A stretch of DNA of 64,000 nt from Candidatus Bathyarchaeota archaeon (lineage in GTDB: Archaea > Thermoproteota > Bathyarchaeia > Bathyarchaeales > Bathycorpusculaceae): contig JALHSY010000055.1 of the NCBI GenBank assembly GCA_022865455.1, positions 3,965 through 67,964 of the forward strand, written 5' to 3'. Below the pieces are notes generated by a model, which worked only from the letters and a program-made list of their open reading frames with translations, had not been told where the DNA came from and searched no databases. Both the position numbers and the translations under genes were made by a program. Positions within the stretch are counted from its first letter, which is position 1, and each line of letters begins with the position of its first letter. This document shows, piece by piece, positions 1 to 64,000 of this stretch.

Positions 1-837
1 GCCCATGTTCATGTCCGAAGGGTTTGGATACTCAATCGGACAGGCGTCTCGACATTCGCCGCAACCGGTGCAGTTCTTGGCGATGACGTAACGCGGGTTT
101 TTCCTGATTTTCACTTTGAAATTGCCCACATAGCCTTCGACTTTCAGAATGTCAGCAAAAGAGAGTATCTCGATGTTCGGATGCCTGCCAACATCCACCA
201 TTTTCGGACCCTCGATGCATATGCTGCAGTCAAGAGTTGGGAATGTCTTGTCCAGCAACGCCATGTAGCCGCCGATGCTCTCAGTCTTCTCCACGACGTA
301 AACCTTGTACCCCATGTCAGCCAAATCCAGCGCAGCGTTTATGCCGGCGATTCCGCCGCCGATGATCATTACCTTTTTTGTCATCGGTAGTTCAATGGGC
401 TGTAAAGGTTCGAGAAGCTTTGCCTTGGCTACGGCCATCCTGACAGTTTCTTTCGCCTTTTCCGTTGCCTCCTTAGGCGTGCTTGGGTGGCACCAAGACG
501 AGAACTCGCGAATGTTCGCCATCTCAAAGAGCCACGGGTTCAAGTCTGCCTGAGAAACACACCGCTGAAAAGTCGGCTCATAAAGCCTAGGTGAGCATCC
601 AGCGACGACTACACGGGTGAGGTTCTTCTTCTTTATCGCATCTTTGATTTCTTCTTGACCTTGGCGACTGCAGGGATAGTTCATGTTCTCAGCGTGAACA
701 ACGTTCGGCAACGTCTTCGCGTAGGTCGTCAAGTCTTCAACGTCAATCACAGAAGAGATGTTTGAACCGCATTGGCACACGAAGACGCCTATTCGAACCT
801 TCCTAGGTTCTCTCTTCTTCCTTTCTTTCCTCACCAT
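1..837 (-). CDS. hdrA: Heterodisulfide reductase subunit A-like FAD/Fe-S oxidoreductase, partial (C-terminus lies beyond window start)
   Basis: Not in the ORF track because it runs off the edge. My own translation of the minus strand from the ATG at 837 stays open to position 1 (279 codons): MVRKERKK...VFVCQCGSNI...KKVMIIGGGIAGINAALDLA (GxGxxG)...LDKTFPTLDCSICI...CTGCGECRDACP. The stop of the polyferredoxin gene abuts its start. Confidence 0.75.
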   Translation of the reverse strand, partial: MVRKERKKREPRKVRIGVFVCQCGSNISSVIDVEDLTTYAKTLPNVVHAENMNYPCSRQGQEEIKDAIKKKNLTRVVVAGCSPRLYEPTFQRCVSQADLNPWLFEMANIREFSSWCHPSTPKEATEKAKETVRMAVAKAKLLEPLQPIELPMTKKVMIIGGGIAGINAALDLADMGYKVYVVEKTESIGGYMALLDKTFPTLDCSICIEGPKMVDVGRHPNIEILSFADILKVEGYVGNFKVKIRKNPRYVIAKNCTGCGECRDACPIEYPNPSDMNMG

Positions 838-838
838 C

Positions 839-1768
839 TCACATCGCCTTCCATCCCAGCCGTTTCTCCACAGAGTCCCGTGCCCGTTGAGAACCTTTAG
901 CCTTCAACTCCTTCGTAACTTCCACTGGCGATGTCAGCCTTTCCAAAGCCTTATTCCAAGCTCCTGAACGAAGCGACGCATGGGTTATGCTGGTTCGCTT
1001 AAGCTCCAAGGCGTCGTCAACAGGACAAACAGCCTTACATGCCCCGCAATAAACGCAAAACACCTCATTCGGATACACTTTCTTAGCATCATCTGAAAGG
1101 TACAGAGCACCCGGTATCGGGCAAACGTCCAAACAGTCCGTGCAGCCTTTGGGACACTTTTCCGGGTGAATGAGGATTTTTCCGTTGATGAACTTTCGCA
1201 CCTGTAATACGCCGTCAGGGCACTTGAATTCGCAGATTCTGCAGCACGGGCAGCGGTCCTTTTCAATGTCAATCTTGACCTTAAGTCCTTTCCTCTCCTC
1301 ATCAGTCAGTAGATCAATGTCTTCTACAGGTTTCCCGTCAGCCGTCTGCCAGGTCACTTTGATCAGGTCCAGAGGACATATTTCCCGGCATTCCACACCG
1401 CGCGGAAGCTTGCTTGCATCTGCCTGGATGTCTCGGATCAACTGGGGGAAGCTTTCTTTTTCGACCACCGAGAGCGCATGCTTGCCGTTCACGGTCACTT
1501 TCATTGCTCCGTACGGGCAGAGCACGTCGCAGATTCCGCAGAAATTGCATTTCGCCAAATCCATGTCCACTTTGGCCTTTTTGGCCTTTTCCCCGTCGGT
1601 TTTTGGCTGTTTCTCGAGTTTGATGGCTTCTTTCGGACAGGCGAGGGTGCAGATTTGGCATCCTACACAATGATTCTTGTCAAGAGTGAGCCTGTAATTC
1701 TTTACGTGTAAAACCCATTCTAACGTTAGGGCGTCAGCTTTATCGGTTTTCAGTTTCTTTAGAGGCAT
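839..1768 (-). CDS. Polyferredoxin-like 4Fe-4S cluster protein
   Basis: 309-aa ORF with five Cys-cluster motifs (CVGCQICTLACP, CNFCGICDVLCP, CPCCRICEFKCP, CTDCLDVCP, CVYCGACKAVCP). It sits immediately upstream of the hdrA-like gene. Confidence 0.85.
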   Translation of the reverse strand: MPLKKLKTDKADALTLEWVLHVKNYRLTLDKNHCVGCQICTLACPKEAIKLEKQPKTDGEKAKKAKVDMDLAKCNFCGICDVLCPYGAMKVTVNGKHALSVVEKESFPQLIRDIQADASKLPRGVECREICPLDLIKVTWQTADGKPVEDIDLLTDEERKGLKVKIDIEKDRCPCCRICEFKCPDGVLQVRKFINGKILIHPEKCPKGCTDCLDVCPIPGALYLSDDAKKVYPNEVFCVYCGACKAVCPVDDALELKRTSITHASLRSGAWNKALERLTSPVEVTKELKAKGSQRARDSVEKRLGWKAM

Positions 1769-1868
1769 TCACTGACCCACCAAGTCACATCTTTGCGACG
1801 TGAAACCATGGTCAAAAGGTAGGCTACACTTACTTTCATATATAGTTTGGTTTGAAGTCCATTGTTTT

Positions 1869-2429
1869 TTAATGAGCAAGTTTAATGCAAATTGCCACAT
1901 GGCATTGCAAGCCCTCGTCTTCCAACGCAACAATGCTCAGATTTGCAGCCTGTAGCAGTTCTCCAAAATTATTTAGCGTGAAAGACTTCTTCAAACCGGT
2001 GACAACTATGACAGCCTCTTTTTTTGCGACTCGATTAAGCTCGTTAAGTGTCGTGGCGGGATTCGGCGTGTTTTGTACGAGCGTAAGGGCAAAGACATTG
2101 CTGAATGTGTTTCTCCTTAGAGGCATGTAGTCCGCATCGGCCAAGATCAAGTGCACATTCGAGTAATCTTTGGCGCGCGTTTTGGCTTGCTGCAAAGTCT
2201 TCCTAGAAATGTCCAGTCCGACAGTTGCCCTTGCTCGGTTAGCAACATGTTTGAACAGCAGTCCAGTCCCGCAGCCAACATCCAGAGCCATGCCACTTCT
2301 GACGATTTTCGCAGTTTTCAAGGCTGCATCGATCTTTGCAGACTGCTCTTCAGCATATCGCATATCATACAGGTGCGCCGTCGTGTCGTAGCGCCGCATT
2401 ATCGCACGTTTCTTGTTCCAGCTGCTCAT
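1869..2429 (-). CDS. Class I SAM-dependent methyltransferase
   Basis: 186 aa with motif I LDVGCGTGLL and a downstream acidic loop GLDIS. The size is typical of small-molecule methyltransferases. Confidence 0.8.
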   Translation of the reverse strand: MSSWNKKRAIMRRYDTTAHLYDMRYAEEQSAKIDAALKTAKIVRSGMALDVGCGTGLLFKHVANRARATVGLDISRKTLQQAKTRAKDYSNVHLILADADYMPLRRNTFSNVFALTLVQNTPNPATTLNELNRVAKKEAVIVVTGLKKSFTLNNFGELLQAANLSIVALEDEGLQCHVAICIKLAH

Positions 2430-2490
2430 GGTACGCCTTCAGAAATCTTATGTATGCACAAGTCCTCATAAACTATTGGCGGACAACACC

Positions 2491-3276
2491 GTGCCTGATT
2501 CCAAACCTTTAACAGTTCTAGTCAATCCGAACGTTGCAGAAGCGGAAAAGACAGCTAGAGAGGCTGTTTCTCAACATAAGACGCTGATTGTCATCGGCAA
2601 TTGCTGGGTGCATTATCAGGGCAGGGCAAGGTCGGAACTTGAACCTGGAGAGCGCATCTTGGTAATCAAGCAGGACGGTTCTCTCCTTGTCCATCGTTCA
2701 GTCGGCTATGAGCCGGTTAACTGGCAGCCTCCAGGCTGTGTTTTTCACACTCAAATGCGGGGCAACTTTCTGGAAGTTCACGCTGTAAGACAGAAGCCAG
2801 CTGAATCTGTTAAGGTGTCTTTTGACCGAATCCAGATGGTTTCTGCTCTAAGCCTCCAAGACTCGGGTGAGTTCTCCCTTTATGCAAGTGAGGAGGACAT
2901 GCAGAAAGCCATTTTGTGCAGGCCTTCACTGTTGGAAGAGGGATTCAAGCCTATCAGTTATGAGAAAAGGGTTCAGCCGGGTTTTGTGGACGTCTACGGC
3001 GTGGACAAGGATGGGAAACTCGTAGTTGTGGAGATTAAGCGGAAGAAGGCTGGAAAGGAGGCGGCGATACAACTTGCAAAGTACGTTGACGCGGTAAAGA
3101 GCAGGGCAGATCGTGAAGTGCGAGGGATCCTTGCAGCTCCGAGCATTGCGAAGGAAGTTCAGAGAACATTAGAGACGCTTGGCCTAGAGTTCAAATCCTT
3201 AGACCCGAAAAAATGCGCGGAAACGCTTCGTCGCTCGGAGACTGCAAAGCTGACTGAGTTTTTTGTGGAAAAATAA
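2491..3276 (+). CDS. nucS: Endonuclease NucS (mismatch/branched-DNA nuclease)
   Basis: Contains LIVIGNCWVHYQGRARSELEPGERILVIKQDGSLLVHR...PVNWQPPG and a C-terminal RecB-like VDVYGVDKDGKLVVVEIKRKKA. The track ORF starts at 2413 and overlaps the divergent gene. An in-frame GTG at 2491 gives the usual ~260-aa length. Confidence 0.85.
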   Translation: MPDSKPLTVLVNPNVAEAEKTAREAVSQHKTLIVIGNCWVHYQGRARSELEPGERILVIKQDGSLLVHRSVGYEPVNWQPPGCVFHTQMRGNFLEVHAVRQKPAESVKVSFDRIQMVSALSLQDSGEFSLYASEEDMQKAILCRPSLLEEGFKPISYEKRVQPGFVDVYGVDKDGKLVVVEIKRKKAGKEAAIQLAKYVDAVKSRADREVRGILAAPSIAKEVQRTLETLGLEFKSLDPKKCAETLRRSETAKLTEFFVEK

Positions 3277-3315
3277 ATTAGTAGGTTTGGAGTTGGCTTT
3301 GAAGGGTTGAAAATT

Positions 3316-3855
3316 ATGAATGTTTGGAAGGACATTCCAGCAGGCGACAAGCCGCCTCAATTGTTGAATGTGGTCATTGAAGTCATAAGCGGTTCCAGAG
3401 ACAAGTACGAGCATCATTCCGAATGGGAAGCCTTCGTTCTAGACCGTGTGATCCCTTCGTCAGTGGTTTTTCCAGTCGAGTACGATTTTGTTCCGCAGAC
3501 CTGGTTTGACGATGGCGACCCCCTTGACATAATGGTGATGAGCTACGAACCGCTTGAGGTCGGCTGCATAGTGAAAGCCCGAGTTATTGGAGCGCTGATT
3601 GTTGAGGATGAGGCTGGGGAGGACGCGAAGATACTATCCGTGCCCGTGAATGATGCGAGATTCGACGGTTACCATGACATGACAGATGTGCACCCGCACG
3701 AGATTAAGGAGATACAAGAGTTTTTCGAAACGTACAAGCGGCTTGAGCCCCACAAGTGGGTGAGATTCAAAGAATGGAAAAACGCTGAGGACGCTTGGAA
3801 GATAGTCACCTACTCCATGGACAAGTACAAGGAATTGATGAAACAGAAAAAGTAA
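3316..3855 (+). CDS. ppa: Inorganic pyrophosphatase, family I
   Basis: Contains VIEVISGSRDKYE...LDRV...YDFVPQTWFDDGDPLDIMV...DEAGEDAKILSVP, the typical soluble PPase signature. The ATG at 3316 gives MNVWKDIPAG. The track start at 3307 is a TTG. Confidence 0.9.
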   Translation: MNVWKDIPAGDKPPQLLNVVIEVISGSRDKYEHHSEWEAFVLDRVIPSSVVFPVEYDFVPQTWFDDGDPLDIMVMSYEPLEVGCIVKARVIGALIVEDEAGEDAKILSVPVNDARFDGYHDMTDVHPHEIKEIQEFFETYKRLEPHKWVRFKEWKNAEDAWKIVTYSMDKYKELMKQKK

Positions 3856-3879
3856 GCCGCGGTTCTTGCTTGCAGTTGG

Positions 3880-5502
3880 CTAGGGCAGTATCTTCGAGAA
3901 AGCTTCGTATTCCTTGTCCGAGAACCAGCCTTCAGCCCTAAGTTGCCTCAGTCCGCTCTCAATCTGCTCACGAGCGACACTGGCTTTCAACAGGTCCGTC
4001 TTTTCGCCTGCCTCGTTTGTCTCTCTCTCAAACACGGCGTTCTTCTCCATTAGGGATGGAAACTTGCTCAGAAATGAGCCTATTGCAGGCGAGCGAGGAT
4101 TGAACAACTGTTTTATTCTTGCCTTGCCTAAGGCGCCTTTGAGTTTTACGAGAAGCTTGACGCTGTTCACGGTTGACGGCGGAATGGCCATGTAGCGTTT
4201 TCTCGAAGCGGACTGGAAGCACACCAGATAGAATGGCATGTAGATGATTGACAGTTTCTTTTGTTTCGGTTGTATGCCTAGCTTGTCAGGCACTGTTATC
4301 GATGCTTCTCTGAGTTTTGCCGTGTTGTCCATCTGTTTGATTATTGTCGATGTCAGTTCTTCCATCTTGCCGATTTCCTGTTTGAGGATTTGGGTTTTCG
4401 CGTCTCTTGAAGATTCGATTTCAACCAGTTCTCTGTTTGCTTCTTGGGCTTTGGAGTCGCAATTCGACTTGATTGTGAGGATTTCCCCTGTTTTCTTGTC
4501 CTCAGTCTCCTTCAGATCCTTCTCGAATCTCTTGATCTCAGATTCGACGATGGAAAGCTCTTTTTTCAGCTTTTCCCGCTCTTCTTTCCATTTTCTTTCG
4601 CCAACGGCGTTCTTGCTTTTCGCACTTGTCTTTATTTCCGCCTCGCAGTGTTCAACCCGTCTGTTCAGCTGGTCTTTCGTTTTTTCTCGTTTGACCTTTT
4701 CCTTTTGCAGGCGAAGAAGCTCTTTCTCAAACTTCTTGGAAATCACAGTTATTTCTGCATCGTATTTGCTGCGTATTTCTTTGACCTTTTCTTCGACTGG
4801 ACCTCGGTGTTTCTTCAGTTCTTCGTTGAATGAGTCTCTTGTCTCCCTGATTTGGTCGAGTAAGTTTTTTGCAAACTCTTTGGTAGTCGCATTCAGAAGC
4901 TTCATGCCTTTGCCTAGGTCTCGGACTTCCTCTGCAAACTTGGCTTTCAAGCTTTCCAGTTCGTTTATTGCTGACGAGATCACCGTTCCATCTATTGTCG
5001 AGGGAAGAACCGTCACGTTGCGCGATGCTTCAAAAAGCCCTGCTTCAGCAACATAAGTGTCAAATTCTTGGAGAAAAACAGGTTCAGCCAACAGTCCGTC
5101 TAGGACGGTTTTCTCTTGTCGGTCTGACACCTGAAAATAGTTTTGGTTGTCTGAGAGGAAAGCAGCGTAAGCTTGTCTGGAGCTGGAGCTTCTTTCGGCG
5201 CTGCCGATGAAAGTTGGGATTTCTTGGATTTCCGGGTGCAGTAGCGCATGAGAGTGTGCCTTCAATCCGTCGAAGATTAAGTTTGCTTCGTGGAACGGAG
5301 CGACCCATAAAGGGTAGTACGTTTTTGCTATGAAGCTGATTTTTTCTGGGGGCTGTTTTATGACGATTCCGCCGCCTTTTCTTTTTTCCATTTGAGCCAA
5401 ACAGAAGACTGCGGCTTTTTCCGTTTCTTCTGGGAACTGTTCGCGGCGGTTCTGCGATAAGACGGAAAACGGGAGAACCAGTTCGGGTGTTTCTTGAGGC
5501 AA
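3880..5502 (-). CDS. Hypothetical coiled-coil protein
   Basis: Long uninterrupted 540-aa ORF. The central ~250 aa are K/E-rich heptad-like sequence. No recognisable catalytic motif. Confidence 0.6.
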   Translation of the reverse strand: MPQETPELVLPFSVLSQNRREQFPEETEKAAVFCLAQMEKRKGGGIVIKQPPEKISFIAKTYYPLWVAPFHEANLIFDGLKAHSHALLHPEIQEIPTFIGSAERSSSSRQAYAAFLSDNQNYFQVSDRQEKTVLDGLLAEPVFLQEFDTYVAEAGLFEASRNVTVLPSTIDGTVISSAINELESLKAKFAEEVRDLGKGMKLLNATTKEFAKNLLDQIRETRDSFNEELKKHRGPVEEKVKEIRSKYDAEITVISKKFEKELLRLQKEKVKREKTKDQLNRRVEHCEAEIKTSAKSKNAVGERKWKEEREKLKKELSIVESEIKRFEKDLKETEDKKTGEILTIKSNCDSKAQEANRELVEIESSRDAKTQILKQEIGKMEELTSTIIKQMDNTAKLREASITVPDKLGIQPKQKKLSIIYMPFYLVCFQSASRKRYMAIPPSTVNSVKLLVKLKGALGKARIKQLFNPRSPAIGSFLSKFPSLMEKNAVFERETNEAGEKTDLLKASVAREQIESGLRQLRAEGWFSDKEYEAFSKILP

Positions 5503-5547
5503 GTATTCACCGTTTTTGATACTATTGATAGACTCAGTTTAAATGCG

Positions 5548-6930
5548 TTATGAAAGCTGCAGTTTCTCCATCTGCGAAACCTGTTTTTCCGGAGCAAAGA
5601 AATCGGTTATTCTCTTCTGGAATAGCGCGCTTTTTAACAGGTCACTTCTCCTTATCCATTGTTCCAGCGGAATTTGGAGTCGGGCTGCAATCCATTTCAA
5701 CGCCATTTCCAAGGTGTTGAAGATGTACGGCTTCTGCCTCATGGCGTTTCTCACGTTCTCCCTCACTTGCCACACTCCGACAGGCATTATGTAGCCTGGG
5801 CGAGCCTCGCGCAGCACAATCACGGTGGCCTGTCTTCTTTCCTTCACAAGCTGGTCGCAGACGGCCAAACGTGCGGCATAGTAACAGCCGCCTATTTCTG
5901 CGTAGGTTGTTCTTCCATCGTGGCCTTCCCAGTCCGAATACATGACGGCTTCACTGCCGCCAGGATTCCAGACGGTGCCCGGGTACCATGCTTCCATGGC
6001 TTCGTAGCTCCAAGCGCTTGGGATCATTAGAATTTCGAAGATGTTGTCCAAGTACCGAGATTCGTACACGCGGTGTTCGTTTATTTCGGGGAATTGTTTT
6101 ACTTGGGCCATGAGGTTCTTTGAGACGATGTCGTCCACTGCGGTTATGCTCCAGCGTGTTGGCACGAGGCGCCTGTTGTCTTTCAGGCCGAATGCGCCGA
6201 CGCTGAAGGCTCTTTGAATCTTCGTAACGGAAACGCCTTCTTCGTAAAGTTCAAGCACGGCTGGCACGGCTTTCAGGTCGGTGTCGCTGTAGGCTTTCTC
6301 CACATGCTGGTCCCATCGGGTGTTGCTCAGGAGCAAGTCGCGGATTGGTGCTGAAGGCCCGAAGGGTTGGACTTCGTCGTCGAGGAATATGGAGCCATGC
6401 GGTCTCTTGGTCAACAGCAACTCGACATCCACTGGTTTGACGGCCAGTGCCAGTTCACGGGTCTTGTCAATTATTTTCCCCGCTTCCTCGAACCTTCTCA
6501 CGTGGACTCGGTGTTTGCCGCGGATGAGCATTGAGCGGAAGCCGACGATCTCGTCCATAGACCTTCCAAACCACAGCTCTGGCAGGTCGTAGAGGCTTGT
6601 GTCTTCCTGCACGGGCGGGACAAGTGGGCCAGCATAGACGTTTGGGTAGCCGATTCTGCCGACGAAAACGCTCGGTGGCGACGCGCCGGCTATGTCTTCG
6701 CTGCTCATTAAGGGCACGCTCCTGAGGTAGTATTTCACTTTGACCATTATGGGGCAGCGGTCTTTTCCGCAGAGAAGTCTTGAGCCTTTGCAGATTACGC
6801 ATAGACCGCTTTTCGAATCTTTGCCGGTAATGGTCAGAACGCCTTCTTGGTCGAGGTTCGTGCTTCTTAGAAGATCGTGCACCCAAGTGTTTGAGTAGGC
6901 TTTGCTGACTTGTTTTGGTGAAAAGGTCAA
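5548..6930 (-). CDS. Nre-family archaeal DNA repair protein (DUF650/DUF651-like)
   Basis: 460 aa with an N-terminal Cys cluster CVICKGSRLLCGKDRCP. Length and overall pattern match my memory of archaeal Nre proteins. Assigned by recall only. Confidence 0.65.
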   Translation of the reverse strand: MTFSPKQVSKAYSNTWVHDLLRSTNLDQEGVLTITGKDSKSGLCVICKGSRLLCGKDRCPIMVKVKYYLRSVPLMSSEDIAGASPPSVFVGRIGYPNVYAGPLVPPVQEDTSLYDLPELWFGRSMDEIVGFRSMLIRGKHRVHVRRFEEAGKIIDKTRELALAVKPVDVELLLTKRPHGSIFLDDEVQPFGPSAPIRDLLLSNTRWDQHVEKAYSDTDLKAVPAVLELYEEGVSVTKIQRAFSVGAFGLKDNRRLVPTRWSITAVDDIVSKNLMAQVKQFPEINEHRVYESRYLDNIFEILMIPSAWSYEAMEAWYPGTVWNPGGSEAVMYSDWEGHDGRTTYAEIGGCYYAARLAVCDQLVKERRQATVIVLREARPGYIMPVGVWQVRENVRNAMRQKPYIFNTLEMALKWIAARLQIPLEQWIRRSDLLKSALFQKRITDFFAPEKQVSQMEKLQLS

Positions 6931-7061
6931 CGCTTATCATCCAGAATGATGGTTGAAAGTGGCTCTTATCTTTTCTGAGATCAGTTCACTGTCCTGTCAG
7001 TATTTACGTTTTCCGTGTGTTTTATATCGGCTCCCACGTGAGCATTATGGTGTGAGCTGCC

Positions 7062-7343
7062 ATGAGCGAAAATGTGCGTTACTACAAGGGAAAGTACAAA
7101 GTTAAGGTTTTGACTGAGAGCAAGGGAAGCTGGATTGTTGAGGCTTTAGAGTCGTTTGAAGATGACGTTCAAGGCACAAAGACGGAAGTCAAGGCCGGTG
7201 AACGACGCATCGTAGCTCCGAACCTGCTTCTCAAGAAAGAAAGCCTGCCGCCTCCGATAAAAGAGCACGTCTACGAGTTGAAAATAGAGAAGAAGCTCAA
7301 GCATTTGATTGAAGAAAAAGAGAAAGGACAGAAACAAGTCTAG
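7062..7343 (+). CDS. Hypothetical small protein
   Basis: 93-aa ORF in an otherwise empty intergenic space with a plausible K/E-rich composition. No homology recognised. Confidence 0.4.
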   Translation: MSENVRYYKGKYKVKVLTESKGSWIVEALESFEDDVQGTKTEVKAGERRIVAPNLLLKKESLPPPIKEHVYELKIEKKLKHLIEEKEKGQKQV

Positions 7344-8182
7344 GAGATAGGCTTCTTTCCGTACACTTTTACGCTTGACACTATGCCAACCATTTGCTTC
7401 AATTCATCATGGGAAACGCCTAGTTTCTCGGCTTGAGTTTTCACGTTTGGATCGTCAAGCATGAATTCAGCTGGAAAGCGTGTCTCATCAATCACTTTGA
7501 CTTCTTTGAATCCTGCTTTCTCTATCATTTTCAAGTATTCCCTTTTCTTCACAGCACCTGCCACGCAGCCTACGTAGGCTCTGACGTTTTCCTTCACAGA
7601 CTCAGGAAGCTTCTTGTCTAGAACAATGTCCGAAATCATCAATCTGCCGCCAGGTTTCAGAACTCTGAAAGCTTCTTCGAAGACTCTTTGCTTGTTTGGC
7701 GAAAGGTTGATCACGCAGTTGGAAATAACAGCGTCAACCGTGTTGTCGGCAACAGGTAGATTCTCTATTTCTCCAAGTCTGAACTCGACATTCTTACGTC
7801 TGCTTTTGCGAGCATTTTCTCTCGCTTTGTCAAGCATCTCAGGAGTCATGTCCACGCCGATCACCTTTCCAGTTTCCCCCACTTTCTTTGCAGCGAGAAA
7901 ACAGTCAAAACCTCCGCCTGAACCAAGATCAAGAACGGTTTCGCCTTCCCTCAGGGAAGCGATAGCAATGGGGTTTCCGCAGCCGAGACTCAGATCGGCG
8001 CCTGCAGGGATAGAATCGAGCTCTTCGTCAGAATAACCGATTTTCTTGCTGTACTCTCTTTGCGTATCGCTTTTGTCGCAGCACACATCTGAAGAACCAC
8101 AGGAACAAGCCTGTTCTTTTGCGACTTTTGCGTAGCCTTCACGCACCATCTTCCTCACCTTATCTTCTCTCACACTGTTCAC
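7340..8182 (-). CDS. arsM: Arsenite S-adenosylmethionine methyltransferase-like
   Basis: Contains an N-terminal Cys pair CSCGSSDVCC, then SLGCGNPIAIASL, VLDLGSGGGFD, VIGVDMTPEML, VISNCVINLSPNK, FRVLKPGGRLMISD and YVGCVAGA. This is the canonical ArsM pattern. Confidence 0.8.
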   Translation of the reverse strand: MNSVREDKVRKMVREGYAKVAKEQACSCGSSDVCCDKSDTQREYSKKIGYSDEELDSIPAGADLSLGCGNPIAIASLREGETVLDLGSGGGFDCFLAAKKVGETGKVIGVDMTPEMLDKARENARKSRRKNVEFRLGEIENLPVADNTVDAVISNCVINLSPNKQRVFEEAFRVLKPGGRLMISDIVLDKKLPESVKENVRAYVGCVAGAVKKREYLKMIEKAGFKEVKVIDETRFPAEFMLDDPNVKTQAEKLGVSHDELKQMVGIVSSVKVYGKKPIS

Positions 8183-8436
8183 CTCCTTACTTGAGAATCG
8201 CTAAGCATGGGACCAAGCATCGATTTTATTTGGTCACTAAGGTTGTCGGCTTTAATCATTATTATGCAGCATATCTCGCCCTTATGCTCATAGCCGATGA
8301 CTGCCAACTTGTCGTCTGGCTTCAGTCCAGCCTTTTCTCTCACGTCTTTGGGCAAGACTATCTGACCCCTCGCATCCATCGACACAACTGCATCAACCCT
8401 GAAACATCCCTCTTGGTCCTTCACACACATCACCAC
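8179..8436 (-). CDS. AbrB/SpoVT-type DNA-binding protein
   Basis: 85 aa with the swapped-hairpin motif MDARGQIVLPKDVREKAGLKPDDKLAV. It overlaps the arsM start by 4 nt, which suggests an operon. Confidence 0.65.
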   Translation of the reverse strand: MVMCVKDQEGCFRVDAVVSMDARGQIVLPKDVREKAGLKPDDKLAVIGYEHKGEICCIIMIKADNLSDQIKSMLGPMLSDSQVRR

Positions 8437-8600
8437 AGAAAAGCAAATCGCTTCGGAATATTAAAACTTATCTGAGAATTCTGATAAATCCGAAATAACT
8501 GAGGGTTGGCGCCCTGGCCGAGATTTTGCCCAATTTCCAAATCTCGCTTCTTGCATGATGCATAAAAAATGATTGATCTCCTGTTCAAATATATCGTTTG

Positions 8601-8620
8601 CGTTTTATTTGCATAAAACG
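8601..8620. promoter_or_regulatory. Palindrome CGTTTTAT-TTGC-ATAAAACG (copy 1 of 3)
   Basis: Perfect 8-bp inverted repeat with a 4-nt spacer, 165 nt upstream of the abrB-arsM operon. The same palindrome occurs at 31779-31798 and 34631-34650. Confidence 0.6.
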
Positions 8621-8910
8621 AAAACAACAGTTTCCGACTTGGCAGATTCTCCGCTCTTATGGCAGAATCAACAACTTGGATTCTTGACATCATTATTCTG
8701 AAGCCTATTCATTCAATTGCCAAAAAAGTCTGAAAAGTTACTCTTGGTCTTTGATAGAGGGGCAAAGGAACTTGAGCAATCTGTTTCATTGGCTTCAATA
8801 CTGAATGCTTTTCTTATTTCGCCGGTCTCTAGACCGCCTTCTTCCGGTAGAACTTGGCAAAGTCGACAGTATGAACAACTGGGGTTTTATGGATCGTTGT
8901 GGTGGGGTCG

Positions 8911-8935
8911 CTTAGGTCAAAGCCCACGTTTGAAC
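8911..8935 (+). repeat. 25-nt direct repeat, left copy (CTTAGGTCAAAGCCCACGTTTGAAC)
   Basis: 23/25 identical to 12718-12742 in the same orientation. The two copies bracket the 1162-aa fusion gene. Confidence 0.7.
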
Positions 8936-9129
8936 CCTGAGGTTTGATTGTGCCTTGTTTAGGCAAGCAAAAGAGAAGGGATTCAGACAGAGCAGGACGG
9001 TTGGATTAATCTATTGACGAGTTCTTGGATGTCATTCAGTTCCGCCGTAGACTCGCCGATACACCAAACTTGGCTGTTTGAGTGCATTTTATTGTCATGC
9101 AAATGAAATAGATGACTAGTTCAAAAGGA

Positions 9130-12100
9130 TTAAGTTGCATCTATTTCGCCGGTAAAGAGCCTTGGTCTAAGATTCGGGTCTCTGATCATCTCCGCATATT
9201 TTTGATATATTTTTTCTGAAGTGGTTCGAGGCACTAGCTGAAGTGAGGTTTTGAAATGCTCTGGCGTCAAAACCATTCCCTCCGCCATTTCAACTACAGT
9301 TTCCCATAGTTTCTTTAAGTCGCTCATCGAATAATGCTCTGTTAGTCTTGCGATCTCTGTCAACAAGAGTTTGCTGGAACAACTCATTCCTCTAGCTAGT
9401 GTCTGCAAATATCTCAGCCTTGTTTCAAAGTCTGGAAGCGGGAAGTATGCAGTTTTTAGTCTTCTTGCGGCAGATTGAAAAATCTTGTACGGATCATTCT
9501 CTGCCGTTATGAAAACAATTCTGGCTTTTTCGTCTTTCATGATTCTATTGTATTCATCGTTAAGCACGCCGAGAATACCCTTTTGCTTTTCTTCCAGCAA
9601 AGAGTCCGCCTCGTCTATGAAGATGACTGCGGGCATTGCCTTCCAAGCGTTGTCGACAATCAAAGCAAATTCCTTTTCAGGCTTTTCAAGCTTGAGAATA
9701 TCTTTTGCATGAATTGTGACATAGCTCTTAATGATCTTCTTCCTCTTCAAATCCTCCAGGAGACGTGAAACTACGTAGCTTTTCCCTGCGCCAGCTATAC
9801 TGAAGAGATTCAGACCAGCATAACTGGCCAGATCACGTGGTTTTCTAATGCCAACAAAGTCTTGAATGATTTGAGCTAATTTTGCCCTAATTTTCACGTG
9901 ATTTCCAATATGTACGTTTACACCTTCGAGCAACGCTTTTAGATGAGAGGCCGCAAGTTCCACATCCCTTTCGTTGTTGAAGTGGTGAACACAGATTCTA
10001 ATACATGGAGGCTTACGCAAAGATCTTACAATGATATTTGACTTTCCCAACAAGGCTACTATCTTTTCATAAGTAGCATTTTCCTCGTTTCCTTGAATCT
10101 GAAGAATTAGCATTCCAGTCTTGGCCGCATCAGTCGGGTTTAATACTCTCCATTTTGTGTTCTTGATAGCGTCCTGAAATCTTTTAACAAGCTTTTCTTT
10201 CCATTTTGAGATTTCTGAGAAACGCAGTTTTGACACTGTCCCAATCGCTTCGCCTAAGCCGATAATTTTGGCAACATCTGCAGTGCCCAATTCATAAATT
10301 TGCCCATCACTCTTTTTGGGGGCATGTTTGGGGGAAACCGTGTAAGCCGTTGAGATTGGTAAATGGACTCCAAATGGGTTATCAGCTTCAAGGTTTTCTT
10401 CCTTAGAGTATAACAGACCTGTTCCTTCTGGTCCCAACAACCATTTATGCCCATCAAAAGCGTAAAAGTCGCACCCAAGATCTTTGACATTAACGCTAAT
10501 ATTGCCAACTGCGTGGGCTCCATCTACGAGAACAAACATCTTTCTACGCAAGCCTTTCGAAGCTTGCTGGCATTTCTTCACGATCTCTTTGATAGGCAAT
10601 TGCTTACAAGCACTGAACAGTATATGGCTTAGTATTATCAACCTTGTATGGGGGCCAATTCGGCTAATGAGTTTAGGAAGCCATTCCTTTCCTTCCAAAA
10701 TCTCTTTTTTGATTGAGGCAACGTCAAAGGTTTGGCCTAAGTGGTCTTCGTAGTACTCTTTGAGACGATAGACCACATTGTGTTCGAGATCTGTTGTCAG
10801 TACTTCGTCTCCTTGTTTGAGCACTCCTCTTAAAACCAAGTCAATACTTGAAGTCGTGTTATTGGTAAATATGATAGAGTCGCTACTCTCAGCTCCGATG
10901 AATTTCGCCACGAGACTTCTAGTTTGCTCGATTTTCTCCCCGAGTTCCTTTTCTAATTCTGTCCCTATTGGTCCTTCTTCGTTTCGACGCGCCAACCATC
11001 TTTCTTGTTCGTTCAAAACTGACTTATATGTAGAAGTCAGGCCCCCACTGTTCAAGAATATTCTGTAAGATTTCAGATTAAGGTGAGCGCGAGTCCCAAA
11101 TTTATCATAAGAAAACTCCTCTGACAGACGCACTCGCAGTCGATTTGCAATGCCCACATACTCCATAAGCTCTCCTATGTCTATCAAGTCTCTCTGCAAT
11201 TCCTTCTTCAAGCCCTTGCCTAATCGCAGGTTTTTTTCCTTGAGCTCCCCAAAAAGTGACTGCAAATCCTCAACAATCAAGTCAAAAGTTCTGGAAAAAC
11301 TCACCACTATCTCCTTGTAGTCTTTTGTGTCCAAGTCTATGATTCCATTCTCAACGAGCCAATCTTTCAAATCCTGTTCGTCATCAAACAGAAGCCGTAT
11401 GCAGGGAATAAGCTTGTGTTTTATCAGGAATTTGACGTCTTTCACTCGGTACATTAGCAGAAGTAGTGATCTCACCAACTCCTTGGATGAAGGAAATTGC
11501 TTCCCACAACTGGACAATATGTTGAAAAACGAACGGACTAGTTCGTCTCCCTCTTCAGTAATGGTCTGGAACTTTGATTTCAGTCCAGCAATTGCTCGTA
11601 TCTTGCTATAAAGAACTACTTCAAAAGTCGTGCATCTAGCGTAGAACTCGACTATCAAGCGTTGTATGTCTTCATTCGGCTCAAGCATGCCAAGCCTGTA
11701 CGGTTCAATCAGCTCTCCCACATATTCATCTTCATATTTTTTGCAGTCCATTAGAATATCAAAATATTTCTCTCCAATAGTTCTAGCTGTCTTTTGAACG
11801 TCAATCTCACTACTACTTTTCTTTGTGACCGCTGAAGATATGGCGCTTCTCAATTCAGCAAGTGCAAAGTCATACTTAGTCTTAAGGAGTGGGGGCAAGT
11901 GGTTTTCCAATTCGAGCAGAGAGTTGAGCAAGTACAGTGAATTTCCGAGAGTTGACAACTCATTTGCTAGTCTCTCTACAAGCTCAACGATATCGAAGAA
12001 TTCGTCTGGCGAAACTCCGTAATTCTTAACTTGTTTAAGGATAGATTCCGAAAAGGTGTCAGGATTGCAATCTTTTCTCAATCCTGGCTCGATTATATAT

Positions 12101-12618
12101 TCATAGAAGTCTAGGAGATCTGGTTCATTCCACTCGCTAATGAAACGTTCGGGATTTTCAACCTTGTAGTCAGATTCTCTCAGCCGTTTCAGGAATTTCT
12201 CTCTTTCGCCATTCTCTAGTTTCTGAAAGACAATTTGTCCTACGTATAAATATCCGATAACCTCGTCTGGCCATATCATTATTGGAAACAGAAGATTCGG
12301 AAATCCTCTCCCCTGGTGACACCTGTAGAAATACCCTTTCTTATGCGTTCTAGCCATGTGTGCGCCTTCAGTGTCTGAAAGCAAGCACTTGAGCTGAGCT
12401 TTTTCGTTCAAAGGGCAGTCAATCATGCTTTGGCAGACGTTTCCACCCAATTCTTCGGCTCTTCTCGCAAATACTCGTGTTTTTGGAAACTTTCCAGTTA
12501 TTGGTCTTGACTGAAGATCCTCAAAAACTACAGAAACTTTTCCCTTGAATAATCTCGCAAGTCTTTCTTGCAAGAACTCCAAAAAAGACCTGTCAAGAAT
12601 TGTTGTCAGATCAGTCAT
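9130..12618 (-). CDS. Multidomain protein: PocR-like sensor domain, helical region, class-V aminotransferase/cysteine desulfurase-like PLP domain, and C-terminal AAA+ ATPase
   Basis: Uninterrupted 1162-aa ORF. The N-terminus has YRCHQG..FPIMI..VIGYLYVGQI (PocR-like). The middle has IIFTNNTTSSIDLV, VDGAHAVG and FDGHKWLLGPEGTGLLY (PLP lysine). The C-terminus has Walker A SIAGAGKSY, Walker B VIFIDEADSL and AAA-type YFPLPDFETR. Confidence 0.85.
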   Translation of the reverse strand: MTDLTTILDRSFLEFLQERLARLFKGKVSVVFEDLQSRPITGKFPKTRVFARRAEELGGNVCQSMIDCPLNEKAQLKCLLSDTEGAHMARTHKKGYFYRCHQGRGFPNLLFPIMIWPDEVIGYLYVGQIVFQKLENGEREKFLKRLRESDYKVENPERFISEWNEPDLLDFYEYIIEPGLRKDCNPDTFSESILKQVKNYGVSPDEFFDIVELVERLANELSTLGNSLYLLNSLLELENHLPPLLKTKYDFALAELRSAISSAVTKKSSSEIDVQKTARTIGEKYFDILMDCKKYEDEYVGELIEPYRLGMLEPNEDIQRLIVEFYARCTTFEVVLYSKIRAIAGLKSKFQTITEEGDELVRSFFNILSSCGKQFPSSKELVRSLLLLMYRVKDVKFLIKHKLIPCIRLLFDDEQDLKDWLVENGIIDLDTKDYKEIVVSFSRTFDLIVEDLQSLFGELKEKNLRLGKGLKKELQRDLIDIGELMEYVGIANRLRVRLSEEFSYDKFGTRAHLNLKSYRIFLNSGGLTSTYKSVLNEQERWLARRNEEGPIGTELEKELGEKIEQTRSLVAKFIGAESSDSIIFTNNTTSSIDLVLRGVLKQGDEVLTTDLEHNVVYRLKEYYEDHLGQTFDVASIKKEILEGKEWLPKLISRIGPHTRLIILSHILFSACKQLPIKEIVKKCQQASKGLRRKMFVLVDGAHAVGNISVNVKDLGCDFYAFDGHKWLLGPEGTGLLYSKEENLEADNPFGVHLPISTAYTVSPKHAPKKSDGQIYELGTADVAKIIGLGEAIGTVSKLRFSEISKWKEKLVKRFQDAIKNTKWRVLNPTDAAKTGMLILQIQGNEENATYEKIVALLGKSNIIVRSLRKPPCIRICVHHFNNERDVELAASHLKALLEGVNVHIGNHVKIRAKLAQIIQDFVGIRKPRDLASYAGLNLFSIAGAGKSYVVSRLLEDLKRKKIIKSYVTIHAKDILKLEKPEKEFALIVDNAWKAMPAVIFIDEADSLLEEKQKGILGVLNDEYNRIMKDEKARIVFITAENDPYKIFQSAARRLKTAYFPLPDFETRLRYLQTLARGMSCSSKLLLTEIARLTEHYSMSDLKKLWETVVEMAEGMVLTPEHFKTSLQLVPRTTSEKIYQKYAEMIRDPNLRPRLFTGEIDAT

Positions 12619-12717
12619 CTGCAGTCACCTAGTAGGCTATAGATAGCTCCTGCTATTCCCAGTATAAGTCTTACGTGTAGTAAAGGCGAAAGTTGGAAGG
12701 CTCGTTGGATACTAAAA

Positions 12718-12742
12718 CTTAGGTCAATGCCCACGCTTGAAC
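12718..12742 (+). repeat. 25-nt direct repeat, right copy (CTTAGGTCAATGCCCACGCTTGAAC)
   Basis: See 8911-8935. It lies 100 nt upstream of the fusion-gene start, in the divergent promoter region. Confidence 0.7.
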
Positions 12743-12943
12743 ACACGCATCTGGCTAGGTCTAGCAAATTCCCAAAAGTTATCTCTCAGAACACTCATTA
12801 CTCATGTTTCATCTTCCAAACAGACGCAAGTGTCTTGCGCATTAGAAAGAGCAATCTCCCAACATAGTTGTTCCAGAAGTTGAGGATAATCAGCAAGAGT
12901 GAATTCTTTTAAATCAATTAGAGCATAGTATCGTCGGGTTGAC

Positions 12944-14011
12944 ATGACAAGAAGTTACGTGGTTCCCGATCCGCCAGAATTGATTTCCCAGATCAGTGAA
13001 ATTGTTGCCAGAATTCAGCCGTTATGGGACGCAAGAGACTTCAGAGCCACTGAACCCTTGTTCAGGCAATACTATGAGACAATGAGAGCTTGCGAAGAGA
13101 CTCTGCCCGAAGGCAAGAGGCTCCACAAGGGCGCACCTTTGCATAACTGGGGCATTTCAATATTGTTGCAGGAAGAACCCACAAGGATTCAGGAAGCTGT
13201 CGAGAAAATCTTCCTCGCTTACATAGAAGATTTGTTAGACTTTGATACTATTGACCAGGTTCACTCATCCTCTGCTTACAAAACGCTGTACACCAGTCCA
13301 ATTGGCGTGGATGCTTTATCCTCTGCTCAGACCATAGTGGAAGAACTAAGAAACGCTGGAAGAATTCCAAAAAACCCTGAAGAAGTCTTCACTGAAAGCT
13401 TGCGCAGAGAAACTCAACTGGGACTTCGACAAACAAATACCAAGAAACTCAAGACAGTCTTTGTAGTACATGGCAGGAACTTGAAAGCCCGAGACTCCAT
13501 GTACTCTTTCTTAAGGTCACTCGATATGAACCCGATAAACTTGGCGGAAACCATGCTTCAAAGTGGACTAGTAACTCCATATATAGGTGAGGTGTTAGAT
13601 TACGCCTTTTCCCTTGCTCAAGCCGTCGTGGTTCTCATGACGCCTGATGATGTTGGTTGCTTGCGAGAACCATTTAGAAAAGCTGGTGATCCGATTCATG
13701 ACACAAAATTCACACCTCAAGCTCGACTAAATGTGATTTTTGAAGCAGGTATGGCGATGGAGGGAAAGTTCCGTAAGAGAACGATATTAGTTGAATTGGG
13801 TCAACTTCGGCAATTGACTGACTTGGGTGGCCTTTTCATGGTGCGACTAGATAATTCAATTGAAAAACGTCAAGACCTTATAGCGCGACTGAAGAACTGC
13901 GGGTGTACGGTTAATGACACAGGTGACGGTTGGCGCCGAGCAGGGGATTTCGAAACGACTATAGTCCATAAGGAGAATTTCCTACGTCGATTCATGCTTT
14001 CGCACCTTTAG
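12944..14011 (+). CDS. CAP12/PCTIR-type TIR-like domain protein with N-terminal helical domain
   Basis: The C-terminal half has VFVVHGRNLKARDSMYSFLRSLDMNPINL...AQAVVVLMTPDD...ARLNVIFEAGMAMEGKFRKRTILV...LTDLGG. This matches the pattern of the predicted nucleotide-binding TIR-like family (PF10137-type). The N-terminal ~170 aa are helical and of unknown function. Confidence 0.75.
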   Translation: MTRSYVVPDPPELISQISEIVARIQPLWDARDFRATEPLFRQYYETMRACEETLPEGKRLHKGAPLHNWGISILLQEEPTRIQEAVEKIFLAYIEDLLDFDTIDQVHSSSAYKTLYTSPIGVDALSSAQTIVEELRNAGRIPKNPEEVFTESLRRETQLGLRQTNTKKLKTVFVVHGRNLKARDSMYSFLRSLDMNPINLAETMLQSGLVTPYIGEVLDYAFSLAQAVVVLMTPDDVGCLREPFRKAGDPIHDTKFTPQARLNVIFEAGMAMEGKFRKRTILVELGQLRQLTDLGGLFMVRLDNSIEKRQDLIARLKNCGCTVNDTGDGWRRAGDFETTIVHKENFLRRFMLSHL

Positions 14012-14236
14012 TTTATGCCATCACTACTGCATTTAACAGGCTGCAAAACGCACTCGCAGAGGGAGAGACAACGATGGACGAAATGGTTCTGTAAAGTCTT
14101 CGGTGAAAATCCGTGACTTCTCTTCCTTGTAAAAATTCGGTGAAACAAGCCCTATGCAAGTTTTCGGTTGATTTATATAAAGAGAAAAATAATAATGATT
14201 CTTGACAATTCTGATTGTCGAAGGACTTGAGAGATA

Positions 14237-14893
14237 ATGAGCAAACCAAAAAGAAACGATAGAAAGGTCGAGGTTACTGGCATTTCCTCAAGCGACTCCA
14301 TTAAGAGATACAAGACACTTCTTGAAAACGAGTTTGGTGCTTTTGACGTTGAGGATAAGGGAGAATATGTCTTACTGCATAAGAGAATCAAACTTCCCGA
14401 CAGGAAATTCATCAATATCATCGTATACTCTACTGATAGAATATGCGTTTCTGGTTCGGCATCCATAGATACTGGCGAATTTGGACAAAAAGCAACGAGA
14501 ATCGTTGAACTAGCTCAACAAGCCAACACACCTATTGAGGATGTAAGACCAATCTCCGTTCAAAGTGCCAAAGACATTCTGGGTTTTGCTAAAAACCTCA
14601 ACTTAGACAAGGACTATGAACGAATGATAGCGATTATTCTGTCAGATACTTCCAATGAAATTGTTCTTAGGGAGAAAATGAAGGCTTTCCAAATTGGGGG
14701 TACTGCTCTTGATGACAGCATTCCTGAGAAAATAAGAAGATTAAAAGAAAAAGGTTGCCAGATTGTTGAAGAAGCTGCAATAAAAAACCTTAGAGAGACA
14801 CGAAATAGGATTGTACACTACGGAGAAATACCCCATAAAGGGCAAGCAGAAGAGTGTTTGAAAGTAGCAGATCATGTGCTTCAATCGGTGTAA
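14237..14893 (+). CDS. Two-domain protein: RNase HIII N-domain-like (TBP-like) plus C-terminal HEPN (R-x4-H) domain
   Basis: The C-terminus has LRETRNRIVHYG, which fits the RNxxxH(Y) HepT/DUF86-style HEPN motif. The N-terminus has KVEVTG...IIVYSTDRICVSG, which resembles the RNase HIII N-terminal domain pattern. The stop lies 3 nt before the next gene. Confidence 0.55.
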   Translation: MSKPKRNDRKVEVTGISSSDSIKRYKTLLENEFGAFDVEDKGEYVLLHKRIKLPDRKFINIIVYSTDRICVSGSASIDTGEFGQKATRIVELAQQANTPIEDVRPISVQSAKDILGFAKNLNLDKDYERMIAIILSDTSNEIVLREKMKAFQIGGTALDDSIPEKIRRLKEKGCQIVEEAAIKNLRETRNRIVHYGEIPHKGQAEECLKVADHVLQSV

Positions 14894-14896
14894 AAC

Positions 14897-15550
14897 ATGG
14901 TTCTTGAAGGATTGAATGAATACGTTGCCTACATTGGGTCTGATGAAGCAGGCAAAGGTGAGTGGCTTGGTCCTCTTGTCGTGACGGCGGTTGCGTTATC
15001 AAAGCAACAACGTTCATATCTTGTTACTCAAGGAGTAATGGATAGTAAAGAACTTAGGCTTGATGTTATTGCTGAACTTGCGAAAATAATACAGAAGTCA
15101 TGCCTGTCTTACCATGTCGTCACTATTTCCCCACTTTCATTCAACGGTTTGATGAAAGAGGTAAAAGGTGAGGGACGGAGTCTAAACGACATTTTGGCAT
15201 GGGGGCACTCACAAGCAATCGGCGACGTTTTTGAAGAATTGACTAGAAACGGAATATCTGGTAAGATCAAGCTTTCAATCGATATGTTTGATAGGATAAA
15301 AACGGAAGACAGATTGAAAAGAATCATTGATTTGAGAAAATTCGATTTGGATCACCGACCCAAAGCAGAAAGCGAAACCTCTGTAGCAGCAGCAAGCATA
15401 GTCGCTCGGGCTGTGAGGGAACTTTGGATTGATGAAAAATCGAAGGAACTCCGTCTAGATTTGCGAAGGCTCTCGGTTAATGAAGCAATATCGCATTCTG
15501 ATGCTAATTCCTTTGCGAAGCTGAGTTTCTTGAAGCGCAGAAGACCCTAA
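14897..15550 (+). CDS. RNase HIII-type ribonuclease H catalytic domain protein (no N-terminal domain)
   Basis: Contains GSDEAGKGEWLGPLVVTAV, GVMDSKEL, AWGHSQAI and KAESETSVAAASIVAR. These match RNase HII/HIII catalytic motifs with the HIII-like KAES..AAASI.AR tail. Confidence 0.7.
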   Translation: MVLEGLNEYVAYIGSDEAGKGEWLGPLVVTAVALSKQQRSYLVTQGVMDSKELRLDVIAELAKIIQKSCLSYHVVTISPLSFNGLMKEVKGEGRSLNDILAWGHSQAIGDVFEELTRNGISGKIKLSIDMFDRIKTEDRLKRIIDLRKFDLDHRPKAESETSVAAASIVARAVRELWIDEKSKELRLDLRRLSVNEAISHSDANSFAKLSFLKRRRP

Positions 15551-15891
15551 TTTTGTTTGCTCGCATTTTGAATCAGAGTTATCCACTTGTTTTGACCTCC
15601 AATTTTTATTCCACAAGCTTCCGCTGGAGTCTTACCGTCTAAGCCTTCATGTGGTCTTATGAAGTTATGAAACATTTGGTAGCCCTTTAGAATTGGTGTG
15701 TCTTCTTTCTTCAAACCCCTCATGACTTTCTCTCTATCTCTCACTTCTCCATTAAACCGTTCCATTTTGTTGTTGTTTCTGTCTCCCTGAATAGTTATGT
15801 GCCTTACATGTTCTGTCCTTGTATCCTTCCTGAGATTCCAAAACTCCTTCTTGTAAGCATCGTGATAAGCTGGCAAACCATCCGTTATCAA
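15547..15891 (-). pseudogene. Truncated IS6-like DDE transposase (C-terminal half only)
   Basis: The 114 aa ITDGLPAYHDA...NNNKMERFNGEVRDREKVMRGLK...FIRPHEGLDGKTPAEA align with residues ~180-300 of the intact transposase at 18638-19579. It lacks the Zn finger and the first catalytic Asp. Confidence 0.7.
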
Positions 15892-16157
15892 GGTCCCTTG
15901 AAATAGAACTCGGCTGTGACCTTCTCCAATCTGCTAAACTTCTCTTTCAATTCAACCGTCTTACGCTCAATATCCGTTAATAGAGCATCATATTCATTAT
16001 CGGTTGATGCAAATTCATTTAGAGCCTGAAGTCTTCCTCGTGAGACTTTAGCCCCTGATTGAAGTTTTTCTTCTAACACTTTTTCTCTCTGTTCAAGTAA
16101 CTCAAATTCCTTCTTCAAGAATCCATATCTGCTCTCATAACGCTGTCTGGTTGACAT
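15888..16157 (-). CDS. Hypothetical coiled-coil protein fused or abutting the transposase fragment
   Basis: 89-aa ORF whose TGA overlaps the TTG of the transposase fragment. It does not resemble a transposase N-terminus. Confidence 0.35.
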   Translation of the reverse strand: MSTRQRYESRYGFLKKEFELLEQREKVLEEKLQSGAKVSRGRLQALNEFASTDNEYDALLTDIERKTVELKEKFSRLEKVTAEFYFKGP

Positions 16158-16202
16158 GACAACCTGTATTATGGAATAGACATAAAAAGTCTAGCCATCA
16201 CC

Positions 16203-16223
16203 GATACTGTTAAGTTATTTGTG
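16203..16223 (+). repeat. 21-nt repeat GATACTGTTAAGTTATTTGTG (copy A)
   Basis: Identical to 37044-37064. It is the reverse complement, with 1 mismatch, of 22161-22181. Confidence 0.75.
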
Positions 16224-16285
16224 GTGACCAAAAAGAGCCCTACATGCGACCAGAGTTTTCTAATGAGAGTCTTGTGAAACGTTGG

Positions 16286-18004
16286 CTATTTTGGAGATAG
16301 TGACCATGTATTGACTGCTAAATCAGCAAGTTTCTTCTGCCTTTCATTTATCTCGATTGGACTCCACAGAGTTTGTTCATTTGTGAGTTCGCAAATAAGC
16401 TGAGTTATTGCTAGTGGGCTTTTCTTGTATACAAGTCGTTTGGTCTGGAACGGAGCATTTCCAAAATCAGCGTTAGTTGTTGCGTTTAGTAAAGTCATAT
16501 TTCCGATTCTTTTGGTGTATGCATCTGCCGTTTCAGAATCAATATGTGGCCAATTGTTTGATCGTTCATACGGTAGGATATGTTCTAAGTTGAGAAAATC
16601 CGTATCTCGTTCTGGAACTAATTCTGGTTGAACATCCTTTCTCACGCAACGTTCTATTGCACGTAGATAGTATCGAGCAAGATTATGTTGTGATACTCTC
16701 GCAGTTGTAAAGGCTGTTCTAAATTCTTCGTCAGAAGGAATTACAGTCACTAAACTGTCTAGTAGTTCCTTTGTAGTCTTGATTTTGCCCATAGAGACGC
16801 TTAGAGCTTGATCTCCGTATGCATCTTCCAATTGTCCCCCCCTCATGCCACCAGAAATCAAGAATCTAACAGTCCAGCATATGAAGGAACGAAATGAAGT
16901 CAACGCTTCTGATGGCTCAAAATGCTTCGCAACAGCGAGCATTAATGGACGTATTTGTTGCACTTTCAATTCCCTAAGATTTGCAATACTTTCGCCGATT
17001 TGAGCTGGATAGCTATTCCACTTTTCATGAGTTGGAGTGAGTATTGCAGCATAACTATTTGCATAATCGGCAAGCTTGTCCAGAAAGCTAATTGCTTGAC
17101 CTCTACCTTGTACTTCTTTCTGAATCTTCTCGAATATTTCTTTTTCACGTGTTGGACCATACAACGTAATCATCAAGTGCCTCAGGTAAGTCATTACTAT
17201 GTCCTCAATGCCCAAAGTTTCCAGTATAGCAATCATTCTAGACCATTTTTGCTGTGCTTCTTGTATACGGTCACCTGCTTCATGGAAAAGAAAATTCTTA
17301 ACCAAATCAGCTTGAGAAGTCTTAAGACCACGATCATTTAGCGTTTCAAACATCATGAAGGCATTCACTTCATCAGGAACGGTCAGGTGAATGATAGTGG
17401 CTTTGTTGTCTATGAATTCTAACCATTCATTCAGGATGTCTTTAATGTTCCTGAAATCAGTCTGATTCTTCACTAAGTCTTGAACTAGACTTTCTGCTTT
17501 GTTTGCTGCAAAGTCGATTCGCTTGTGTGATTCTTTCTTTGGCTCAACAGACTGTCGTTCTTTAGCATTTGGTAGAGCAATTATGCGATTCTTAAAGTAT
17601 TCATTATCATCTGTGTTCAACGCCAGCTTAGGCACAGTTTCTACTTGTTCTCGATCAATTTTATACAGGTACTCTGTGTCAATGGAAGCTTGCAATGTTT
17701 CCTGTTTGTTCAAGTAAAAATAGTCCCTGATTGCTGCTAGTAGTATTGTCGTAGTTGCCAATCTTTGTTGTCCGTCCACTACTTCTGGAACGTTTTTTGA
17801 GCCCTTTGAAATCACGATTGTGCCGAGAAAATAGATAGATTGCTTATTTCTTATTGCATTCTGGAAATCTCGGAATAGATCGCCAATATGCTTGTCTTCC
17901 CATGAATATTCACGTTGATTAGGGGGAACTTTCAAGCGACCAGCTTTTAGCAATGTTCCAATCCCTTTAAACTCAAAAACTGAACTAGTCGTTATTTTCT
18001 GCAT
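16286..18004 (-). CDS. GmrSD-like DUF262/DUF1524 protein (type IV restriction-like nuclease)
   Basis: The N-terminus has PNQREYSW and VVDGQQRL (DGQQR ParB-like NTPase motif). The C-terminus has LNLEHILP...NMTLL (His-Me/HNH-like DUF1524). Confidence 0.85.
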   Translation of the reverse strand: MQKITTSSVFEFKGIGTLLKAGRLKVPPNQREYSWEDKHIGDLFRDFQNAIRNKQSIYFLGTIVISKGSKNVPEVVDGQQRLATTTILLAAIRDYFYLNKQETLQASIDTEYLYKIDREQVETVPKLALNTDDNEYFKNRIIALPNAKERQSVEPKKESHKRIDFAANKAESLVQDLVKNQTDFRNIKDILNEWLEFIDNKATIIHLTVPDEVNAFMMFETLNDRGLKTSQADLVKNFLFHEAGDRIQEAQQKWSRMIAILETLGIEDIVMTYLRHLMITLYGPTREKEIFEKIQKEVQGRGQAISFLDKLADYANSYAAILTPTHEKWNSYPAQIGESIANLRELKVQQIRPLMLAVAKHFEPSEALTSFRSFICWTVRFLISGGMRGGQLEDAYGDQALSVSMGKIKTTKELLDSLVTVIPSDEEFRTAFTTARVSQHNLARYYLRAIERCVRKDVQPELVPERDTDFLNLEHILPYERSNNWPHIDSETADAYTKRIGNMTLLNATTNADFGNAPFQTKRLVYKKSPLAITQLICELTNEQTLWSPIEINERQKKLADLAVNTWSLSPK

Positions 18005-18007
18005 ATA

Positions 18008-18235
18008 TCATTCCCACTTTATTTTTTTGAAAAACTCTATCTGGTGTCCTACTGCTTCTAATTCTTTGATGGCTGCTTGCCTTAGTCGTTCTCGAACCCA
18101 AACGGAAAGAGGGGCCCCAGAAATCTTGGCGGCATCTTGGAATGCTTGCTTTTCAGCCTGTTCGAGTCGGATAAATAGCGATTCGACCTTTTTGTCTTCG
18201 GCTTTCTTGCTTGGTCTTCCGCGTCCAGCCATCAC
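18008..18235 (-). CDS. Ribbon-helix-helix-like small protein
   Basis: 75 aa with FIRLEQAEKQAFQDAAKISGAPLSVWVRERL, typical of RHH antitoxin or regulator folds. Its stop lies 3 nt from the GmrSD-like start. Confidence 0.55.
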   Translation of the reverse strand: MMAGRGRPSKKAEDKKVESLFIRLEQAEKQAFQDAAKISGAPLSVWVRERLRQAAIKELEAVGHQIEFFKKIKWE

Positions 18236-18334
18236 AATCCACAGAGCTATTTTTTGTATATCTTATTAATATACTTTTTCTGAAAAACGGAATTAATGTA
18301 TAATTATGGTATAGACAAAAATCGAGATTTCGGG

Positions 18335-18487
18335 CTACTTTATCCTGATTCTTTGTTTGATCCGATTTTCCCATTCCGCTTGTGTTACTATGCCCTTTTC
18401 TTCAAGCAATTCAACTAGGCTCGTAAGCATGGTATCTAACAAGTCAACTTCCTCTGAGAGTTCTCGTTTCGGTTTATTCTTTGCCAT
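18335..18487 (-). CDS. Small hypothetical protein (50 aa)
   Basis: My own translation gives MAKNKPKRELSEEVDLLDTMLTSLVELLEEKGIVTQAEWENRIKQRIRIK. Its start overlaps the stop region of the preceding small ORF. It is below the ORF-track size cut-off. Confidence 0.35.
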   Translation of the reverse strand: MAKNKPKRELSEEVDLLDTMLTSLVELLEEKGIVTQAEWENRIKQRIRIK

Positions 18488-18641
18488 GTTTTCCACCCTT
18501 CGTTAAATATCCCTTCTCTGAGAGCCAACTCATTATTATTGTTCGCAGCGTGTCTGAACACGTTTCGCCTATCGTTCCAACTAACTCTTTGTTCAGGAGA
18601 TCAGCAACATTTTCAGGAAGTGCTACTAGGACTTTTCTCAT
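18474..18641 (-). CDS. Small RHH/CopG-like protein (55 aa)
   Basis: My own translation gives MRKVLVALPENVADLLNKELVGTIGETCSDTLRTIIMSWLSEKGYLTKGGKHGKE. Its ATG overlaps the transposase TGA (ATGA). Confidence 0.4.
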   Translation of the reverse strand: MRKVLVALPENVADLLNKELVGTIGETCSDTLRTIIMSWLSEKGYLTKGGKHGKE

Positions 18642-19579
18642 TTCACAATCGCCTCCATTTCTCTTTTCTCTACCTTCTCAGGACTTGTTGCTTTGGCTAG
18701 AAGTTGTGCTTCATATTTTGTTGCTTCGTCTATCAATCCTTTCCATGTGCAAGGTGCTTCTGTTCTAGCTGCTTGTGCTGGCGTTTTACCGTTTAGGCTT
18801 TGGTGAGGTCTAACATAGTTGTAATGAATTGTGAAACCTTCCAGAAGTGCTTTTGTAGACTCAAAGCTTTTGAGTCCTCTCATCACTCTTGTGCGGTCTT
18901 TGACTGTTCCATGCATTCTTTCAACGATATTGTTTGTCTCTCTAGCTCGTATTCCGACTCTCTGTACTAATTCAGGTCTTGTGTCTTTTCGCATAGTATA
19001 GAAGACCTTGTTGAAAGCGGTTTCATATACAAAGCTACCGTCTACGAATACGGCTCTAGGTCTAACCTTGCTCTGTTCATATCCTTGCTTGAATACTGCT
19101 ATTGTGTCTTCTAGGGTTCTTGTTCCTGAGACGTGAGACGCAACCAGAAACTTCGTATCTTCGTCTATCATTTCCCAGAACCACACATTCCGCCCTTCAC
19201 ATGATAGCATTGTTTCGTCTTCATGCCATAAACCCGAAAGTTGAGGCGTGAGAGTAACCACGAAATCCTTAACCAACTTTGAGTATTTCTTTATCCAATT
19301 CAGGATTGTTACTTGACTGAAGGTTTCTCCGAATATCTGCTCTAGGTTTCTCTGAGTCTTGCGTAGCGATAGACCGTCATAATATAGGTTTAATGCGGTG
19401 ATTATGAGGTTCTTATCTGCCTTCATTTTGGCGAATCGTGCGTTCTCGTAGAAGCGGTGTCTACAGTCTTTGCACTTGTAGACTTGCTTGCCTTTGACTT
19501 TGCCGTCTTTCACGACTTTTTCAGAGCCACAATATTTGCATGGCATACGTCTCACAGGTATACTATAAGATACCTTCAC
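18638..19579 (-). CDS. IS6-family-like DDE transposase with N-terminal zinc finger
   Basis: 313 aa with CKYCGSEKV...YKCKDCRHRF, the DDE residues (WHEDETM, VFVDGS, NNIVERMHGTVKDRTRVMRGLKSF) and C-terminal YVRPHQSLNGKTPAQAA. Confidence 0.85.
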   Translation of the reverse strand: MKVSYSIPVRRMPCKYCGSEKVVKDGKVKGKQVYKCKDCRHRFYENARFAKMKADKNLIITALNLYYDGLSLRKTQRNLEQIFGETFSQVTILNWIKKYSKLVKDFVVTLTPQLSGLWHEDETMLSCEGRNVWFWEMIDEDTKFLVASHVSGTRTLEDTIAVFKQGYEQSKVRPRAVFVDGSFVYETAFNKVFYTMRKDTRPELVQRVGIRARETNNIVERMHGTVKDRTRVMRGLKSFESTKALLEGFTIHYNYVRPHQSLNGKTPAQAARTEAPCTWKGLIDEATKYEAQLLAKATSPEKVEKREMEAIVK

Positions 19580-19712
19580 TCATATATGTCTTGTGGTATG
19601 TCCACAAGATACCCAACTTGATAGTAGAAAATGTTTATTAGTAAGCATAAAGAAATACTTACTGTATTTAGTACTCAAAAATACTACAAGCATGTATGAT
19701 TGAGGGAAATGA

Positions 19713-19868
19713 ATGACAAAAAACCACATAACCGTTCGTTTGCCCCCAGAATACATAGAATGGCTTGAGAAAAAAGTTGAAGCCCACGATTATGGTTCAG
19801 TCAGTCATGGCATAACCCAACTTATCCGTGACGAAATTAGACGAGAAGAAGGCAAGAAAAATGAATGA
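19713..19868 (+). CDS. Small RHH (CopG-like) protein (51 aa)
   Basis: My own translation gives MTKNHITVRLPPEYIEWLEKKVEAHDYGSVSHGITQLIRDEIRREEGKKNE. Its stop overlaps the ATG of the next gene (ATGAATGA). Confidence 0.5.
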   Translation: MTKNHITVRLPPEYIEWLEKKVEAHDYGSVSHGITQLIRDEIRREEGKKNE

Positions 19869-20445
19869 AAAAAGGCGCATTGAAGACGACCTTTCGATTA
19901 CTCAGAAGGTATCTATCCTGCTTATTGGAGCCAACAGTTTTCAACCAATAAGAGGCAAACTTTGGTTCCAAAAAGAACTGTTTCTGATTGCACGAAATAT
20001 CGGAGAACTAGCCGAAGAAGCAGATTTTGAAAGTGACTTTATCGGACCATACTCTGAAATAGCCGACGAAGAGCTAGACCAACTTAAAAGGGAAGGCATC
20101 GTTTCCAAAGAAAAAGTTGAGTTGACCCCTCTTGGTCGTGATGTAGCTAATCGACTTAGAGTACAAAGCCCGCCTGCGATACTTAAATTAGTTTCAGAAA
20201 TGAAACGTTTCCTTAACAATCTGACAAAAGAGGAATTGCTTGGCTTCATATATTATTCATATCCAGAAATGCGAGTGGACTCTGTTGAGTTTGCAGAAAT
20301 CGACAAAAACAGAGTACAGATAGCTATTAGTTTGTTTGGAAAGCGCAAAGTAAGTCTGGGCAAAGCCGCACTGATTGCTGGGATGAGCCAAGATGATTTT
20401 ATTAGTGAATTGAAAGCAACAGGCGTCAGAGTTTTCGCGGAGTAG
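19861..20445 (+). CDS. Putative antitoxin: Panacea (DUF4065)-like N-domain plus UPF0175-like C-terminal HTH
   Basis: Contains GKLWFQKELFLIA...DFIGPYSEIADEEL (Panacea-like pattern) and C-terminal VSLGKAALIAGMSQDDFISELKATGVRVF (UPF0175-like). The track ORF starts at a GTG at 19828. The ATG at 19861 is coupled to the upstream RHH. Confidence 0.55.
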   Translation: MNEKRRIEDDLSITQKVSILLIGANSFQPIRGKLWFQKELFLIARNIGELAEEADFESDFIGPYSEIADEELDQLKREGIVSKEKVELTPLGRDVANRLRVQSPPAILKLVSEMKRFLNNLTKEELLGFIYYSYPEMRVDSVEFAEIDKNRVQIAISLFGKRKVSLGKAALIAGMSQDDFISELKATGVRVFAE

Positions 20446-20452
20446 ATACTTT

Positions 20453-20953
20453 TTGAAACTGGTTTTGGATGCATCTGTCATTATTGCATTCTTTAGAGAG
20501 CTAGATGATGGACAATTCCTTTATGCTCTAACCAAAAAGGGTTTTGAAATCTATGTTACAGATGGAGTCATAGTTGAGGTTAAGAAGGAACCAGAACTCA
20601 GTAGACTAAGACAAGCAATACGCGAAGGATGGATTGGAAGTAAGTCTGTTGAGAAGCACGAATTTGACAGGTTAAAGAACGTATATCCAATGTTGGATTA
20701 TGCAGAGGTTGAAGTCTTGATATGTTGTTTACGCTTTAGGTCTTATGACGAAGAATATTGTTGTGTTCTCGACGAAGGCCCTGGAAGGAAAATAGCAGAT
20801 TCACTGAACTTGGCAAAAACGGGCACGTTGGGTTTGCTCAAAATCTTGGAAGATAACAAAATCATTGATACTGAGTGTACGGAAAAGCTTTTGAACAAAC
20901 TGGAACAATCAACATTTAGATTGAGGAAACACAATCAGGGCATTACCCAATGA
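20453..20953 (+). CDS. PIN-like (DUF3368-type) nuclease, putative toxin
   Basis: N-terminal LVLDASVIIAF with acidic residues spaced as in PIN domains. UPF0175/DUF3368 is a known gene pairing. Confidence 0.6.
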   Translation: MKLVLDASVIIAFFRELDDGQFLYALTKKGFEIYVTDGVIVEVKKEPELSRLRQAIREGWIGSKSVEKHEFDRLKNVYPMLDYAEVEVLICCLRFRSYDEEYCCVLDEGPGRKIADSLNLAKTGTLGLLKILEDNKIIDTECTEKLLNKLEQSTFRLRKHNQGITQ

Positions 20954-22155
20954 CCCATCTGTATATAGACCCGATTTTTGTGGACAAGGAAGATGAGACA
21001 CTTTACAAGAGCAAGAGAATACGCGTTGATGGTAAATCATTTGACACTCCAATAATCTCGTATGATATGACTGTATTTAGAAGCAACGATAGGGTTGCTC
21101 CCCCGACAAAAGGATTAAATGAGATCTACCAGTTGATGGGAACAGAAAAGGTTCCTATAGGAAAACTAATGTCTAACATGAAGGCAGAAAAGGATTTTGA
21201 TGTTAGACTTCAGACCAAGTTTGGTCGAACTGATTCCGCTCATGAGGTAAACATCGGGATCTTGGAAAGCGAATCAGCATCGTATCCTTCGGGGACAGAA
21301 CTAGATTATGTTTTGAAAACAGCATCTATAATTTCGGACATTGTTCCAATTCCTAACTTTCATAGCATAACGGCAAACATTGACTCTGATTCTCAGTTCT
21401 TGGAATACACCAAGTTCTTGGAAAATGTGATTTCCAACGTCGAATCTTACAAAGATAGAAAACCCATCATGGGTGTGATTCCTAAACTATCATACACAAA
21501 CACTGAGAAACTGGTCGAGTTCTATATTGACAAAGGGCTTAACGCGTTTTATGTGGATTTTGCAGCGAGAAACTCGATTACTGCGCAGAGAGACTTCTTG
21601 CATGTCTTTAGTGTTTTGCATGAACACGACTTGATTGAGAAGAGTTTTGTTTACGCGTTCAATGTGGATGCTGGTAGACTGTCAAAGAATGCTACAGTTG
21701 TGAATGCAAGAGATATTCTGTCTTATGGATTTGGCTTTGACGCAATAGGCAGAAAACACAGACGAGTTAAGGCTAGTTCTGAGACATGGCGAAGAATCAA
21801 CACGTTGCCTAACAGAGTTCGATTATTCAATAGATACGATTATGGGTATCACAAAATTCTGGAAGCTGAGAAAATCAAGGAGATTTATCCTAGTGATTCA
21901 TGCATATCTCTTGAGAAGCTTTTGAGCAACTTCTATACAAATGTCCAAGAATTAAGAAGATGCGAGAACATGCTAAACAGTGAGCAACTTGGGCTTGAAG
22001 CTAATAACCTAAAATATGTTATTAAGAACGACAAACCAACCGAGTATTTGGCCGACAAGACATACGTAAAACCAATCGACCTCAAAACAATAACCAGATT
22101 CAGAAAATCATTATCTACCTCTGCCAAACCTAACTGGGAAAATTGGCTCAAATAG
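20950..22155 (+). CDS. Hypothetical protein (401 aa)
   Basis: Uninterrupted ORF overlapping the PIN-like stop by 4 nt. No motif recognised. Confidence 0.6.
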   Translation: MTHLYIDPIFVDKEDETLYKSKRIRVDGKSFDTPIISYDMTVFRSNDRVAPPTKGLNEIYQLMGTEKVPIGKLMSNMKAEKDFDVRLQTKFGRTDSAHEVNIGILESESASYPSGTELDYVLKTASIISDIVPIPNFHSITANIDSDSQFLEYTKFLENVISNVESYKDRKPIMGVIPKLSYTNTEKLVEFYIDKGLNAFYVDFAARNSITAQRDFLHVFSVLHEHDLIEKSFVYAFNVDAGRLSKNATVVNARDILSYGFGFDAIGRKHRRVKASSETWRRINTLPNRVRLFNRYDYGYHKILEAEKIKEIYPSDSCISLEKLLSNFYTNVQELRRCENMLNSEQLGLEANNLKYVIKNDKPTEYLADKTYVKPIDLKTITRFRKSLSTSAKPNWENWLK

Positions 22156-22160
22156 GCCAT

Positions 22161-22181
22161 CACAAATGACTTAACAGTATC
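22161..22181 (-). repeat. 21-nt repeat, inverted copy C (CACAAATGACTTAACAGTATC on + strand)
   Basis: Reverse complement GATACTGTTAAGTCATTTGTG matches copies A and B at 20/21 positions. It lies between the TA-like operon and the cassette array. Confidence 0.75.
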
Positions 22182-22325
22182 GCCATCACCCGACTGTTAA
22201 CACGGAGACGAATCACCCATCAAGTTAACATAACCTCGTTTTGGCTTCTGTCACGTCTTAGGGTCATGTAGCAGTGCAAAAATGCCTAGTATTGCACGTT
22301 TCGCCCCGGGAAAGAAGAGGGAGGG

Positions 22326-22532
22326 TTAAAAGTCGAACGTGAAGTCTTTGCCGTGTTTTTCGAGCCACTCTTCTAGTGCTTTTCTACCAATTTTGGTTTT
22401 CATTGCAGAGGGCATTTTGCCCTTGTGATTGGCCCATTTTACACAGTAATCATTGAGGTTTTTGGCTATTTCTGGTGTGAGGGTCAGGTTGAGACGTTCG
22501 CTTTCTTCAGCCTGTTCCTTCTTGCTTGGCAT
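22326..22532 (-). CDS. RHH (CopG-like) protein, last gene of cassette array
   Basis: 68 aa with LNLTLTPEIAKNLNDYC, which fits an RHH strand-helix. A variant leader copy lies at 22540-22570. Confidence 0.55.
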   Translation of the reverse strand: MPSKKEQAEESERLNLTLTPEIAKNLNDYCVKWANHKGKMPSAMKTKIGRKALEEWLEKHGKDFTFDF

Positions 22533-22579
22533 TTTGTATCACCCCACATTTGCACAAGGAGAAAAAGGGAAAGGAGTAT

Positions 22580-22924
22580 TTATACAGATTGGAGAAGGGT
22601 TTTGAGAGTGAATTCTTGTGGCTGAATGGACTTCATGTTTCTGAGCGAGAACTCTTGTGTTGATTGAGGTACGGGCCCGACTTCTTCAGATTTGTTGCTG
22701 CCGTCTTTCATGCAGAACATGTAGTACCACAGGAAATGGTTCGAAAGGTACTCCTCTTCAGCCGAATCCCATTCGTCCAGTCGGAATTCCGGGTTGAAGT
22801 CTGGGATTTGTGATTTAAGGTAGTCTTTGTTTTCGCTGTAGGTCAAAGTATCATCGATGAGGTGTTCGTCCAACTCATGTTTTCTGCAGAATATTTTCAG
22901 TTGTCTAAGTTGAAGGTTATTCAT
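22580..22924 (-). CDS. Hypothetical protein (cassette array)
   Basis: 114-aa ORF. The leader GGGGTGAAAATGA lies just upstream of the ATG at 22924. Confidence 0.55.
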   Translation of the reverse strand: MNNLQLRQLKIFCRKHELDEHLIDDTLTYSENKDYLKSQIPDFNPEFRLDEWDSAEEEYLSNHFLWYYMFCMKDGSNKSEEVGPVPQSTQEFSLRNMKSIQPQEFTLKTLLQSV

Positions 22925-22966
22925 TCATTTTCACCCCAAACAGAAAAAGGAGGAAAGTTTGTCGCT

Positions 22967-23425
22967 TCACGCTATTGGTCCTGCTTTCAACGAGAACCTT
23001 GGCACTGGCTTCATCGAGTTCTCATCCATAAGCTTATTGAGGAACTCGAGGATTTCCTTTTCTCTCTGCTTTTCTTTCTCTCTGCGGCCTAGCTCTTCAT
23101 AGCGTTGTGTCTTTTCGTTGTATACATCTGGAACCGAAACTACGAAGGATATTTTGGTGCGGTGACTGCTTGTATTGTAGAGTTTTTCTTCGATGTCGAA
23201 TCCCCAGTATTCATTCGCCTTTCGCTTCATGAAACTTATATGGGAAGGTGAGAATCGGACCGTGTACTCTCCAGTGTCAAGATATCTGAATCCACAGCTT
23301 CCAATCTCTATACGGACGCCAGAATGCGGCAGGTTCGTCACGATGTCTATAGCCACTTTGTGTACCAATTTTTGCAGGACGGTTTCGAACTGGTCAAAGC
23401 CATATTCACTTCTTATCGTTGGCAT
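22967..23425 (-). CDS. Hypothetical protein (cassette array)
   Basis: 152-aa ORF. The leader GGGGTGATAAAAG precedes the ATG. Confidence 0.55.
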   Translation of the reverse strand: MPTIRSEYGFDQFETVLQKLVHKVAIDIVTNLPHSGVRIEIGSCGFRYLDTGEYTVRFSPSHISFMKRKANEYWGFDIEEKLYNTSSHRTKISFVVSVPDVYNEKTQRYEELGRREKEKQREKEILEFLNKLMDENSMKPVPRFSLKAGPIA

Positions 23426-23440
23426 CTTTTATCACCCCAA

Positions 23441-23463
23441 CAGAAAAAGAGCCCTTACGGGCT
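23441..23463 (-). terminator. Hairpin AGCCC-GTAA-GGGCT followed by CTTTTTCTG
   Basis: The stop codon of 23455..24006 lies in the hairpin loop. The T-run is the T5 part of the conserved leader. Confidence 0.4.
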
Positions 23464-24006
23464 TTTTCGAGCTTTCATGTAACTTTCTAGAGGATAGAGC
23501 TGTATCTCGATTGCTTCAACTATGCGTTTCGCGTCAGTCTCCCAGCAAGGTATATCGTCTAGAACTCTGTGACCGGACTCGTTCTTTCTAAAGAAGTCTT
23601 TCAGATGACGAAGCGTTGGATACTGAGCCACCCATCCGCAGATGTTATAGTGTGCGATGCTGCCACAGCATAGATGAAGAAACTCGTAGAAGTATTTTGA
23701 CAGTACAGGGTCCGTGTCGACCGGGAGCCAGAGGACACCAGCAACAAGGTGACGGCCAGGCTTCTTCTCGCCGTACAGTCTGCCATGCTCCATGATTCTC
23801 TTGAGGTTCTGGAGTATCCGTTTCTTGCTCCATACACTATTTCCGTTGACCATGATTGTGGCTTTTACGTTGTTTTCGTCTATGAGGTCCTGAAGTTTCA
23901 GTCTAGCTGCAGGTTCAATCATATCTTCCAGGCGTTCTATTGTTTTCAGAAGTTCCTCGGCCTTGACTACAGTTTTTTTCTGTCCATGAACTTCTATTTT
24001 CAACAT
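23455..24006 (-). CDS. Hypothetical protein (cassette array)
   Basis: The track ORF starts at a GTG at 24018. The ATG at 24006 sits 9 nt after GGGGTG and gives MLKIEVHG... Confidence 0.55.
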   Translation of the reverse strand: MLKIEVHGQKKTVVKAEELLKTIERLEDMIEPAARLKLQDLIDENNVKATIMVNGNSVWSKKRILQNLKRIMEHGRLYGEKKPGRHLVAGVLWLPVDTDPVLSKYFYEFLHLCCGSIAHYNICGWVAQYPTLRHLKDFFRKNESGHRVLDDIPCWETDAKRIVEAIEIQLYPLESYMKARKSP

Positions 24007-24038
24007 TAGTATTTTCACCCCGAAGAAAAAAGGAGGAG

Positions 24039-24992
24039 TTATTGTTTCTTTTTTGCCTTCACCATCTCTGCTAGTGAGAATGTAGTTGGCGCCACAATCA
24101 TTGGCTGTTCTGGTTGCGGCTGTTCCTTCTGTTCTTTTGCCAAGTTCGCCAGTGAAAATTTGAATGGCGGCGGCATCTTGAAATAGTATTCTTGAAGGTC
24201 AGCGGGATCCCAAAGGTTGCCCAAGTTCCACACCGGGCCCGACGGCGTTGAAGCGTCCAGGTTAAGCATTAACGTGTCAGCTCGGATGATGCTGTAAGGA
24301 TGGTTGCTGAAGAGGGCCATGTTCACTAGGCATGCCCGGTAAAGCGTGACGTCTATTTCAATACCGAACAGGATTAAGGGTTTTTGAGGTTCTAGAAGAG
24401 TGGCTTCTATCAGAAATCGCCCGGTCCCGACACAGGGATCCATGTATGTTATCGGTTCATTCGGCTTCTTTTTCTTCGCAGTTTTCTCATTCTCCGTGAG
24501 AACGCATTTTATCATGAAGTCAACGATCTGTTTGGGCGTCAGCATCTGTCCAAGAGAGTTCTTCCGTCCTGCCAGCTCCAGTTCACAGAATAAGTCGCCT
24601 AAATGGTCCCACGGCTTTGCTCTGGCTGCCACGACATACTGTTCTAGCATGTCTGTCTTTTCAATGTGGTCTAGAATATCCTTCGCGTTAGATGAGAGTT
24701 CAGCCGCAGGATGTATCCATTGGAGCCTCTCGCTTTTCGTGAAAATTGCTCGGTTCTTCCACATTGGAAAGGGGTAAGGGCGTATCATGTTGCTACATTC
24801 TTCTTTGACCATTCGAACATCCATTGTGGGTTTTGAGTAGATCCAGGGATTCGACAGCAAACCCAGATGATAGGCTAACAGTTCAATCAGGACCTCCCAG
24901 CTCCTTCTATAACCAAAGTGGCTTTTCAGGTCGATTTCATGCAGCATCTCGTACAGTATGTCCTTAGGGTTTCCTGTGGCGTAGCGTTTCAC
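24039..24992 (-). CDS. N6-adenine DNA methyltransferase-like protein, apparently truncated or degenerate
   Basis: Contains motif X-like MLTPKQIVDFM, motif I DPCVGTGRFLIEA and LFGIEIDVTLYRACLVNM. PPPF sits at the position of motif IV (D/N)PP(F/Y), and only ~35 aa follow it. The GTG start lies 45 nt downstream of the leader. Confidence 0.7.
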   Translation of the reverse strand: MKRYATGNPKDILYEMLHEIDLKSHFGYRRSWEVLIELLAYHLGLLSNPWIYSKPTMDVRMVKEECSNMIRPYPFPMWKNRAIFTKSERLQWIHPAAELSSNAKDILDHIEKTDMLEQYVVAARAKPWDHLGDLFCELELAGRKNSLGQMLTPKQIVDFMIKCVLTENEKTAKKKKPNEPITYMDPCVGTGRFLIEATLLEPQKPLILFGIEIDVTLYRACLVNMALFSNHPYSIIRADTLMLNLDASTPSGPVWNLGNLWDPADLQEYYFKMPPPFKFSLANLAKEQKEQPQPEQPMIVAPTTFSLAEMVKAKKKQ

Positions 24993-25086
24993 GTTGATGG
25001 TGTGTATTAGTTTCTGAAGTTTCTCGCTCGTATTTTCACCCCAAAGAAAAAGAAAAAGAGGGGTTATGGAAGGTCTAAGAATCGGT

Positions 25087-25287
25087 TCACCTGTAGGTCT
25101 GTGAAGCCTTCACGTTTGGCGTTCTCTCGGAAAACTTCTTCCCAGCTCTTTCCAAACTGGGGAAAGCTGTTGTTCCAGATTTGCTGTATTCTGTCACTCT
25201 CTTGACTCCGTGTACCATTCTGACAAATGCGTCGTTTTCTGCCTGCTCGTCCCTGCATCTCTTCTGGTGTTTACTTCTTATCACCAT
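25087..25287 (-). CDS. Hypothetical small basic protein (cassette array)
   Basis: I prefer the ATG at 25287, preceded by GGGGTGAAGAA, over the overlapping 25064..25258 frame. Confidence 0.45.
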   Translation of the reverse strand: MVIRSKHQKRCRDEQAENDAFVRMVHGVKRVTEYSKSGTTAFPSLERAGKKFSERTPNVKASQTYR

Positions 25288-25299
25288 TTCTTCACCCCG

Positions 25300-25809
25300 T
25301 TAGAAAAAGGAGGGATTGGCTATTTCGTACATTCCAAGCTCATCATATATTCTGTTGTAGCCTTCGATGTTTTGGTCGCTGAAACTCCATGCTCTTACCA
25401 GTCTGAGCAACTGCCGGCTTAATCTGATCTGTTTGCCAGCTATCTTGTACGCCCATTTTGCCCGGTCCAGTATGTAGGATATCGTGTTTACTTCAGGGGA
25501 CTCTGTTGTGCCGGTCTTTCTGTACCGTTCTACTTTTGCCCAATAATTGTCGATGGTGTAATTTTCTTCTCTAGGACAGTCAGGATAAGTCTCTTCTAGG
25601 TACTCATTGTTCTCCAGGCAGAGATACCATGTTGAGTTGTTACCGTTATAGCGTTCCACGTCCAGCTGTAGTAGTAATTGGCAATCTCGGCAATGTGGTA
25701 GATGCTCAATGAATTTGACTTCACCTCTCAGAAAGGTAATGGCTTCCATCAGCTGTCCTTCAACAATGAGCAGCCACTCACGAGTGTTCAATCGGTTCAG
25801 AAGCATCAA
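25300..25809 (-). CDS. Hypothetical protein (cassette array)
   Basis: 169-aa ORF. The reading frame stays open for a further 90 nt up to the leader at 25899 without an ATG. Confidence 0.55.
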   Translation of the reverse strand: MMLLNRLNTREWLLIVEGQLMEAITFLRGEVKFIEHLPHCRDCQLLLQLDVERYNGNNSTWYLCLENNEYLEETYPDCPREENYTIDNYWAKVERYRKTGTTESPEVNTISYILDRAKWAYKIAGKQIRLSRQLLRLVRAWSFSDQNIEGYNRIYDELGMYEIANPSFF

Positions 25810-25933
25810 GAGTTTCTTGCTTGTCTTCGGCGGCGCCTTCGGTTTCTCCTCAGGTCGTTGAATCCGCTGTAAAAGTAGATGTATTTTGCTCGTAAGGACA
25901 CCCCAAACAGAAAAAAGGGAAAAGGAAGTTGAC

Positions 25934-26137
25934 TTATACGATTCTCAGCACTAGCCAGATTACGCCCGCTATTATCGCCAATGCCAGGAAGAACAGGAAG
26001 CCTAGGAAGAACAGGATTGTAAGGATCGGCCTAAGCAATATGGCCATGACTACGGCGCCCAGAAGACTTAGGACAGACAGTGCCAACAGCAGCGCGGCTA
26101 TGCCAAGAAATATTCTTTTTCCAATCATTGACATCAC
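25934..26137 (-). CDS. Small membrane protein, two predicted TM helices
   Basis: Contains IFLGIAALLLALSVLSLLGAVVMAILL and ILFFLGFLFFLALAIIAGVIWLVL. The leader abuts the start. Confidence 0.5.
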   Translation of the reverse strand: MMSMIGKRIFLGIAALLLALSVLSLLGAVVMAILLRPILTILFFLGFLFFLALAIIAGVIWLVLRIV

Positions 26138-26168
26138 CCCGAACAGAAAAAAAAGGGAAGGCTATGGG

Positions 26169-26507
26169 CTATATTGCTGAAACTACTCTGAACTTGTTTC
26201 CGCATGACTCGCATTCTACGGTATAGTTGGCGTCGGGTTCGACTGTCCGAGTCTCGCCGCAGCGTGGACATTCAACATCAACAATGTCATCAAGCGTCAA
26301 GGGAAGGTGTACGACTGGAATTTGGTCAGTTTTGGCTGCCGCAATCTTGACTCTTTCTTCAAGCTGAGTTGTCGGTTCACATCCTAGGCTTTGGTAATGT
26401 TCTTCACAGAGGTATGCATGTGGTCCGAACTGTGTTTTGCTGTCATATTTTGCAGGTCTATCTCTTCCTGACTGTTTGCATACGTCACAGTTGGGAAGTT
26501 TCTCCAT
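26169..26507 (-). CDS. Zinc-ribbon protein
   Basis: Contains CDVC...CEEH and CPRCG...CESCG Cys pairs. Confidence 0.55.
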   Translation of the reverse strand: MEKLPNCDVCKQSGRDRPAKYDSKTQFGPHAYLCEEHYQSLGCEPTTQLEERVKIAAAKTDQIPVVHLPLTLDDIVDVECPRCGETRTVEPDANYTVECESCGNKFRVVSAI

Positions 26508-26554
26508 CTGTATTGTTCTCGTCTGGTTTCACCCCAAACAGAAAAAAAGAGAAA

Positions 26555-26821
26555 CTATCTTCTGATTTCAACAAAAGCTTTCAGGGAGAATCGCTTGTTG
26601 GTTATGGGTTCCGGCGGAAACTTGATAGCTTCCTGAATGTAGAAGTCAGCAAAGTAATATGTGTCACACTGTCTCCAAGCATCTGCAACTATATGTGCCG
26701 CTATGCTCTCTGGATTCTCCGGGTTCGTTTCCTCTTTTGGGATAACTCTGGACTTCAAAAGGTTCTCCCTAACGTAGTTTCTAAGTTTCTCGAAGGCCTC
26801 GCTTGAACAATCGTCCAACAT
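26555..26821 (-). CDS. Hypothetical protein (cassette array)
   Basis: 88-aa ORF directly after leader copy 26828. Confidence 0.5.
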   Translation of the reverse strand: MLDDCSSEAFEKLRNYVRENLLKSRVIPKEETNPENPESIAAHIVADAWRQCDTYYFADFYIQEAIKFPPEPITNKRFSLKAFVEIRR

Positions 26822-26902
26822 TTAGTACACCCCGAACAGAAAAAGGAGAAACTAATGTAAGTTTTCTTCACCCCAATAGAAAAAGGGGAAGCTAGTTGGA
26901 AG

Positions 26903-27938
26903 TTAAGTTATGAATATTGGCATCCGCATTACGTTTTTTGCTGTTGTCTGGTAGTATTTGACTAGCACTTGAAGGTTTGTTGAGATGGCCCTGTAGGGTT
27001 CGCCTACTTGTTCGTAGCTGAATGACGCTTTCAGAGGCTTAGGTGAGTCTGACAGCTGGTCTTTTGTTTTTCTGAGCTCCCACTCGTTAAACCCGCTGCC
27101 AACGCATCCACGATATCTTCCGTTTTCATCTGCTAAAACCAGGCTGCCGAAGAATGAGTTTCTAGCGTTCTCTCCAGCTGTGTATCCAACTACGTTGCAG
27201 ACCTCGAAAAGCCAGTTCTTCACTTTTAGCCAGCTGTAGGACCTCTCATGCTCGTATGGGCTCTCAATTTGTTTTGCTATTAAGCCTTCGCGGTTCATGC
27301 TGATGGTCTCTTCCCATGCACTTAAGAGGTCTTTCTGGAAAGGAACGAATTGTACAGTGGCATCTTTGACCTTGGAGAGAAGTTGCTGCAGCAGCTCTTT
27401 TCTTTTCCAGTAAGGTATCTTCTCAGTATTGCCGCTCTTGACCTTGAGAACATCGAAAGCTTCGAATGTTATGGGAAAACTGTCTCTTAACATGTAGTCT
27501 GGGAACTGGGTTGCACATCTTCGTTGTGCCGACGTAAACTCTTCCTCGCCCGTTTTAGGGTTTATGTAGACGACTTCGCCGTCTAGCGTCCACATGCCAG
27601 GAATCTGTTTGAGAGCCTTAACTATCTCTGGCAGGCGTATTTTCTACGCATACGACAATGACGATACTGTCTAATTGCGTTATGCTGTGTAGATTACGCC
27701 GTGCCTGTTCTGCAATGTTACATTACCGTCGCCTATAGCGATGACACGTGTACCGTCCCATTTACGGGCTATTTTAGGAGGTAGCTTTCCGTTCGGCGAC
27801 GAAACCGCGTATCATCAGTTTCTTTAGTTGTTCTACAATGGCTTTCCTGTACGCTACGGTTGCAGCAGGCCCGTCTAAGCCGTTTTGTCTGACTAGTGAC
27901 ATGTCTACTTCGACTTCATGGCATAGCATTGGCATCAT
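26903..27938 (-). pseudogene. ATP-dependent DNA ligase, disrupted near motif I
   Basis: The ORF 26903..27595 carries WTLDGEVV, EGLIAKQIESPYE, SWLKVK and GSLVLAD..GRYRGCVGSGF. My own translation upstream finds MMPMLCHEV...GFVAERK, stop at 27774. A +1 frame then gives ARKWDGTRVIAIGDGNVTLQNRHG (KxDGxR), stop at 27680. A third frame gives RLPEIVKALKQIPGMWTLDG. Confidence 0.7.
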
Positions 27939-27939
27939 T

Positions 27940-28125
27940 CTAGATTCTTCCTTCCTCGCTGAGTTTGGTGTTGAACGCTTTAATGTTGTCTGCTAACCAT
28001 TGGCCAGCATCCCGATCTAGAAATTCCTTGAACTCTTGCAGCTCTGCTTCTGTCGGTTCCCGTCCAAAAACATTGTCTTTCAGCTGTTCCTTCAGTTCCT
28101 CATCTGTCCACTTCACTTGATACAT
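27940..28125 (-). CDS. Hypothetical small acidic protein (cassette array)
   Basis: 61 aa. Its stop abuts the ligase ATG, and the leader lies upstream at 28131. Confidence 0.5.
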   Translation of the reverse strand: MYQVKWTDEELKEQLKDNVFGREPTEAELQEFKEFLDRDAGQWLADNIKAFNTKLSEEGRI

Positions 28126-28168
28126 TTTTACACCCCGTAGAAAAAAGGGGGATTTGAACCCACAGGGG

Positions 28169-28960
28169 TTACTTCTTCTTTGCAGACGGGATAATGAGAA
28201 GGGCCTGGATCGGGGGCAGTGTCTCGAGGGTCTTCACTGGCCGTATTGGGATCTTCACGCCTGGCACGTCTCGCAGGCAGCGGTATTCGACTTTCTTGTT
28301 GCTGATTCGGAGCAGCCATACGAATTGGCCGTCTTTCACTATGGGTACGAGGAACGCGTAGTACTGTGTGAAGCCGCCGTTGGAATAGGTGGTTATCGCT
28401 ATTTCGTCGCGTTTGATTGCGGCGTCAGCTTCATTCCAGAGTTTTAGGTCGTTGCGTGGATCCGCTGCGGGCAGCTCGTATTCTTCATGTATCAAGAAAC
28501 CCTCAAGCATTGTTGAAGAGACCCAATAGGCATCTCCCTGGTCCTGCACTTCCGTTGGTGTTTCTTTGACTTCGATGCGTTCGGTCGGAGGGTAAGGTGC
28601 AACAGGATCTCCGATGCTGCTGTCAGGGTTCACTAGGTAATACTCGATCTTTTTCTTGTCAACCGTTTCGCCTTTCTTGTTGACGGCAAGATTCTTTGTG
28701 TGCTCGAGTATGCATCTAGCCTTAGCTACAGGTATCAGGTTGCCTTTCGAGTCCTTCAGTATGGTTTCGACCTGCAACTCTTCGCCTGTACCGACAATCT
28801 CCCAATGGCTCGTGTCGACTACTCGACACTCCCTCACTGGTTCGCCGTCTACCAGCTCCGTAAGCTGCGGGTCTTGGATCAGTAGTGCGTTGCCGACTCT
28901 CTGCTTGCACACTCTCACGTCTGCATTGCCTATTTTCAGCCAAATCGTCGATGTGGGCAT
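28169..28960 (-). CDS. Hypothetical protein, weak Ku-like pattern
   Basis: 263 aa with N-terminal TIWLKIGNADVRV and C-terminal YELPAAD...EIAITTYSNGGFTQYYAFLVP...LLRISNKKVEYR. These are loosely reminiscent of prokaryotic Ku. It lies next to the ligase. Confidence 0.5.
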   Translation of the reverse strand: MPTSTIWLKIGNADVRVCKQRVGNALLIQDPQLTELVDGEPVRECRVVDTSHWEIVGTGEELQVETILKDSKGNLIPVAKARCILEHTKNLAVNKKGETVDKKKIEYYLVNPDSSIGDPVAPYPPTERIEVKETPTEVQDQGDAYWVSSTMLEGFLIHEEYELPAADPRNDLKLWNEADAAIKRDEIAITTYSNGGFTQYYAFLVPIVKDGQFVWLLRISNKKVEYRCLRDVPGVKIPIRPVKTLETLPPIQALLIIPSAKKK

Positions 28961-28995
28961 TTTCTACACCCCAAAACAGAAAAAGGAGGGAAAGT

Positions 28996-29229
28996 CTAGT
29001 CTACTATCTTCGGGAACTTGTTCACGAACAAGTATATGCTGTCAGAGATTGAGCATTGATGTTTCTCAAGCAGTTCCTCAAACTTCGCTTTAGTGATAAC
29101 ATGGTCGTTCGGATCAATTTGATGGTCTAGTCTTTCAATATCGATTGCTGGAGTTGAATTCAGGAAGCACTCTTTTAAGCAAGCAACTACTCGGTCATAG
29201 ACTTTCTTCTTTTCATCCATAAGAAACAC
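28996..29229 (-). CDS. Hypothetical protein (cassette array)
   Basis: 77 aa, with the leader upstream at 29227. Confidence 0.5.
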   Translation of the reverse strand: MFLMDEKKKVYDRVVACLKECFLNSTPAIDIERLDHQIDPNDHVITKAKFEELLEKHQCSISDSIYLFVNKFPKIVD

Positions 29230-29259
29230 CCCAATAGAAAAAAGAGAGGGATTTTTAGA

Positions 29260-29487
29260 CTACCGTTTCTTCCTCAAGCGAGCTGCCACTATTGTTCTCA
29301 ATGTGAATCTGGGTTCACCTAGAAACTTGGAGCATGCGTACTTGACTAGACAGTCGTTACAGTCTCCGTCCCGCTGCAGCTTGCGGCACTTCAGAACCTT
29401 CACTTGGCAGCCGACAGCCACTCTGTTTGGAATGACTATGGTCACCAGTTTTCCTTCGTTCTCGCAGAATACTGACGTGAACATCAC
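29260..29487 (-). CDS. Hypothetical Cys-rich small protein (cassette array)
   Basis: 75 aa, with the leader upstream at 29485. Confidence 0.5.
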   Translation of the reverse strand: MMFTSVFCENEGKLVTIVIPNRVAVGCQVKVLKCRKLQRDGDCNDCLVKYACSKFLGEPRFTLRTIVAARLRKKR

Positions 29488-29508
29488 CCCGACAGAAAAA
29501 AGGAGAGT

Positions 29509-29793
29509 TTAGAAGCTGTCTTTCAGCCGACGCATAATCTCTTCTTCATTGAAATTTTCAGCTTCGATAATCTCCGTTGGGATAACAATCGGATGAAGAG
29601 CATTGCGAGCGGTTCTTATCTCCGATGAACCTACTATGTTTTTGACTGCCTCTATAATGGCTTCGCCTTCTCCTACAGCTTCTAGAATCTGCACACTCAC
29701 CAGAACAACAGCTATTTTAGGCAAAACTTTCACCCCAGAAAGCATTGTAGCGTCTACGCTAACCCTGCCCCTTTTCCTTACCGTGCAAATCAC
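29509..29793 (-). CDS. Hypothetical protein, first gene of cassette array
   Basis: The track start at 29793 is a GTG. An internal ATG at 29745 (MLSGVKVL) is an alternative. No full leader copy lies upstream. Confidence 0.4.
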   Translation of the reverse strand: MICTVRKRGRVSVDATMLSGVKVLPKIAVVLVSVQILEAVGEGEAIIEAVKNIVGSSEIRTARNALHPIVIPTEIIEAENFNEEEIMRRLKDSF

Positions 29794-30436
29794 TTCGCAT
29801 GGCTGCCTGCGTTTGCCTACTCAAAAATTGAGAGCTTGCAAGACAATGAATTTGGGGGTGGCTCTTACAAGCATGTGGCAAAACGTAAAGAGGCTTCTGT
29901 TTTGTGTTTCAACAGGCTATCCCTCTTATGTCACTGGCTTCCCCGCCAATCACCTCTAAAAGAGAGCCCTACCATCACCTTAAAACATTAGCTTTAAGGT
30001 CGGTTGGTGTCCTAGTCGGTTACCTGTCCAGTGTTCTACATTGGGGTGGTGCCTGTTTCCCATACAGGCGGCGGTCATAACACTAGACAGACCTTTAGGG
30101 CGAACAGCATAGACGCTTCTCCATTTGTCGTGGGCTTTTCTCCAGCCGAGCTTACGCTGGCGAAAGTTTCACATTTTCAAGCAATAAAAAATGCTGGCTC
30201 TCCTTTCGCTTTCCTCACGTCTCCTTTCTAATTAAACTCCAAGAAGGGCTACGCCTTCTGTTTAACCTAGGTGACGCATTACGAGGACGACTTTTAGAGT
30301 GCCCACGTGTTAGTGCCTTTATTCTGTCCTACGGGCTTTTAGCTCTGGGGGGTGATCTTTCCATACCGTCGTCGGGCTAGCCGAACGACTATAGTACAGA
30401 CAAAAGGGGAGGGTTGGTGCGATAAGACTAGGTGTC

Positions 30437-30925
30437 TTACAGCTTTTTCTTCTGCTTGCTCTGCTCTAGCGCCTTCTGCATCCATTCGGACAGGCTGAAG
30501 CGGGGTGCGACGGGGTGTCCTAGCTCTTTCAAAGAGTCAGGAATAGCCACAGCATCGCAGTATTTCTGAGCTTGGACTAGAGGCTTCACTTTGTCTTGGA
30601 ATGGCTTGCGGGCTGTGGCAGCCGTCTTTCTGAGGTCTGTCAAGTCCTTCTGGTTGGCTTTGATTGCGGCTCTCAGGTCATCAGTAGCGTCTTCTATGTA
30701 AGAGTCGATGTTCTCAGAGAGTTGTTTACCCTTCTCTCTGACAGCCTTAGTCTCGTCTTTGGTCTTCTCAGCCATGTCCTGCTGAGTCAGTCGGCGAGCC
30801 ATGAAATAGCCGTATCTTTCAGCTACAAGCTCAGTAAAAGCCTCTAGCATGTCCATCTTGGATGGAACTGCCTCGGCTGGAACAGCCTGAGCAGTTTGAG
30901 CAGATTGGGCATTACGTCTTGGCAA
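30437..30925 (-). CDS. Hypothetical helical protein
   Basis: 162-aa ORF with a TTG start. An internal ATG giving MDMLEAF is possible. Confidence 0.45.
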   Translation of the reverse strand: MPRRNAQSAQTAQAVPAEAVPSKMDMLEAFTELVAERYGYFMARRLTQQDMAEKTKDETKAVREKGKQLSENIDSYIEDATDDLRAAIKANQKDLTDLRKTAATARKPFQDKVKPLVQAQKYCDAVAIPDSLKELGHPVAPRFSLSEWMQKALEQSKQKKKL

Positions 30926-30998
30926 GGTTTATTTTCTCCCTAATTTGAGGAAACTAACCCCTTGCGCTATTTTGCCGTAGAGGATTTCAGAAAGGCTT

Positions 30999-31292
30999 TT
31001 ACTCCCTGTCGCCCAATCCAGAAAAAGGGATATTTTGGAGACTTGGAAACTTGCGTATAGCTTTCCAAAACCCCACGTTATTGATTACACGTTCCAGAGT
31101 GCCGACTGTCTCCTTATCGCTGAACCGCACAATACTAAAATTGTCGAAGTCATGCAGAGGTATCCTTATCACAAAAACCCAACATTCCTTATGCGACTTG
31201 TTTCTGTGTTTTGCCATGCAGTCCTTAAACGTGGAAACGTCTTGACTCTTGACTATGTAACCGCAGTCTTTACACTTGCCCACGTACAACAT
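30999..31292 (-). CDS. Hypothetical zinc-finger-like protein
   Basis: 97 aa with a CKDCG...C..H..SH pattern. Confidence 0.45.
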   Translation of the reverse strand: MLYVGKCKDCGYIVKSQDVSTFKDCMAKHRNKSHKECWVFVIRIPLHDFDNFSIVRFSDKETVGTLERVINNVGFWKAIRKFPSLQNIPFSGLGDRE

Positions 31293-31715
31293 ACCAAAAC
31301 CCCTGTTTATTTGTGGGCGACAGTTTAGAGAAGCCTTAGTAATCCTCAGTAATCAAATCTTAAAGGCTTTATTCTGCTTCAAAAGTGTTTTATTCCGCCT
31401 TTTTGAATATTCGCCTAAGATTTAGGCGTTTACTCACTTATGCGTCTTATTTAAGACGTGAAACGCTATTCTAAAGGTTTTTTGCGTTTCGCCCTTCCAG
31501 AGCTACACTTTTTAACCTTCTCCGAAGGCACAGCCAAAAACTCACTAAATAGGCGCAATAGCCTTTTTAGGACAGCCTAAGGCTTGTTTGGTAAATTGTG
31601 GCGTTTTTGTTCACTCTGAAACACCTAACAGCTCAACAGAGTTGCACAGCTTTAGCGGTCTTGCGTTTATCTCTAGGCTTCTAAGTTTGCCGTTTAGCTT
31701 GTTCTTGCCCATGTT

Positions 31716-31744
31716 GGTTATCGTTGCACTTTAGCACGATAACC
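31716..31744. promoter_or_regulatory. Perfect 9-bp inverted repeat GGTTATCGT-N11-ACGATAACC
   Basis: Read directly. It lies in the 900-nt non-coding region 31293-32186. Confidence 0.5.
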
Positions 31745-31778
31745 AAAAGCACTTCGTGCAAACAACTATTTAAACATG

Positions 31779-31798
31779 CGTTTTATTCACATAAAACG
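31779..31798. promoter_or_regulatory. Palindrome CGTTTTAT-TCAC-ATAAAACG (copy 2 of 3)
   Basis: Same 8+4+8 structure and the same GAA 3' flank as the copies at 8601 and 34631. Confidence 0.6.
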
Positions 31799-32136
31799 AA
31801 CATGACAAAGACATATCTTTGTCCAAATCTGAATAATCTTGCCATATTTCCATTATTCCGACATTATTTAACCTTAGAAGCTAGAACGGATAAGGTAAGC
31901 TAGGCTATGGAAGCTTAAGGACTCTATTCTAAGGCTTAATATGCGACAGGAACCCAAATCTAAGGATAAGTATCCACCTGAAAGCTCCTTTCAAGGATAT
32001 GTTCAACAGAGAAGATTCTAAGAGAAGTTACCTTGGAAGCGACCGTGTAGTCTGGGATTTTCATTTTGGCCTGTTTTAGCAAGAGGGAGGAGACGCCGCC
32101 TGCGCACTTACGTCTAGGGAGTTGTCTTTTCTCAGA

Positions 32137-32916
32137 ATCTCGAGAGCTGTTCCAAGTCCAGATATGCTTCCTCCTATAATTGAGATTTGTCTGGCAGACA
32201 AGTTGTTCGCCTCGAGATGATTTATTTTCACATTCTGTCTATTTGTGCTTTTAGTTCCAGATACTTCTCGAGATATTGCCAGTTGAAGGGATTATCTCGA
32301 GATGGTAAAATATTTGTACTCGAGACTGAAGAAGAGGACAGTCTCGAGAAGAAGGCGCCAGATGAGCCAGATGAGCTTAAAGGGTTATTCGAGAAGCCTC
32401 GAGATGAAGGAAAAGAGGATGAGGAGATACTCAGAGAGGTATTCGAGTCAAATCCTAATGCCGACATAAAGAAGCTTGTGGAAGCAACTGGGCTTCCTGC
32501 CCTGACACTTGGCAGGATCAAAGGACTAATCTCGATACGACGTAAGCGAGACTCGAGAGCATCTGGGAAGCATCTGGAAGAGGGCGAGGTAAGTGAACCG
32601 GACGCCAGGCAGCTTGTGGCTCAGTTCGGTCGGGATGGACTGAACAAGCTCAAACGCGGGTTCCTGAAGAAAACTTTGGCTCTTGCGCCTGGAATGGCTG
32701 ACAAGACAGCCGAGTGGATCCTTCACAAGTGGGACATAAACCCGAGAGTTCAGGACGATCCGAACACATTCTATGAGATGCTTCACAACGATGCTGGGTT
32801 GAAACCGAACATCGCCATTTCGATTGCCAAGGATGTTTTCAGTTTGGAGGAGCAGTACGCTGATATTCTCGAGGACAAGGGCGAGAAACCTATTTTCATC
32901 TCAGGCAGTCCTCGAG
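32137..32916. repeat. Cluster of ten CTCGAG(A) iterons
   Basis: CTCGAG occurs at 32139, 32211, 32267, 32296, 32319, 32343, 32398, 32552, 32868 and 32911, plus TTCGAG, CTCGAT and CTCAGAG variants. The sites fall in all three phases of the overlapping ORF. Confidence 0.75.
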
Positions 32917-33176
32917 TCTCTGGCTCGCCTACTGGAGAACCTATTCTGTACCGAAGAGACCAGTATTCACAGAGCACGGGGCCTTTCGAAGTGTCTGGGA
33001 GAGGAGGTCGCGGAAATTATCCTGACCAGCCAGGACAGTTTCTGACTATGGAAGCATATCTGAAACTTGAGCGTGAAAAAGAGGAAAAACGACGGATAGA
33101 GAAGATTGAAGACAAAATGGAGAAAATGACCCAGGAAATCGATTCTTTCAAGAAAGGCTTCGATATATGGGTCTGA
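32187..33176 (+). CDS. Hypothetical protein (5' third doubtful)
   Basis: 329-aa ORF with a TTG start. The C-terminal two-thirds look protein-like. The first ~130 codons coincide with the iteron cluster and may be non-coding. Confidence 0.45.
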   Translation: MSGRQVVRLEMIYFHILSICAFSSRYFSRYCQLKGLSRDGKIFVLETEEEDSLEKKAPDEPDELKGLFEKPRDEGKEDEEILREVFESNPNADIKKLVEATGLPALTLGRIKGLISIRRKRDSRASGKHLEEGEVSEPDARQLVAQFGRDGLNKLKRGFLKKTLALAPGMADKTAEWILHKWDINPRVQDDPNTFYEMLHNDAGLKPNIAISIAKDVFSLEEQYADILEDKGEKPIFISGSPRVSGSPTGEPILYRRDQYSQSTGPFEVSGRGGRGNYPDQPGQFLTMEAYLKLEREKEEKRRIEKIEDKMEKMTQEIDSFKKGFDIWV

Positions 33177-33220
33177 GTGGAGAAGACTACATAGAGTCTC
33201 TTGTTTTTCATTGGCTTTTC

Positions 33221-34207
33221 CTAGGAGCGTTTCTTTGCACCGAATTCGCCGTTTCTAATTGCTTGGAAAACTTGACTAACACTCCTAAAGAAGTGTGAAG
33301 GAATGGTCACCAATGCTCTAGTCAAAGCAAGAGCGAAATCGGTGTGTTCAGCCGTTCCACCCTGCAAGACGTCTGCCCAAAGATATGGACGGTATCTTGC
33401 AAGGCTGGAAGCCGCGAAAACAAGGATATAGTCTTTGAAAAAATTGGATGGAGAGTAGGTAAGGTCAATAAAATCGGTAGAAAAACGCTTTCCAATTAAC
33501 TCCATATTTGCTGTTTCATCAAAAGCCTTCGCATCAAAAGCTAGGAGCTGCTTTAGCGAAATGCATTCAGAGCCTTTGAATAGAAAGTGGTTGTTCGCAA
33601 CAAAAGCGATTTCTTCTTTCTCCATTATCGGTAGGAAAGGAGAAAAGGCCAAACAGGCGCCCAGAAGTACTCCAGTATCAATGAATCTCTGAAAGATCGT
33701 TCCGTTGCTCTTAATTACTTTAATCTCCATGTCCAGAAGTTTATCCGACCATTTGGAAATTTTTACTCCATGAGAAGTGGCATGTTCAGGAGTCCACTTG
33801 AAAAACGTATAGTTGAAGAATGAAATGAAGCAGTGTATAGAGTAATGGTACAGGACAGGAGCCACCATGTCACTTGTCCGAGAAGCTATCTTCCACAGTT
33901 CAATGGCATTTTTCAAAAGCGCAACATTCTGCGAAGCCACTTCAGGGTGCTTTCCCGAATACTCAGTCGTTACAACGTCGACGCGGTTTCCGCTCATCTC
34001 TGAATATCGTTTTACCACATCGTCAAGAGGAACAAACGTCTTGTTAATCTGACCCTGTAGGGTCTTATAGGGGTGCAGAAGAGTGAGAGTTTCGAAGAGC
34101 CTCCAATATTCATCACTTATGAATGAACGCAGCACTGCCAATCCCATCATGAGCTTCTTGTGGCTACTCTTAAGCTTTGCACAAGGGTGTGATATCGAGA
34201 GTGCCAT
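33221..34207 (-). CDS. Hypothetical protein, possibly YaaC-like
   Basis: 328 aa. PVLYHYSIHCFISFF and FAASSLARYRPYLWADVLQG resemble my recollection of the YaaC-like family. Unverified. Confidence 0.5.
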   Translation of the reverse strand: MALSISHPCAKLKSSHKKLMMGLAVLRSFISDEYWRLFETLTLLHPYKTLQGQINKTFVPLDDVVKRYSEMSGNRVDVVTTEYSGKHPEVASQNVALLKNAIELWKIASRTSDMVAPVLYHYSIHCFISFFNYTFFKWTPEHATSHGVKISKWSDKLLDMEIKVIKSNGTIFQRFIDTGVLLGACLAFSPFLPIMEKEEIAFVANNHFLFKGSECISLKQLLAFDAKAFDETANMELIGKRFSTDFIDLTYSPSNFFKDYILVFAASSLARYRPYLWADVLQGGTAEHTDFALALTRALVTIPSHFFRSVSQVFQAIRNGEFGAKKRS

Positions 34208-34221
34208 ATCTCATCCATGTT

Positions 34222-34494
34222 TCACAACAATCTGAAGTAGGCCACCTTCTCAAGATCTTTCTCTCCCTTCTTTTCTCTGACTAGTGGGTGACGTTCGACA
34301 GTCTTCAGAGCCGACTTCACATTTTCCTCTTTGAGATCAGTTGCTCTAGCGATGTCTGCAGGTGAGCGCCAAACATTGGGATTTTGTCTCAAATACAAGA
34401 AGACTCTAGCCCGCGAACCAAAAGGGAGTTCTTCTGTTCTTTCATCGTCCGCTACTGGCTTTCCGTCTCTAATTCCGATTTCTATCCTTTTCAC
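34222..34494 (-). CDS. Small winged-helix DNA-binding protein (paralog of 62234..62503)
   Basis: RVFLYLRQNPNVWRSPADIARATDLKEENVKSALKTVERHPLV...YFRLL aligns at roughly 45 percent identity with the ORF at 62234. Confidence 0.6.
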   Translation of the reverse strand: MKRIEIGIRDGKPVADDERTEELPFGSRARVFLYLRQNPNVWRSPADIARATDLKEENVKSALKTVERHPLVREKKGEKDLEKVAYFRLL

Positions 34495-34630
34495 CTCCTA
34501 TGCCCTATAGAAAGGCCAAACCTGACCCCAATTAGAGTTCTTGAGCTCCTTTTATTTTAGTTTTGCGCCTCATTTTCGGCGCTTCATTTGTCCACAGCGG
34601 CATTGCACAGCGCATTTCAATGCATCTTTC

Positions 34631-34650
34631 CGTTTTATGCCTATAAAACG
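34631..34650. promoter_or_regulatory. Palindrome CGTTTTAT-GCCT-ATAAAACG (copy 3 of 3)
   Basis: Lies 137 nt upstream of the wHTH gene start at 34494. Confidence 0.6.
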
Positions 34651-34702
34651 AAAATGACGGCAAATCTTATTATAAAAATCCTTGATGCAGTTAGCAGAAG
34701 GT

Positions 34703-34745
34703 GAAGGCGGGGTGGCCATCACCTGCTAGGAGGCCAACCCCCTTC
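34703..34745. other. GC-rich stem-loop (13 bp with one bulge and one mismatch, 14-nt loop)
   Basis: GAAGGCGGGGTGGCC-loop-GGCCAACCCCCTTC, paired by hand. It contains the 8-mer GCCATCAC. Confidence 0.5.
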
Positions 34746-35248
34746 ATAGTCTCACTTTAAACAATGAACTGGACGAAATCCACACTTCAAGAGCTTTTTC
34801 TTTTGTTCCAAAAAAGAGATGTTGAAACTCCCGACAAGTCCTGCCTTTCTTGAGGAAGAAGCTGCATGGAAGACGCAGAATCTGGAGGCATGAGGAGGCG
34901 CGACTGCATTAGATTTTTTGACTATCGAAAGAGGGCGTAATTCTCTGATTGTATGTGCCAATCTTGCTCGACGTCGTCTCAAGTCAGTTTCGAAACTCTT
35001 AGTAGAATACTGCCCTTTTCATCTTCAACAAAGACGATGAGGTTTCCTATTTTGGCATTTAGCTTTTCTTGCACGGATTTGACGAGGGTTACTCTATATT
35101 TTGGGCCGACCTTGCTAGTTCCTAAAACTTTCTCCACTTGTGTCACCCTCGCCTGTTTCTACTCTGCATAGACTGTTAAAAGTAGGTGAGTAAAGTAGCA
35201 CAAGTGTTAAATGTCGCACGAAGCAACGTCAAATGGGGACCGACTAAA

Positions 35249-36016
35249 ATGAGGAGAGAAATCCCTTTAGTGGTGTTGGTTTTATTTTTTCAGACCATAC
35301 TATTAGCACAGTTTGCAACACCAGTTGAAGCAAACACAACTCTAAATGTCTTGAGTCAAACGGGATACCTAGCCTCTGCTGGACAATATCTTGTTGTAGG
35401 AGAAACACAAAATGTTGGAAATCAAGCGGTCCATATGGTGAATATGACAGTATCATTCTATAATGCAAGTGACAATCTGATATGGATTGGCCACGGCGGC
35501 TTCATGCTGGATACAATTAATCCTGGCTGTAAGTCTCCTTTCATGTGTCTTATAAATAGCGAGATTTTGGCAAGCCAAGTGAACCACTATTCAGTGGAGA
35601 TATCGTCATTTGAACCTACAAACCCAAAGCCTGTAGGTCTCAGGATTGTGACGAATAGTTCCTACATCGATGAATACGGGGATATGGTCATAAATGGAAC
35701 CATCAAGAACACCGGGACCACGACTGCGTCTATGCTCACAATATGGGCAACCTACTATGATACACATGGAAATGTCACGGACGTCAGAGAAGAAGCTTTG
35801 ACAGTTTCACTGTACCCTAACCTGACTTTCCCTTTTGAGATAAAGCTATATGAGCCAAATAGAGTGCCTAGCATCACTAGCTATGAACTAACTGCAGAAT
35901 CATACGAATATGCATCGATCCCTGAATTTCCATCAGCCGCACTTTGGTTGCTAGTAATGGTTTGCGCTCTAGTCGCAGTTGCTAAGAAGAAAAACGCACA
36001 TCATGTTCTTGCGTGA
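35249..36016 (+). CDS. Secreted PEF-CTERM (archaeosortase-sorted) surface protein
   Basis: The ATG at 35249 gives the signal peptide MRREIPLVVLVLFFQTILLAQFATPVEA. The C-terminus has IPEFPSAALWLLVMVCALVAVAKKK. There are multiple N-x-S/T sequons. Confidence 0.75.
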   Translation: MRREIPLVVLVLFFQTILLAQFATPVEANTTLNVLSQTGYLASAGQYLVVGETQNVGNQAVHMVNMTVSFYNASDNLIWIGHGGFMLDTINPGCKSPFMCLINSEILASQVNHYSVEISSFEPTNPKPVGLRIVTNSSYIDEYGDMVINGTIKNTGTTTASMLTIWATYYDTHGNVTDVREEALTVSLYPNLTFPFEIKLYEPNRVPSITSYELTAESYEYASIPEFPSAALWLLVMVCALVAVAKKKNAHHVLA

Positions 36017-36078
36017 ATGGCAGAACAAATGCAAAACTCAAAAACAAGGAGACTCAAAGGATAAAAAAGAAGGTCCAA

Positions 36079-36723
36079 ATGCGAAAAGTATTGGCAATAG
36101 GCATCTCGATCTTAGTTGCAGCTATAAGTCTCAATTGCCTAGGCGCACAGTTTCACGTGGCATATGCCTCGCCAAGCTTCAGTTTTAGAGTTCGATTTCC
36201 CAGCTTTGTTCCCGACAGCTGGATACAAAATGACTACATCTTGGCTGTTGAATTGGAAATTCCTTCCGTGAGTTATTATGACGAAAAGAGGACTGACTGT
36301 AGCAGGTATCTTTCTCAACTTCCCCCCTTAGAATTTTCTATTGACGACTCTTGGATAGGGCTAAACGCAAAGATTACAATTGTTGCTCGATGGCATCTTG
36401 ATGATGTCATCATCGACATCAACCCTAACCCCGCTGATGGACGCTGGGGTCCTCTTTACAAACAAGCATCAGCTCTCGTCCTTTCGTATGTCATAGGTGC
36501 TAGCCCCGTGCAAGGGTCTGCAGACGGAAAGGATGACGGATACCTCTTAGATTATCCGCATGACGCCCATTTCAGTTACACATTAGAAACTTTGCAGGAT
36601 GGAAACGTCATCCCTGAATTTCCAGCCTGGACATTATTTCTAGCCGCCACAGGAATCTCCACACTTACAGTTGTCTCAGTTACAAGAAAGGCAAAACGCT
36701 ACCTCCATAACGTTGCCACTTAA
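36079..36723 (+). CDS. Secreted PEF-CTERM (archaeosortase-sorted) surface protein
   Basis: The ATG at 36079 gives the signal peptide MRKVLAIGISILVAAISLNCLGAQ. The C-terminus has IPEFPAWTLFLAATGISTLTVVSVTRKAKR. Confidence 0.75.
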   Translation: MRKVLAIGISILVAAISLNCLGAQFHVAYASPSFSFRVRFPSFVPDSWIQNDYILAVELEIPSVSYYDEKRTDCSRYLSQLPPLEFSIDDSWIGLNAKITIVARWHLDDVIIDINPNPADGRWGPLYKQASALVLSYVIGASPVQGSADGKDDGYLLDYPHDAHFSYTLETLQDGNVIPEFPAWTLFLAATGISTLTVVSVTRKAKRYLHNVAT

Positions 36724-37024
36724 GAAGCCCTATCTCTTTCCATGAAACTGCTATCTGTGTTGAGAGCGCTTGCAATTTCGACAAGGAGCCGCAGAACAAG
36801 TCCGCCTGTTCTGCTGTTACATTTTGCCTCGGGATCAGCGACGGCACCTCGTCAATCGCTACCAGCTTCTTCAGCGCTCCACATTTCACAACTCTAACGG
36901 TGTTTTCAAGTGCGTTCTCTGCAGTTGTTCTTTGGTCAAAACGTGCGTCAATGAGAATTGCTAAAACTCTTTCGAAGTTATTATCAAAAAATTGCTCAGC
37001 ATCCTTGTGCCTAAACCAAATCAT
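36680..37024 (-). CDS. Hypothetical protein
   Basis: 114-aa ORF whose start lies 20 nt downstream of 21-mer copy B. It overlaps the convergent PEF-CTERM gene end by 44 nt. Confidence 0.35.
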   Translation of the reverse strand: MIWFRHKDAEQFFDNNFERVLAILIDARFDQRTTAENALENTVRVVKCGALKKLVAIDEVPSLIPRQNVTAEQADLFCGSLSKLQALSTQIAVSWKEIGLLKWQRYGGSVLPFL

Positions 37025-37043
37025 AAATGGATCTGGTGCTCGG

Positions 37044-37064
37044 GATACTGTTAAGTTATTTGTG
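37044..37064 (+). repeat. 21-nt repeat GATACTGTTAAGTTATTTGTG (copy B)
   Basis: Identical to 16203-16223. It sits between the GHKL gene stop and the next minus-strand ORF. Confidence 0.75.
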
Positions 37065-37069
37065 ATAGT

Positions 37070-38434
37070 CTAATTAAGTTCGCCTTGTTGCCTGAGGAAG
37101 TAGCAAGTAGCTTTGTCCACTTCAAGGTTTGTTTGCTCATGGCTCCACTTTCTGGATTCTGGATTGATACTTACCGCAACTCTTGAGAGATACGGCAAAA
37201 GTCTTAGCCATTTTGGACCAAGTGAGGGTTTATTTTTCAACGCAAACCTATAGAGCGCGTTAGTTCTGTTCTTTACGATAATATTCGGTTCGACATAAAA
37301 TAGGGGTTCTTTTTCACTTCCATAATCTTGATCAACCCACATAATGCCGTAGTTTGTTTGAGTCGTTCTCCTAATTGGTTTGCTTGTCTTAGTCAAGGTA
37401 TGTAACTTCACGTAATCTGGTGGTTGTACATCCTTTTCTATTGTTGACCTCTTACTTTTCTTGCGTTCTCTGGTGTTCAGCGCAGTAAGCGTACTTTCCG
37501 TCCCTTTCCCGAACGGGATTCCTCCTTTGGGGAGCAGTTTCATGTCTTTGAGATAATTTTTCATTAGCTTAGAGAGCTCATTCCCCATACGTATCTCGTC
37601 TCTGCCCATCTCTTCTTCTCTTTTCGGGAATCGCGTTACATATTCTTTCAAATGTTCAAAAAAATCGCTATATGTCTTATCTTTGACCAATTCATTTCTT
37701 GACGTGGTGGGAATTAGCTCGTTGCAGTTGACCCAGCCTCCAAAGTTCCTCTCAGGGTCGACTAGGACTGAATTGACAAAGACATGCTTGACGTAAAGAT
37801 CCAAGGAGCCATGACCTTTTCTCTCTTGTTTGACATTTCCTGCGACACCAATTCCACCCTTGATTCTAAACAAGAATCTTTCATTCTTGTCTACTTTTGA
37901 TGTAAGACATGTTCCATTGAGATTGATCTCTACACCATCTGCAATACGGAGACCAAAAGCCCGTTTCAGATACTCTGATAACTCATCATTTGACGGAACA
38001 TCTACAGGATTGAGGATACTTACTCGTGTTCCTTGATGCTCTAAGTATTCCTCCTTAGCACCTATGTTAGCGTCAAGAAATTCGGGCGTCATAACGATGT
38101 CAATACCAAACTTTCCGTTATTTGTTTTGAAATTGACATTCTTGCCCATGCGCAAAAGTGACAGTTTTCCCAATCCTTTCATTCCTATGGTTTCACCGCC
38201 TCGCTTTGCTTTTGTATAATCGCCGAATGTTCTGAACTTCTCTAGATCTTGAACGCCCTCACCCCAATCTTCGACAATAATCTCACTCCGTGAGGCTTGT
38301 ATCTCTACTTTCTTGCTACCTTCATCTAACGAATTGGAAATTGCCTCACGAAAAGACTCAAGACTTGAAGGGTAAAGCCTTAAGGCAAGTTCATAGATTA
38401 TGTCGATTCCAGCCTTATGTTCAAGTCTCATCAA
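37070..38434 (-). CDS. GHKL-superfamily (HATPase_c_3 / MORC-like) ATPase
   Basis: Bergerat-fold motifs: FREAISNSLDEG (N box), VEDWGEGV (G1) and IGMKGLGKLS (G2). Confidence 0.75.
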   Translation of the reverse strand: MMRLEHKAGIDIIYELALRLYPSSLESFREAISNSLDEGSKKVEIQASRSEIIVEDWGEGVQDLEKFRTFGDYTKAKRGGETIGMKGLGKLSLLRMGKNVNFKTNNGKFGIDIVMTPEFLDANIGAKEEYLEHQGTRVSILNPVDVPSNDELSEYLKRAFGLRIADGVEINLNGTCLTSKVDKNERFLFRIKGGIGVAGNVKQERKGHGSLDLYVKHVFVNSVLVDPERNFGGWVNCNELIPTTSRNELVKDKTYSDFFEHLKEYVTRFPKREEEMGRDEIRMGNELSKLMKNYLKDMKLLPKGGIPFGKGTESTLTALNTRERKKSKRSTIEKDVQPPDYVKLHTLTKTSKPIRRTTQTNYGIMWVDQDYGSEKEPLFYVEPNIIVKNRTNALYRFALKNKPSLGPKWLRLLPYLSRVAVSINPESRKWSHEQTNLEVDKATCYFLRQQGELN

Positions 38435-38524
38435 GTCTGCTTCTCCTGAATATTACCTTCCCCAATTAATTGTCAGGCAAATCCTTATATTAGGTTTATT
38501 ATACTACCAAAAAAGGTTTTATAG

Positions 38525-38548
38525 GGTTTCGAACAATAGTTCGAAACC
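38525..38548. promoter_or_regulatory. Perfect 10-bp inverted repeat GGTTTCGAAC-AATA-GTTCGAAACC abutting an ATG
   Basis: Ends one nucleotide before the start codon at 38549. Confidence 0.55.
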
Positions 38549-38881
38549 ATGGCACTAGTCAAATCCACATGTCCCAAGTGTGGCGAAGAAGGAACACAAT
38601 CGATTACCTATAAGCCCTCAAAACGAAATCCAAAATATCAATACCTAACTTATGTTCACAGCAAGGATAGGAGATGTTTCATCGGTAGAATAAAAAACAC
38701 TGATGAAGTCATGGGTGAACTAAACAGACCAGAAGCAAAGGAAGAATACGAAAAGGCTTTCAAAGAGATAATTAGGGAATTGAAGGAATTGGTCGATCAC
38801 TATAGGCATATGAGTGGCGGCGGTTCTTTCAATGCGCTAGTCAGACGTTTGCAGGACTTAGTTAAGAAGTATGGTTACTGA
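38549..38881 (+). CDS. Zinc-ribbon plus helical small protein
   Basis: 110 aa with CPKCG...HSKDRRC. It is divergent from the GHKL gene. Confidence 0.5.
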   Translation: MALVKSTCPKCGEEGTQSITYKPSKRNPKYQYLTYVHSKDRRCFIGRIKNTDEVMGELNRPEAKEEYEKAFKEIIRELKELVDHYRHMSGGGSFNALVRRLQDLVKKYGY

Positions 38882-38893
38882 TCGATCGATCGA

Positions 38894-41029
38894 CTATTTC
38901 TTAAGTCTACTCTTCACGAGTTCCAGTATCTTTGCCGACTTCTTCCCTGTTCCGACTCCTTTGATATACCGTAATTCTTCTTTGAATTTCGCTTCGCCAA
39001 GTCTCTCGTACATCTCTGCGAAAATATCCATTATAGAACCTTTATAGTTCAGAGGGGGCTTGCGAAAGATGGTTTCGCAACGATTTCTAATTTTCCTAGT
39101 AGTTTCTCTACCAATACCTCTGAGTCTAATAAGCGGAAGTTCCTCTTCGGTCACTCCAAATCGGATTCTATCTCGAAAGTCTCGGAACTCCTTAGGAACA
39201 GGTATGTTCTTCTTTTGTGCTAACTTTTCGTATAATAATAGGAGTTTCCCCATCTCACTTGCGACTTGGGGAAGTTGACTCGTATAGACCTTGTAGTTTT
39301 CTTCAATGTCGCTCAAGTCATTGTTCTCCATCCATCCGAAAAACATTGCATATGCTGAGTATTCTGGACTGTCAAGGTCAGATACTGGCACTCCGATTTT
39401 TTCATAGAAGCTGATTATTTCTTCCGACTTTTCCCGAGGAACCTTACTAAGGCATGCGCCCTCAAACAGAGAAGATATCATGTGAATGATATTGTGATCC
39501 ATTCTCAATTTCCTCTCCGTTTCCAAGATCCTGTTCAGTGTTATGAATGGTGTTAGTTCATAAAAGGAAAATGTTCGGAACAAGAAATCAATAGTGACTT
39601 CTCCTAAATCTGTAAGCTTGTTTCCAGGAGCACCTAATGGAACAATGAACCCAGCATCGTACAAATACTGGGCATGAGATTTTAGAATTGAAAAGAGATC
39701 AAATGGCACCAATTGGTTTTCTTCTTTCCTAGATTGGAAATTGTAGAAGGTATTCTCAAAGAATTTCACTATCTCTTTGTCTTTGGATCTTCCAGAGTAT
39801 ATCAACTCCAGAATGGTTTTCCTGAAATAATCATCTCGTCCAACATGAGAAATGGCTGTTTCTATCTTTCCATCAAGATACTTCTCCACATTGTCCCTCT
39901 TCTTCTTCTTTACGATGAAGGCATATCCTTCTTTCTCGAAGTCTGGTCTACCAGCACGACCTGCCATCTGAATATACATGTATATTGGGATGTCTGTTCT
40001 TTTGCTCGGAACGGAAGGGTCATAGAAAGATGTATCAGCAACTATCACACTTTTTGCTGGGAGATTTACTCCGTAAGCAAGTCCAGTTGTTGCGAATAAG
40101 TAGTAGATTTTTCTTTCAACGAACAATTCTTGAACAAGATTCTTCAGTCTTTGATCAAGACCTGAGTGATGAAATCCGACTCCCTTCAGCAAGCATCTGC
40201 GAAGCTCTTCCTCGAGACTTGTTAACTTGTCACGAGATAGGGCTTTGCCGAATGCAAGGTCAAGATCTCCTTCTTTGAAGACATTTTTTCCCAAGAGTGA
40301 GCACATTGTTTGAGCTCTGGATTTCGTGGACTCCTTTGTGGTGCAGAAGACCAGATATGGCCCCTTTGCCATCTCAAGAAGCCTTTTGCAGAGTTCCTTG
40401 TTCTGCACCGCTTGACCAGTGTTGCTTAAATCAATGATTGCATGATTGATCTTGACCTTTCTCGCCTCTTCTGGCACTACGACTACATTGGCTCTTAGCC
40501 ACTCCCCAATCTCACCTTTGTCCTCAAACGTTGCGGAAAGACAAATGACTCGGATGCCGAGTTCCTTGAGAATTGTGATGACCTTTTCCAGATTGAATCC
40601 TCTCATAGGATCGTACAAGATGTGAAATTCGTCAATAATAGCTAAACCAAATCCCTCAGCTCTATGTCGTGAGACCAGTGCTGTCTTGTAAAAAGATTCG
40701 AAAGTAGTGATAACTATATCAGAACCGTTCCAATCTGCTGGAGAAGATTTTGCTCCAGCGATCTTTGCTGGCAAAACTTCAAAATCCTTCTCTTTCTCAG
40801 AAATGAGCGAAGTCATGGGCACCAAATAGGCGACTCTTTCACCAGAATTTAGGGCCTGTAACATCGCGAGTTGAGCTACGCCAGTCTTTCCTGAAGCAGT
40901 AGGAGCGATAACAACAAAATTACCTTCAGATTCGAGAAGACCATCTTCTACTGCCCTTGTTTGAGTGATATTGAGTTCCTTCCAACCTTTCAACTCCAGA
41001 AGCTTAGCAATTGTTTCATTTACTGCCAT
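38894..41029 (-). CDS. Ski2/Hel308-like DEAD/DEAH superfamily-2 helicase
   Basis: Contains VIAPTASGKTGVA (motif I), IIDEFHIL (II), LSATFED (III), VGFHHSGL, QMAGRAGRP (VI), and C-terminal HhH-like RLRGIGRETTRKI and IKGVGTGKKSAKI. Confidence 0.85.
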   Translation of the reverse strand: MAVNETIAKLLELKGWKELNITQTRAVEDGLLESEGNFVVIAPTASGKTGVAQLAMLQALNSGERVAYLVPMTSLISEKEKDFEVLPAKIAGAKSSPADWNGSDIVITTFESFYKTALVSRHRAEGFGLAIIDEFHILYDPMRGFNLEKVITILKELGIRVICLSATFEDKGEIGEWLRANVVVVPEEARKVKINHAIIDLSNTGQAVQNKELCKRLLEMAKGPYLVFCTTKESTKSRAQTMCSLLGKNVFKEGDLDLAFGKALSRDKLTSLEEELRRCLLKGVGFHHSGLDQRLKNLVQELFVERKIYYLFATTGLAYGVNLPAKSVIVADTSFYDPSVPSKRTDIPIYMYIQMAGRAGRPDFEKEGYAFIVKKKKRDNVEKYLDGKIETAISHVGRDDYFRKTILELIYSGRSKDKEIVKFFENTFYNFQSRKEENQLVPFDLFSILKSHAQYLYDAGFIVPLGAPGNKLTDLGEVTIDFLFRTFSFYELTPFITLNRILETERKLRMDHNIIHMISSLFEGACLSKVPREKSEEIISFYEKIGVPVSDLDSPEYSAYAMFFGWMENNDLSDIEENYKVYTSQLPQVASEMGKLLLLYEKLAQKKNIPVPKEFRDFRDRIRFGVTEEELPLIRLRGIGRETTRKIRNRCETIFRKPPLNYKGSIMDIFAEMYERLGEAKFKEELRYIKGVGTGKKSAKILELVKSRLKK

Positions 41030-41144
41030 CAGATGAATTCCTCTATACTTAGTGAGTGTATCGAAAATAAAACTATCTCAATGTTATTGAAACAGGGATC
41101 GATCGATTGCAAGTAGCGACGAAACATACATTGCCAAGGCCAAA

Positions 41145-41474
41145 TTGGACGAGGCTTTCAAGAAGCTGAGCAAATACCTCAGCGTGACCGGTGTAGAAGA
41201 AGATAAGAAACCGCTGCAAGAAATAGTAGTCCAACAGGAAACTGAGATTACGAACCTTCGCAATCGGTTGGACGTTGTCGTCAAGGCAGGGGAAAAGAGT
41301 AGGGAAGAACTTGACGAGATGCGACAACAGCTGAGCTCGCTAGCTTCTGAGGTCGGCCAGCTGGCGAGTAGGTTGAGCATGATGCGAGCACCAATCCCGA
41401 CGAAGGAAAACAGGAAAGCCAGCTCAAAAGCTGCAAAGACCTTGGAAAAAGAAGGATTCGTCATCGAGAAGTGA
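41145..41474 (+). CDS. Hypothetical coiled-coil protein
   Basis: 109-aa ORF with a TTG start. Its composition looks more protein-like than that of the overlapping antisense ORFs. Confidence 0.35.
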   Translation: MDEAFKKLSKYLSVTGVEEDKKPLQEIVVQQETEITNLRNRLDVVVKAGEKSREELDEMRQQLSSLASEVGQLASRLSMMRAPIPTKENRKASSKAAKTLEKEGFVIEK

Positions 41475-41544
41475 TTATTCAAGACACTTTTTACATAGCG
41501 CACGCGCTAAATTGTTTGATCTTTCTGTGTGCAGGGGCTTCAAC

Positions 41545-42750
41545 TTAATAATCTGCACCCAATTTGCCGCTAAGGTAGTGAAGAAGATCGGCTCTGAACC
41601 CGTAAAAAGGTTTTCCCACAGATGTTGGAAAATATTCTCGTGCTAGTTTCTCGTCGTATGTGGCATCCTCACGTTTCTTCACTTTTTCTACTACTATCTG
41701 GTCTTTGGATCCGTGTACATAGATCGCAGCTATATGACCGCCAGTAACTCTTCCTTCAATAGGACCATCAATAAAGTAGCGAACAATCACTTGAACAGGT
41801 TGAAGCCAATTCTGGAACATCTCCTTGAGGAACGGAAATCTCGCCGCCAATTCTCTTCTTTTGCTTATCTCTTTGTATGTCCAATTGAATGCAAATGAAT
41901 CCGAAATCTTGTATGCATCAAAAAGGATTCCCCTTTGAGCACGATTGAAATTCTTTATTTCTTTCTTCAGTTCATCTACTCCGGAAAAGAACGGGTGCTC
42001 CCAATTCAAATAGATTTTTTCGCTTTCTACATCAAATCGAATACCCTCAGAAAGTGCATCCCCAATAGGCGGTAAAGAGAAGACCTTGGAAAAAACTTCA
42101 GTTTTAGATCCTAATGACTCAGATGTTTTATTCACGATAACTTGGTCCTCTCTTTTCGTGCTTCGGTAGTACCTTGTCGCTATTGTTCGATCTTTTTCAT
42201 TATATAAGACGAAAACTTCAAGCTTGCTAATCCATGATGGCACTGCTGGTTCAAGCTGCGGAAACTCAACAGCTACCAATTCTCGTCTATATCCAAGTAA
42301 ATCCTTGTACCATTTTTCAAGAGCCTCTGCATCATCTTTAAAACTTCCCCAATATTGCTTGGCAAGTTTCTTTCTAATTTCTGTCCCTTCACTATCAAGA
42401 ATTGCAAAAAAGGGGAATAGAGGTATCCTGTCTAATGGAAGTTTCAATATAGTAAGTACCTCGACGCCCTCTTTTTGGAGTTTTGGAGGTATCGTTAATA
42501 ACATTTCTCGGGTCTCATTCTCTTCCATTGCTTGGATTATTCCGGAATGTACAATACCATTTATGGAGAATCTCAAGAAAACACCGTTGGGCTTTTCGTA
42601 TTCCTTTTGTTCGATCTTCTTCACTTGCCAAAGTTGCAGTTTAAGTCTTCTCAACTCCTGCTGCAATGAAGTTACCCCAGCGGCACCGCTTACGAAAACG
42701 GCGTTTTTCTTGGGAAACAACTCGCTAATTATCTCGTTAATGCTTTTCAA
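41545..42750 (-). CDS. Hypothetical protein, partner of the HD-domain gene
   Basis: 401-aa ORF. Its start overlaps the stop of 42747..43901 by 4 nt. No motif recognised. Confidence 0.6.
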   Translation of the reverse strand: MKSINEIISELFPKKNAVFVSGAAGVTSLQQELRRLKLQLWQVKKIEQKEYEKPNGVFLRFSINGIVHSGIIQAMEENETREMLLTIPPKLQKEGVEVLTILKLPLDRIPLFPFFAILDSEGTEIRKKLAKQYWGSFKDDAEALEKWYKDLLGYRRELVAVEFPQLEPAVPSWISKLEVFVLYNEKDRTIATRYYRSTKREDQVIVNKTSESLGSKTEVFSKVFSLPPIGDALSEGIRFDVESEKIYLNWEHPFFSGVDELKKEIKNFNRAQRGILFDAYKISDSFAFNWTYKEISKRRELAARFPFLKEMFQNWLQPVQVIVRYFIDGPIEGRVTGGHIAAIYVHGSKDQIVVEKVKKREDATYDEKLAREYFPTSVGKPFYGFRADLLHYLSGKLGADY

Positions 42751-43901
42751 CCAACTATCCCTCTTCTAATTATGATTTTCTCGAATGCTTGGCTTTCAAA
42801 ACCGCGGAGATCATTCCCTATCATTTCTTTGAGTTGCGACTGCATAAAGTCTAATCTATTAACATCTATCCTTGTACCAGTATCGGCAAACAACGGGCCC
42901 TCAACGGGTCTAAATTCGATTACCAAAGGCACTGCCTCCAGAGAGATAGAAACAAGCGGAGTAACAACATTAACCAGATCATCGATTTTTTCAGATTTTG
43001 AGCACAAAATAACTGTGGCAGCGTTTTCAAATGCAGGAGGTGATGAAAGTTCAATCAAGTTATGCGTATCAAAATCCCTAATGTCCACATTAACGACGGG
43101 AATGTTATAGTTCTGAAAAACCTCTTCAACGCTTTTGAGTTCGCTTTCGAGTTTCCTTTTCAGCAAATTGCTAATCCGGTACTTTTCAACTCGCTCGCGT
43201 ATACCTCCTGAGAAATCGATGGATACAACGATAGATGCCCTCCTCCTCTCAAACGTAACATCGGTAACTGGAAAGTGCGCTTTCCAATACTCTTTCGAGC
43301 ATTCAGGTATGTAATCATAGAACAGGTCGAAAATTGCCTTTGGTGCTCTTGATCGGTCGCAATCACAAGAATCTGCGATTCTAAGAAATGCACCCAAAAG
43401 TGGAGTTCTAATTTCGAAACCAACAATTCTCTGACTCGGTGGCAAATCTGACAAAGCAATTTGCCTGTGGGCTTTAATGACCTTCTTTATTATATCTAAT
43501 TCGTGTGTGTTTATGTTTAGATGATGTTCGTCATTTAGCATCTGGACTATTTCAGCACTTCGAATATGATGCTCTTCTCTTACTTGTTCTGGGTTTTCAT
43601 TTCCTTGTCTTCCAATAAGCATACTGATATCATGGTAATACGCTGCTACCGCAAGAATGAAGGTTTCAGCAATGTTGATTGGGTCAGCAAGTAAGGAAGT
43701 CAAAGCATTAAGTTTATCGATAATTCTTCTAACATGGTCAATTCCATGGTCTACGAAATAGCCTTTCTCTGTCGCTATAACTTGGACTGCAGCTGGCGGT
43801 GCGTTTCGCAAAACTAATTCAGCGAAATCTCTTGCTACTTTGAATTGTGTTTCATATGGATTGGGTTCAGCAAGCCTTTCAATAAGCCCATTAGGTGGCA
43901 T
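42747..43901 (-). CDS. HD-domain phosphohydrolase-like protein with unknown C-terminal domain
   Basis: Contains HGIDHVRRII and VAAYYHDISM (H...HD), then later KAHRQ and LRIADSCD. Confidence 0.7.
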   Translation of the reverse strand: MPPNGLIERLAEPNPYETQFKVARDFAELVLRNAPPAAVQVIATEKGYFVDHGIDHVRRIIDKLNALTSLLADPINIAETFILAVAAYYHDISMLIGRQGNENPEQVREEHHIRSAEIVQMLNDEHHLNINTHELDIIKKVIKAHRQIALSDLPPSQRIVGFEIRTPLLGAFLRIADSCDCDRSRAPKAIFDLFYDYIPECSKEYWKAHFPVTDVTFERRRASIVVSIDFSGGIRERVEKYRISNLLKRKLESELKSVEEVFQNYNIPVVNVDIRDFDTHNLIELSSPPAFENAATVILCSKSEKIDDLVNVVTPLVSISLEAVPLVIEFRPVEGPLFADTGTRIDVNRLDFMQSQLKEMIGNDLRGFESQAFEKIIIRRGIVG

Positions 43902-44113
43902 TGTATTCCAACGTTTGAATTAGAAGCCTTCCAAGTAACTCAAATGTGAACATTACGTATAATAAACTTGCCGCAAAACATAATTCACTGCCATGAAACG
44001 GAAAAGCTTAGCCCACGGGGGACGCGCACTCTGTGAGAGACAATGTCAAGGCCAAAAATTGAAGTTAACGCGCTGGTAAGCCGCGCTCACTCTTACCCTG
44101 TCACGTCCATAGC

Positions 44114-45271
44114 TTGGCGCTAAACAGGCTTCTTCTTTTCAACCAGCACGCGCCGGTAGGAATCATAATAAGTCTCGCTGATGACCTTCGACTCATGGAA
44201 AATGGAATGGTTACAAGGGCCTTCACTGTTCCTACAAAAACCATCATTTATCCGGCGATGTTTGTCGCACCGGCTTGGGCCCCAGGTTATGTATGCCCGA
44301 AAGGTTTGTGTGGTTTATGCTGTTTGACACAGTCACCTACTGGTGTTTCATCCTCCCACAATGCAAATCTGGACAAGGCCGTCTGCAGATCCTACAACTC
44401 TGAAATAAGGACATGTCGGAAATATCTCGATAGACCTACAGTCTGCAGAAAATACCCTTTTGCTTTCGGAGTCGAAAATGATCGGATTCTGATCTCAGTG
44501 TCTTTGGAATGCCCCGGAACCAACTCAAAAACGGATATTGATACAGATGCTGTGTCAAGTATGCTTTGCGAAGAACCTACAAATGCGATAATAACTTTCA
44601 TGGACAGTCAATATCGAAGTGCAGTTTCTACTCCTGGTATTTGGAGAGATGCTGGCCAAGTTTGGACTGAACTCTCGCGTAGGGTGCAGGAATACTTCAG
44701 CAAAAAAACATCCTTGCCTTGTCTGCAAGAAGTTCAACAGTTGACCGTTGACACGGTTTGGGGAGTAGCTGGGGAAGAACCTCCGGAGGTTCCGCCTTGT
44801 TCCGTCGGTACAGTGACGAAGAACACTCAAGGATTGTACATAGCTACGCGATTTGAGACGCACGCTCTCGGCTTGGTCAAAGTGATAGGCTCCAAGACCA
44901 AGATTAGTCTTCTGGACGAAAAATGGCGAGAGATCAACAAGATAACCATTAAGACACCGACAGAGTTTCTCAGCTTAGAAATGGACAAGGACGCTCAAAG
45001 CATGATAAGGGACTACGTTTCTTTCCTATGCAATCGGCCATTCTTATCATTAGCTTCCATCAGATCAGTCTCCGAACATGTTCCTGTCCCGATTATTCTG
45101 CAGAGAGCTTTTGCTGGTGTCTTTGCGCCTTTGGAAGCTGGAGCGACCCTAGTCGCACATAGAGACCACTTAGAGAGTCTAGACAGTAACGCAATGAGAG
45201 AGATAATTAGCTTCGCTGAGGGAAACAATCATAGCATTTTTGCAGGATCAGGCCGAGTTCACACACTATGA
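44114..45271 (+). CDS. YkgJ-type (UPF0153) cysteine-cluster protein with C-terminal extension
   Basis: Contains CPKGLCGLCC...CRSYNSEIRTCRKYLDRPTVCRKYPF. The start is a TTG, and the ATG at 44196 is an alternative. Confidence 0.6.
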   Translation: MALNRLLLFNQHAPVGIIISLADDLRLMENGMVTRAFTVPTKTIIYPAMFVAPAWAPGYVCPKGLCGLCCLTQSPTGVSSSHNANLDKAVCRSYNSEIRTCRKYLDRPTVCRKYPFAFGVENDRILISVSLECPGTNSKTDIDTDAVSSMLCEEPTNAIITFMDSQYRSAVSTPGIWRDAGQVWTELSRRVQEYFSKKTSLPCLQEVQQLTVDTVWGVAGEEPPEVPPCSVGTVTKNTQGLYIATRFETHALGLVKVIGSKTKISLLDEKWREINKITIKTPTEFLSLEMDKDAQSMIRDYVSFLCNRPFLSLASIRSVSEHVPVPIILQRAFAGVFAPLEAGATLVAHRDHLESLDSNAMREIISFAEGNNHSIFAGSGRVHTL

Positions 45272-45784
45272 GTGAAAGCACATGCAAAAGTAAGCAGTTG
45301 AGCCTGCCCTGGCAACGCAGAAATGCCTAGTCATCCATTAACAAATATGAGCGCAAGCTGGCAAAGCAGCTGTGAAAAGAAGGGCTTGTCGTCCAGAAAT
45401 AGAGTCAACTCCCCCCGAGCTAGGGTATCTTGTTCACAATATATTCTGTCTGCTGAAGGCTCAAGAGAAGGTTTTGGTGAACCTATACGCAAGAAAGGCG
45501 GAAATAATCTTTCCTACGTTGCAGATAGATGACAGGGTGGCCGAATATCTCAGAGAAACAATTCTGAATTATTACCTGTGAGCGTGGTTTGGGCGTAGCA
45601 TTATGATGGCTTGGACTTGTGACCTTCCTTGCATTGAAAGAGTCTGTTGAAGGGCGCACCAATCTACTCGTTTCCAGAATGTGGAATATTACGTCAATCA
45701 GTTGTTGGTGCGCATCTCGGGTTGCGAAATCGTTAAGTAGTTTACACCAGAGCAATCTAAATACAGACTAAGAACGGCGAGACG

Positions 45785-47557
45785 ATGCGAATTACTAAAC
45801 CTGAAATCGATGAAATCTACAAAAGAGTGCAATCGAAATATGGAGGAATTAAGGAAGACTATTTCGCCTTATTGTACTTAACCAAGGAATTCAGGTTAAA
45901 CCTCGAGGAAACAGCAAACAACCAAGTTGCGTTTGGTGGAACGGACTACGGAATAGACGCCTTTCACTTCGACGAATTGCGAAGGAATCTTTACCTTTAC
46001 CAGTTCAAATGGTCTGTTGACCCGATGTTGTTTAAGGACTCATTCCAGAGGTTAATCAAAGACGGCATGGAAAGAATTTTCGGAAATCCAAGACAGGATC
46101 CGAATCAGAATCAAGTCTTGATAAAACTGAAAACTTGTCTCGCAGAAAATCGGTCGATAATTGATAAAATACTCATTCATTTCGTGTTCAATGGCGACGT
46201 AGAAACTGCAGAAAGGAGCCGCGTTCTGGATAGATTGCGTGAAGACCTTTACGATAAGAAATTCCTCGTGGAGCAGTATTTTGAAGGACAAAAAGTGCAG
46301 TTGATAATTCAATACATTTCAAATGCTAGACAAGAACGTACCAACATAGTCCAGGTCTCGGCAGCAGCTCACAAGTACGAGTTTGAAATTGCTGGCAGGA
46401 TTGGCTTGGATTCTCCCGACAAGAAGCTGTATGTCTTTTTTATTCCTCTCCACAAGCTCCTTGATATGTATAACGACCTTGGTCCGATGTTCTTTTCAAA
46501 GAATATCAGGTCTGGCTTGCCTGAAGACAAGAATACTAACCGAGAGATAAGGCGGTCACTCAGAAGGATAGTGCTTGAAGGAGAAGCAGTTGATGACTTC
46601 ACATTCTACCATAACGGCATCGCGTTAACTGCAGAAAAAGTGGAAGAAAAACAGAATTCAAGTATTATTTCTTTGGTGGAACCAAGAATCTTGAACGGCG
46701 CACAGACTGTCACAAGTTTAAAAGAATTTTCTGAGAAGAACCGCGGGAATAATAGTTTCAATCAGAACATAGAACGCTTTCATGAAATCAAAGTATTAGC
46801 AAAAGTGGTTCATTCAACAAACGATGACTTCATCAGGAGTGTGACCATAAATAACAATAGGCAGAACCCTGTCATGCCATGGAATCTGAGGGCAAATGAC
46901 ATGGTACAATTGCAATTTGAGGACAAATTCCGTAATGAACTCAAAATCTACTACGAGAGACAAGAAAATGCATTTAGGAATCTAACAGACCTGGACAAAG
47001 AGCAAATTGGTATAGTCGATTCCAAAAGCATAGAGATACGAAAGTTAGCACAGACATTTCTTGCTATACAAGGACAAATCGAGAAATTCTCTTCAATCCC
47101 TGAAGTTTTCGAAAATCAGAATTATTATGAAGATGCGTTTAAGGAGAGATACCTTCGAGTAGATGCAAGAAAGCTAGTACTATTCTACAAAGTCCAATTC
47201 AAGTTGTCCAGCATAATTAACGAGTTCGAGGAAAAATGGGCAAAATACTGGTACCTCGAAAAGGCGAGGTATTTGTTGTGGTCACTACTTATTCAAGGCC
47301 TCTTGAACAATGACAGGTTTGGCACATATGTGAATGACTATGGAAATTCGCTTGTAATCGAAGGCGATTTTACTGCCCTTCTAAAAGACATTGCATTGAA
47401 GCAAATACGTCACATTATCAGCAAAGCACTTGAAGACAGGAGATATGCAAAGTATCTTGCTGACAACCGATATTCGTTCCTCAGGTCAAGGGCTACATAC
47501 AATCACTGCATGGAAGTGGCGCACAAACTGTACAAATGGGAAAAGCTCAATCCCTGA
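45785..47557 (+). CDS. AIPR-family abortive-infection protein
   Basis: The N-terminus has GGTDYGIDAFHFD...LYLYQFKWS (PD-(D/E)xK-like). The centre has FYHNGIALTAEKV...ILNGAQTV, the hallmark NGxQT of AIPR. Confidence 0.75.
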   Translation: MRITKPEIDEIYKRVQSKYGGIKEDYFALLYLTKEFRLNLEETANNQVAFGGTDYGIDAFHFDELRRNLYLYQFKWSVDPMLFKDSFQRLIKDGMERIFGNPRQDPNQNQVLIKLKTCLAENRSIIDKILIHFVFNGDVETAERSRVLDRLREDLYDKKFLVEQYFEGQKVQLIIQYISNARQERTNIVQVSAAAHKYEFEIAGRIGLDSPDKKLYVFFIPLHKLLDMYNDLGPMFFSKNIRSGLPEDKNTNREIRRSLRRIVLEGEAVDDFTFYHNGIALTAEKVEEKQNSSIISLVEPRILNGAQTVTSLKEFSEKNRGNNSFNQNIERFHEIKVLAKVVHSTNDDFIRSVTINNNRQNPVMPWNLRANDMVQLQFEDKFRNELKIYYERQENAFRNLTDLDKEQIGIVDSKSIEIRKLAQTFLAIQGQIEKFSSIPEVFENQNYYEDAFKERYLRVDARKLVLFYKVQFKLSSIINEFEEKWAKYWYLEKARYLLWSLLIQGLLNNDRFGTYVNDYGNSLVIEGDFTALLKDIALKQIRHIISKALEDRRYAKYLADNRYSFLRSRATYNHCMEVAHKLYKWEKLNP

Positions 47558-47580
47558 TTTCTCAATTTTCTGGGCATATC

Positions 47581-48156
47581 CTAAAGGAGCTTATAGTAAG
47601 TCTTTTCATTGCACGCATCTATCTCCTTTAGGCTGAACCCTCGCTTTTTCTCCAAAATGTGTTCGAGCTTGTCATTCAAGACTTGTTCCATCTCCAATTC
47701 CTTGAATCCTCTCGTACGTGCGTATGTCTCCCAGAGCTCAATGAATTTTGTACCATGCCCTTTATCCTCAATGAAGACTTCTATCAGCACTATCGAACAT
47801 TGGCTTCCATGAGCTGCTCCTATCTGTTTTCCGTCATATTGAAGCACAAAAACAGGTGGTTCCTCTGGATTTGTCCAACCGCTTGCTGATTTGTCGCCAA
47901 TCCTGCCTGATCTGAAAACATATTTTCCGCAACAAATCATAGAATACCTTCCAAGTTGTCGACTTCTTGATATTTTTGTATGACATGTGCTTTCTAATCT
48001 TTTCGGGATATGCATTTCAATCGCTGACGAAGCATGGAAAAAGGTAGATGGCTCTCTAACGCGCACGCATAAAGATAAGCGTAGTTGCTGAAACCGTGCC
48101 TGGAAACTGTAACCGTCCAAACGTTTGAAGAACAGGTCAATAAAGTCCGTCATCAT
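47581..48156 (-). CDS. Possible GNAT-like acetyltransferase
   Basis: Only the C-terminal half (IEVFIEDKGHGTKFIELWETYARTRGFKELEME) looks GNAT-like. The true start may be internal. Confidence 0.35.
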   Translation of the reverse strand: MMTDFIDLFFKRLDGYSFQARFQQLRLSLCVRVREPSTFFHASSAIEMHIPKRLESTCHTKISRSRQLGRYSMICCGKYVFRSGRIGDKSASGWTNPEEPPVFVLQYDGKQIGAAHGSQCSIVLIEVFIEDKGHGTKFIELWETYARTRGFKELEMEQVLNDKLEHILEKKRGFSLKEIDACNEKTYYKLL

Positions 48157-48432
48157 CTCTTCAATGTAAGCGTCTTTTGTGCCAAACGGCGCTCGCGTGA
48201 TAATTGAGCATAATATTCTCCTGCAGAAAATAAAAACGTGCTGTACACATTAGAAATAAACCGAAGCTATTAGGAAAAACGATGTTGCTGGTCGACAGCA
48301 TCTTGCAGACGGTGTGACCTTGTCCACATATGCAAGCAGAATTGGAGGAACGCTGCATCATAAATCAACGGTTGTTGCTATGACCTTCGGTCTTGCCAAG
48401 AAAGAAAGGAGACGAGCAATTGTAAGCTCTAG

Positions 48433-51400
48433 TCAGCCAAAGGCTCTTCTGAGTTTCGCAAATCCCTCGTCCAAGTTGGCGTGGTGTATCACATAGACTC
48501 TATATCCTAGGGCTTTGAGTTTCTTCCTTTTTTCTTCGTCGTCTTTTTTGACGTAGTCTTCGTCGTGGGCTGGGCCATCGACAAACACAGTGATTTTCTC
48601 TTTCTTGTAGTAGAAGTCTGGTTTTGCTATTCGCACGTCGCCGTCATAGATGATTTGTTGTCCTTTGTCGGGTAGTGGGAGTCCTTCAGTTGCGATTCCT
48701 TTCAGAACGTTTCGTTCTAGTTCTGATTCGCATGTTTTCAGTAATTCCGCGAGTTTCTGTTCCTGATTGACGGCTGGGACTTGGGTTGGCTGCGCTGATT
48801 CCAGTTTTCTAAGTGTGGGTAGGACGAGGTTTCTGTCTAGTTTTTCGTGTTCTCTTTGGTTGTAGTAGTTGAGTAGGCATTCGTAGCATGCTTTGTTGCA
48901 TCCTGCTTGCGGATCGTTTTCGTGGAGGAGTTCTCTTGCTCTTGCGACAACGCCTGCGAGGCCTTGTGGGGTGGTTAGTGCTTTTATTGCTCCTGTTCCT
49001 CCTTCGGCTGTTTCGTAGAGGATTATGTCGCATTTGGAGGGGTCTGCTTGTTCTTTGGAGACAAAACCGTCAACTTCGCTTTCATCTAGATTTAGTGCTA
49101 TCTGTAGGCCTTGGAGGAGGGCTTCTTTGAGTGTTAGGTAGTAGGCTTCTGTTTGTGATTGTTTCAGGTCTTTTGGTGGGGATATTTTGAGGGTGGCAAC
49201 GTCGTGTGTGCCGACTGTGAAGAGTATGATGCTGTGGATTATGTCGTCTTTTTGGGCGTTTTTGGGGCAGTGCGAGTTGGATTCTGGGTCGATGTGTTGG
49301 TCTATTCGGTCTTCGCCAAATAACCATCGGTTACAGGCTGAACAAAGTACGAATCCAGCATCTTGGCCGTCTTCTTGGTTTCTGTTTGTTCCTTTGTTTA
49401 TATGTATGATTCGTCCGTTGTGTTCGTATTGGATTATGAGGGATAGGTCGTTTTCGCTGGTTACCGTGTATTCCTGGGTTTGGTCGCCAGCTTCGTAGTG
49501 GGTTGATGATTGGTAGCCTAGTCTCATGCGTTCTTCTTCGTCGCTGGTGATTCTGAGTTTGCGTATCGCGTACATGTCTGGTAGTTGCATGGCATTGGGG
49601 TTTGGGTGCTCGCCCGTTAGCGGTTTTTTGCATTTGGGACATGCCGCTGCGGTTTTTGCTGGTTCACCTCTGAGGACGTTTGAACAGTTGGGGCATATGA
49701 GCAGGTGTTCTCTGACTGGTTTTTGGTCTCTTACTTTGGGTCTTGCGTAGTTGACGGAGTATTTGGCGCCTTGATAGTAAACGGTGTTTCCGGGAGCGAA
49801 TTCTGAGAGAGCGATTACGTTGGCGCGTTGGATTTCGTTGTCTGATTCGCTCAGAGAGAGGACTATGTTGCTGCTTGGGAAGCCATAGTTCGGTAGGAAG
49901 CCTCTGGCGGCTAAATATCGGTATATGTAGAAGTCTTTTTCGCCTTCGCGCATGTTTTTAAGTTTCTGTTCTATGGCTGTAGTTCTGTTTTTGTCTTGGG
50001 AGGAGGGGCCTTCTTTTCTGTTTTTGGCACTTAGGTCTTGATGTTCTCGGTCCAGGGCAGCGTATTCTTTTCTCCAATATTCGAGGGCATTTTCCAGGTT
50101 TTCTGGGAAAGAGTCAATGGTGTTGTTGATGAAGGCTTCTGTGAACCAGGGGTAGTTTACCATTTCTAGTGAGAATGCGCTTTTAGCTGACTCCAAAATC
50201 CGGGTTTTTGACTCCGTAATTTTTCTTGTTAGGTCATTTTTATAGTCTGGTAAGATGGGGTAGCCTGGTTCGTCAAGGTTGAGGAATTCGCCGATGCCGG
50301 TTTTTAGTTTTGTTTCCATCGTTTCAAGAATCAAGGAGTGGAGGTGTGTTGTAATGAGTTGTTTGTTATCGAGCATGAATCTGGGGGAGGTGATTTTTCC
50401 TGAGACGATTTTTTCCGGGAACCGATAGAAGTATTGATCGTGAGGGCCTCTCGATATGCCGCTTCCGCAGAATGTGGTTATTATTGATGGTTGGCTTTTT
50501 CTTCCTGCCCGTCCTGCTCTTTGGGCGTAGTTGCTTGGGCTTGGGGGAACGTTTCTCATGTAGATGGCTGAGAGCTCCCCTATGTCTATGCCTAGTTCCA
50601 TAGTTGGTGTGCAGACTAGCACGTTTAGGGGGTCTGCGGGGTTTCGGAATTTTGCTTCGATTTTCTTTCTTTCGTCGCCGTCGAGTTGGCCGCTGTGTTC
50701 TTGGGCTTGTATGCTAACTGTTTCTTTGAATGGTTGCGAGTATGCTATTCTGAAGTAGTTTTTTTCAAAGTCTCTTTCTTGGAGTAACCCACAATCTGAT
50801 CCAGTGCATAGATCTAATGTTGTTTGGTGTTGAATGAGGCCGCATTTTGGGCAGACTTTGTGTTTTGTCCTTTTGAGAGCTTGAAGTTGGATGTACTCGG
50901 AGTCTATCATGTAAACCTGCCCAAGCAGTATACCTCTGTAACCTTTCACTCCATGCTGAACTAGGATCGGCGCGAGTTCTTTATCTGACAGGATTTCGAC
51001 GACTTGATTGAGCACGTTAGCAGCAGTGTCATGGTCAACTCCCAGAACTCTCTGTGTCCATATCATATGCCTGCTCTTTGTGCGAGTTAGCCTGTAAACC
51101 AATGTCGATCTTGCTTTTTTTGCAGTATCGGAATATCCAATCACTGTTCTGGGTGATTCAGCTCCAATGTCAAACTGGCATTCTTCGGAGAGTTTTGATA
51201 TTATCTCTGTTTGGAATTCTCGTTGCTTGATTAGGTCATTCTGATAAATTGCCCGTTTACTTCTGAAAATATCCAAGATACCAGTTAAGAAATCATGTCT
51301 TTCGACTGATGTGAGCTTGTCAAGTGGTTTGACATTTTTCCATACAGCATCGTCTATGGCTAAGAGGTCTAGTCCGTTATACGTTACTTTGACAAGACCC

Positions 51401-53688
51401 ACTTCTTCGAGGTTGCGTTGGTTTTTTCTAGTGGATGCTGCAAGGTCTAGGACTACGTTATATTCTAAGTATCGCTGGTATGCTTCGTCGGCATCTGTGG
51501 TCTTGACATATTTGCCTTTTGCTCGGGAGTAGTCTGGGATTACGCCGTTTTTCTCCATCGTTTTGAAGATTCTTGTGCCCGTATGGTTAAGACCAAGTTC
51601 TTTATCTGTTCCTTCGACGAAACCTCCATCAATGAGTGCGTAGTAGAGCGCTTGTCTAAAGCGGATTCTTTTTTGCAGGTTATTCATGTGCGCCGCCTGC
51701 AAAGCAGTGTCTTGTCTGCTGTCTGAGAAGGCGATTAGTTTTCTTTCGTTAATTCCCAGTTTAGAAACGATACTTGAGACAAGAACGTCTGTTCCTGTGC
51801 TTCTGCCGATTGAGCCGAAGGTGAAGAGTTTGCTAAACTCACGTGGTTTTCTGTCGTAATATACTCCACAAGTGGGGCAGAAAAGAAATGGGGCTGAAAC
51901 GAGGATTACTTCTAGCTTGTCTTTACAGTTGCAGGCCGCGTCTATTTTGTTGCAGTCCGGGCAATAGGCAGTTTTGTAGGGTTTGGCTTCTTCATGGCTT
52001 TCTCTGAGTTCTTTTTCGCTGTCGAACCATTCTGTTGGAAACGGCACGGCGTTTTCGTCATAGGTTCCAATAAGTATGTAGGCGTTTTTGCCTTGTGTTT
52101 CTACCATGTCGATGTCTCTGGGGTAGAGAGTGTTGTCTTCGGCTATCGTTACGCCGTAGAATTCTTGGCCACATGAACGGCAGAAGTTAAGGGGAAAAGT
52201 GACTCTTGTTTTGGAGGCTTTGGCGCACGTTGGGCAGGTGCTTTCTCCTCTTTCGTTGAGATGTGGTCCTTCTTTTGTTAGGCAGGTTGTGATTGTTTTG
52301 CCTTGGGAGAAGAATGTGTGAATTTTCGGAACGAATTTGGGTTGTTGGGTGCCGAGGATTTCTACGGTTCCGACTGAGCCTGCGAGGAGTGCTGCTTTGA
52401 GTTCTTTTGTGCAGTCTTCCATGGAGGAGGTTGGTCGGTGTTTTTCCTTGTATTCCTTGAGTATTGTTCCTAGCGATAGGGAGTTTTCTGAGAGTTTGTC
52501 TTCGAGGAATTGGACTGTTTGTTGGGAGGATAAAATTGTGCCTAGCGCTTCTGGTGTTTTGTCTTTGTTAGCTATTTCCGTGCCTGTTAGTGATTCTGCT
52601 AGGGTGATGGCTTTTTCGAGGCTCCCATCGAATTCTTCTACCATGGCGTTTGCAACTTGGATTGTTGACGGGAGTGGTTCTGGGTTGGATCTGGGTGTTT
52701 TGAGGTAGTGTTCTCCGATTACGTGGGTTGGTTGGAATTCTTCGCTGAATAGGTTTTTTGCAAATTGAGCGATTAGCTCTTCGCCTTTTTCTCCTTTTTC
52801 ACTTTGGACAGTTGCGCTTGTGCCAATGCATCTGAGCGTGCCTATGGTCCCTGTGCGTTGTTTAAGTCGTCTGATTAGGCAGGCTACATCTGCGCCTTTC
52901 TTGCCTGAATAGGTGTGAATTTCGTCCAAGACGAGGAATTTGAGGCGGCCCTTGTGTTCTTTGGGAAAGAGTTTTCTGTCTTCAAAACGTGTTAGAAGCA
53001 GTTCAAGCATGACGTAGTTGGTCATGAGTATGTCCGGTGGGTTTGCTTGTATTTCGTCTCTGGACAGAAGTTCGCTGTCATAGGGTTCGTCTCTGCCTGT
53101 GGCTGTTTTAAGTGCTGCTCTTGCTTCTTCGGGACTGTTTTTTGTGTCGCCTGTATAGAGACCTATTTTTAGTCCTGTGCCATGTAGCCTTTGTGAGAAG
53201 TCTTCGTATTGGCTGTTTGCCAACGCGTTCATTGGGTAGACTATTATTGCTTTTATCCCGCTTAGCCCTTGGTCTCGCATTCTGAGGCATTCATTGATAA
53301 TTGGTATGCCAAAGCAGAAGCTTTTACCTGAACTCGTTCCTGTCGTGACAAGAGTGTTTGCGTTGTCCCTTAGAATCGAGAGAACGGCTTCACTTTGATG
53401 TTTGTAAGGAGTTATTGGCACATTTGCTAGTTTTCCATATGGATCTTTTCTGGCGAATATTTTGAGGGCATTCCTGTGAAGAATGTTATCGTCCACTAAT
53501 TTTTGGAGACTATCACCTTGCTCAAATCGGCGATTAAGCTGAATATAGGGATCTTTCCAAAGAAGAGTACCCTCAGCAATCTTCTCCTGAATCCACTCTT
53601 GAATGATCGGATTTCTAATTCTCTGGAATGTATTCACATATGTTTTGTAGGATTCCTGTACGTGCGCTAAAGCTTCAAAGGGGTTCAT
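48433..53688 (-). CDS. DEAD/DEAH helicase-DUF1998-PD-(D/E)xK (DUF559-like) fusion; DrmA+DrmB-like (or DruE-like)
   Basis: 1751 aa with TTGTSSGKSF (Walker A), LVLDEIHTYSG, YAQRAGRAGR and several CxxC pairs. CNKACYECLLNYYNQREH is typical of the DUF1998/MrfA Zn domain. The C-terminus has KPDFYY..ITVFVDGPAHD...LGYRVYVI. Confidence 0.9.
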   Translation of the reverse strand: MNPFEALAHVQESYKTYVNTFQRIRNPIIQEWIQEKIAEGTLLWKDPYIQLNRRFEQGDSLQKLVDDNILHRNALKIFARKDPYGKLANVPITPYKHQSEAVLSILRDNANTLVTTGTSSGKSFCFGIPIINECLRMRDQGLSGIKAIIVYPMNALANSQYEDFSQRLHGTGLKIGLYTGDTKNSPEEARAALKTATGRDEPYDSELLSRDEIQANPPDILMTNYVMLELLLTRFEDRKLFPKEHKGRLKFLVLDEIHTYSGKKGADVACLIRRLKQRTGTIGTLRCIGTSATVQSEKGEKGEELIAQFAKNLFSEEFQPTHVIGEHYLKTPRSNPEPLPSTIQVANAMVEEFDGSLEKAITLAESLTGTEIANKDKTPEALGTILSSQQTVQFLEDKLSENSLSLGTILKEYKEKHRPTSSMEDCTKELKAALLAGSVGTVEILGTQQPKFVPKIHTFFSQGKTITTCLTKEGPHLNERGESTCPTCAKASKTRVTFPLNFCRSCGQEFYGVTIAEDNTLYPRDIDMVETQGKNAYILIGTYDENAVPFPTEWFDSEKELRESHEEAKPYKTAYCPDCNKIDAACNCKDKLEVILVSAPFLFCPTCGVYYDRKPREFSKLFTFGSIGRSTGTDVLVSSIVSKLGINERKLIAFSDSRQDTALQAAHMNNLQKRIRFRQALYYALIDGGFVEGTDKELGLNHTGTRIFKTMEKNGVIPDYSRAKGKYVKTTDADEAYQRYLEYNVVLDLAASTRKNQRNLEEVGLVKVTYNGLDLLAIDDAVWKNVKPLDKLTSVERHDFLTGILDIFRSKRAIYQNDLIKQREFQTEIISKLSEECQFDIGAESPRTVIGYSDTAKKARSTLVYRLTRTKSRHMIWTQRVLGVDHDTAANVLNQVVEILSDKELAPILVQHGVKGYRGILLGQVYMIDSEYIQLQALKRTKHKVCPKCGLIQHQTTLDLCTGSDCGLLQERDFEKNYFRIAYSQPFKETVSIQAQEHSGQLDGDERKKIEAKFRNPADPLNVLVCTPTMELGIDIGELSAIYMRNVPPSPSNYAQRAGRAGRKSQPSIITTFCGSGISRGPHDQYFYRFPEKIVSGKITSPRFMLDNKQLITTHLHSLILETMETKLKTGIGEFLNLDEPGYPILPDYKNDLTRKITESKTRILESAKSAFSLEMVNYPWFTEAFINNTIDSFPENLENALEYWRKEYAALDREHQDLSAKNRKEGPSSQDKNRTTAIEQKLKNMREGEKDFYIYRYLAARGFLPNYGFPSSNIVLSLSESDNEIQRANVIALSEFAPGNTVYYQGAKYSVNYARPKVRDQKPVREHLLICPNCSNVLRGEPAKTAAACPKCKKPLTGEHPNPNAMQLPDMYAIRKLRITSDEEERMRLGYQSSTHYEAGDQTQEYTVTSENDLSLIIQYEHNGRIIHINKGTNRNQEDGQDAGFVLCSACNRWLFGEDRIDQHIDPESNSHCPKNAQKDDIIHSIILFTVGTHDVATLKISPPKDLKQSQTEAYYLTLKEALLQGLQIALNLDESEVDGFVSKEQADPSKCDIILYETAEGGTGAIKALTTPQGLAGVVARARELLHENDPQAGCNKACYECLLNYYNQREHEKLDRNLVLPTLRKLESAQPTQVPAVNQEQKLAELLKTCESELERNVLKGIATEGLPLPDKGQQIIYDGDVRIAKPDFYYKKEKITVFVDGPAHDEDYVKKDDEEKRKKLKALGYRVYVIHHANLDEGFAKLRRAFG

Positions 53689-53691
53689 TCA

Positions 53692-56600
53692 TCATTCACC
53701 TTGTCTTTCTTCAGTTAAACTAATTCTATCATATTCTTTTAATAACTCATCTTTAGTTACAAATGATCCGTGAACTGAGACATCTTTGTCTCGAAGAATT
53801 CTGAATGAATCTATAATGTGCGCAAAATCTTCTTTAGATACCCCATATATCTTGGCAATTGTGGCATCGATTTCTATCCTTAGCTTAAATCTTTCTGGTT
53901 CATCCCAAACAAATGGTCCACCAACAAAACCGGCTTCGGTGGCAAATGCGTCAAGACTTTTTGAAGTCCAGACGAGTTTTATTAAACGATTTTCCAGGTA
54001 TGTCGCTGCACATTGCGTATATCCATCCTTCGCAATGTTCATTAGACGCAAGTCGCTTGCAGTCGGAGCAGGTAATTGCTTTAAAATAAATGAATTGAGG
54101 TTTGTTCCGCCCATTTTTTGGCGAAGAATATAATCGAAAATTATTGACGTGAATACTCCAGTGAAAAGCAACGCGTCATTAACAGGGACCTCACCTCGAA
54201 ACAGCAGAATGGATGCACTATTTCCCATAGGCATCCAGGGTATTATTGTTCCCATAGCCGATCGAGTATCGGTAGTCATGCGTGTTATATTCCTGAACGC
54301 AAATGCCCATTTATGATTCCACGAATGCTTATTGGAAACTAACTTGAAGTCCCTTTCCGAGACCCAATAACGAGAAACGATTTCGTAATCTGCATTTTTC
54401 TTCTGTTCGATTGTTGGCTGATCCGTTCCTGCTCTCCTTCTTAAGCGGTTTTCCGCATCCACTTCTTCGAATGTTGCAAATCTGTGATCCAATTGATTGA
54501 AGAGTTTTGCTTCTAGTAGCGGAAGATATCTTTCGATTTCTTTTACGAAAATGCCGTTCGGCAACAAGGTGAAACCTCTTTCTAGAAGAGCTTCTTTGGT
54601 GTTCCCTTGAAATAGTTCCGCATCTGCCGTCATATGATAAATCTGCAAATATTCAATATTCCAAGGATTCGTATTATTGTTTTCATCAATTAACACTGGA
54701 TGTTTCCTGTACAAATTCTTAACTATCTCTGCATCCCTTCGGCTTTGAAAAGTAGCCAATGTTTTTGTGTTTGGATTTATCAAAGCTATCTCTTCAGGCG
54801 TCAGAATGATTCTTCTCTCCTGATCAGATAGTTGCTCTGTATTTGAGAGTAGGAAAGCGAAATCACTCTTGGTTTGAGGATTGCTTTTACTGGCAATTGT
54901 AAGAAGACAAAAGCGTTCCACTGGAGCAACGTCAGGAAAGAGCAGCTCTCTGTTTTCAAAATCATATAAAGAACAGATTGCTTTCGAATCAACTAGACTT
55001 CCGAAGAATTCTTTCCATGTGTCATCGGTCGCTATTCCTGTCTTTACAACTATTCCGGCTCTACCTTTCCTGCCAAGAATCGACCACCCATGCTCGGAGA
55101 ACAAACCAAAAGTGTTAGTGTCGCCAACAGCAGTTAAAGGAAATCTTCCGCTTTGTCGAATAAAGGAAGCTTTTTTCTGACTTTCGATTTGCGCATGAAC
55201 CCAAAGAGAAAACAAACTTGGGTTCCTCTTTTCCAAGGAGTCAATAAGCTGTGTTCTCTTAACCTTTGATTCAGTGTTGGCAATTTCGTCATCCCTTCCT
55301 ATGAACCACTCGCGCTCTTCGATCTTGATCTTTTCCCAAGGTGGGTTTCCGAGTATACAATCAAATCCTATTTCTTCTCTTTCAAAGATGTCAGGAAACT
55401 CGAGGTACCAATGGAAGAAGGAATAGTGCTTAACCAGTTTTTCGATCATTGTACAAGTTTCTGAGTATAACTTGCTGTTTCCTTCTTTTGATACCAGTCT
55501 CAGAACCGCTTGTGTTGGAGGCGTTGGACTGTCCTCCTGGAGTGGCCAGAAGAAGGCAGCCGTCCATGCATCGGCAAGCAGAGCTTGTTGCCTCAAATCT
55601 GGTAGATTCAGTAATGCATTATATTTCCGTTTTTTCTCTTCAACATCACTTGGTGATTTTTCGGCAAACTCGTCCAACAAGGCGTGCTCTTTGGAATGAG
55701 TTGAATATTCGGTTAGATTAAATTCAACCATTAGTTTTTGGTTCTGTTCTAAGACATTAATGGCTCTGATCTTCTTTGAAAAAATCTTATCATCGCCTAA
55801 GACTGACGTAAATGCTTCTGCAGGTAAGCCTTTCTCAAGCAGCATAGGCGTAGCGCCAACTAGCGAATTGCCGCATTTTATGTGATGGTCTAAGAAGTTT
55901 AGAGGCATATCTTCTACACAAGAATTGATCCACAAAGAAACCTTTGCCAGCTCCACTGCCATCGGATTCAGATCTACTCCGTATATGCAGTGCTGGAGTA
56001 TCGTTCTTGTTGCCTTCTTGATTTCCCTATCTGGTGGCTCTGTCTGACTAGTATAGAGTTTAGCGAGTTCTCTTGCAAGATAATTGTTGGCAGCGATTAA
56101 GAAAGCGCCGCTGCCACACGCAGGATCACATACTTTGATAGATAGTATCGCTTCTTCTTTGTTCTTAGCTCCTGCAAGTTTTTCCTCTACAACAGGCTTC
56201 AAAGCAGTTCTGATTAATTCATCGATTAAGTGAAGTGGTGTGTAGTAACTTCCTGTCGTCTTCCGATTCATTCCTCTAGGGTCCAAAAAGAAAGTATTGG
56301 CAGCAACCTGTTCCCCTTGAACTTCTTGCGCTCTATCGAACACTCTAGGTACAAAATCTAACAAACTCTCATAAATCGAACCAATTTCCTCAACGCCAAG
56401 GTCTAAGTAGTTAATGCGTTTCAAAACCCGCTCTTCTTCTATCATTGTGAGTTGCCTGACTGCTTCAATTAGATCTTCGTTCTTGCAAGTCAAACCAGAC
56501 AAGACCGGAATTTGGGCGTCGTCAAACAAACTACCATTATGACCAAAAACCTTCAACTCTGGACAGCCATTCTTCAACATTTGAAAAGTAACCTTCAGGC

Positions 56601-57681
56601 CTTCCCACAAGTCTAAATGATCGTCTTTTCCCCGCTTAGTCTCAGAAATTTCTCGAAGACGAGTTACACTGTACTCCTCAGCATACAATGAATCCCTTGT
56701 CGGTAACATCGCTCGCTGCTCAGCAAACAATAAAAACAAAAGTCTATAAACAACATGCAAAAGTTCTGAATAGTACGCCCTGCAGAACTCCTCATCTGCA
56801 ATCATTTTTTTGGATATATCGGGCGTCAAGAAGCCATTGCCTAATGCTTCAATTGCTTTTTTCACATTCAGCCGAAGATTCTTGCCAACCGTTACTCCTG
56901 CTGCTCGGCTCTCCTTGTAGAATTGTTCAAGAATACAGTTACCATCTTTTTGAAGAACAAACCTGCTAGCATGTGCCATTCTGTACATTGCTCTGAAATC
57001 AGTGAAGCTCCTCTCTCGGAAGATATTCTCGATGTCAAACTCAACGTAGCCTTTAGTTGTGGTATGGTAATATTCGCGGAGAATGCGAAGTAAAATGCCG
57101 TTGGTGACAATTCCCCATTTAGAACTTTTGTTTACATTCAGATAAGCCTGCAACTCATCATGAGGACTGCGGCTTCGTCCCCTCCCAATGACTTCTCCCT
57201 CGGTTCTGTTGTTGGCTTCCTCCAAATCTTGAGAAGGGGCTACCATATGCAACATTGGCGCTCCAGCGCTAATCCAACCTCTGTGAGAGAGCCTGAACCT
57301 AAGCTTATCATCACCGTCGACAACAATTTCTTCTTTGATGAAGCCTGGATCAAAACCTAACTCCTTGAAAAGCGGAACTATCCACTTACTTCTGGCGTCA
57401 GACACATTCATCTTGAGGTAGCGATTTGACAAGGAATCCCAACGTTCACGAAGGCGATCCCAAGAATCAACAATCCACTGATCAAGTTCTGCCTTGTTCC
57501 TAGGCGCTTCTGCACTGAATGTTTCAAAGGATTCTGGCTGAACCTTTGGATTAGCCACTTTTTCTCCGCAAATAATCTCAAGAAACTCTGAGGTAATTAT
57601 GCCGCCATGAGCTGACATGTTAGAAAGCGGATTCTTCCTCAACTCAGTTCCCTCCCAACGCTGGATAGTAAACAGTAACAC
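53692..57681 (-). CDS. Large N6-adenine DNA methyltransferase (Eco57I/PglX/DrmMI-like)
   Basis: 1329 aa with TGSYYTPLHLI, VCDPACGSGAFL (motif I), IYGVDLNPMAVELAKVSLW and ILGNPPWEKIK (motif IV NPPW). The likely true start is the ATG at 57618 (MSAHGG), which removes the 38-nt overlap with the SNF2 gene. Confidence 0.9.
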   Translation of the reverse strand: MLLFTIQRWEGTELRKNPLSNMSAHGGIITSEFLEIICGEKVANPKVQPESFETFSAEAPRNKAELDQWIVDSWDRLRERWDSLSNRYLKMNVSDARSKWIVPLFKELGFDPGFIKEEIVVDGDDKLRFRLSHRGWISAGAPMLHMVAPSQDLEEANNRTEGEVIGRGRSRSPHDELQAYLNVNKSSKWGIVTNGILLRILREYYHTTTKGYVEFDIENIFRERSFTDFRAMYRMAHASRFVLQKDGNCILEQFYKESRAAGVTVGKNLRLNVKKAIEALGNGFLTPDISKKMIADEEFCRAYYSELLHVVYRLLFLLFAEQRAMLPTRDSLYAEEYSVTRLREISETKRGKDDHLDLWEGLKVTFQMLKNGCPELKVFGHNGSLFDDAQIPVLSGLTCKNEDLIEAVRQLTMIEEERVLKRINYLDLGVEEIGSIYESLLDFVPRVFDRAQEVQGEQVAANTFFLDPRGMNRKTTGSYYTPLHLIDELIRTALKPVVEEKLAGAKNKEEAILSIKVCDPACGSGAFLIAANNYLARELAKLYTSQTEPPDREIKKATRTILQHCIYGVDLNPMAVELAKVSLWINSCVEDMPLNFLDHHIKCGNSLVGATPMLLEKGLPAEAFTSVLGDDKIFSKKIRAINVLEQNQKLMVEFNLTEYSTHSKEHALLDEFAEKSPSDVEEKKRKYNALLNLPDLRQQALLADAWTAAFFWPLQEDSPTPPTQAVLRLVSKEGNSKLYSETCTMIEKLVKHYSFFHWYLEFPDIFEREEIGFDCILGNPPWEKIKIEEREWFIGRDDEIANTESKVKRTQLIDSLEKRNPSLFSLWVHAQIESQKKASFIRQSGRFPLTAVGDTNTFGLFSEHGWSILGRKGRAGIVVKTGIATDDTWKEFFGSLVDSKAICSLYDFENRELLFPDVAPVERFCLLTIASKSNPQTKSDFAFLLSNTEQLSDQERRIILTPEEIALINPNTKTLATFQSRRDAEIVKNLYRKHPVLIDENNNTNPWNIEYLQIYHMTADAELFQGNTKEALLERGFTLLPNGIFVKEIERYLPLLEAKLFNQLDHRFATFEEVDAENRLRRRAGTDQPTIEQKKNADYEIVSRYWVSERDFKLVSNKHSWNHKWAFAFRNITRMTTDTRSAMGTIIPWMPMGNSASILLFRGEVPVNDALLFTGVFTSIIFDYILRQKMGGTNLNSFILKQLPAPTASDLRLMNIAKDGYTQCAATYLENRLIKLVWTSKSLDAFATEAGFVGGPFVWDEPERFKLRIEIDATIAKIYGVSKEDFAHIIDSFRILRDKDVSVHGSFVTKDELLKEYDRISLTEERQGE

Positions 57682-60589
57682 ATAACAAATCTACTGAAGC
57701 AACAGACAAATTATCGATGCCTTCGAGCCACTGTTGCTCCCCGCGACCTTCCAAGCTCTTCTTAACCTGCCCCCTTTCGATGGCAAGCTCGGCACAACGC
57801 TCTTCAGCCCTCTTCCGCAACGCCGTTTCTAGATTCAACTTAGATAAAGCTGCACTCAAGTCCTCCTTCATTTCAGCCTCAGTTCTCGTATGAACAACAG
57901 GGATCGAACAGGAAAGCGCATTAACATCAGCCTGAGAAAATATATCACCACCATGAACTTCAAAACCAACTCTCAAAAGCTCTTCAACTATAGACACAGG
58001 ATCCGTATGAACAGCATATCTTGCAAGAAACGTGTAAACTGCAGAGACCTTAGTCGCATTTCTTGTCGCTATGCAAGCAGTACGCCCATAAATGTCCGAC
58101 TCTTTTGAGGAAAAAGTAAGCTGCTTAACGAGGTCTATCAAATTCCTAACCAGCCTATGACCCAAATCAATGACCTCAAGCTCTGGATCATCTCTGCCCC
58201 TTAATGGATCGAACGTAGCACTCTGCAATACATTCTTTTCCAGGCCTTGTGATAGGCGGCTGTCTAAAACTTCAATCCTGAAAGTGTCGTCATCACTGCC
58301 CGTGATTCGGCAGCCAAATCTGTTCAACCCACTCTTCACAAAGTTTTGGATCTGCTCTTTGCTGCCAATCAGGTTCTCTGTTTCAGTCAACCTCTTCTGA
58401 ACTTCAGACAAATCAATGCTGGACTGACCATAAAAGTTGTCATTCTTCATCCGCTGAATTGACTCATCCGAAAACGGATTAATCACCTGCTCCGGTTCAG
58501 GCGACATATCCTTAAGAAAATCATCCAAACTACGCTGACCAATCTTAACATCGTAACCCTGCTCCCTGATCAGATCCAAGACAGAAATATCGTCACCAAA
58601 AAAAGGCGGCGAGAAACCGAAATCCTGCCTAATCTGAAAAGCCTTCTCCACCAAAACCTTCAGAATAGCAGCTTCCAACGAATCGTTAACGACCATGGTC
58701 CTTATGAAAACGGTGTCTTTAGGTTGCCCATAACGGTCAACACGCCCATTCCTTTGCTCAAGCCTATTCGGATTCCAAGGCAACTCGTAATGGATTATCT
58801 GTGAAGCAACATACTGAAGGTTAATCCCTTCAGAGACGCAATCAGTTGCGACCAAAATTGCTTGAGGTGCCTTTTCAAACTCATCGAATTTCTCAGCTCT
58901 CTGTACTTCGTTCAGTGAACCATCAAGCGTGAAAACTTTTGCTTCTTTGAAGTTTCTGTGTTCAGGAATATTCTTAGCAAGATAATCCAACGTGTCTCTA
59001 TACCTAGTGAAGATAATGACCTTGGGAATCCTTCTAACCATAATGCGCAACGTATTGTCCAGCAATTCCGTAAGCTTAGTGTCTTTTGCCGCAGTAACTT
59101 TTTGAGCTTCAAGAAGAGTTTGTTCCAAAAGCCCTTTTTCCTCAAACAGCGTGCCTTTGTCTCCAAACACATGGCGTTCCATTCTTGCATCTGTTTCTGC
59201 ATCATCAATACGTTCACCCGTGTCGTTGTCCAAAACCGCGGCGCGTGCTTCTTCTTCAGTTACAGATGTCTCCTCATCAAAACGCTCTTCTTGAGCTTCT
59301 ATTCTCCTCTCAACGGTTTTCAAACGATTCTTTAATGAACAAACAAGAGAATTCGGGGAACTCAACGCACGCTTATGAAAATGAGTCACAGTCCACTTGG
59401 CTAATCTCATTCTGTAAGTGTGCTCACCACCCGCAGTAGCAAGAATGTGCCTTCCAAGCTTCTCAACCTCATTCATTACATTAGATTCCAGAGGCGAAAG
59501 CTTCACAAAAACCTCATCGGCATCCCTCTTAGGAAACGGGCTTTTGTCGCCAGTTTTGCTCATTTCTGCTTCAACATCGGATCGCCGTCGCTGACAAACG
59601 TACAACTTGGCTATATCACGATCAATCACTGGATCACTGTCGGAACCAGTTACAGCTCCAACCTCCAACATCTTAAGCAAGCTAGCGAAAGTGTCAGTAT
59701 AGCCGTTATGCGGTGTCGCAGTTAGCATGATCAGGTGTCGCGTCTTCTTGGAGAGGTCACGCATTAGTTCCCAGCGTTCCATTTTCACCTTCTGCTTAGG
59801 ATCTATTTGGTGAGGCTTTGCAACATTATGAGCTTCGTCGACCAAAATAATGTCCCAGTTTTGTTCAAGAACCTGAGCTTTTACCTCAGCCATCTTGGCG
59901 TAATCCATCGAAGCAATAAGATACGGGTAATACTCCCACGGATTAGTGCCTGGAGGCAAGCCCCGCTCCAGTGTGCGTCGATGAGATGAAGAGATTATCT
60001 CTGAATCAATATGGAAGAAATAGTCTAAAGCTTCTTTCCACTGTTCTCTAAGCATTGCTGGGCAAATTACCAAGAGACGAGAAGCTCTCTGTCTCGCGAA
60101 AAGCTCAACAACTGTCAAGCCTGCCTCTATGGTTTTGCCCAAGCCAACGTCATCAGCGATAAGCAAACGAACTCGAGGCATCTCCAACGACATGACAACA
60201 GGAACCATCTGAAACAAAACGGGAACAACTCTGCTCCGCTGAAGACTCATAAGAGGAGCAGCACCATGAATCATACTGAGGCGATAAGCCCTCAGAAGTA
60301 GATCCTGCGCAGAAAAGTTCCCCACAATCTCACTAGAAGGCGGCTCAATCCTGCCTGGAAGAACCGTTTCAAAAGGCAAATAGAACTTCCTTCGCTCGAT
60401 TGGCGTACCATCAATGCTTGTGGCAACCAGCACATCTCCCTGCACGTCATCAACACGCCACAGCCTCGACCTGAGCTCAACAATCGAGCCGAGCGACAGC
60501 TTGACCTCTTTGTTCGCGCCGCTGTCTTCTTCTTCAAACCCCTTTTTCGGCTCCAAAGCTTCGTCACCAATACCGTTCATGCACATCAA
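57644..60589 (-). CDS. SNF2-family helicase (DrmD-like)
   Basis: 981 aa with LIADDVGLGKTIEAG, ILVDEAHNVAKP, LMLTATPHNG, ILVATDCVSEGINLQ and QRNGRVDRYGQ. Confidence 0.9.
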   Translation of the reverse strand: MMCMNGIGDEALEPKKGFEEEDSGANKEVKLSLGSIVELRSRLWRVDDVQGDVLVATSIDGTPIERRKFYLPFETVLPGRIEPPSSEIVGNFSAQDLLLRAYRLSMIHGAAPLMSLQRSRVVPVLFQMVPVVMSLEMPRVRLLIADDVGLGKTIEAGLTVVELFARQRASRLLVICPAMLREQWKEALDYFFHIDSEIISSSHRRTLERGLPPGTNPWEYYPYLIASMDYAKMAEVKAQVLEQNWDIILVDEAHNVAKPHQIDPKQKVKMERWELMRDLSKKTRHLIMLTATPHNGYTDTFASLLKMLEVGAVTGSDSDPVIDRDIAKLYVCQRRRSDVEAEMSKTGDKSPFPKRDADEVFVKLSPLESNVMNEVEKLGRHILATAGGEHTYRMRLAKWTVTHFHKRALSSPNSLVCSLKNRLKTVERRIEAQEERFDEETSVTEEEARAAVLDNDTGERIDDAETDARMERHVFGDKGTLFEEKGLLEQTLLEAQKVTAAKDTKLTELLDNTLRIMVRRIPKVIIFTRYRDTLDYLAKNIPEHRNFKEAKVFTLDGSLNEVQRAEKFDEFEKAPQAILVATDCVSEGINLQYVASQIIHYELPWNPNRLEQRNGRVDRYGQPKDTVFIRTMVVNDSLEAAILKVLVEKAFQIRQDFGFSPPFFGDDISVLDLIREQGYDVKIGQRSLDDFLKDMSPEPEQVINPFSDESIQRMKNDNFYGQSSIDLSEVQKRLTETENLIGSKEQIQNFVKSGLNRFGCRITGSDDDTFRIEVLDSRLSQGLEKNVLQSATFDPLRGRDDPELEVIDLGHRLVRNLIDLVKQLTFSSKESDIYGRTACIATRNATKVSAVYTFLARYAVHTDPVSIVEELLRVGFEVHGGDIFSQADVNALSCSIPVVHTRTEAEMKEDLSAALSKLNLETALRKRAEERCAELAIERGQVKKSLEGRGEQQWLEGIDNLSVASVDLLCVTVYYPALGGN

Positions 60590-60776
60590 ACACCATATGT
60601 TTCAATTCTAGTGTGGTGTGATCTCAACGTATGACAAACAAAGATTATACGCACTTGAGCCTAAAGAAGCTTAGGTGACCTATCAAAAGAAGCGCCTCAA
60701 ACGAAGACATGAATCAAGCCCCCGTAGAAACAAAAACCCTTCTAAACACAACTGAGAGAACCACCAGTGACCAAGA

Positions 60777-60911
60777 ATGCCCACATGTCCAAAGTGTAAG
60801 AAAGAAAACACCAAGTCAGTCAAAACATGGAAATACGGCCAATTCGCAGTTCATGCGTGCACATGCGATCGAGCGATCAACTTTCGTAGAGGCGCTGCAA
60901 CTCTCGATTGA
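60777..60911 (+). CDS. Possible small zinc-ribbon protein (44 aa)
   Basis: My own translation gives MPTCPKCKKENTKSVKTWKYGQFAVHACTCDRAINFRRGAATLD. It overlaps the 3' end of the convergent gene and is speculative. Confidence 0.25.
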   Translation: MPTCPKCKKENTKSVKTWKYGQFAVHACTCDRAINFRRGAATLD

Positions 60912-61767
60912 ATGGTTTTGGCTTCTGATTCAGCAACTCGTTGAGAGCAGCGACTTGCGCACTCAACCTCTTCTGGTTCTCTAGCATGGGGTCCATTTTC
61001 TTGAGGCTTTCAACAACCATAGGGAAGTTCTGAACCATGAAAAGGTAGTCTTCAAGAAGTTTCTTATCTCTCGACTCTAGTTCGGGTTTACCTTTACTGC
61101 AGTCCACCCAGACATCGCCAACGCTGACAGTCTTCTTGAAGAGCGGCGCTAAGGGATCATTTAGAATAGCCAAATGAAATTTGCCTGCCGGTCTCGGACA
61201 CCCAAACCTTACCTTCAACGCATCTTCCAAATAGCGACTGAACTCGACAGTTCGCAAAAGACTCTGCCGTTCCAAATCATCCGCGTCGCTACCCCTAAGA
61301 CCAAAATCATAGACCTCGACAGCATTGGATGATGGTAGATACCTGAACGCAACACCCAAGGCACGTCCATAGAAGCAATCCCACCCGGCCATGTGAACGG
61401 TCTTCCAGCGCACAGTCGCCTTAGAAATGTCTACCACACCCCTAACAACGGGAAACGCCCAACGGCAGTTATGCAACCGTAACAGAGGCTGCCAACGAAC
61501 AGTCTCAACCTCGTAGGTATCGAGAAAACTTTGCCTTCCTCTATCAGTGACTTCAAAAAACCACGGTTTCTTCCGCGTAGTTCGCTCAATATAGCCACCG
61601 CGCTCAAACCTAACAAGGTAATAATGAACAAACTGACGACTACGACCTACTTTGTGGGCTATCGCTGCTTCATTGCTGACCCCCTCAGAAATCAGGGTGA
61701 CAATGCCTTTGGCAAAACAGAATTTTGCCTTCCTCTTTGCGCTATCAAGCCCTGCGGGTTCACCCAA
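60877..61767 (-). CDS. wHTH-containing protein, possibly a replication or regulatory protein of an integrated element
   Basis: 296 aa. The N-terminus has AAIAHKVGRSRQFVHYYLVRFERGGYIE (wHTH-like). The rest is unrecognised. Confidence 0.55.
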   Translation of the reverse strand: MGEPAGLDSAKRKAKFCFAKGIVTLISEGVSNEAAIAHKVGRSRQFVHYYLVRFERGGYIERTTRKKPWFFEVTDRGRQSFLDTYEVETVRWQPLLRLHNCRWAFPVVRGVVDISKATVRWKTVHMAGWDCFYGRALGVAFRYLPSSNAVEVYDFGLRGSDADDLERQSLLRTVEFSRYLEDALKVRFGCPRPAGKFHLAILNDPLAPLFKKTVSVGDVWVDCSKGKPELESRDKKLLEDYLFMVQNFPMVVESLKKMDPMLENQKRLSAQVAALNELLNQKPKPFNRELQRLYES

Positions 61768-61911
61768 GTTGTCACCACCTTCGGAGGAAATTTACTGTGT
61801 TCAATCCTGACATAGTGGAGACAAGACACGCGGTTTTTTCTGCTGGTATGTGTCCTGTAATTATATTATAAATCATACGAAAAGCTAAATATATGTTTTG
61901 TCATATCATTA

Positions 61912-62229
61912 GTGTGGTCGAGAGTGTCCCAGACTCCACTAGTAGACCTCCTGTCAACTATACCCGGGGGGCCACGGTTAGCATTGAGGTTATTGTTAAG
62001 CTACCCGGAAAGGAAGACAGCTGAAGAACTCTCAAGCAAAATGCCCTTCATGTCTTCCGTGCGTATCAAGCAAGTCCTTAGAACTTTGACTGAAACCAAA
62101 TTGATTGATAGAAGGGAGAGACGCACAGGTCAGCGAGGGGTTCAGCCATTTGAATATAGGCTTTCAATTCCACTGTTTATGGAACTTCGGAGAAATCTGA
62201 GGAGTCAGAACATGGACAATAACGTATGA
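61912..62229 (+). CDS. MarR/wHTH-like small protein
   Basis: 105 aa with TAEELSSKMPFMSSVRIKQVLRTLTETKLIDRRE. Confidence 0.45.
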   Translation: MWSRVSQTPLVDLLSTIPGGPRLALRLLLSYPERKTAEELSSKMPFMSSVRIKQVLRTLTETKLIDRRERRTGQRGVQPFEYRLSIPLFMELRRNLRSQNMDNNV

Positions 62230-62233
62230 GGAG

Positions 62234-62503
62234 GTGAAAGAGACGGAAAAGACTGTTAGTAACAAAGGCTCGAAAAAAGAACTGCCATACTTGACGATTG
62301 GGGATGATCTGCGAGTGTTTCTTTTTTTGAGAAGGAGAAGCGGCAGTTGGTATACGCATGAAGACCTAGCTAGAGACGCTGGACTTGAGATGGAAGCAGT
62401 GAAGTCAGCCGTCAAAACGATTCGACATCATCCACTTATTGAAACGGAAAAAGATGAGGAAGGTCGTGAAAAGGTGGGTTTCTTCAGACTGCTCAGGACA
62501 TAG
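62234..62503 (+). CDS. Small winged-helix DNA-binding protein (paralog of 34222..34494)
   Basis: Contains LRVFLFLRRRSGSWYTHEDLARDAGLEMEAVKSAVKTIRHHPLI...FFRLL. Confidence 0.6.
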   Translation: MKETEKTVSNKGSKKELPYLTIGDDLRVFLFLRRRSGSWYTHEDLARDAGLEMEAVKSAVKTIRHHPLIETEKDEEGREKVGFFRLLRT

Positions 62504-62984
62504 CAGAGTAAAACAGGTGCCCGCGCTAGGGTTCTTAGCTTTTCAGACGATTCTGAGAGAAAAGTCTGGCAACTTGTAGAGAACCTCGTTAGGCGAGAAA
62601 TGAATCCACGCTGGCTGATTCTTTCCCGGATTTGGAAAAGCGGTTCATTTCTAGTGCCATCAATGGCAGTTGATTTAGGCTTCTTTTCGCCGTTGGCGAC
62701 CTGTGTTCCGAGATGCAACTCTCAGGTTGAGCAAGAGCTTCATGCTTTCGGTATTCTATTCCTCGAATTGGCATCTTATAACTTGCGGCAAGGTGTTTTG
62801 TCGCTCCAGTGGTGTCTACTGCACAATTCCCACTTCCGCCTGCAATGGATTTTGGCATCAAGATTCTTTATTCAGAGAAGCTGAAGCAAAACACACTCGT
62901 TCTTCCAGACATGTCGAGACGTCTTGAAGGTCACTCTAGGCATCAGGAGGACTTGACGAGGTCTCCTGCAATAGGTCTGCAGAA

Positions 62985-63400
62985 TTCTCGAAGCAAAAAA
63001 GGCTCGGGAACACCCTTGGGTCAAAGGGTATTCGGAACTCGACGCTCTCGAAATATGTGAGAATCATCTCGAGATGTCTCGGGGCGTTCGCAAGTCCTCG
63101 AGACTCTGAAGACCCCGAGATATTAGGGACCCTTGACCCTTTCGCGAGATAGCCGGGTCTTCTCCAGAGCCTGGCTAATGCAACCAAACGCTCTTCAGAA
63201 TAGAAAGAGAGAACTCGAGAAGCACTTCAACTGACTGGGCCCGTCTAAGGCCTGATTTCGCCAGTCATACTCCCAGACACCAGAAAGACCCAAGAAGAGC
63301 TTGTCCAGAGCACCTCCACGCTTCTCGAGATTCCAAAGTCCAAGCATACCAGCAGTACTCGGAGTTTCGAGAAATGCCAGTTTCGTCGAGGAATCTCGCT
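62985..63400. repeat. Second cluster of CTCGAG(A) iterons
   Basis: CTCGAG occurs at 63068, 63097, 63214 and 63324, plus CTCGAA, CTCGAC, CCCGAG and TTCGAG variants. The region has only weak overlapping ORFs. Confidence 0.65.
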
Positions 63401-63671
63401 GAGACTGGCTACTTGCAATTCGCGCGGGGGGAAGGTTTATGTGCACTCGTCCAAAGATGCTGTCCTGCAGATAAAACATGTGCTCAGAAAGGGATCCGTC
63501 AAGACTTAGGATCAATGAAGAAGCTGTAGGAATTCTGAGGGCAGCGGCAAAGGTAGCTGAAGAGAGGATCCGCAAACGGTTCCCAGAGGAAAGAAGGGTG
63601 CAGTGAGCAGGCCTCATGGAGACACCTGGCAACTCTGAGCGGAAAAGCCTAGGCTAAACCCTTTAGAAATG

Positions 63672-64000
63672 CTACTTCTTTCCAACGACGGTGATCGGGA
63701 CGCCGCGCTTTTTGGCATACTCGATGAAGGCTTTCTTCCCCTCTGCTAGTCTCTTAACCTCTTCAAAGGTCATTCTCTTAGTCGGATATCCGGTCTGCAA
63801 TCCCATCGCAACACCCAGCATAGATTTGAGCGTGTCAATCTCCGCCACGATCCCATTAATCGAGATAGCATCCTGGATTTTCAAAACACCCTTGCATTTC
63901 ACGCATAGACTTGCACCGGGTTGGTTAGGGTTTCCGCAGCGAGGGCACATGATGACTGCCGGCTCCTCCTTGGTTTTCTGCTTCAGGCCGGCTTTCTCGA
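63672..64000 (-). CDS. Zinc-ribbon protein, possibly extending beyond window end
   Basis: The track ORF 63672..63950 has MCPRCGNPN...CVKCKG. The frame stays open upstream to position 64000, so the N-terminus is uncertain. Confidence 0.45.
   Translation of the reverse strand, partial: EKAGLKQKTKEEPAVIMCPRCGNPNQPGASLCVKCKGVLKIQDAISINGIVAEIDTLKSMLGVAMGLQTGYPTKRMTFEEVKRLAEGKKAFIEYAKKRGVPITVVGKK

Follow-up and report, generated by a model that had tools for sequence, protein, structure and literature searches.

A 21-nt repeat in Bathyarchaeia forms the core of the terminal inverted repeats in an IS6-related, cargo-carrying transposon family that inserts upstream of promoters

Introduction

Why does one 21-nt sequence occur three times around a mosaic of defense genes in a Bathyarchaeia contig? 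In the window (the whole 64,000-nt stretch of contig JALHSY010000055.1 that was analyzed), GATACTGTTAAGTTATTTGTG lies on the plus strand at 16203-16223 (copy A) and at 37044-37064 (copy B), and its reverse complement, with one mismatch (T14C), at 22161-22181 (copy C). The positions and the single mismatch, first given in an initial annotation, were reproduced, and 100 shuffles with up to 3 mismatches allowed yielded zero 21-mer matches, so that three real copies stand against none expected by chance. That annotation took the copies for module borders with a role in recombination or, alternatively, for a shared promoter. We favor, with a probability of about 0.93, a reading in which the copies are terminal inverted repeats (TIRs) used by a transposase, A and C delimit an intact transposon, B marks a truncated second element, and insertion takes place just upstream of promoters.

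Results

The exact 21-mer was found in 28 genome loci (26 of them from Bathyarchaeia), in at least 120 metagenome loci, and in 5 IMG/VR contigs; in all, at least about 150 public loci carry the repeat, nearly all of them from Bathyarchaeia. The family consensus, GATACTGTTAAGTTATTTGTGRTG, is 24 nt long; its conservation begins abruptly at a G, which gives the repeat a sharp outer edge, and fades after about 24 nt, while pairwise similarity between individual copies reaches 38-47 nt. The loci listed include 23 distinct inverted pairs spanning 306-5,979 bp, with an exact 9-bp target duplication in 20 and a match at 8 of 9 positions in the remaining three. Several inverted pairs (including L014, L035, and L074) have no matching duplication, and some of these may represent the ends of two different elements or the products of rearrangement. 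The 24-nt TIR of a Bathyarchaeia DDE transposon family has the 21-mer as its core, and this family of IS6-related, cargo-carrying elements is previously undescribed.

A single intact cargo transposon of 5,979 bp (16203-22181), inserted into this defense island, has copies A and C as its ends, and a perfect 9-bp direct repeat, GCCATCACC, abuts the outer tips of both. The element is organized as follows.

16194..16202 (no strand): left target-site duplication GCCATCACC, 9 bp, touching the repeat tip and identical to 22182-22190
16203..16226 (+): copy A, left TIR, 24 nt (repeat match, family consensus)
16286..18004 (-): cargo, GmrSD-type (DUF262/DUF1524) type IV restriction-like nuclease (Pfam)
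18008..18235 (-): cargo, 75-aa RHH/antitoxin-like ORF upstream of GmrSD (weak family matches)
18335..18496 (-): core accessory gene s53, 53-aa two-helix protein (alignment, AlphaFold)
18474..18641 (-): core accessory gene s55, 55-aa protein, its start overlapping the transposase stop
18638..19546 (-): IS6-type DDE transposase with an N-terminal CxxC...CxxC zinc ribbon (ATG at 19546)
19828..20953 (+): cargo, UPF0175 antitoxin-like and DUF3368 (PIN-like) gene pair (Pfam)
20950..22155 (+): 401-aa cargo protein, stop codon 2 nt from the repeat
22158..22181 (-): copy C, right TIR, one mismatch T14C (repeat match)
22182..22190 (no strand): right target-site duplication GCCATCACC, 9 bp (joint of 16193 to 22182 in the X3 and X4 contigs)

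The gene content that the initial annotation had ascribed to the A-C pair (GmrSD, the RHH-like ORF, an intact IS6-type transposase, and the UPF0175/DUF3368 pair) is thus as described. Its view of A and C as the limits of a discrete module was borne out as well, the module being a mobile one with insertion polymorphism between populations, evidence of the sort it had called for, and the target-site duplication for which it had suggested a search is present on both sides.

The cargo recurs beside the same repeat elsewhere. The GmrSD gene (Pfam GmrSD_N, 5e-33; GmrSD_C, 7e-22) adjoins it in L019, L033, and L024, and stays together in L019 with the RHH-like ORF, which has weak matches to RelB/TacA/DUF6290 (E of about 2e-3). 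The UPF0175/DUF3368 pair is also found in L070 (92-100% aa identity), with similar pairs in L022, L084, and L092. The 401-aa protein has no Pfam or NCBIfam match; it is 100% identical in L070 and has distant relatives in L022, L084, L092, and L128. Among the loci listed, family cargo consists mainly of restriction-modification, defense, and toxin-antitoxin genes. Transposase-less derivatives with the same ends and target duplications also exist, either bearing cargo (MIC-like; e.g., L092, L094, and L108) or empty (MITE-like, 306-727 bp).

The family transposase belongs to the IS6 type, carries an additional zinc ribbon at its N terminus, and is always followed by s55 and s53. In the A-C element, where the reading frame is open from a GTG at 19579, it scores 132.9 bits against NCBIfam NF033587 (IS6 family; cutoff, 125) and matches Pfam DDE_Tnp_IS240 (1.8e-19) as well as an IS1/IS1595-type zinc domain. 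Residues D110, D169, E209, K216, and R218 are invariant in an alignment of 8 elements. Intact transposases with 71-89% aa identity lie inside repeat pairs in L008, L019, L022, L097, L101, and L138. In the autonomous copies, which measure 3.2-6.0 kb, at least 0.6 kb separates the transposase gene from the 24-nt ends, and cargo flanks the gene on both sides. Among the loci listed, s55 directly follows the transposase in 25 (mean alignment identity, 81%) and s53 is found after it in 32. The AlphaFold model of s53 is a helix-loop-helix (pLDDT, 85.6), and a family search with s53 gave no match. That of s55, with a pLDDT of only 63, suggests a beta-alpha-alpha fold whose strand-helix-helix topology would be RHH-like; a structural search with s55 gave no match.

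The A-C insertion is polymorphic. Contigs of two sequencing runs from other samples and studies (X3 and X4) join 16193 directly to 22182, between near-identical flanks; the joint omits 5,988 nt (5,979 + 9), has 9 letters in common, and retains a single 9-bp target copy. This empty site shows that the element is absent in relatives and is not proof of excision. The element also occupies a second location: the L070 copy shares 97.4% identity with it across the right 2,561 nt, carries the same T14C variant as copy C, and has a different flank. Moreover, an X4 contig matches 21514-22182 without a difference and then runs into unlike sequence.

A second family element survives at copy B, its left end. 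The transposase module and the right end are gone from it here, and it is unable to move on its own.

37044..37067 (+): copy B, left TIR of the second, truncated element (repeat match)
37070..38881 (no single strand): copy-B cargo, a 454-aa GHKL/HATPase protein (-) and a 110-aa ORF (+) (Pfam HATPase_c_3)

No partner repeat for copy B was detected in the window at up to 6 mismatches, and homology to intact elements ends at the stop codon of the 110-aa ORF. The same HATPase and 110-aa pair adjoins the repeat in L035, L098, and L021. In L035 the order is repeat, HATPase gene (96% aa identity), 110-aa gene, transposase, s55, s53, and second repeat, over 4,590 bp. The tips of C and B face the DNA between them; the C-B stretch therefore lies outside both elements and is not the module for which it had been taken. 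As for the PEF-CTERM genes reported between C and B, the two genes to the left of B terminate in IPEFP followed by a hydrophobic tail, which is a PEF-CTERM-like signal.

The target of the A-C element was itself a mobile element, and the promoter hit by the insertion is that of an older, decayed IS6-like transposase gene.

15547..16157 (-): decayed transposase of the second, older IS6-like element, 89-aa and 114-aa fragments (partial DDE_Tnp_IS240/IS6 matches)
16181..16189 (-): TATA-like box TTTTTATG of the targeted promoter, fitting the family-wide target logo
22191..22236 (-): terminal part of the older IS6-like element, repeat-like GGTTATGTTAACTTGATGGGTGATT, tip at 22235/22236

The decayed gene shares about 40% identity with the intact transposase and 75-77% with genes in L011 and L088. 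A 52-nt segment of this older end, bounded by loose ends at 22184 and 22235, turns up in many contigs between different flanks. In L087 this segment is 89% identical and lies beside an independent insertion, 3 nt away, of the GATACTG element. The 9-mer CGATACTGT, noted earlier in a ligase pseudogene, does occur at 27662-27670, but its first C is part of the target duplication rather than of the repeat. Similarity ends after 8 nt and one extra match is at chance level; the 9-mer is a match by chance.

Insertions of the family fall almost exactly on the upstream border of archaeal promoters and leave the promoter intact. A BRE/TATA-like box is found at a fixed distance (15-22 nt) outside one end only, pointing away from the element. 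Among the loci listed, 67 of 173 flanks have a TATA-like hexamer that begins at one of the outward positions 15-17, compared with about 0.7 per position elsewhere (per-flank background, 1.3%; binomial p = 7e-43), and of the 23 pairs, 13 have one TATA-positive flank and 0 have two. A strict TATA match is missing from about 40% of pairs, of which several show a looser box by eye. The signal is present separately in the genome and metagenome sets and also in 178 flank clusters. The target logo combines BRE and TATA (consensus G-W-A-A-a-N-TTTAWAW), and the 9-bp duplication, whose consensus is A/T-rich and roughly palindromic, ends at the first base of this promoter-like element. An ungapped comparison revealed no resemblance between the repeat and the target motif. 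An ORF reading outward begins 36-95 nt from the tip in 24 of 42 TATA-positive flanks and in 36 of 113 TATA-negative ones (p = 0.005).

At copy A, the box at 16181..16189 lies 14-22 nt outside the repeat and about 28 nt upstream of a leaderless start at 16157, whereas the flank of copy B has only a weak box, CATTTATG, overlapping the ORF start. The minus-strand ORF starts that had been placed 20-50 nt from A and B are indeed found there, at 46 nt (16157) and 20 nt (37024), respectively; the position of copy A, directly before an ORF start, is explained by insertion of the element immediately upstream of promoters.

Discussion

From the chemistry of the DDE family, we infer that the transposase presumably binds both TIRs and cuts at the terminal G, and that the 3' ends would then be joined to target strands 9 bp apart. 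Promoters might be recognized either by their sequence itself or as DNA bent by TBP/TFB.

The alternative that survives best concerns the targeting: the BRE/TATA association could reflect the survival of harmless intergenic insertions together with a general A/T preference. Archaeal intergenic regions are short and largely consist of promoters, intragenic insertions would be purged, and the A/T-rich, roughly palindromic duplication consensus would fit such a preference. We nevertheless consider it unlikely. Selection alone should produce spread distances, whereas the boxes in the loci listed concentrate at positions 15-17 with almost none nearby, and they are one-sided in 13 of 23 pairs and never two-sided. 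Furthermore, two independent insertions are found at homologous promoter-proximal sites 3 nt apart.

That the 21-mer is instead a promoter or operator shared by unrelated genes seems very improbable, despite the nearby ORF starts at A and B and an A/T-rich stretch, AAATAACTTAA, on the minus strand of the repeat. Promoters do not form inverted pairs with exact 9-bp duplications around 306-5,979 bp, and copy C has no downstream gene in an equivalent position. The BRE/TATA signal is in the nonconserved flank, 10-22 nt outside the repeat, which itself scores 1.2 bits on the promoter matrix, compared with a median of 9.1 for real target boxes. The TATA box and the ORF persist in the empty site, where there is no repeat. 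The promoter alternative thus fails in the form in which it was raised: the promoter at copy A lies in the flank, and the box in the flank of copy B is weak.

Equally hard to credit is the proposal that the copies are sites of site-specific or homologous recombination, inverting or excising the A-C, C-B, or A-B blocks and shuffling the modules of the island. The layout does recall such a system at first, with an inverted pair enclosing 6 kb and direct copies separated by 20.8 kb in a region that is a mosaic of defense modules. However, no tyrosine or serine recombinase accompanies the repeat, every autonomous copy has a DDE transposase, the target duplications indicate staggered-cut transposition, efficient homologous recombination needs more than 21-24 nt, and C and B stand tip to tip with the DNA between them outside both elements. 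Among the assembled Logan contigs of four runs, in which infrequent variants (excision circles or inversions, for example) would escape detection, no joints of an A-B deletion or a C-B inversion were found; the sole joint was the precise empty site, and the junctions of copy B were identical and spanned in all four runs. The copies are substrates of a transposase, not recombination sites by which the island would be reshuffled.

It is no less doubtful that A-C is an IS26-style pseudo-compound transposon or translocatable unit, moved by a normal-sized internal IS6 with the 21-mers incidental: the transposase is of the IS6 type, and IS6-family elements are known to move neighboring genes in that way (PMC7986276), but the transposase gene has no inverted repeats of its own on either side, a second IS copy is absent, every autonomous relative keeps its transposase well inside the 24-nt ends between cargo, the duplication and the empty site coincide exactly with these ends, and transposase-less derivatives share them.

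Against these alternatives, the reading of A-C as a TIR-bounded transposon places its nearest relatives in the IS6 (IS6/IS26) family, above all in the archaeal "IS6" clades and in clade h / VII-VIII, a long zinc-finger clade made up mostly of Clostridia members. Shared traits are the DDE transposase (above the NCBIfam IS6 cutoff and matching DDE_Tnp_IS240), the N-terminal zinc-finger extension of clade h (PMC7986276), the cTGTt motif of the repeat (positions 5-9, with G at 7), a repeat that exceeds 18 bp and has no GG at its start, a pattern described for archaeal members (PMC6807381), and MITE-like derivatives. In contrast, the target duplication is 9 bp instead of 8, the repeat lacks the "caaa" motif, and autonomous copies measure 3.2-6.0 kb, compared with 0.7-0.9 kb and up to 1.76 kb in IS6 (PMC7986276). 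The Bathyarchaeia family also has two conserved accessory genes after the transposase and cargo on both sides of it within one pair of ends, while ISDsp3 is the sole passenger-carrying IS6 member in ISfinder; it shows neither flanking direct IS copies nor a pseudo-compound structure. Its strong one-sided promoter preference is not among the traits in the IS6 reviews compared. Given these departures in duplication length, size, and genes, the replicative cointegrate mechanism of IS6 cannot simply be assumed.

A single TIR pair around a transposase and passenger genes is reminiscent of a transporter IS (tIS) or of unit transposons, the latter defined for the Tn3 family, and the transposase-less derivatives, with the same ends, target duplications, and either cargo or none, resemble MITEs and the mobile insertion cassettes (MICs) defined for IS231. 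The transposase class differs from those classic examples, and the Bathyarchaeia cargo is almost entirely defense, restriction-modification, and toxin-antitoxin genes.

With respect to target choice, there is an analogy to retroelements. Ty3 integrates at Pol III start sites via TFIIIB, TRE5-A of Dictyostelium upstream of tRNA genes, and Tf1 at Pol II promoters; all three insert a short, constant distance away from a core promoter bound by TBP/TFIIB-like factors and leave it intact, as a safe haven. The fixed short distance and the spared promoter are alike, by analogy, in the Bathyarchaeia family. Those elements, however, are LTR or non-LTR retroelements whose integrases are tethered by protein-protein contacts, whereas here an archaeal DNA transposon is involved, for which TBP/TFB contact is putative and direct sequence recognition equally possible.

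Strong positional preferences are also known from target-specific insertion sequences with DDE or related transposases: IS911 and IS30 insert beside repeat-like sequences, IS1111-group elements in Tn21-type repeats, and IS1397 in REP sequences. The targets in the window and in L087 are alike in lying inside the end of another IS6-like element. Unlike those systems, the family targets not one repeat but a generic BRE/TATA architecture before many unrelated genes.

The repeat marks the ends of a mobile element

A repeat search bore out the observation from which this analysis started, that a 21-nt sequence occurs three times in the window, once inverted. The 21-mer GATACTGTTAAGTTATTTGTG lies on the plus strand at 16203-16223 (copy A) and 37044-37064 (copy B), and its reverse complement, with one mismatch, at 22161-22181 (copy C); 100 shuffles searched with up to 3 mismatches allowed gave zero matches. 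Among the loci collected for comparison, which exclude the window itself and are numbered here with an L, the exact 21-mer was found in 28 when one genome per prokaryotic species was scanned, and 26 of these belong to Bathyarchaeia MAGs of many species. A metagenome scan contributed at least 120 further loci, and IMG/VR five putative viral contigs (L149-L153). By our arithmetic, about 0.5 exact matches would be expected by chance in 596 Gb. The locus in a Chitinophaga MAG (L018) was rejected as a family member: it has the 21-mer only, departs from the consensus thereafter, and is probably a chance match. In one contig binned as Anaerolineales (L015), the repeat comes with part of a transposase gene; this contig may reflect mis-binning or transfer.

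In an alignment of all copies anchored on the repeat, conservation starts sharply at the first G and spans about 24 nt (GATACTGTTAAGTTATTTGTGRTG), and the neighboring sequence on either side is unrelated from copy to copy. Such a sharp outer edge, with a short conserved block and unrelated neighbors, is the signature of a transposon end. The gene content that the initial annotation had read between copies A and C also held. The features inside this 5,979-bp block (16203-22181) are:

16286-18004, minus strand, GmrSD nuclease
75-aa RHH-like ORF
18638-19546/19579, minus strand, intact IS6-type transposase
UPF0175/DUF3368 pair
401-aa ORF

A search for a target-site duplication found a direct 9-bp repeat flanking the block: GCCATCACC stands immediately outside both A (16194-16202) and C (22182-22190), with the same orientation at each. 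Population evidence came from assembled Logan contigs of four metagenome runs (X1 to X4) placed on 15000-23500; X1 and X2 probably represent the source sample, whereas X3 and X4 derive from other samples and studies. X1 and X2 contain the occupied form of the site. Contigs of X3 and X4 join 16193 straight to 22182, with nearly identical flanks and a joint that shares 9 letters; the 5,988 nt skipped correspond to the element (5,979 nt) and a single copy of the 9-mer. This direct joint is the empty site of the A-C element. It was seen only in the X3 and X4 contigs, and a search for the A/C flanks and the B flanks among the collected loci gave zero matches. One X4 contig is identical to the window over 21514-22182 and has unlike sequence beyond, and a metagenome contig (L070) carries the right-hand 2,561 nt at 97.4% identity, keeping the T14C variant of copy C, in a different flank. 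Together, the duplication, the empty site, and the second locations show that the A-C block is a discrete mobile element, polymorphic between populations.

With one repeat pair, a transposase plus passenger genes, and movement with target duplication, the A-C element has the organization of a unit transposon or transporter IS; no convincing inverted repeats bracket the transposase gene alone in this region. The GmrSD-RHH-transposase order of the window recurs inside the same ends in L019, at 69% nucleotide identity. An unexplained repeat can now be read as part of a defined mobile element, and the population evidence shows that a 6-kb piece of an archaeal defense island, with GmrSD and a toxin-antitoxin-like pair, came by transposition.

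Copy B belongs to a truncated second element

To the right of copy B (37070-38881) are two genes, a 454-aa GHKL/HATPase gene whose end is 2 nt from the repeat and a 110-aa ORF. L021, L035, and L098 have this pair after the same repeat, at 79 to 87% nucleotide identity (amino acid identity is 83 to 96% for the HATPase and about 77% for the 110-aa product). L035 continues with a transposase, two small genes of 55 and 53 aa (s55 and s53), and a second inverted repeat, for a total of 4,590 bp. In the window, homology extends no further than the stop codon (38881) of this short ORF, beyond which lies a DEAD-box helicase gene. A partner repeat for B was sought across the whole window with up to 6 mismatches and none was found, a match at 48829 being noise. 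Contigs span both B boundaries in all four runs, in which no empty site or rearrangement at B was seen. B is therefore an older, fixed element that has been truncated, leaving a solo left end together with the adjoining cargo. The two genes behave as a fixed cassette beside the repeat in the four contexts (window, L021, L035, and L098), the 110-aa stop codon being the exact limit of homology in each, and the HATPase has a weak NCBIfam match to BbrUII/HgiDII-type restriction enzymes.

Other readings of the repeat

The initial annotation had offered a shared promoter as an alternative reading of the repeat. No archaeal BRE/TATA lies inside the 21-mer, which scores 1.2 bits with a promoter matrix versus a median of 9.1 for the boxes in the flanks; the signal is in the flank. 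At copy A, a TATA box of the flank, TTTTTATG on the minus strand at 16181-16189, precedes the ORF start at 16157 by about 28 nt, and this box outside the repeat accounts for A sitting just before an ORF start. The flank of copy B has only a weak box, CATTTATG, which overlaps the annotated ORF start, so that this account fits B less clearly. A search for RNA runs containing the region found none.

A role in site-specific recombination, with inversions or deletions between copies, is not supported either. The repeat is accompanied by neither a tyrosine nor a serine recombinase, target duplications are present, and the contigs of the four runs contain zero A-B deletion or C-B inversion joints. 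Nor do copies C and B delimit a module, as had been proposed: the tip (outer end) of C faces right and that of B faces left, so that the intervening 14.8 kb, with the cassette array, the iteron-like region, and the PEF-CTERM genes, lie outside both elements and are not bounded as a unit. Finally, the 9-mer at 27662, which had been connected with the repeat, has only 8 nt in common with the repeat proper, and one such extra match is expected by chance.

A family of cargo transposons and transposase-less derivatives

Among the matches listed, 23 distinct plus/minus repeat pairs enclose 306 to 5,979 bp, with an exact 9-bp duplication in 20 of the 23 and 8 of 9 letters matching in the other 3. Transposase-bearing pairs (L008, L019, L022, L097, L101/L124, L138, and the window) measure 3,208 to 5,979 bp, and their transposases are intact and 71 to 89% identical. 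Residues D110, D169, E209, K216, and R218 are invariant in 8 transposase copies, and nearly all of the zinc-ribbon cysteines are kept, with a single Cys-to-Trp change in L097. The transposase scores 132.9 bits with the IS6 equivalog NCBIfam NF033587 (cutoff, 125) and 70.7 bits with Pfam DDE_Tnp_IS240 (cutoff, 27).

The same two small genes, s55 and then s53, lie 3' of every transposase in these pairs, with a mean identity of 77 to 81% across the window (18335-18641) and 25 to 32 related loci. The start of s55 overlaps the transposase stop, and a low-confidence model (pLDDT 63) gives its product a strand-helix-helix layout; s55 may be RHH-like, judging from this beta-alpha-alpha topology. Family searches with s55 and a Foldseek search with its model gave zero matches. 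A confident model of s53 shows a two-helix protein, and family searches with s53 and with the 401-aa cargo protein also gave zero matches. Both small proteins are candidate transposition regulators or target selectors.

Cargo occurs on both sides of the transposase/s55/s53 core. Across the family, it includes methyltransferase-Mrr fusions, a lone methyltransferase, an NYN nuclease, a ParA-like ATPase, GmrSD, UPF0175/DUF3368 pairs, and the HATPase gene, with defense, restriction-modification, and toxin-antitoxin functions making up the bulk. Pairs without a transposase are either MITE-like (306 to 727 bp) or cargo only. Elements of 306, 377, 659, and 727 bp, as well as cargo elements of 1.2 to 3.0 kb, have the same ends and duplication with zero transposase matches, as is the case for MITEs and mobile insertion cassettes; the cargo of such elements includes methyltransferase-Mrr fusions, an NYN domain, a ParA-like protein, and a toxin-antitoxin-like pair. 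Bathyarchaeia are an abundant, uncultured sediment lineage, in which this family appears to be a major carrier of restriction-modification, defense, and toxin-antitoxin genes. The 24-nt repeat can serve as a simple annotation marker for mobile defense cassettes and recent insertions in their genomes.

Cargo genes adjoining an end nearly always point outward, away from the element and into the flank (L012, L022, L034, L040, L092, L094, L101, L105, L114, L117, L125, L138, and the window). They often close inside the repeat or a few nucleotides from it, the outward strand of the repeat providing TAA stops in two frames, so that transcription from the cargo would leave the element and enter the flank. 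About 12 inverted pairs lack a matching 9-bp duplication, including L014, L035, L074, L102, L104, L110, L123, L134, L141, and L147. These may be ends of two elements, recombination products, or products of intramolecular replicative transposition, and the last origin, if correct, would bear on the transposition pathway. Nested or tandem ends are found in L003 (2107-2833), L013 (about 5890-5935), L017 (about 3300-3352), and L023 (4913-4967). L003 has a slightly different second repeat, GGGACTGTTAACTTATTTGTC, directly inside the first; in L013, the repeat is cut off at nucleotide 19 by another copy; and in L023, a second copy in direct orientation lies 54 nt inside the first. Family members appear to insert into or beside one another's ends.

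Relationship to IS6

The window transposase is homologous to those of the IS6 family (DDE, IS6/IS26/IS240 type). IS6 elements have been described as generating an 8-bp target duplication and as measuring 0.7 to 0.9 kb (about 700 to 890 bp, a few up to 1.76 kb) with one transposase ORF, and only one passenger-carrying member is listed (PMC7986276). In contrast, the elements described here show 9 bp in 20 of 23 pairs, and 9 letters at the empty-site joint of the window, and the transposase-bearing ones reach 3.2 to 6.0 kb, with two accessory genes and cargo on both sides. Transposition in IS6 is replicative, by way of cointegrates. IS6 elements mobilize other genes as pseudo-compound transposons, through directly repeated copies (PMC7986276); no directly repeated full element copies are present in the window.

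The ends give a mixed picture. The IS6 family is characterized by short terminal repeats (14 to 20 bp) with a GG tip and cTGTt and caaa motifs, and the CTGTT-type motif is conserved in its ends (PMC7986276). The repeat described here has 24 nt, a GA tip, CTGTT at positions 5 to 9 with G7, and no caaa motif. Archaeal "IS6" elements are reported to have longer repeats as well, often without GG, and Harmer and Hall proposed separating them from the family (PMC6807381). The zinc ribbon of the window transposase is, in turn, reminiscent of the long clostridial IS6 clade. We found no description of IS families in Bathyarchaeia in the literature. The element is best described as a member of an IS6-related family of cargo (unit) transposons with mobile insertion cassette- and MITE-like derivatives. 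The family widens the definition of IS6-type elements to a 9-bp duplication, accessory genes, two-sided cargo, and many cargo-only derivatives.

Insertion upstream of promoters

The loci listed provided 178 unique outward-read flanks. Read from the tip, these flanks show the 9-bp duplication, an A-rich pentamer at positions 10 to 14, and a TTTAWAW box at positions 15 to 21. A TATA-like hexamer starts at outward positions 15 to 17 in 67 of 173 flanks, versus about 0.7 per position further out (background of 1.3% per flank at random positions; binomial p = 7e-43). The signal is found in the genome set, in the metagenome set, and in 178 flank clusters. Positive flanks share the consensus G-W-A-A-a-N-TTTAWAW, which agrees with an archaeal BRE plus TATA directed outward from the element. 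Outward ORFs of at least 60 aa starting 36 to 95 nt from the tip are found in 24 of 42 positive flanks versus 36 of 113 others (p = 0.005), several starting at 41 to 48 nt, in line with leaderless messages. The box is one-sided in 13 of the 23 verified pairs and two-sided in none; in several of the ten remaining pairs, a looser box can be made out by eye. The duplication and box positions place the staggered cut 5 and 14 bp upstream of the TATA box, so that the BRE and TATA are kept intact.

Survival bias alone cannot account for the one-nucleotide precision of the box position. Mimicry of the target motif by the repeat is not supported: an ungapped promoter matrix gives the repeat 0.9 to 1.2 bits, versus a median of 9.1 for the flanking boxes, and the by-eye similarity of AAGTTATTT to AANTTTAWAW requires a gap. 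The idea that the element keeps one orientation to the promoter it targets was discarded: orientation is random, the transposase facing the promoter side in 3 elements and the opposite side in another 3. Insertions upstream of homologous small zinc-ribbon genes (start MEFCPKCG) occur at L086 (about 3991), L139 (about 3910), and L140 (50-426), with three different duplications; the same host promoter may have been struck repeatedly in different genomes.

By analogy with the DDE family, the transposase would bind both 24-nt ends, cleave at the terminal G, and transfer the 3' ends to target phosphates 9 bp apart; the route may be replicative, as in IS26, or cut-and-paste. The one-sided 13-nt motif, 10 to 22 nt from the joint, suggests either that the zinc ribbon, s55, or s53 acts as an additional DNA-reading module or that promoter DNA bent by TBP/TFB is what is recognized. 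It is conceivable, if rather unlikely, that the transposase or its RHH-like or helical partners recognize promoters that TBP/TFB has bound and bent, with integration always at one position on the upstream side of the BRE, at its edge. This would represent an archaeal DNA-transposon analogue of Ty3/TFIIIB-directed integration in yeast, and it would give the defense cargo a safe, transcriptionally open landing site. We found no description of TATA-proximal targeting by an archaeal IS in the literature; if active, such targeting would be one of few instances in which a prokaryotic DNA transposon directs its integration to promoters, and it might be of use as a promoter-proximal insertion tool for archaea.

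Older IS6-like remains around the A-C site

The ORFs left of A (15547-16157) are what is left of another IS6-like transposase, which shares about 40% identity with the intact enzyme. Right of C, 22191-22236 contains a repeat-like sequence, GGTTATGTTAACTTGATGGGTGATT, with its tip at 22235/22236. All four runs have many contigs in which a 52-nt segment, CATCACCCGACTGTTAACACGGAGACGAATCACCCATCAAGTTAACATAACC (window 22184-22236), is found again between other flanking sequences; we interpret it as an end belonging to a second, decayed family of IS6-like elements. Once the A-C element is taken out, this piece lies about 90 nt upstream of the start of the decayed transposase, which is the geometry of an IS end. 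The A-C element therefore inserted between an older relative's end and the promoter of that relative's transposase. In L087, another member of the family has inserted independently into a homologous end (89%), at a point offset by 3 nt.

The X3 empty-site contig departs from the window right after 22236, which indicates that the X3 population has other DNA on this side, where the window has the cassette array. Further along, at 35214-36064, X3 and X4 contigs skip 849 nt and carry 16 other letters, AGCGCCTAGCAGCACT, instead, and a second X4 contig skips 836 nt in the same interval; related populations have thus replaced or deleted the first of the PEF-CTERM genes (35186-36016).

Follow-up and report, generated by a model that had tools for sequence, protein, structure and literature searches.

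A recurrent stop-to-start leader and a structured head RNA in a co-directional gene array of a Bathyarchaeia genome

The gene array and its leaders

The window analyzed here is a stretch of 64,000 nt from Candidatus Bathyarchaeota archaeon (assembly GCA_022865455.1, contig JALHSY010000055.1, positions 3,965-67,964 of the forward strand). Its minus strand, on which all features described below are located, carries an array in which almost every element gene is preceded by a signal of about 25 bases, consisting of a pyrimidine/oligo-T block and a near-invariant ribosome-binding site. The array contains 16 copies of GGGGTG, with their first G at positions 29736, 29490, 29232, 28972, 28136, 26874, 26833, 26535, 26140, 25904, 25298, 25042, 24021, 23438, 22937, and 22545, and one GGGGCG at 22307, every one of them between ORFs; elsewhere in the window, GGGGTG occurs twice on the minus strand and eight times on the plus strand. 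The pattern TTTTTCT-N1-6-GGGGTG matches the window 14 times, exclusively on the minus strand at 22932-29500 (expected 0.02; 0 of 100 shuffles reached 14), and the full motif was not found in the remaining ~52 kb. The array noticed in a preliminary description of this DNA is real and lies on the minus strand at the coordinates given there. That the motif is a generic host signal, an outcome set beforehand as a refutation test, does not hold within the window, where it is confined to the element. Fifteen clear copies and one degenerate copy had been counted; full compact copies (pyrimidine block, T5-8, CT, short spacer, GGGGTG) number 14, with 13 before ORFs and one orphan. Similarly, 15 of the 16 proposed genes are intact ORFs, the ligase gene being broken and leaderless.

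Two co-directional element genes lie upstream of the array (30437..31292), encoding proteins of 97 aa (30999-31292) and 162 aa (30437-30925). GGGGTG is missing from their degenerate leaders, and many loci have a homologous region here. The 162-aa gene ends in a pyrimidine/T-run block that is not followed by a ribosome site. The leader of the first array gene (29730..29742) consists only of TTTCT-GGGGTGA, without C-block or T5, and leaders of this type (GCRTAGACGCTYACAA..CTTCT-GGGGTG) also precede the first genes of the related loci L062, L066, L068, L069, L073, L080, and L086. Gene 1 (29509..29724; 71 aa, no family match) starts with TTG at 29724. It is followed by the leader CTCTCC-T6-CTGTC-GGGGTG(A) (29485..29507) and gene 2 (29260..29478; 72 aa) with a putative ACG start 6 nt past the Shine-Dalgarno site, the orthologous codon being ACG six times, TTG four times, and ATG once. 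Gene 3 (28996..29220; 74 aa, ATG start) is preceded by TCCCTCTC-T6-CTATT-GGGGTG (29227..29251). The next leader, CTTTCCCTCC-T5-CTGTTTT-GGGGTG (28967..28994), is a breakpoint of homology with L068 and precedes gene 4 (28169..28960; 263 aa), the family marker, which is linked to the ligase gene in relatives. All 47 homologues of gene 4 are unnamed metagenomic proteins, no match was found in Pfam or PHROG, and its AlphaFold model is unusable (pLDDT 48).

Gene 5 (27940..28125; 61 aa, ATG start) follows the leader TCCCCC-T6-CTAC-GGGGTG (28131..28152), which is a breakpoint versus L067 and L089. The C-block of this leader is also the end of a tRNA T-arm-like GGGTTCAAATCCCCC (28161-28147). An ATP-dependent DNA ligase pseudogene without leader (26903..27938) begins 1 nt past the gene 5 stop; the ORF map places a single frameshift near 27780 and shows three stops in frame at ~27682-27644. 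Its 3' part matches Pfam DNA_ligase_A_M, and the intact ligase of L062 aligns to it in two frames (residues 1-47 and 46-321). The orphan leader CTTCCCC-T5-CTATT-GGGGTGA (26869..26891) has no ORF behind it, and the next leader, TTTCTCC-T5-CTGTTC-GGGGTG (26828..26851), is located 41 nt further on, before gene 7 (26555..26821; 88 aa, ATG start).

The leader TTTCTC-T7-CTGTTT-GGGGTGA (26530..26554), again a breakpoint versus L067 and L089, precedes gene 8 (26169..26522), which encodes a 117-aa zinc-ribbon protein with a putative ACG start 7 nt past the Shine-Dalgarno site, at the same N-terminal position as in orthologues. Behind CCTTCCC-T8-CTGTTC-GGGGTGA (26135..26161), gene 9 (25934..26128) encodes a small membrane protein of 64 aa, very hydrophobic in translation and without family match. 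Gene 10 (25300..25893; 197 aa), behind CTTCCTTTTCCC-T6-CTGTTT-GGGGTG (25899..25928), has a putative ACG start 5 nt past the Shine-Dalgarno site; orthologues have TTG at the aligned codon and keep (M)SK. Gene 11 (25087..25287; 66 aa, ATG start) follows TCCCTCC-T5-CTAAC-GGGGTGA (25293..25315). Gene 12 (24039..25031; 330 aa), behind CCCCTC-T5-C-T5-CTTT-GGGGTGA (25037..25063), is N6 DNA-methylase-like (Pfam N6_Mtase, 35.4 bits versus a cut-off of 20.4); its putative ACG start 5 nt past the Shine-Dalgarno site is shared by the orthologues of L069, L078, and L089.

Genes 13 (23455..24006; 183 aa), 14 (22967..23425; 152 aa), and 15 (22580..22924; 114 aa) start with ATG and are preceded by CTCCTCC-T6-CTTC-GGGGTGA (24016..24038), CTC-T5-CTGTT-GGGGTGA (23433..23451), and CTTTCCTCC-T5-CTGTTT-GGGGTGA (22932..22957), respectively. 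Family starts are ATG 12, ATA 3, TTG 2, GTG 1, and ACG 1 for gene 14, and TTG 5, ATG 4, CTG 2, GTG 1, ATT 1, and ATC 1 for gene 15. The last gene, gene 16 (22326..22532; 68 aa), has a split leader (22540..22576), in which CTCCTTTCCC-T5-CTCC and GGGGTGA are separated by the 12-nt insert TTGTGCAAATGT; an insert of this type is also found before the orthologous last gene of L063, L078, L079, L084, and L086. The earlier label RHH for gene 16 received no support from Pfam, in which gene 16 has no RHH match and only a weak DUF2274 match. The array ends with the degenerate copy CCCTCCCTCTTCTTTCCC-GGGGCG (22302..22332), which has no ORF behind it.

Related elements and gene exchange

The element is not unique but one of a family that comprises at least 45 loci. 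Two of these 45 or more related loci are in Bathyarchaeia MAGs. The motif is found about 550 times in the family, without exception on the coding strand, at protein identities down to ~31-40%. The suggestion of a mobile element was borne out by relatives that carry archaeal SSV-type and tyrosine integrases; the window itself contains no integrase. The suggested modular build was also supported, since 76% of homology breakpoints between relatives are located at leaders, versus 11% for random positions. Breakpoints were defined as internal ends of HSPs at ≥88% identity, and as being at a leader when within -30 to +15 of a GGGGTG. Integron-like, site-specific cassette recombination is not supported, because the leader does not form an inverted repeat and an integrase is missing from the window. 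The near-identical junctions are the sites of single-gene exchange between related elements, which may be a side effect or a second function.

The ribosome-binding half of the leader

Exactly GGGGTG is present in 225 of 227 strict leaders. ATG, GTG, or TTG follows 3-10 nt past it in 434 of 547 distinct leaders, with a peak at 5 nt. Because GGGGTG(A) precedes the start codon by 4-6 nt in 79%, it acts as a Shine-Dalgarno site, as the preliminary description had proposed; the fixed spacing of 4-7 nt and the restriction to the coding strand in the related loci support this. GGGGUG(A) is a private, almost invariant Shine-Dalgarno site of the element. It forms 7 bp, including one G.U, with the canonical archaeal 16S 3' end, used here in place of the host sequence. 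At orthologous start positions, ACG, ATA, ATT, ATC, and CTG are found in place of ATG or TTG, and the site appears to be strong enough to serve the weak starts TTG, GTG, ACG, ATA, ATT, ATC, and CTG. The ACG starts had been overlooked in the preliminary description.

Conservation extends beyond the GGTG core, as had been claimed: in 551 related leaders, G accounts for ≤3% at -16 to -6, C for ~50% at -17 to -13, and T for 60-89% at -12 to -6.

The pyrimidine block

The other half of the leader is a purine-free YCCYC followed by T5-8 and CT, located just past the preceding stop codon. Of 565 leaders, 448 contain T5-7 followed by CT, and in 93% the run is preceded by C. T5+ is found in 92-96% of leaders with an ORF stop 10-30 nt upstream, but only in 30-60% if the ORF ends farther off. 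In ~8% of leaders, inserts separate the two halves, some arrays end in a pyrimidine block, and in 20 of 20 aligned loci the 162-aa gene is followed by the block but not by a ribosome site. By position, the block belongs to the end of the preceding cistron.

The T-run, which tracks the preceding stop codon, could plausibly be a terminator. In an archaeal virus, oligo-dT has terminator activity (bioRxiv 10.64898/2026.06.17.732947), U-tracts are bound by aCPSF1 (PMC8716108), and partial U-tract terminators within archaeal operons tune downstream expression (PMC10450193). However, T5+ runs are not depleted inside element ORFs (127 observed versus 127 expected), which argues against T5 as a strong intrinsic terminator here.

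Occlusion of the ribosome site by a CCTCC:GGGG hairpin, as proposed in the preliminary description, is plausible from predicted folds. Such a hairpin is indeed predicted (mean -5.8 kcal/mol, P(paired) 0.88), and a C to T change in the C-block lowers it to -2.7 kcal/mol and P 0.43, but the hairpin is matched by upstream sequence shuffled at constant composition (-6.2 kcal/mol, P = 0.74). Predicted pairing of the ribosome site is 0.85 in standard leaders versus 0.68 in first-gene leaders without T-run (p = 5e-8). Two observations count against the overall explanation given below: the C-block occurs without a downstream ribosome site, and T-run and spacer length show no compensation (r = 0.00). 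Promoters for each gene are disfavored: no TATA-like signal lies upstream of the block, and the T-run spans -24 to -13 relative to the start codon, too close for an archaeal TATA box.

A structured head RNA

Directly past the pyrimidine/T-run block of the 162-aa gene begins a new, conserved structured non-coding RNA of roughly 600 nt (29845..30420), consisting of block A (~30420-30205) and block B (~30165-29845) and heading the array. The pyrimidine block lies before this RNA in all 20 aligned loci. It had been overlooked in the preliminary description. Nucleotide identity is 66-97% in nearly all family loci, and no match was found in Rfam. Twelve of the 26 predicted pairs of block A have compensatory changes. 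For the 43 pairs of block B, 95.8% of cells are paired versus 75.1% in shuffled alignments (0 of 500), covariation is 0.600 versus 0.233, and slid controls reach 38-47%. This strong covariation argues for a real structure.

The 3' part contains a conserved CCACCCCCAA (29852..29861), which hardly varies across the block B alignment and has no pairing partner in the consensus structure. Its CACCCC (29860-29855) complements the GGGGTG of the leaders exactly; both sequence subtypes retain it, at a distance of 120-270 nt upstream of the first GGGGTG of the array. CACCCC pairs with the Shine-Dalgarno site of the first gene in MFE and centroid folds, at a probability no higher than with a shuffled spacer (0.57 versus 0.63).

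Possible operation of the array

The best explanation, offered tentatively and with a somewhat less than even chance of being correct, is that the motif serves a single long operon of co-directional genes as its standard junction between stop and start, and combines an oligo-U attenuator with a maskable private ribosome site under a head-RNA gate. This operon is part of a mobile element or provirus that has integrated into a Bathyarchaeia genome. The oligo-U tract would be a weak, translation-sensitive transcription attenuator, akin to an aCPSF1/FttA-dependent U-tract terminator inside operons, and the C-rich, anti-Shine-Dalgarno-like flank may fold back onto the ribosome site by pairing with its GGGG. 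Translation of one cistron would then govern both read-through and ribosome loading at the next; FttA-dependent polarity and the RNA-unfolding model for translational coupling have been reviewed (PMC12548453). The head RNA with its CACCCC probably gates the first cistron, so that a single switch could control the whole array. Against the attenuator stands that hardly any transcript would reach the distal genes past 15-40 consecutive terminators, even weak ones, unless read-through is assisted. The shared junction signal and the head RNA together suggest a mode of operating a long archaeal operon that has not been described before. The closest analogues of the junctions are the start-associated sequences of mycobacteriophages and the PeSLs of T4.

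Distribution of the leader in the window

On the minus strand between approximately 22300 and 29740, the same sequence is found in all intergenic gaps of the gene array except one. The array contains 16 copies of GGGGTG and one of GGGGCG, each of them between ORFs, and the remainder of the 64-kb window has two further copies of GGGGTG on the minus strand and eight on the plus strand. The longer pattern TTTTTCT-N1-6-GGGGTG has 14 matches in the window, every one of them on the minus strand between 22932 and 29500, compared with 0.02 from dinucleotide shuffles. Thus, the repeated leader noticed in the preliminary description is real, and the observation can be much extended. Its statement that the leader precedes each of 16 genes holds for 13 ORFs with the full compact form, in an array of 15 intact ORFs and one broken ATP-dependent DNA ligase gene. 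The other copies deviate: one ORF has a leader with a 12-nt insert between the T-run part and GGGGTG (Shine-Dalgarno (SD) sequence at 22545, minus strand), the leader of the first ORF consists of TTTCT-GGGGTGA only (SD at 29736, minus strand), a full leader at 26869-26891 (minus strand) is an orphan with no ORF behind it, and the terminal copy with GGGGCG (22302-22332, minus strand) is likewise not followed by an ORF.

The ligase gene (26903-27938, minus strand) is the sole array gene without a leader. It starts 1 nt past the preceding stop codon and is a pseudogene, disrupted by a single frameshift near 27780 and by three in-frame stops clustered in about 45 nt (27682-27644). The orphan leader is located 41 nt upstream of the next leader and appears to have been left behind when a gene between two leaders was deleted; in the family, about 35 of 547 leaders similarly have no ORF of at least 40 codons behind them.

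The pattern with the T-run has no match in the other ~52 kb of the window. Host genes encoded there have assorted partial SD cores (AGGTGA, AAGGAG, GAGGA) or none, and neither the pyrimidine block nor GGGGTG was found before any of them; usable sites among these genes are too few for the anti-SD to be deduced. Within the window, the motif is therefore confined to the element and is not a generic signal of host translation, which the preliminary description had considered as the reading that would undo its proposal. The canonical GGAGGTG does not occur in the array.

The element family

The 263-aa ORF (28169-28960), the fourth gene of the array and the marker of the family, has 47 unnamed metagenomic homologues, two of them in Candidatus Bathyarchaeia MAGs from SPRUCE peat. 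One homologue is encoded on a 567-kb contig and the elements are therefore integrated. For the comparison of leaders, 50 related loci were fetched. In all of them the leader is found in the orientation of the 263-aa gene, with hardly any copies in the reverse orientation; GGGGTG occurs 45 times on the gene strand versus once on the opposite strand in L068, 38 times versus once in L079, and 34 times versus twice in L101, the latter despite only about 40% protein identity. The relatives encode the ligase, the 263-aa protein, and an N6-methylase-like protein, and some of them encode an archaeal SSV-type or tyrosine integrase and a protein of about 525 aa with InlB B-repeats. An integrase is present in only three of the fetched loci, and no integrase or integrase fragment was found within the window. 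Because of this and of the dead ligase gene, the copy in the window is probably decaying. The ligase is encoded upstream of the 263-aa gene in relatives and downstream of it in the window. Small zinc-ribbon proteins are encoded by the element in the window and RHH proteins by its relatives. The C-terminal zinc ribbon of a 117-aa protein (26169-26522, minus strand) has a borderline match to ribosomal protein S27e (24.0 bits at a cut-off of 24.5), which is probably that of a generic zinc ribbon; eS27 is located on the platform of the small ribosomal subunit.

Viral metagenomes, which the preliminary description had proposed to search for contigs with the same leader, were unproductive, as a scan of IMG/VR with the leader pattern returned single chance matches only. 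Two IMG/VR sequences, L014 and L053, have two to three matches about 119-120 nt apart, and L014 turned out on inspection to be an unrelated tandem repeat. A profile scan of IMG/VR yielded no relative of the 263-aa protein, and a pattern scan for the head RNA (the structured RNA heading the array) gave 15 chance matches, none with leaders. There was no match to the 263-aa protein in GenBank phage records and PLSDB plasmids and none to the head RNA in GenBank phage records. Most ORFs of the element have no match in Pfam and PHROGs, and the AlphaFold2 model of the 263-aa family reached a pLDDT of 48. No tRNA genes were found in the window. No motif of this kind is mentioned in a 2024 survey of Bathyarchaeia viruses. 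The leader is a simple tag by which an entire class of Bathyarchaeia proviruses, missed by IMG/VR, GenBank phage records, and PLSDB, can be found from sequence.

Anatomy of the leader and its start half

The anatomy of the leader was derived from about 550 distinct sequences anchored on GGGGTG, which have the consensus YCCYC-T5-8-CT-N2-5-GGGGTG. In these, G accounts for at most 3% at positions -16 to -6, C for about 50% at -17 to -13, and T for 60-89% at -12 to -6; downstream, A is the prevailing base at +6 to +8. The T-run comprises five (217 leaders), six (182), seven (115), or eight (18) nucleotides; it is 5-7 nt long in 91% of leaders, has a C immediately before it in 93% and CT directly after it in 79%, and ends 4-7 nt before GGGGTG. 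The six bases ahead of it are typically TCCCTC, CCCTCC, or CCTCCC.

The hexamer itself, here termed the start half, is exact in 225 of the 227 leaders that have a strict upstream half and is invariant across relatives at about 31-98% protein identity. GGGGTG leaders are strand-specific, being intergenic and on the coding strand. ATG, GTG, or TTG follows 3-10 nt after GGGGTG in 434 of 547 leaders, with a peak at 5 nt and 79% at 4-6 nt, which is the position of an archaeal SD sequence of the GGTGA type, about 4-9 nt upstream of a start on the coding strand. GGGGUGA can pair over 7 bp, including one G.U, with the 3' end of 16S rRNA in its canonical archaeal form, ...GAUCACCUCC. For the start half, a role as ribosome-binding site is close to certain. 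If the site must pair with the ribosome as well as with any C/U block, the choice of G over A at the wobble position would be understandable.

The canonical starts among the 547 leaders are 253 ATG, 136 TTG, and 45 GTG codons, TTG being very frequent for the family. Four genes in the window have no ATG, GTG, or TTG at the spacing of the ribosome site and instead have an in-frame ACG 5-7 nt after it, at 29476-29478, 26520-26522, 25891-25893, and 25029-25031 (all minus strand). The observation extends to many leaders in L061-L110, and within the family an in-frame ACG is present in 34 of the 78 leaders that have a long ORF and no canonical start, about 2 being expected by chance. At orthologous start positions across the family, ACG, ATA, ATT, ATC, and CTG interchange with ATG and TTG. 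The codons at this position are ACG (6), TTG (4), and ATG (1) for gene 2 (72 aa), TTG (13), ATG (8), ACG (2), and GTG (1) for the 263-aa family, ATG (12), ATA (3), TTG (2), GTG (1), and ACG (1) for a 152-aa family, and TTG (5), ATG (4), CTG (2), GTG (1), ATT (1), and ATC (1) for a 114-aa family. Judged from these alignments, an unusual usage of start codons would accompany the junction system, with ACG, AUA, AUU, AUC, and CUG apparently being tolerated as starts. Literature searches returned no report of ACG initiation in archaea, and the family poses the question of how far a strong ribosome site can relax the choice of the start codon.

The stop half: proposed roles in termination and masking

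A T-run of at least five nucleotides is found in 92-96% of the leaders with a long ORF stopping 10-30 nt before GGGGTG, and in only 30-60% when the upstream ORF ends farther off. Stop codon and C-block are usually about 0-20 nt apart. Leaders of first genes have no pyrimidine block. After the 162-aa gene, which is located upstream of the head RNA, the block is present in 20 of 20 aligned loci although a non-coding RNA follows and there is no ribosome site, and it also closes some arrays. In about 8% of leaders, 12-25 nt are inserted between the pyrimidine block and GGGGTG, often as a CGTTTT...AAAACG hairpin or, ahead of the last gene, as a sequence of the TTGTGCAAA type. Since the block tracks the stop codon, is absent before first genes, occurs without a ribosome site, and can be separated from GGGGTG by inserts, the two halves are separable modules, and the stop half belongs to the preceding cistron.

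Hairpins of the form CGTTTT-N8-10-AAAACG are located between T-run and GGGGTG in L067 (4265-4310), L068 (13831-14850 and 16310), and L078 (12394 and 15701). The insert TTGTGCAAA(TGT) is conserved in the leader of the last gene, where it lies between the T-run part and the ribosome site (22546-22557, minus strand, in the window; also L063 at ~15500, L078 at ~16640, L079 at ~18500 with two copies in this locus, L084, and L086), and may be an operator for autoregulation of this small gene. The C-block of the leader after the 263-aa gene (28147-28161, minus strand) consists of GGGTTCAAATCCCCC, which resembles a tRNA T-arm. Similar pieces are present in L075 (~6979), L094 (~386), L062 (~13869), and L104 (~16832), in the last case just before the integrase gene. 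This sequence could be the remnant of an attachment site, and it hints that the combination of C-block and T-run may be derived from the 3' end of a tRNA gene and its terminator.

According to a purely translational explanation, the leader is a strong ribosome site behind an unstructured, U-rich, and G-free standby or enhancer tract, has no role in transcription or coupling, and is kept uniform by continual copying between genes through recombination. This would agree with the tight spacing to the start codons, with the frequent weak starts (TTG 136, GTG 45, ACG 34), with T5 runs not being avoided in ORFs, and with the leaders being recombination junctions (see below); a similar role in initiation has been suggested, but not established, for the start-associated sequences (SAS) of Cluster K mycobacteriophages (PMC3203893). 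However, the pyrimidine block follows the preceding stop codon rather than the ribosome site, is missing before first genes, and is present before the non-coding RNA and at array ends, which are untranslated. In addition, the division into C-block and T-block and the invariance of GGGGTG over about 31-98% protein identity exceed what an unstructured spacer needs. We also know of no S1-type enhancer-binding protein in archaea, which counts against this explanation. A translational role by itself is considered rather unlikely.

Oligo-U tracts are an established signal for termination in archaea, and the leader has the characteristic of such terminators, a run of at least five T on the non-template strand in the intergenic spacer shortly after the stop codon. 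It also resembles TTTTTYT, presumably the terminator consensus of SSV1, on which literature searches returned nothing relevant. The factor aCPSF1 binds oligo-U tracts (PMC8716108). Inside archaeal operons, such tracts cause partial termination between cistrons (PMC10450193), and in an archaeal virus they terminate the transcripts (bioRxiv 10.64898/2026.06.17.732947). Within the ORFs of the element, runs of at least five T are as frequent as expected (127 observed, 127 expected), and runs of A, C, and G are depleted. Since T-runs are not depleted in ORFs, strong intrinsic termination is disfavoured, and any termination at the U-tracts would be weak or conditional on the RNA being untranslated. 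Whether archaeal operons use translation-gated attenuation is a testable question that is raised by these junctions.

The C-block resembles the anti-SD, and the preliminary description had suggested that it could pair with the GGGG of the ribosome site. RNA folding indeed predicts this hairpin in most leaders (mean -5.8 kcal/mol, P = 0.88), and C-to-T changes abolish most of the predicted pairing, but shuffled upstream sequences of the same composition fold equally well (P = 0.74, -6.2 kcal/mol). Predicted masking of the ribosome site is 0.85 in standard leaders versus 0.68 in leaders without a T-run (p = 5e-8). Covariation between C-block and GGGG is impossible because GGGG is invariant. A fixed distance between C-block and SD was rejected, as the lengths of T-run and spacer are uncorrelated and the loop length is unconstrained. 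Roles of the pyrimidine block in attenuation and masking are proposed here with moderate confidence.

A structured RNA at the head of the array

The ORF-free stretch of about 700 nt between the 162-aa gene and gene 1 has a nucleotide identity of 66-97%, even in loci with proteins that are only about 40% identical. It encodes the head RNA, which consists of block A (30420-30205, minus strand) with 26 predicted pairs, 12 of them with compensatory changes, and block B (30165-29845, minus strand) with 43 pairs, 27 of them changed on both sides. In block B, 95.8% of the cells are paired, compared with 75.1% after shuffling (0/500) and 38-47% in slid controls, and covariation amounts to 0.600 versus 0.233 after shuffling. 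In at least 18 loci the head RNA is located exactly at the start of the GGGGTG array; it is also found in loci of the range L061-L106, for example in L064 at 7808-8241. No Rfam family matches the window at gathering thresholds, and the sole match at E <= 5 is a chance snoRNA (E = 4.2). With about 600 nt and strong covariation, the head RNA is a new class of large RNA in its own right.

Conserved single-stranded motifs of block B include TGATTGGCGGGG (29952-29941) and CCACCCCCAA (29861-29852), the latter with CACCCC, and the head RNA also carries the conserved motif AACCGACTAGGAC. CACCCC is the exact complement of GGGGTG, is kept in both sequence subtypes with flanks that vary between them and is always located 120-270 nt ahead of the first GGGGTG of the array. 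Pairing of CACCCC with the first ribosome site is predicted in the MFE and centroid folds of the window sequence and in 17 of 26 loci. Shuffled spacers perform equally, so that a specific promotion of this pairing was rejected and the case for CACCCC rests on complementarity and conservation. These features suggest that each ribosome site of the array may have an anti-SD upstream, which would be the head RNA for gene 1 and the C-block for the other genes. For a gating role of the head RNA our confidence is moderate. Taken as a whole, the junctions are tentatively interpreted as a self-contained expression system, in which the anti-SD of the head RNA would gate the first cistron and the later cistrons would be translated from GGGGUG behind an oligo-U/pyrimidine block. 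If this possible interpretation is true, 15-40 genes would be governed by one RNA switch, by way of successive read-through events that each depend on translation.

As an alternative, all junctions might be binding sites of one regulator specific to the element, which would switch all genes of the array together, either a protein similar to a stoperator repressor or the head RNA acting in trans with CACCCC as an anti-SD sponge. A regulator would explain why the hexamer is nearly invariant (225/227) and why the canonical GGAGGTG is absent from the array, although it is expected to bind the ribosome at least equally well; the sites are intergenic and in a single orientation, their exact complement is conserved in a structured RNA of the element, and zinc-ribbon proteins of the element and RHH proteins of relatives would be available. 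Against this, the cognate factor is hypothetical, a pairing of 6 nt is short, the flanks of CACCCC differ between subtypes, and ribosome binding already explains the fixed spacing to the start codon. For the pyrimidine tract, no partner stood out in a duplex scan, purine-rich sites of the head RNA being no better than matches in coding sequences. Such a regulator is considered unlikely.

By analogy with the RNA of the put sites of phage HK022 and the EAR element of Bacillus, both of which are processive antiterminators, the oligo-T tracts might be real terminators and the head RNA an antiterminator that lets the polymerase read through all junctions. A T5-8 tract after almost every cistron and a large covarying RNA that in at least 18 loci directly heads the array would fit, and expression of distal genes despite 15-40 U-tracts would be explained. 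However, the argument is pure analogy, T5 runs are not avoided in ORFs, and the head RNA has no relative in Rfam. To our knowledge no antiterminator RNA is known in archaea, which also weighs against this explanation, and we regard it as doubtful. As a processive antiterminator or as a trans sponge for all private ribosome sites, the head RNA could be equally new for archaea.

Transcription of the array

No promoter-like, TATA-like, or other conserved signal was found upstream of the pyrimidine block, and the T-run lies 6-8 nt too near the start codon for a TATA box, so that the array would most simply be one operon with a U-tract at every junction. It is very improbable that each gene is instead a transcription unit of its own with the T-run serving as TATA box. 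The tract is T-rich, split leaders such as that at 22540-22576 have the T-run about 30-34 nt before the ATG, as would fit a leaderless transcript, and TATA-like boxes occur in some long intergenic regions of relatives. However, the archaeal TATA box is centred at about -26/-27, and with the T-run of standard leaders at -24 to -13 from the start codon transcription would begin inside the ORF. The flank is C-rich and has no BRE-like purine block ahead, and the high proportion of TTG and GTG (42% of the 434 canonical starts), together with the 34 ACG leaders, fits initiation led by a ribosome site and not leaderless initiation. Per-gene promoters were rejected on the lack of a TATA-like signal and on this geometry.

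Junctions as points of gene exchange

Homology blocks shared by the window with L067, L089, and L068 break exactly at leaders, and positions 28138 and 26546 of the window are joined in L067. Over all loci, 76% of the internal ends of HSPs with at least 88% identity are located within -30 to +15 of GGGGTG, compared with 11% for random positions. The leaders are therefore module boundaries, and the cassette-like modular build suggested in the preliminary description stands in this respect; no support was found for cassettes of the attC type, which require imperfect inverted repeats that form folded single strands and an IntI-type integrase beside the array, as the leader is asymmetric, is purine-free on one strand, and the window has no integrase. 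Site-specific recombination at the junctions, as in integrons, is highly unlikely: gene-by-gene mosaicism with breakpoints at leaders, the orphan leader beside a normal one at 26869-26891, and tyrosine recombinases in some relatives would fit, but the leader contains no inverted repeat, the integrases of the three fetched loci are of the chromosomal-integration type, and the fixed spacing to the start codon shows a role in expression. A dedicated recombinase is unneeded. Homologous recombination, which has been proposed for the PeSLs of T4 (PMC4122927), suffices between near-identical patches of 25 nt, and the leaders parallel the shuffling mediated by PeSLs. The junction-bounded mosaicism of single genes shows how the elements trade genes.

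Comparison with known systems

The closest analogues of the leader are the SAS/ESAS of Cluster K (PMC3203893). Both are short, asymmetric, virus-specific repeats with an SD core that lie 3-7 nt before many starts, all oriented alike, and that the host essentially lacks (here with no match in the other ~52 kb), and both are conserved before unrelated gene families, with some copies having an upstream extension. In contrast to the SAS, which have the consensus GGGATAGGAGCCC in Cluster K bacteriophage genomes, the leader has the sequence YCCYC-T5-8-CT-N-GGGGTG and belongs to an archaeal element of a Bathyarchaeia host. SAS precede a subset of non-structural genes, whereas nearly every gene of the array has the motif. 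The extension is a 17-bp inverted repeat in SAS and an oligo-T/pyrimidine tract tied to the previous stop codon in the array, and the phage genes mostly start with ATG, whereas the elements often use weak and near-cognate starts. A function has yet to be proven for SAS (PMC3203893). Thus, the leader is an analogue and not a member of this group.

The PeSLs of T4-like phages (PMC2839356, PMC4122927) are also composite expression signals that flank small, mostly uncharacterized genes and serve as points of homologous exchange. They combine a stem-loop terminator with an early promoter, whereas the leader combines an oligo-T tract with a ribosome-binding site. No promoter or stem-loop terminator was found at the leaders, where the T-run is not preceded by a stem-loop and the flank has no G. 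The two agree in marking the boundaries of insertions, deletions, and replacements.

The internal-operon U-tract terminators (ioTTS) of Methanococcus maripaludis and termination dependent on aCPSF1/FttA (PMC10450193, PMC8716108) likewise involve an oligo-U tract in the short gap that separates two genes of the same archaeal operon. In M. maripaludis, termination at such tracts is partial and tunes how strongly downstream genes are expressed (PMC10450193). The ioTTS are found at some junctions of cellular operons, without fixed flanks, whereas in the array a uniform tract, here a putative terminator, has C-rich sequence on its 5' side, is followed after 4-7 nt by a fixed ribosome site, and recurs at nearly every junction. 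In coupling by RNA unfolding, as for MS2 coat-lysis and rpmI-rplT of E. coli (PMC12548453), a ribosome site can be masked by a complementary segment that is covered by the terminating ribosome, and the modelled leader hairpins would allow the same. The known cases are individual and idiosyncratic pairs, whereas in the array the same mask of 4-5 bp is predicted at 15-40 junctions, no better than expected from composition. The stoperators of Cluster A mycobacteriophages, which are mentioned in PMC3203893, share with the leader the many copies of an asymmetric site in short intergenic spaces, the single orientation, and the temperate element. Stoperators are bound by the repressor of the phage, at variable distances from the starts, whereas the spacing found here points to ribosome binding.

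We know of no virus-specific, genome-wide intercistronic signal in archaea, and literature searches found neither such a signal nor this motif. The leader is regarded as a new, archaeal variant of a virus-specific start-associated signal, accompanied by a new large structured RNA and by unusual start codons. The organization of gene expression in uncultivated archaea and their mobile elements is largely uncharted. More than 550 natural variants of a single 25-nt junction are available from the family. In this junction, the three steps come together that are the most difficult to study in archaea, namely termination at U-tracts, coupling of cistrons, and recruitment of the ribosome.

Surroundings of the array

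The element sits in a defence or mobility island. The flank of the array at 12944-22155 encodes a TIR protein of the CAP12/Pycsar type, a GmrSD restriction enzyme, a DDE transposase of the IS240 type, and a UPF0175/DUF3368 pair. A repeat of about 35 nt, CAYCACAAATRACTTAACAGTATC, occurs in the same orientation at 16202-16239, 22145-22182, and 37032-37078, each time at the 3' end of a gene that is not part of the array, namely the GmrSD gene, a 401-aa ORF converging on the array, and the gene of a 454-aa HATPase_c protein. Upstream of a 97-aa gene, an A/T-rich stretch of about 900 nt without ORFs (31300-32200, minus strand) contains the canonical TATA-like sequence TTTAAATA at ~31770. The stretch is partly conserved in relatives, with 31693-30212 of the window having matches in L061 and L092, and is a candidate location for the element's promoter or origin. 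Farther away, at 48433-60589 (minus strand), strong GC and AT skew is seen in three consecutive ORFs of very large size (1751, 1329, and 981 aa).

Follow-up and report, generated by a model that had tools for sequence, protein, structure and literature searches.

A captured chromosomal promoter fragment in a Bathyarchaeia mobile element carries a dense array of CTCGAG palindromes, putative protein-docking sites

The window, a 64-kb stretch of a Candidatus Bathyarchaeota genome (C206:3965-67964 of a 2.01-Mb assembly in 257 contigs), contains 22 CTCGAG sites, ten of which lie between positions 32139 and 32916. They start at 32139, 32211, 32267, 32296, 32319, 32343, 32398, 32552, 32868 and 32911, the last one ending at 32916, and seven of these ten sites in 780 bp are packed into 265 bp (32139-32403). 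We refer to them as cluster 1. They are located partly in non-coding DNA, partly in gene frames and partly in the remnant of a gene on the minus strand (Table 1). The counts given in an earlier note on this DNA were confirmed, with fewer sites expected by chance than the ~0.2 stated there: 0.098 are expected in a stretch of 780 bp, the Poisson probability of at least ten sites is 2e-17, and it is still ~1e-13 once the number of windows is corrected for. The whole assembly has 252 CTCGAG sites (0.125 per kb), which is 0.75 of the number expected from a fourth-order Markov model. The word is thus slightly under-represented genome-wide, and general over-representation is ruled out as the source of the cluster. 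No 800-bp window in the genome holds more sites than cluster 1; the runner-up, with four sites (63068-63324), is on the same contig and also within the window.

Table 1. Features of the CTCGAG clusters and their surroundings (window coordinates).
Feature	Position	Strand	Basis or remark
5' remnant of geranylgeranyl reductase (GGR) gene, residues ~4-65, with internal deletion	32008..32201	-	tblastn with the intact GGR of locus L027
Core array of cluster 1, seven CTCGAG sites, consensus (A)TCTCGAGA(T)	32139..32403	.	homologous 4-9-site arrays in related element-borne loci
Former GGR/X divergent promoter region, expanded allele	32202..32312	.	alignment to chromosomal loci
X', truncated copy (~287 aa homologous) of a ~510-aa protein	32313..33176	+	C-terminal ~200 aa lost
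HTH-like segment and basic arm of X' (ADIKKLVEATGLPALTLGRIKGLISIRRKR), putative DNA-binding module	32460..32549	+	sequence pattern, AlphaFold helices
Three further CTCGAG sites in conserved coding sequence: 32552 (D-S-R), 32868 (I-L-E-D), 32911 (S-P-R-V)	32552..32916	.	
YaaC-like gene (33221-34207) and wHTH1 (34222-34494)	33221..34494	-	cargo insertion between X' and element backbone
AbrB/SpoVT-type small DNA-binding protein, backbone gene	34979..35146	-	3' of X' in the window, L006 and L016
wHTH2, paralogue of wHTH1 (44% identity)	62234..62503	+	immediately upstream of cluster 2
Cluster 2, CTCGAG at 63068, 63097, 63214 and 63324, with CTCGAA/TTCGAG words	62985..63400	.	~1.1 kb non-coding DNA

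The region of cluster 1 is a foreign chromosomal fragment of ~1.1 kb that was captured by a mobile element and consists of the 5' remnant of a GGR gene on the minus strand, an old divergent promoter and a truncated gene, which we call X in its full-length form and X' in its truncated form. The GGR remnant starts with TTG (32201-32199) and retains the GxGxxG motif; its intact homologues match PF22578. Site 32139 falls within its Ala-Leu-Glu codons and site 32211 overlaps its GAGG ribosome-binding site. The former promoter region is AT-rich at 32217-32258 and has a TATA-like box at 32305-32318, and sites 32296 and 32319 flank the TATA-like ggtaaaatatttgta of this promoter, which is predicted from sequence. 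Full-length X has ~500-520 residues, and its start aligns with window position ~32320 ("ETEEED"). The open reading frame in the window (32187-33176) has 27 database relatives, but its first ~42 codons (32187-32312) have no counterpart in homologues and overlap the GGR remnant and the old promoter; a 1-nt difference in the window lineage leaves this upstream frame open. The earlier suggestion that the 5' third of the frame is non-coding therefore holds for these spurious codons and fails for what follows: the conserved protein frame runs from ~32313, so that sites 32319, 32343 and 32398 are part of genuine coding sequence. In the window, X' has lost its original ribosome-binding site and ATG to a deletion, which leaves ATG 32217 or TTG 32283 as possible starts. 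Backbone sequence corresponding to window ~34600-34700 and the AbrB-like gene also follow X' in other loci, directly in several of them and after other cargo in L016.

Relative to position 32187, the nine sites from 32211 onwards fall in phases 0, 2, 1, 0, 0, 1, 2, 0 and 1, the three-phase distribution already pointed out in the earlier note, and those in the coding part exceed the numbers in synonymous-codon shuffles (P = 0.0002). What the sites have in common is a word of 6-12 nt only; the longest exact repeat is 12 nt (GCCTCGAGATGA, present twice), and Tandem Repeats Finder reports nothing in cluster 1 beyond a 9-nt unit in two copies. A peptide repeat or a tandem DNA repeat is ruled out by the three phases, the non-coding sites and the lack of a longer unit. 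The shuffles, the sites in the opposite-strand remnant and the amino-acid-changing gains described below likewise bear out the proposal that the signal resides in the DNA. The extended consensus of the sites is ATCTCGAGAT. Of the 14 sites in both clusters together, 12 have an A directly 3' of the hexamer, compared with 36% genome-wide (P = 2e-4), and the commonest 9-mer of both clusters is ATCTCGAGA or its complement. Spacings within cluster 1 are irregular (72, 56, 29, 23, 24, 55, 154, 316 and 43 bp), and no helical phasing of them was found.

Synteny analysis with tblastn across all fetched loci separated the relatives into two classes, A and B; the close relatives all derive from a single set of sediment metagenomes and cannot count as independent of each other. 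Class A, the chromosomal type, has a full GGR gene, a full X and an ATPase gene, in the order divergent GGR (PF22578), X, a gene for a P-loop ATPase of 400-430 residues and a gene of ~90 codons. The ATPase gene overlaps the stop codon of X and was found 3' of every full-length X. Its best match is PF10609 (NUBPL/Mrp type, 5e-44), with weaker matches to the MinD, ParA and MipZ models; it lacks the CxxC motif of the Mrp/NUBPL iron-sulfur carriers, and the genes conserved next to it are lipid genes (GGR, UbiA). The GGR/X intergenic region of class A measures 95-130 nt, and the alignment consensus of its predicted promoter is CCTCGAAA-N17(TATA-like)-TCTCGAAT-...GGTGGT-N4-ATG. The TATA-like box, which lies ~45 nt 5' of the X start, has CCTCGAAA on one side and TCTCGAAT on the other, and CCTCGAAA overlaps the opposite-strand GAGG ribosome-binding site of GGR. 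Further words with a TCGA core are scattered over the first ~100 codons of class-A X in all three phases (GTC GAG, CTC GAA, cgT CGA Gaa, TTC GAG, TCG Ata, TCG AGg). In each of the close class-A contigs, the densest TCGA window is the one that covers the GGR/X promoter and the 5' end of X, with 8-10 occurrences in ~350 nt versus 3.3-4.5 per kb. The TCGA excess within X is significant against synonymous shuffles in three of four class-A genes (P = 0.001-0.009). No such cluster was seen at distant X homologues, which have a C2H2 zinc-finger head or a divergent HTH-like head.

Class B, to which the window belongs, starts with the element genes p162 and p97 (window 30437-31292), followed by ~700 nt of non-coding DNA and, further right, by GGR residues ~4-65 on the minus strand, the old intergenic region and X cut after 95-314 residues. 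Wherever a class-B locus still has the GGR fragment, its left junction joins element DNA to GGR codon ~65 in exactly the same way, so that the capture was a single event; the right junctions differ. Neither full-length X nor an orthologous ATPase gene nor a matching 3' part of GGR was found in the host genome, and among 401 genomes of the same order X sequence occurs only in this one and in one of another genus, in both cases as a class-B fragment. The fragment is therefore foreign DNA residing on the element, and integration of the element into the host's own GGR gene is ruled out. Element-borne loci retain 4-9 sites, variable in copy number and spacing. The genome of the other genus has six sites in 330 bp with X' reduced to ~95 codons, and in L033 the array is retained although X' is nearly gone. 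The variants of class B parallel those of class A, suggesting that the two classes have recombined. Searches of IMG/VR with element gene p97 gave no match, and a three-site CTCGAGA pattern retrieved from the same database 84 unrelated stretches with no genes in common.

In most class-B loci, as in the window, the original ribosome-binding site and ATG of X are deleted and the frame begins inside the array. Different lineages nonetheless have an in-frame start available: an ATG right after a CTCGAG (MVKYLY...), an ATG in MFVLETE... or, in L016 and L034, the original SD-ATG. Over residues ~30-200, class-B copies have a pairwise dN/dS of 0.18 and class-A copies one of 0.15, although part of the low class-B value may be inherited. 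Stop codons or frameshifts are present in five X' copies. On this indirect evidence, X' is probably expressed in many elements, including that of the window.

Site-by-site comparison of the two classes points to the origin of the array. In the 5' regions (300 nt), perfect CTCGAG number 0-1 in class A and up to seven in class B, and one-mismatch words 4-7 in class A and 1-3 in class B. Site 32211 is CTCGAA in class A and CTCGAG in most class-B loci that are linked to GGR (CTCGAA in L003). At 32319, class A has CTCGAA or CTGGAG and nine class-B loci have CTCGAG, and at 32343 GTCGAG in three class-A loci corresponds to CTCGAG in 15 of 17 class-B loci. Site 32398 is GTCGAG or GTCGAA in class A; CTCGAG is found there in the window and L023, where a G-to-C change replaces Arg by Pro, and also in L033. 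A different site arose from TTCGAG through a Phe-to-Leu change in L004, L014, L016, L018 and L021. In the conserved coding sequence further on, all relatives have CTCGAG or CTCGAA at 32552 (CTCGAA in three of five class-A loci, CTCGAG in 15 of 17 class-B loci), and site 32868 is CTCGAG in all five class-A loci despite synonymous divergence around it, while class B has nine CTCGAG and four CTCGAA there. Counted from the alignments and not from a tree, at least five separate point substitutions occurred, all towards CTCGAG, two of them amino-acid-changing. Additional sites were contributed by the longer intergenic allele (32217-32301) and, in L002 and L014, by local duplications. As judged by these alignments, the near-sites on the chromosome are shown to be ancestral and to have been sharpened to perfect CTCGAG in the element copies.

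The same comparison bears on the view that the array is a functionless by-product, i.e. that a TCGA-rich promoter and 5' region was captured and that duplications at microhomologies together with drift then produced the perfect sites. Several rearrangement joints are located at or beside the repeated word, sites were lost in single loci (CTCTAG in L004, CTAGAG in L001, GTCGAG in L009) and at 32868 in the four loci with CTCGAA, and some X' copies have acquired stop codons. Drift, however, does not readily account for the one-directional substitutions, two of them at the cost of an amino-acid change, for an array that outlasts X' in L033 or for the recurrence of the 10-mer in the unrelated cluster 2, and the ancestral TCGA excess would itself need explaining. 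We therefore regard the by-product view as unlikely.

Cluster 2, at the right-hand side of the window, is the second-best CTCGAR cluster of the genome (seven words in 400 bp, P = 2e-8). No homology between it and cluster 1 was detected. Each of the two clusters holds one copy of the 10-mer ATCTCGAGAT, and the 2 Mb contain no third copy. Cluster 2 lies just downstream of wHTH2, in ~1.1 kb that contain no credible open reading frames. Two relatives of wHTH2 (79% and 59% identity) lack a cluster in their vicinity. A single relative of wHTH1 was found, P0130 in L044 (68% identity); the 870 nt of non-coding DNA that come after it hold four CTCGAG and 18 TCGA. Within this DNA, a core of 220 bp matches window ~62900-63120 at close to 90% identity, but in the opposite orientation with respect to the gene. 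The earlier note had suggested testing wHTH1 for binding to the sites near it. In the compared stretches of the other array-carrying loci no wHTH gene was found, and the YaaC-like gene and wHTH1 are specific to the window, so that wHTH1 is ruled out as a syntenic partner of cluster 1. What survives of this proposal is the family: by its gene neighbourhoods, both here and in L044, it is linked to the cluster 2 type and not to cluster 1.

Two clusters beside gene-free DNA would also fit a second view, in which each marks a replication origin of its element and is bound as a set of iterons by an element or host initiator. Plasmid iterons are direct repeats of 17-22 bp, regularly spaced beside a rep gene, and what resembles them here is that a mobile element has a repeated word beside AT-rich DNA free of genes: cluster 1 adjoins a gene-free, palindrome-rich region of ~900 nt (31293-32186) and includes the AT-rich stretch at 32217-32258, cluster 2 occupies non-coding DNA in what would be a small integrated wHTH module beside putative integrase and tRNA genes, and in L014 the X' fragment lies 3' of a P4-type primase gene. 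The repeated unit here is, however, a 6-10-bp palindrome without any 17-22-bp direct repeat, spaced irregularly at 23-316 bp, and no replication gene stands beside cluster 1 in the window. Moreover, the near-sites are ancestral to a chromosomal promoter within 10 kb of which no replication genes were seen. The designation of the sites as iterons in the earlier note is not upheld, and we consider an origin function distinctly unlikely.

CTCGAG is also a classical type II target (XhoI type), and the sites, or their TCGA cores, might be a methylation or restriction signal, for example a methylation-sensitive switch. The mild genome-wide avoidance (0.75) is in line with this, and the element encodes a candidate enzyme, an N6-adenine methyltransferase (24039-24992). 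An XhoI-family nuclease (PF04555) was not found in the genome in a search that lacked a positive control, TCGA is about as frequent as base composition predicts (3.6 per kb), and the element does not avoid CTCGAG outside the cluster, since its genes left of cluster 1 hold three sites in ~10 kb. The preference for flanking bases, moreover, extends beyond the hexamer that such an enzyme would recognize. We find this view improbable. Still less credit is given to a signal in RNA or single-stranded DNA, in which the palindromes would pair into hairpins. The longer inverted repeats made up by neighbouring sites (32266-32280/32288-32302 and 32314-32328/32339-32353, 15 nt at 87%) and folding z-scores of -1.8 on the plus strand and -2.3 on the minus strand could be cited for it, but such modest z-scores are expected of any set of palindromes, an Rfam search of 29500-35200 gave no match, and the number and spacing of sites vary among relatives with no fixed structure kept. 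Hairpin formation as the function of the array is thus highly improbable.

If the sites are bound by a protein, the binder could be X/X' itself through its N-terminal part, a member of the wHTH family or the AbrB-like protein encoded in the element backbone. Searches of X against Pfam, NCBIfam, PHROGs, PADLOC and PDB sequences gave no assignment. The AlphaFold model of a 512-residue homologue shows an all-helical N-terminal domain (~10-190, pLDDT above 90), after which come a disordered linker, long coiled coils and a small beta unit. Foldseek searches with two AlphaFold models, and with the N-terminal domain alone, returned no significant match. The segment ADIKKLVEATGLPALTLGRIKG, followed by SIRRKRDSR, fits the pattern of a helix-turn-helix with a basic arm, and we infer from this pattern and the predicted helices that it may be a DNA-binding module. 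No HTH family matched even at E = 10; in distant X homologues a C2H2 zinc finger takes the position of this segment.

We propose that the sites are copies of the ATCTCGAGAT palindrome on chromosomal DNA that was captured once, and that the array most likely consists of docking sites for a protein, a reading to which we assign a probability of about 0.5, while each of the alternatives above receives lower odds. A family of Bathyarchaeia mobile elements captured, once, the back-to-back promoter and the 5' ends of GGR and X, the source X being the first gene of an operon with the Mrp/MinD-type ATPase. Weaker TCGA-core words (CTCGAA, GTCGAG, TTCGAG) occupy the source positions, two of them bracketing the TATA-like box of X, and were converted to perfect CTCGAG and multiplied in the element copies. 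Under our proposal, a dimeric sequence-specific protein would cover the promoter together with the 5' ~300 bp of X', where it may repress or tune the promoter, and the bound array might in addition mark the element for centromere-like maintenance.

Several observations argue for binding sites: selection on the DNA word is seen in all three phases of reading, the TATA-like box is bracketed by a pair of sites, the array is retained where X' has shrunk, an unrelated array in the same island shares the 10-mer, and the gains include amino-acid changes in a protein that is otherwise under purifying selection (dN/dS 0.18). Counting against the proposal are the lack of a demonstrable DNA-binding domain in X by database and fold searches, a host genome without full-length X or the ATPase, the site losses and stop codons in some copies, and the irregular spacing without helical phasing; microhomology between repeated words can also explain much of the change in copy number. 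A partition-like role is possible because the source loci link X to an ATPase of the MinD/ParA superfamily, but that ATPase is closest to Mrp/NUBPL and not to partition ParA, and it has lipid genes as neighbours. A binding-site array that may be centromere-like, as the earlier note had suggested, is still the reading we favour, and it gains some support from the translational coupling of X and the ATPase, tempered by the Mrp-like character of the latter.

The docking-site reading has parallels in known systems. ParB-parS and archaeal SegB-type centromere sites are clustered short palindromes near or inside the gene of the binding protein, beside a gene for a ParA-superfamily ATPase. Similarly, irregularly spaced short palindromes are found here upstream of and inside the gene for a putative adaptor, X, which on the chromosome is coupled to a gene for a deviant-Walker-A ATPase. 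As in a centromere array, seven sites cover the promoter and 5' end of X', and the homologous TCGA cluster is the densest of each chromosomal contig. Unlike those systems, the partner ATPase is Mrp/MinD-like, X has no detectable ParB, RHH or SegB-like domain, and the copy in the window has no ATPase gene. The omega heptads of pSM19035 and the tetramer boxes of ParG of TP228 are operator arrays of autoregulated plasmid proteins that serve as both operator and centromere. They, too, consist of many very short words (4-7 bp) over a promoter, in either orientation and in variable copy number, and the bracketing of the predicted core promoter of X by two sites is what an autoregulator's operator would look like. 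Their words, however, are contiguous, occurring every 7-8 bp and bound by ribbon-helix-helix proteins, whereas the sites described here are 23-72 bp apart and extend into coding sequence. With the GATC clusters of E. coli oriC and the hexamer repeats of phage P1 pac, the array shares the local excess of a methylation- or restriction-type palindrome that lies partly within a gene, but in our case preferred flanks extend the word to 10 bp.

A bolder possibility, which we regard as speculative and doubtful, is that X and the Mrp/MinD-type ATPase form an undescribed archaeal DNA-positioning or segregation system with an array over its own promoter. Bathyarchaeia elements would have stolen this array together with the putative DNA-binding head of X and sharpened it to hitch-hike on, or interfere with, the host machinery, and unrelated small elements with wHTH genes would have arrived at this word by convergence.

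Bathyarchaeia are abundant, uncultured archaea of sediments, and to our knowledge nothing has been shown experimentally about the maintenance or regulation of their mobile elements; a full-text literature search found no description of a CTCGAG array in archaeal elements. The locus offers a concrete cis-element, a 10-bp palindrome present in two unrelated arrays, together with a short list of candidate binders. It also illustrates an unusual evolutionary route, in which a fragment of a host promoter is captured once and its weak sites are sharpened by what appears to be selection at the DNA level despite the amino-acid cost, and it defines a conserved gene trio of geranylgeranyl reductase, X and an Mrp/MinD-type ATPase. 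Beyond the right end of the window, a long reverse-strand frame reads by eye as a putative integrase gene, followed by a tRNA-like sequence and, past it, by a putative housekeeping gene of the malate/lactate-dehydrogenase type.

A conserved trio of genes comprises a divergent geranylgeranyl reductase (GGR) gene, X and an Mrp/MinD-type ATPase gene, and is carried by Bathyarchaeia-like contigs and one Calditenuaceae MAG (see table). Its X protein, of ~450-520 amino acids and without known family, has an N-terminus that is HTH-like in some loci and carries a C2H2 zinc finger in others; the ATPase has 400-430 residues and is usually followed by a ~90-aa gene. A fragment of X', the truncated element-borne copy of X, was found in a different element (L014), where it is frameshifted and contains a stop codon. 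Upstream of it lie a gene for an 861-aa P4-family primase and a 74-aa ORF, which is HTH-like by our reading and within whose own sequence TTCGAA, CTCGAG and CTCGAA are abundant. The 5' fragment of X' thus moves among differing element backbones.

Coordinates of the trio, the X' fragment and the recurring sequence motifs
Feature	Location	Remark
GGR-X-ATPase trio	L027:8841-13108; L042; L043; L024-L026; L035	
X' fragment	L014:1208-4930	different element; range of the locus with the primase gene, the 74-aa ORF and the X' fragment (frameshifted, with stop codon)
Perfect 8-bp-stem palindrome, CGTTTTAT-N4-ATAAAACG	window 8601-8620, 31779-31798, 34631-34650	
CCAGAT(A) word	window 32158-32280, 32357-32374; also L013/L014, L018/L021	

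A ~220-bp core of the second cluster in the window is conserved between L044, a related locus (2730-2960), and the window (~62900-63120), and its orientation relative to the adjacent winged-helix gene is opposite in the two. The longer motif TCTCGACATGTCTGGA is present three times in L044.

The 8-bp-stem palindrome occurs three times in the window versus 0.03 expected, with a 4-nt centre that varies between copies. It was found again in related loci L001-L034 and in the class A (chromosomal) contigs L027-L029, on both element and chromosomal contigs. Many copies have a TATA-like box immediately upstream, and the palindrome looks like an operator or hairpin signal in wide use.

Beyond the window end (window-equivalent ~64000-66000), reading by eye revealed a long, integrase-like reverse-strand frame on the same contig, followed by a tRNA-like sequence and then a putative housekeeping gene of the malate/lactate-dehydrogenase type. 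This gene order suggests that the window spans a tRNA-integrated island.

Alongside the CTCGAGAT sites, CCAGAT(A) is a second recurring word (for example, within ccagatacttCTCGAGatattgccag), forming tandem repeats in some relatives. Within 377 nt of the window (28572-28948), inside a 263-aa element gene (28169-28960), there are eight TCGA (P about 1e-4), including a CTCGAG at 28703. Elsewhere in the genome, contig C181 (~17.8-28.1 kb) carries three TCTCGAGA and one more CTCGAGAT, spaced roughly 4 kb.
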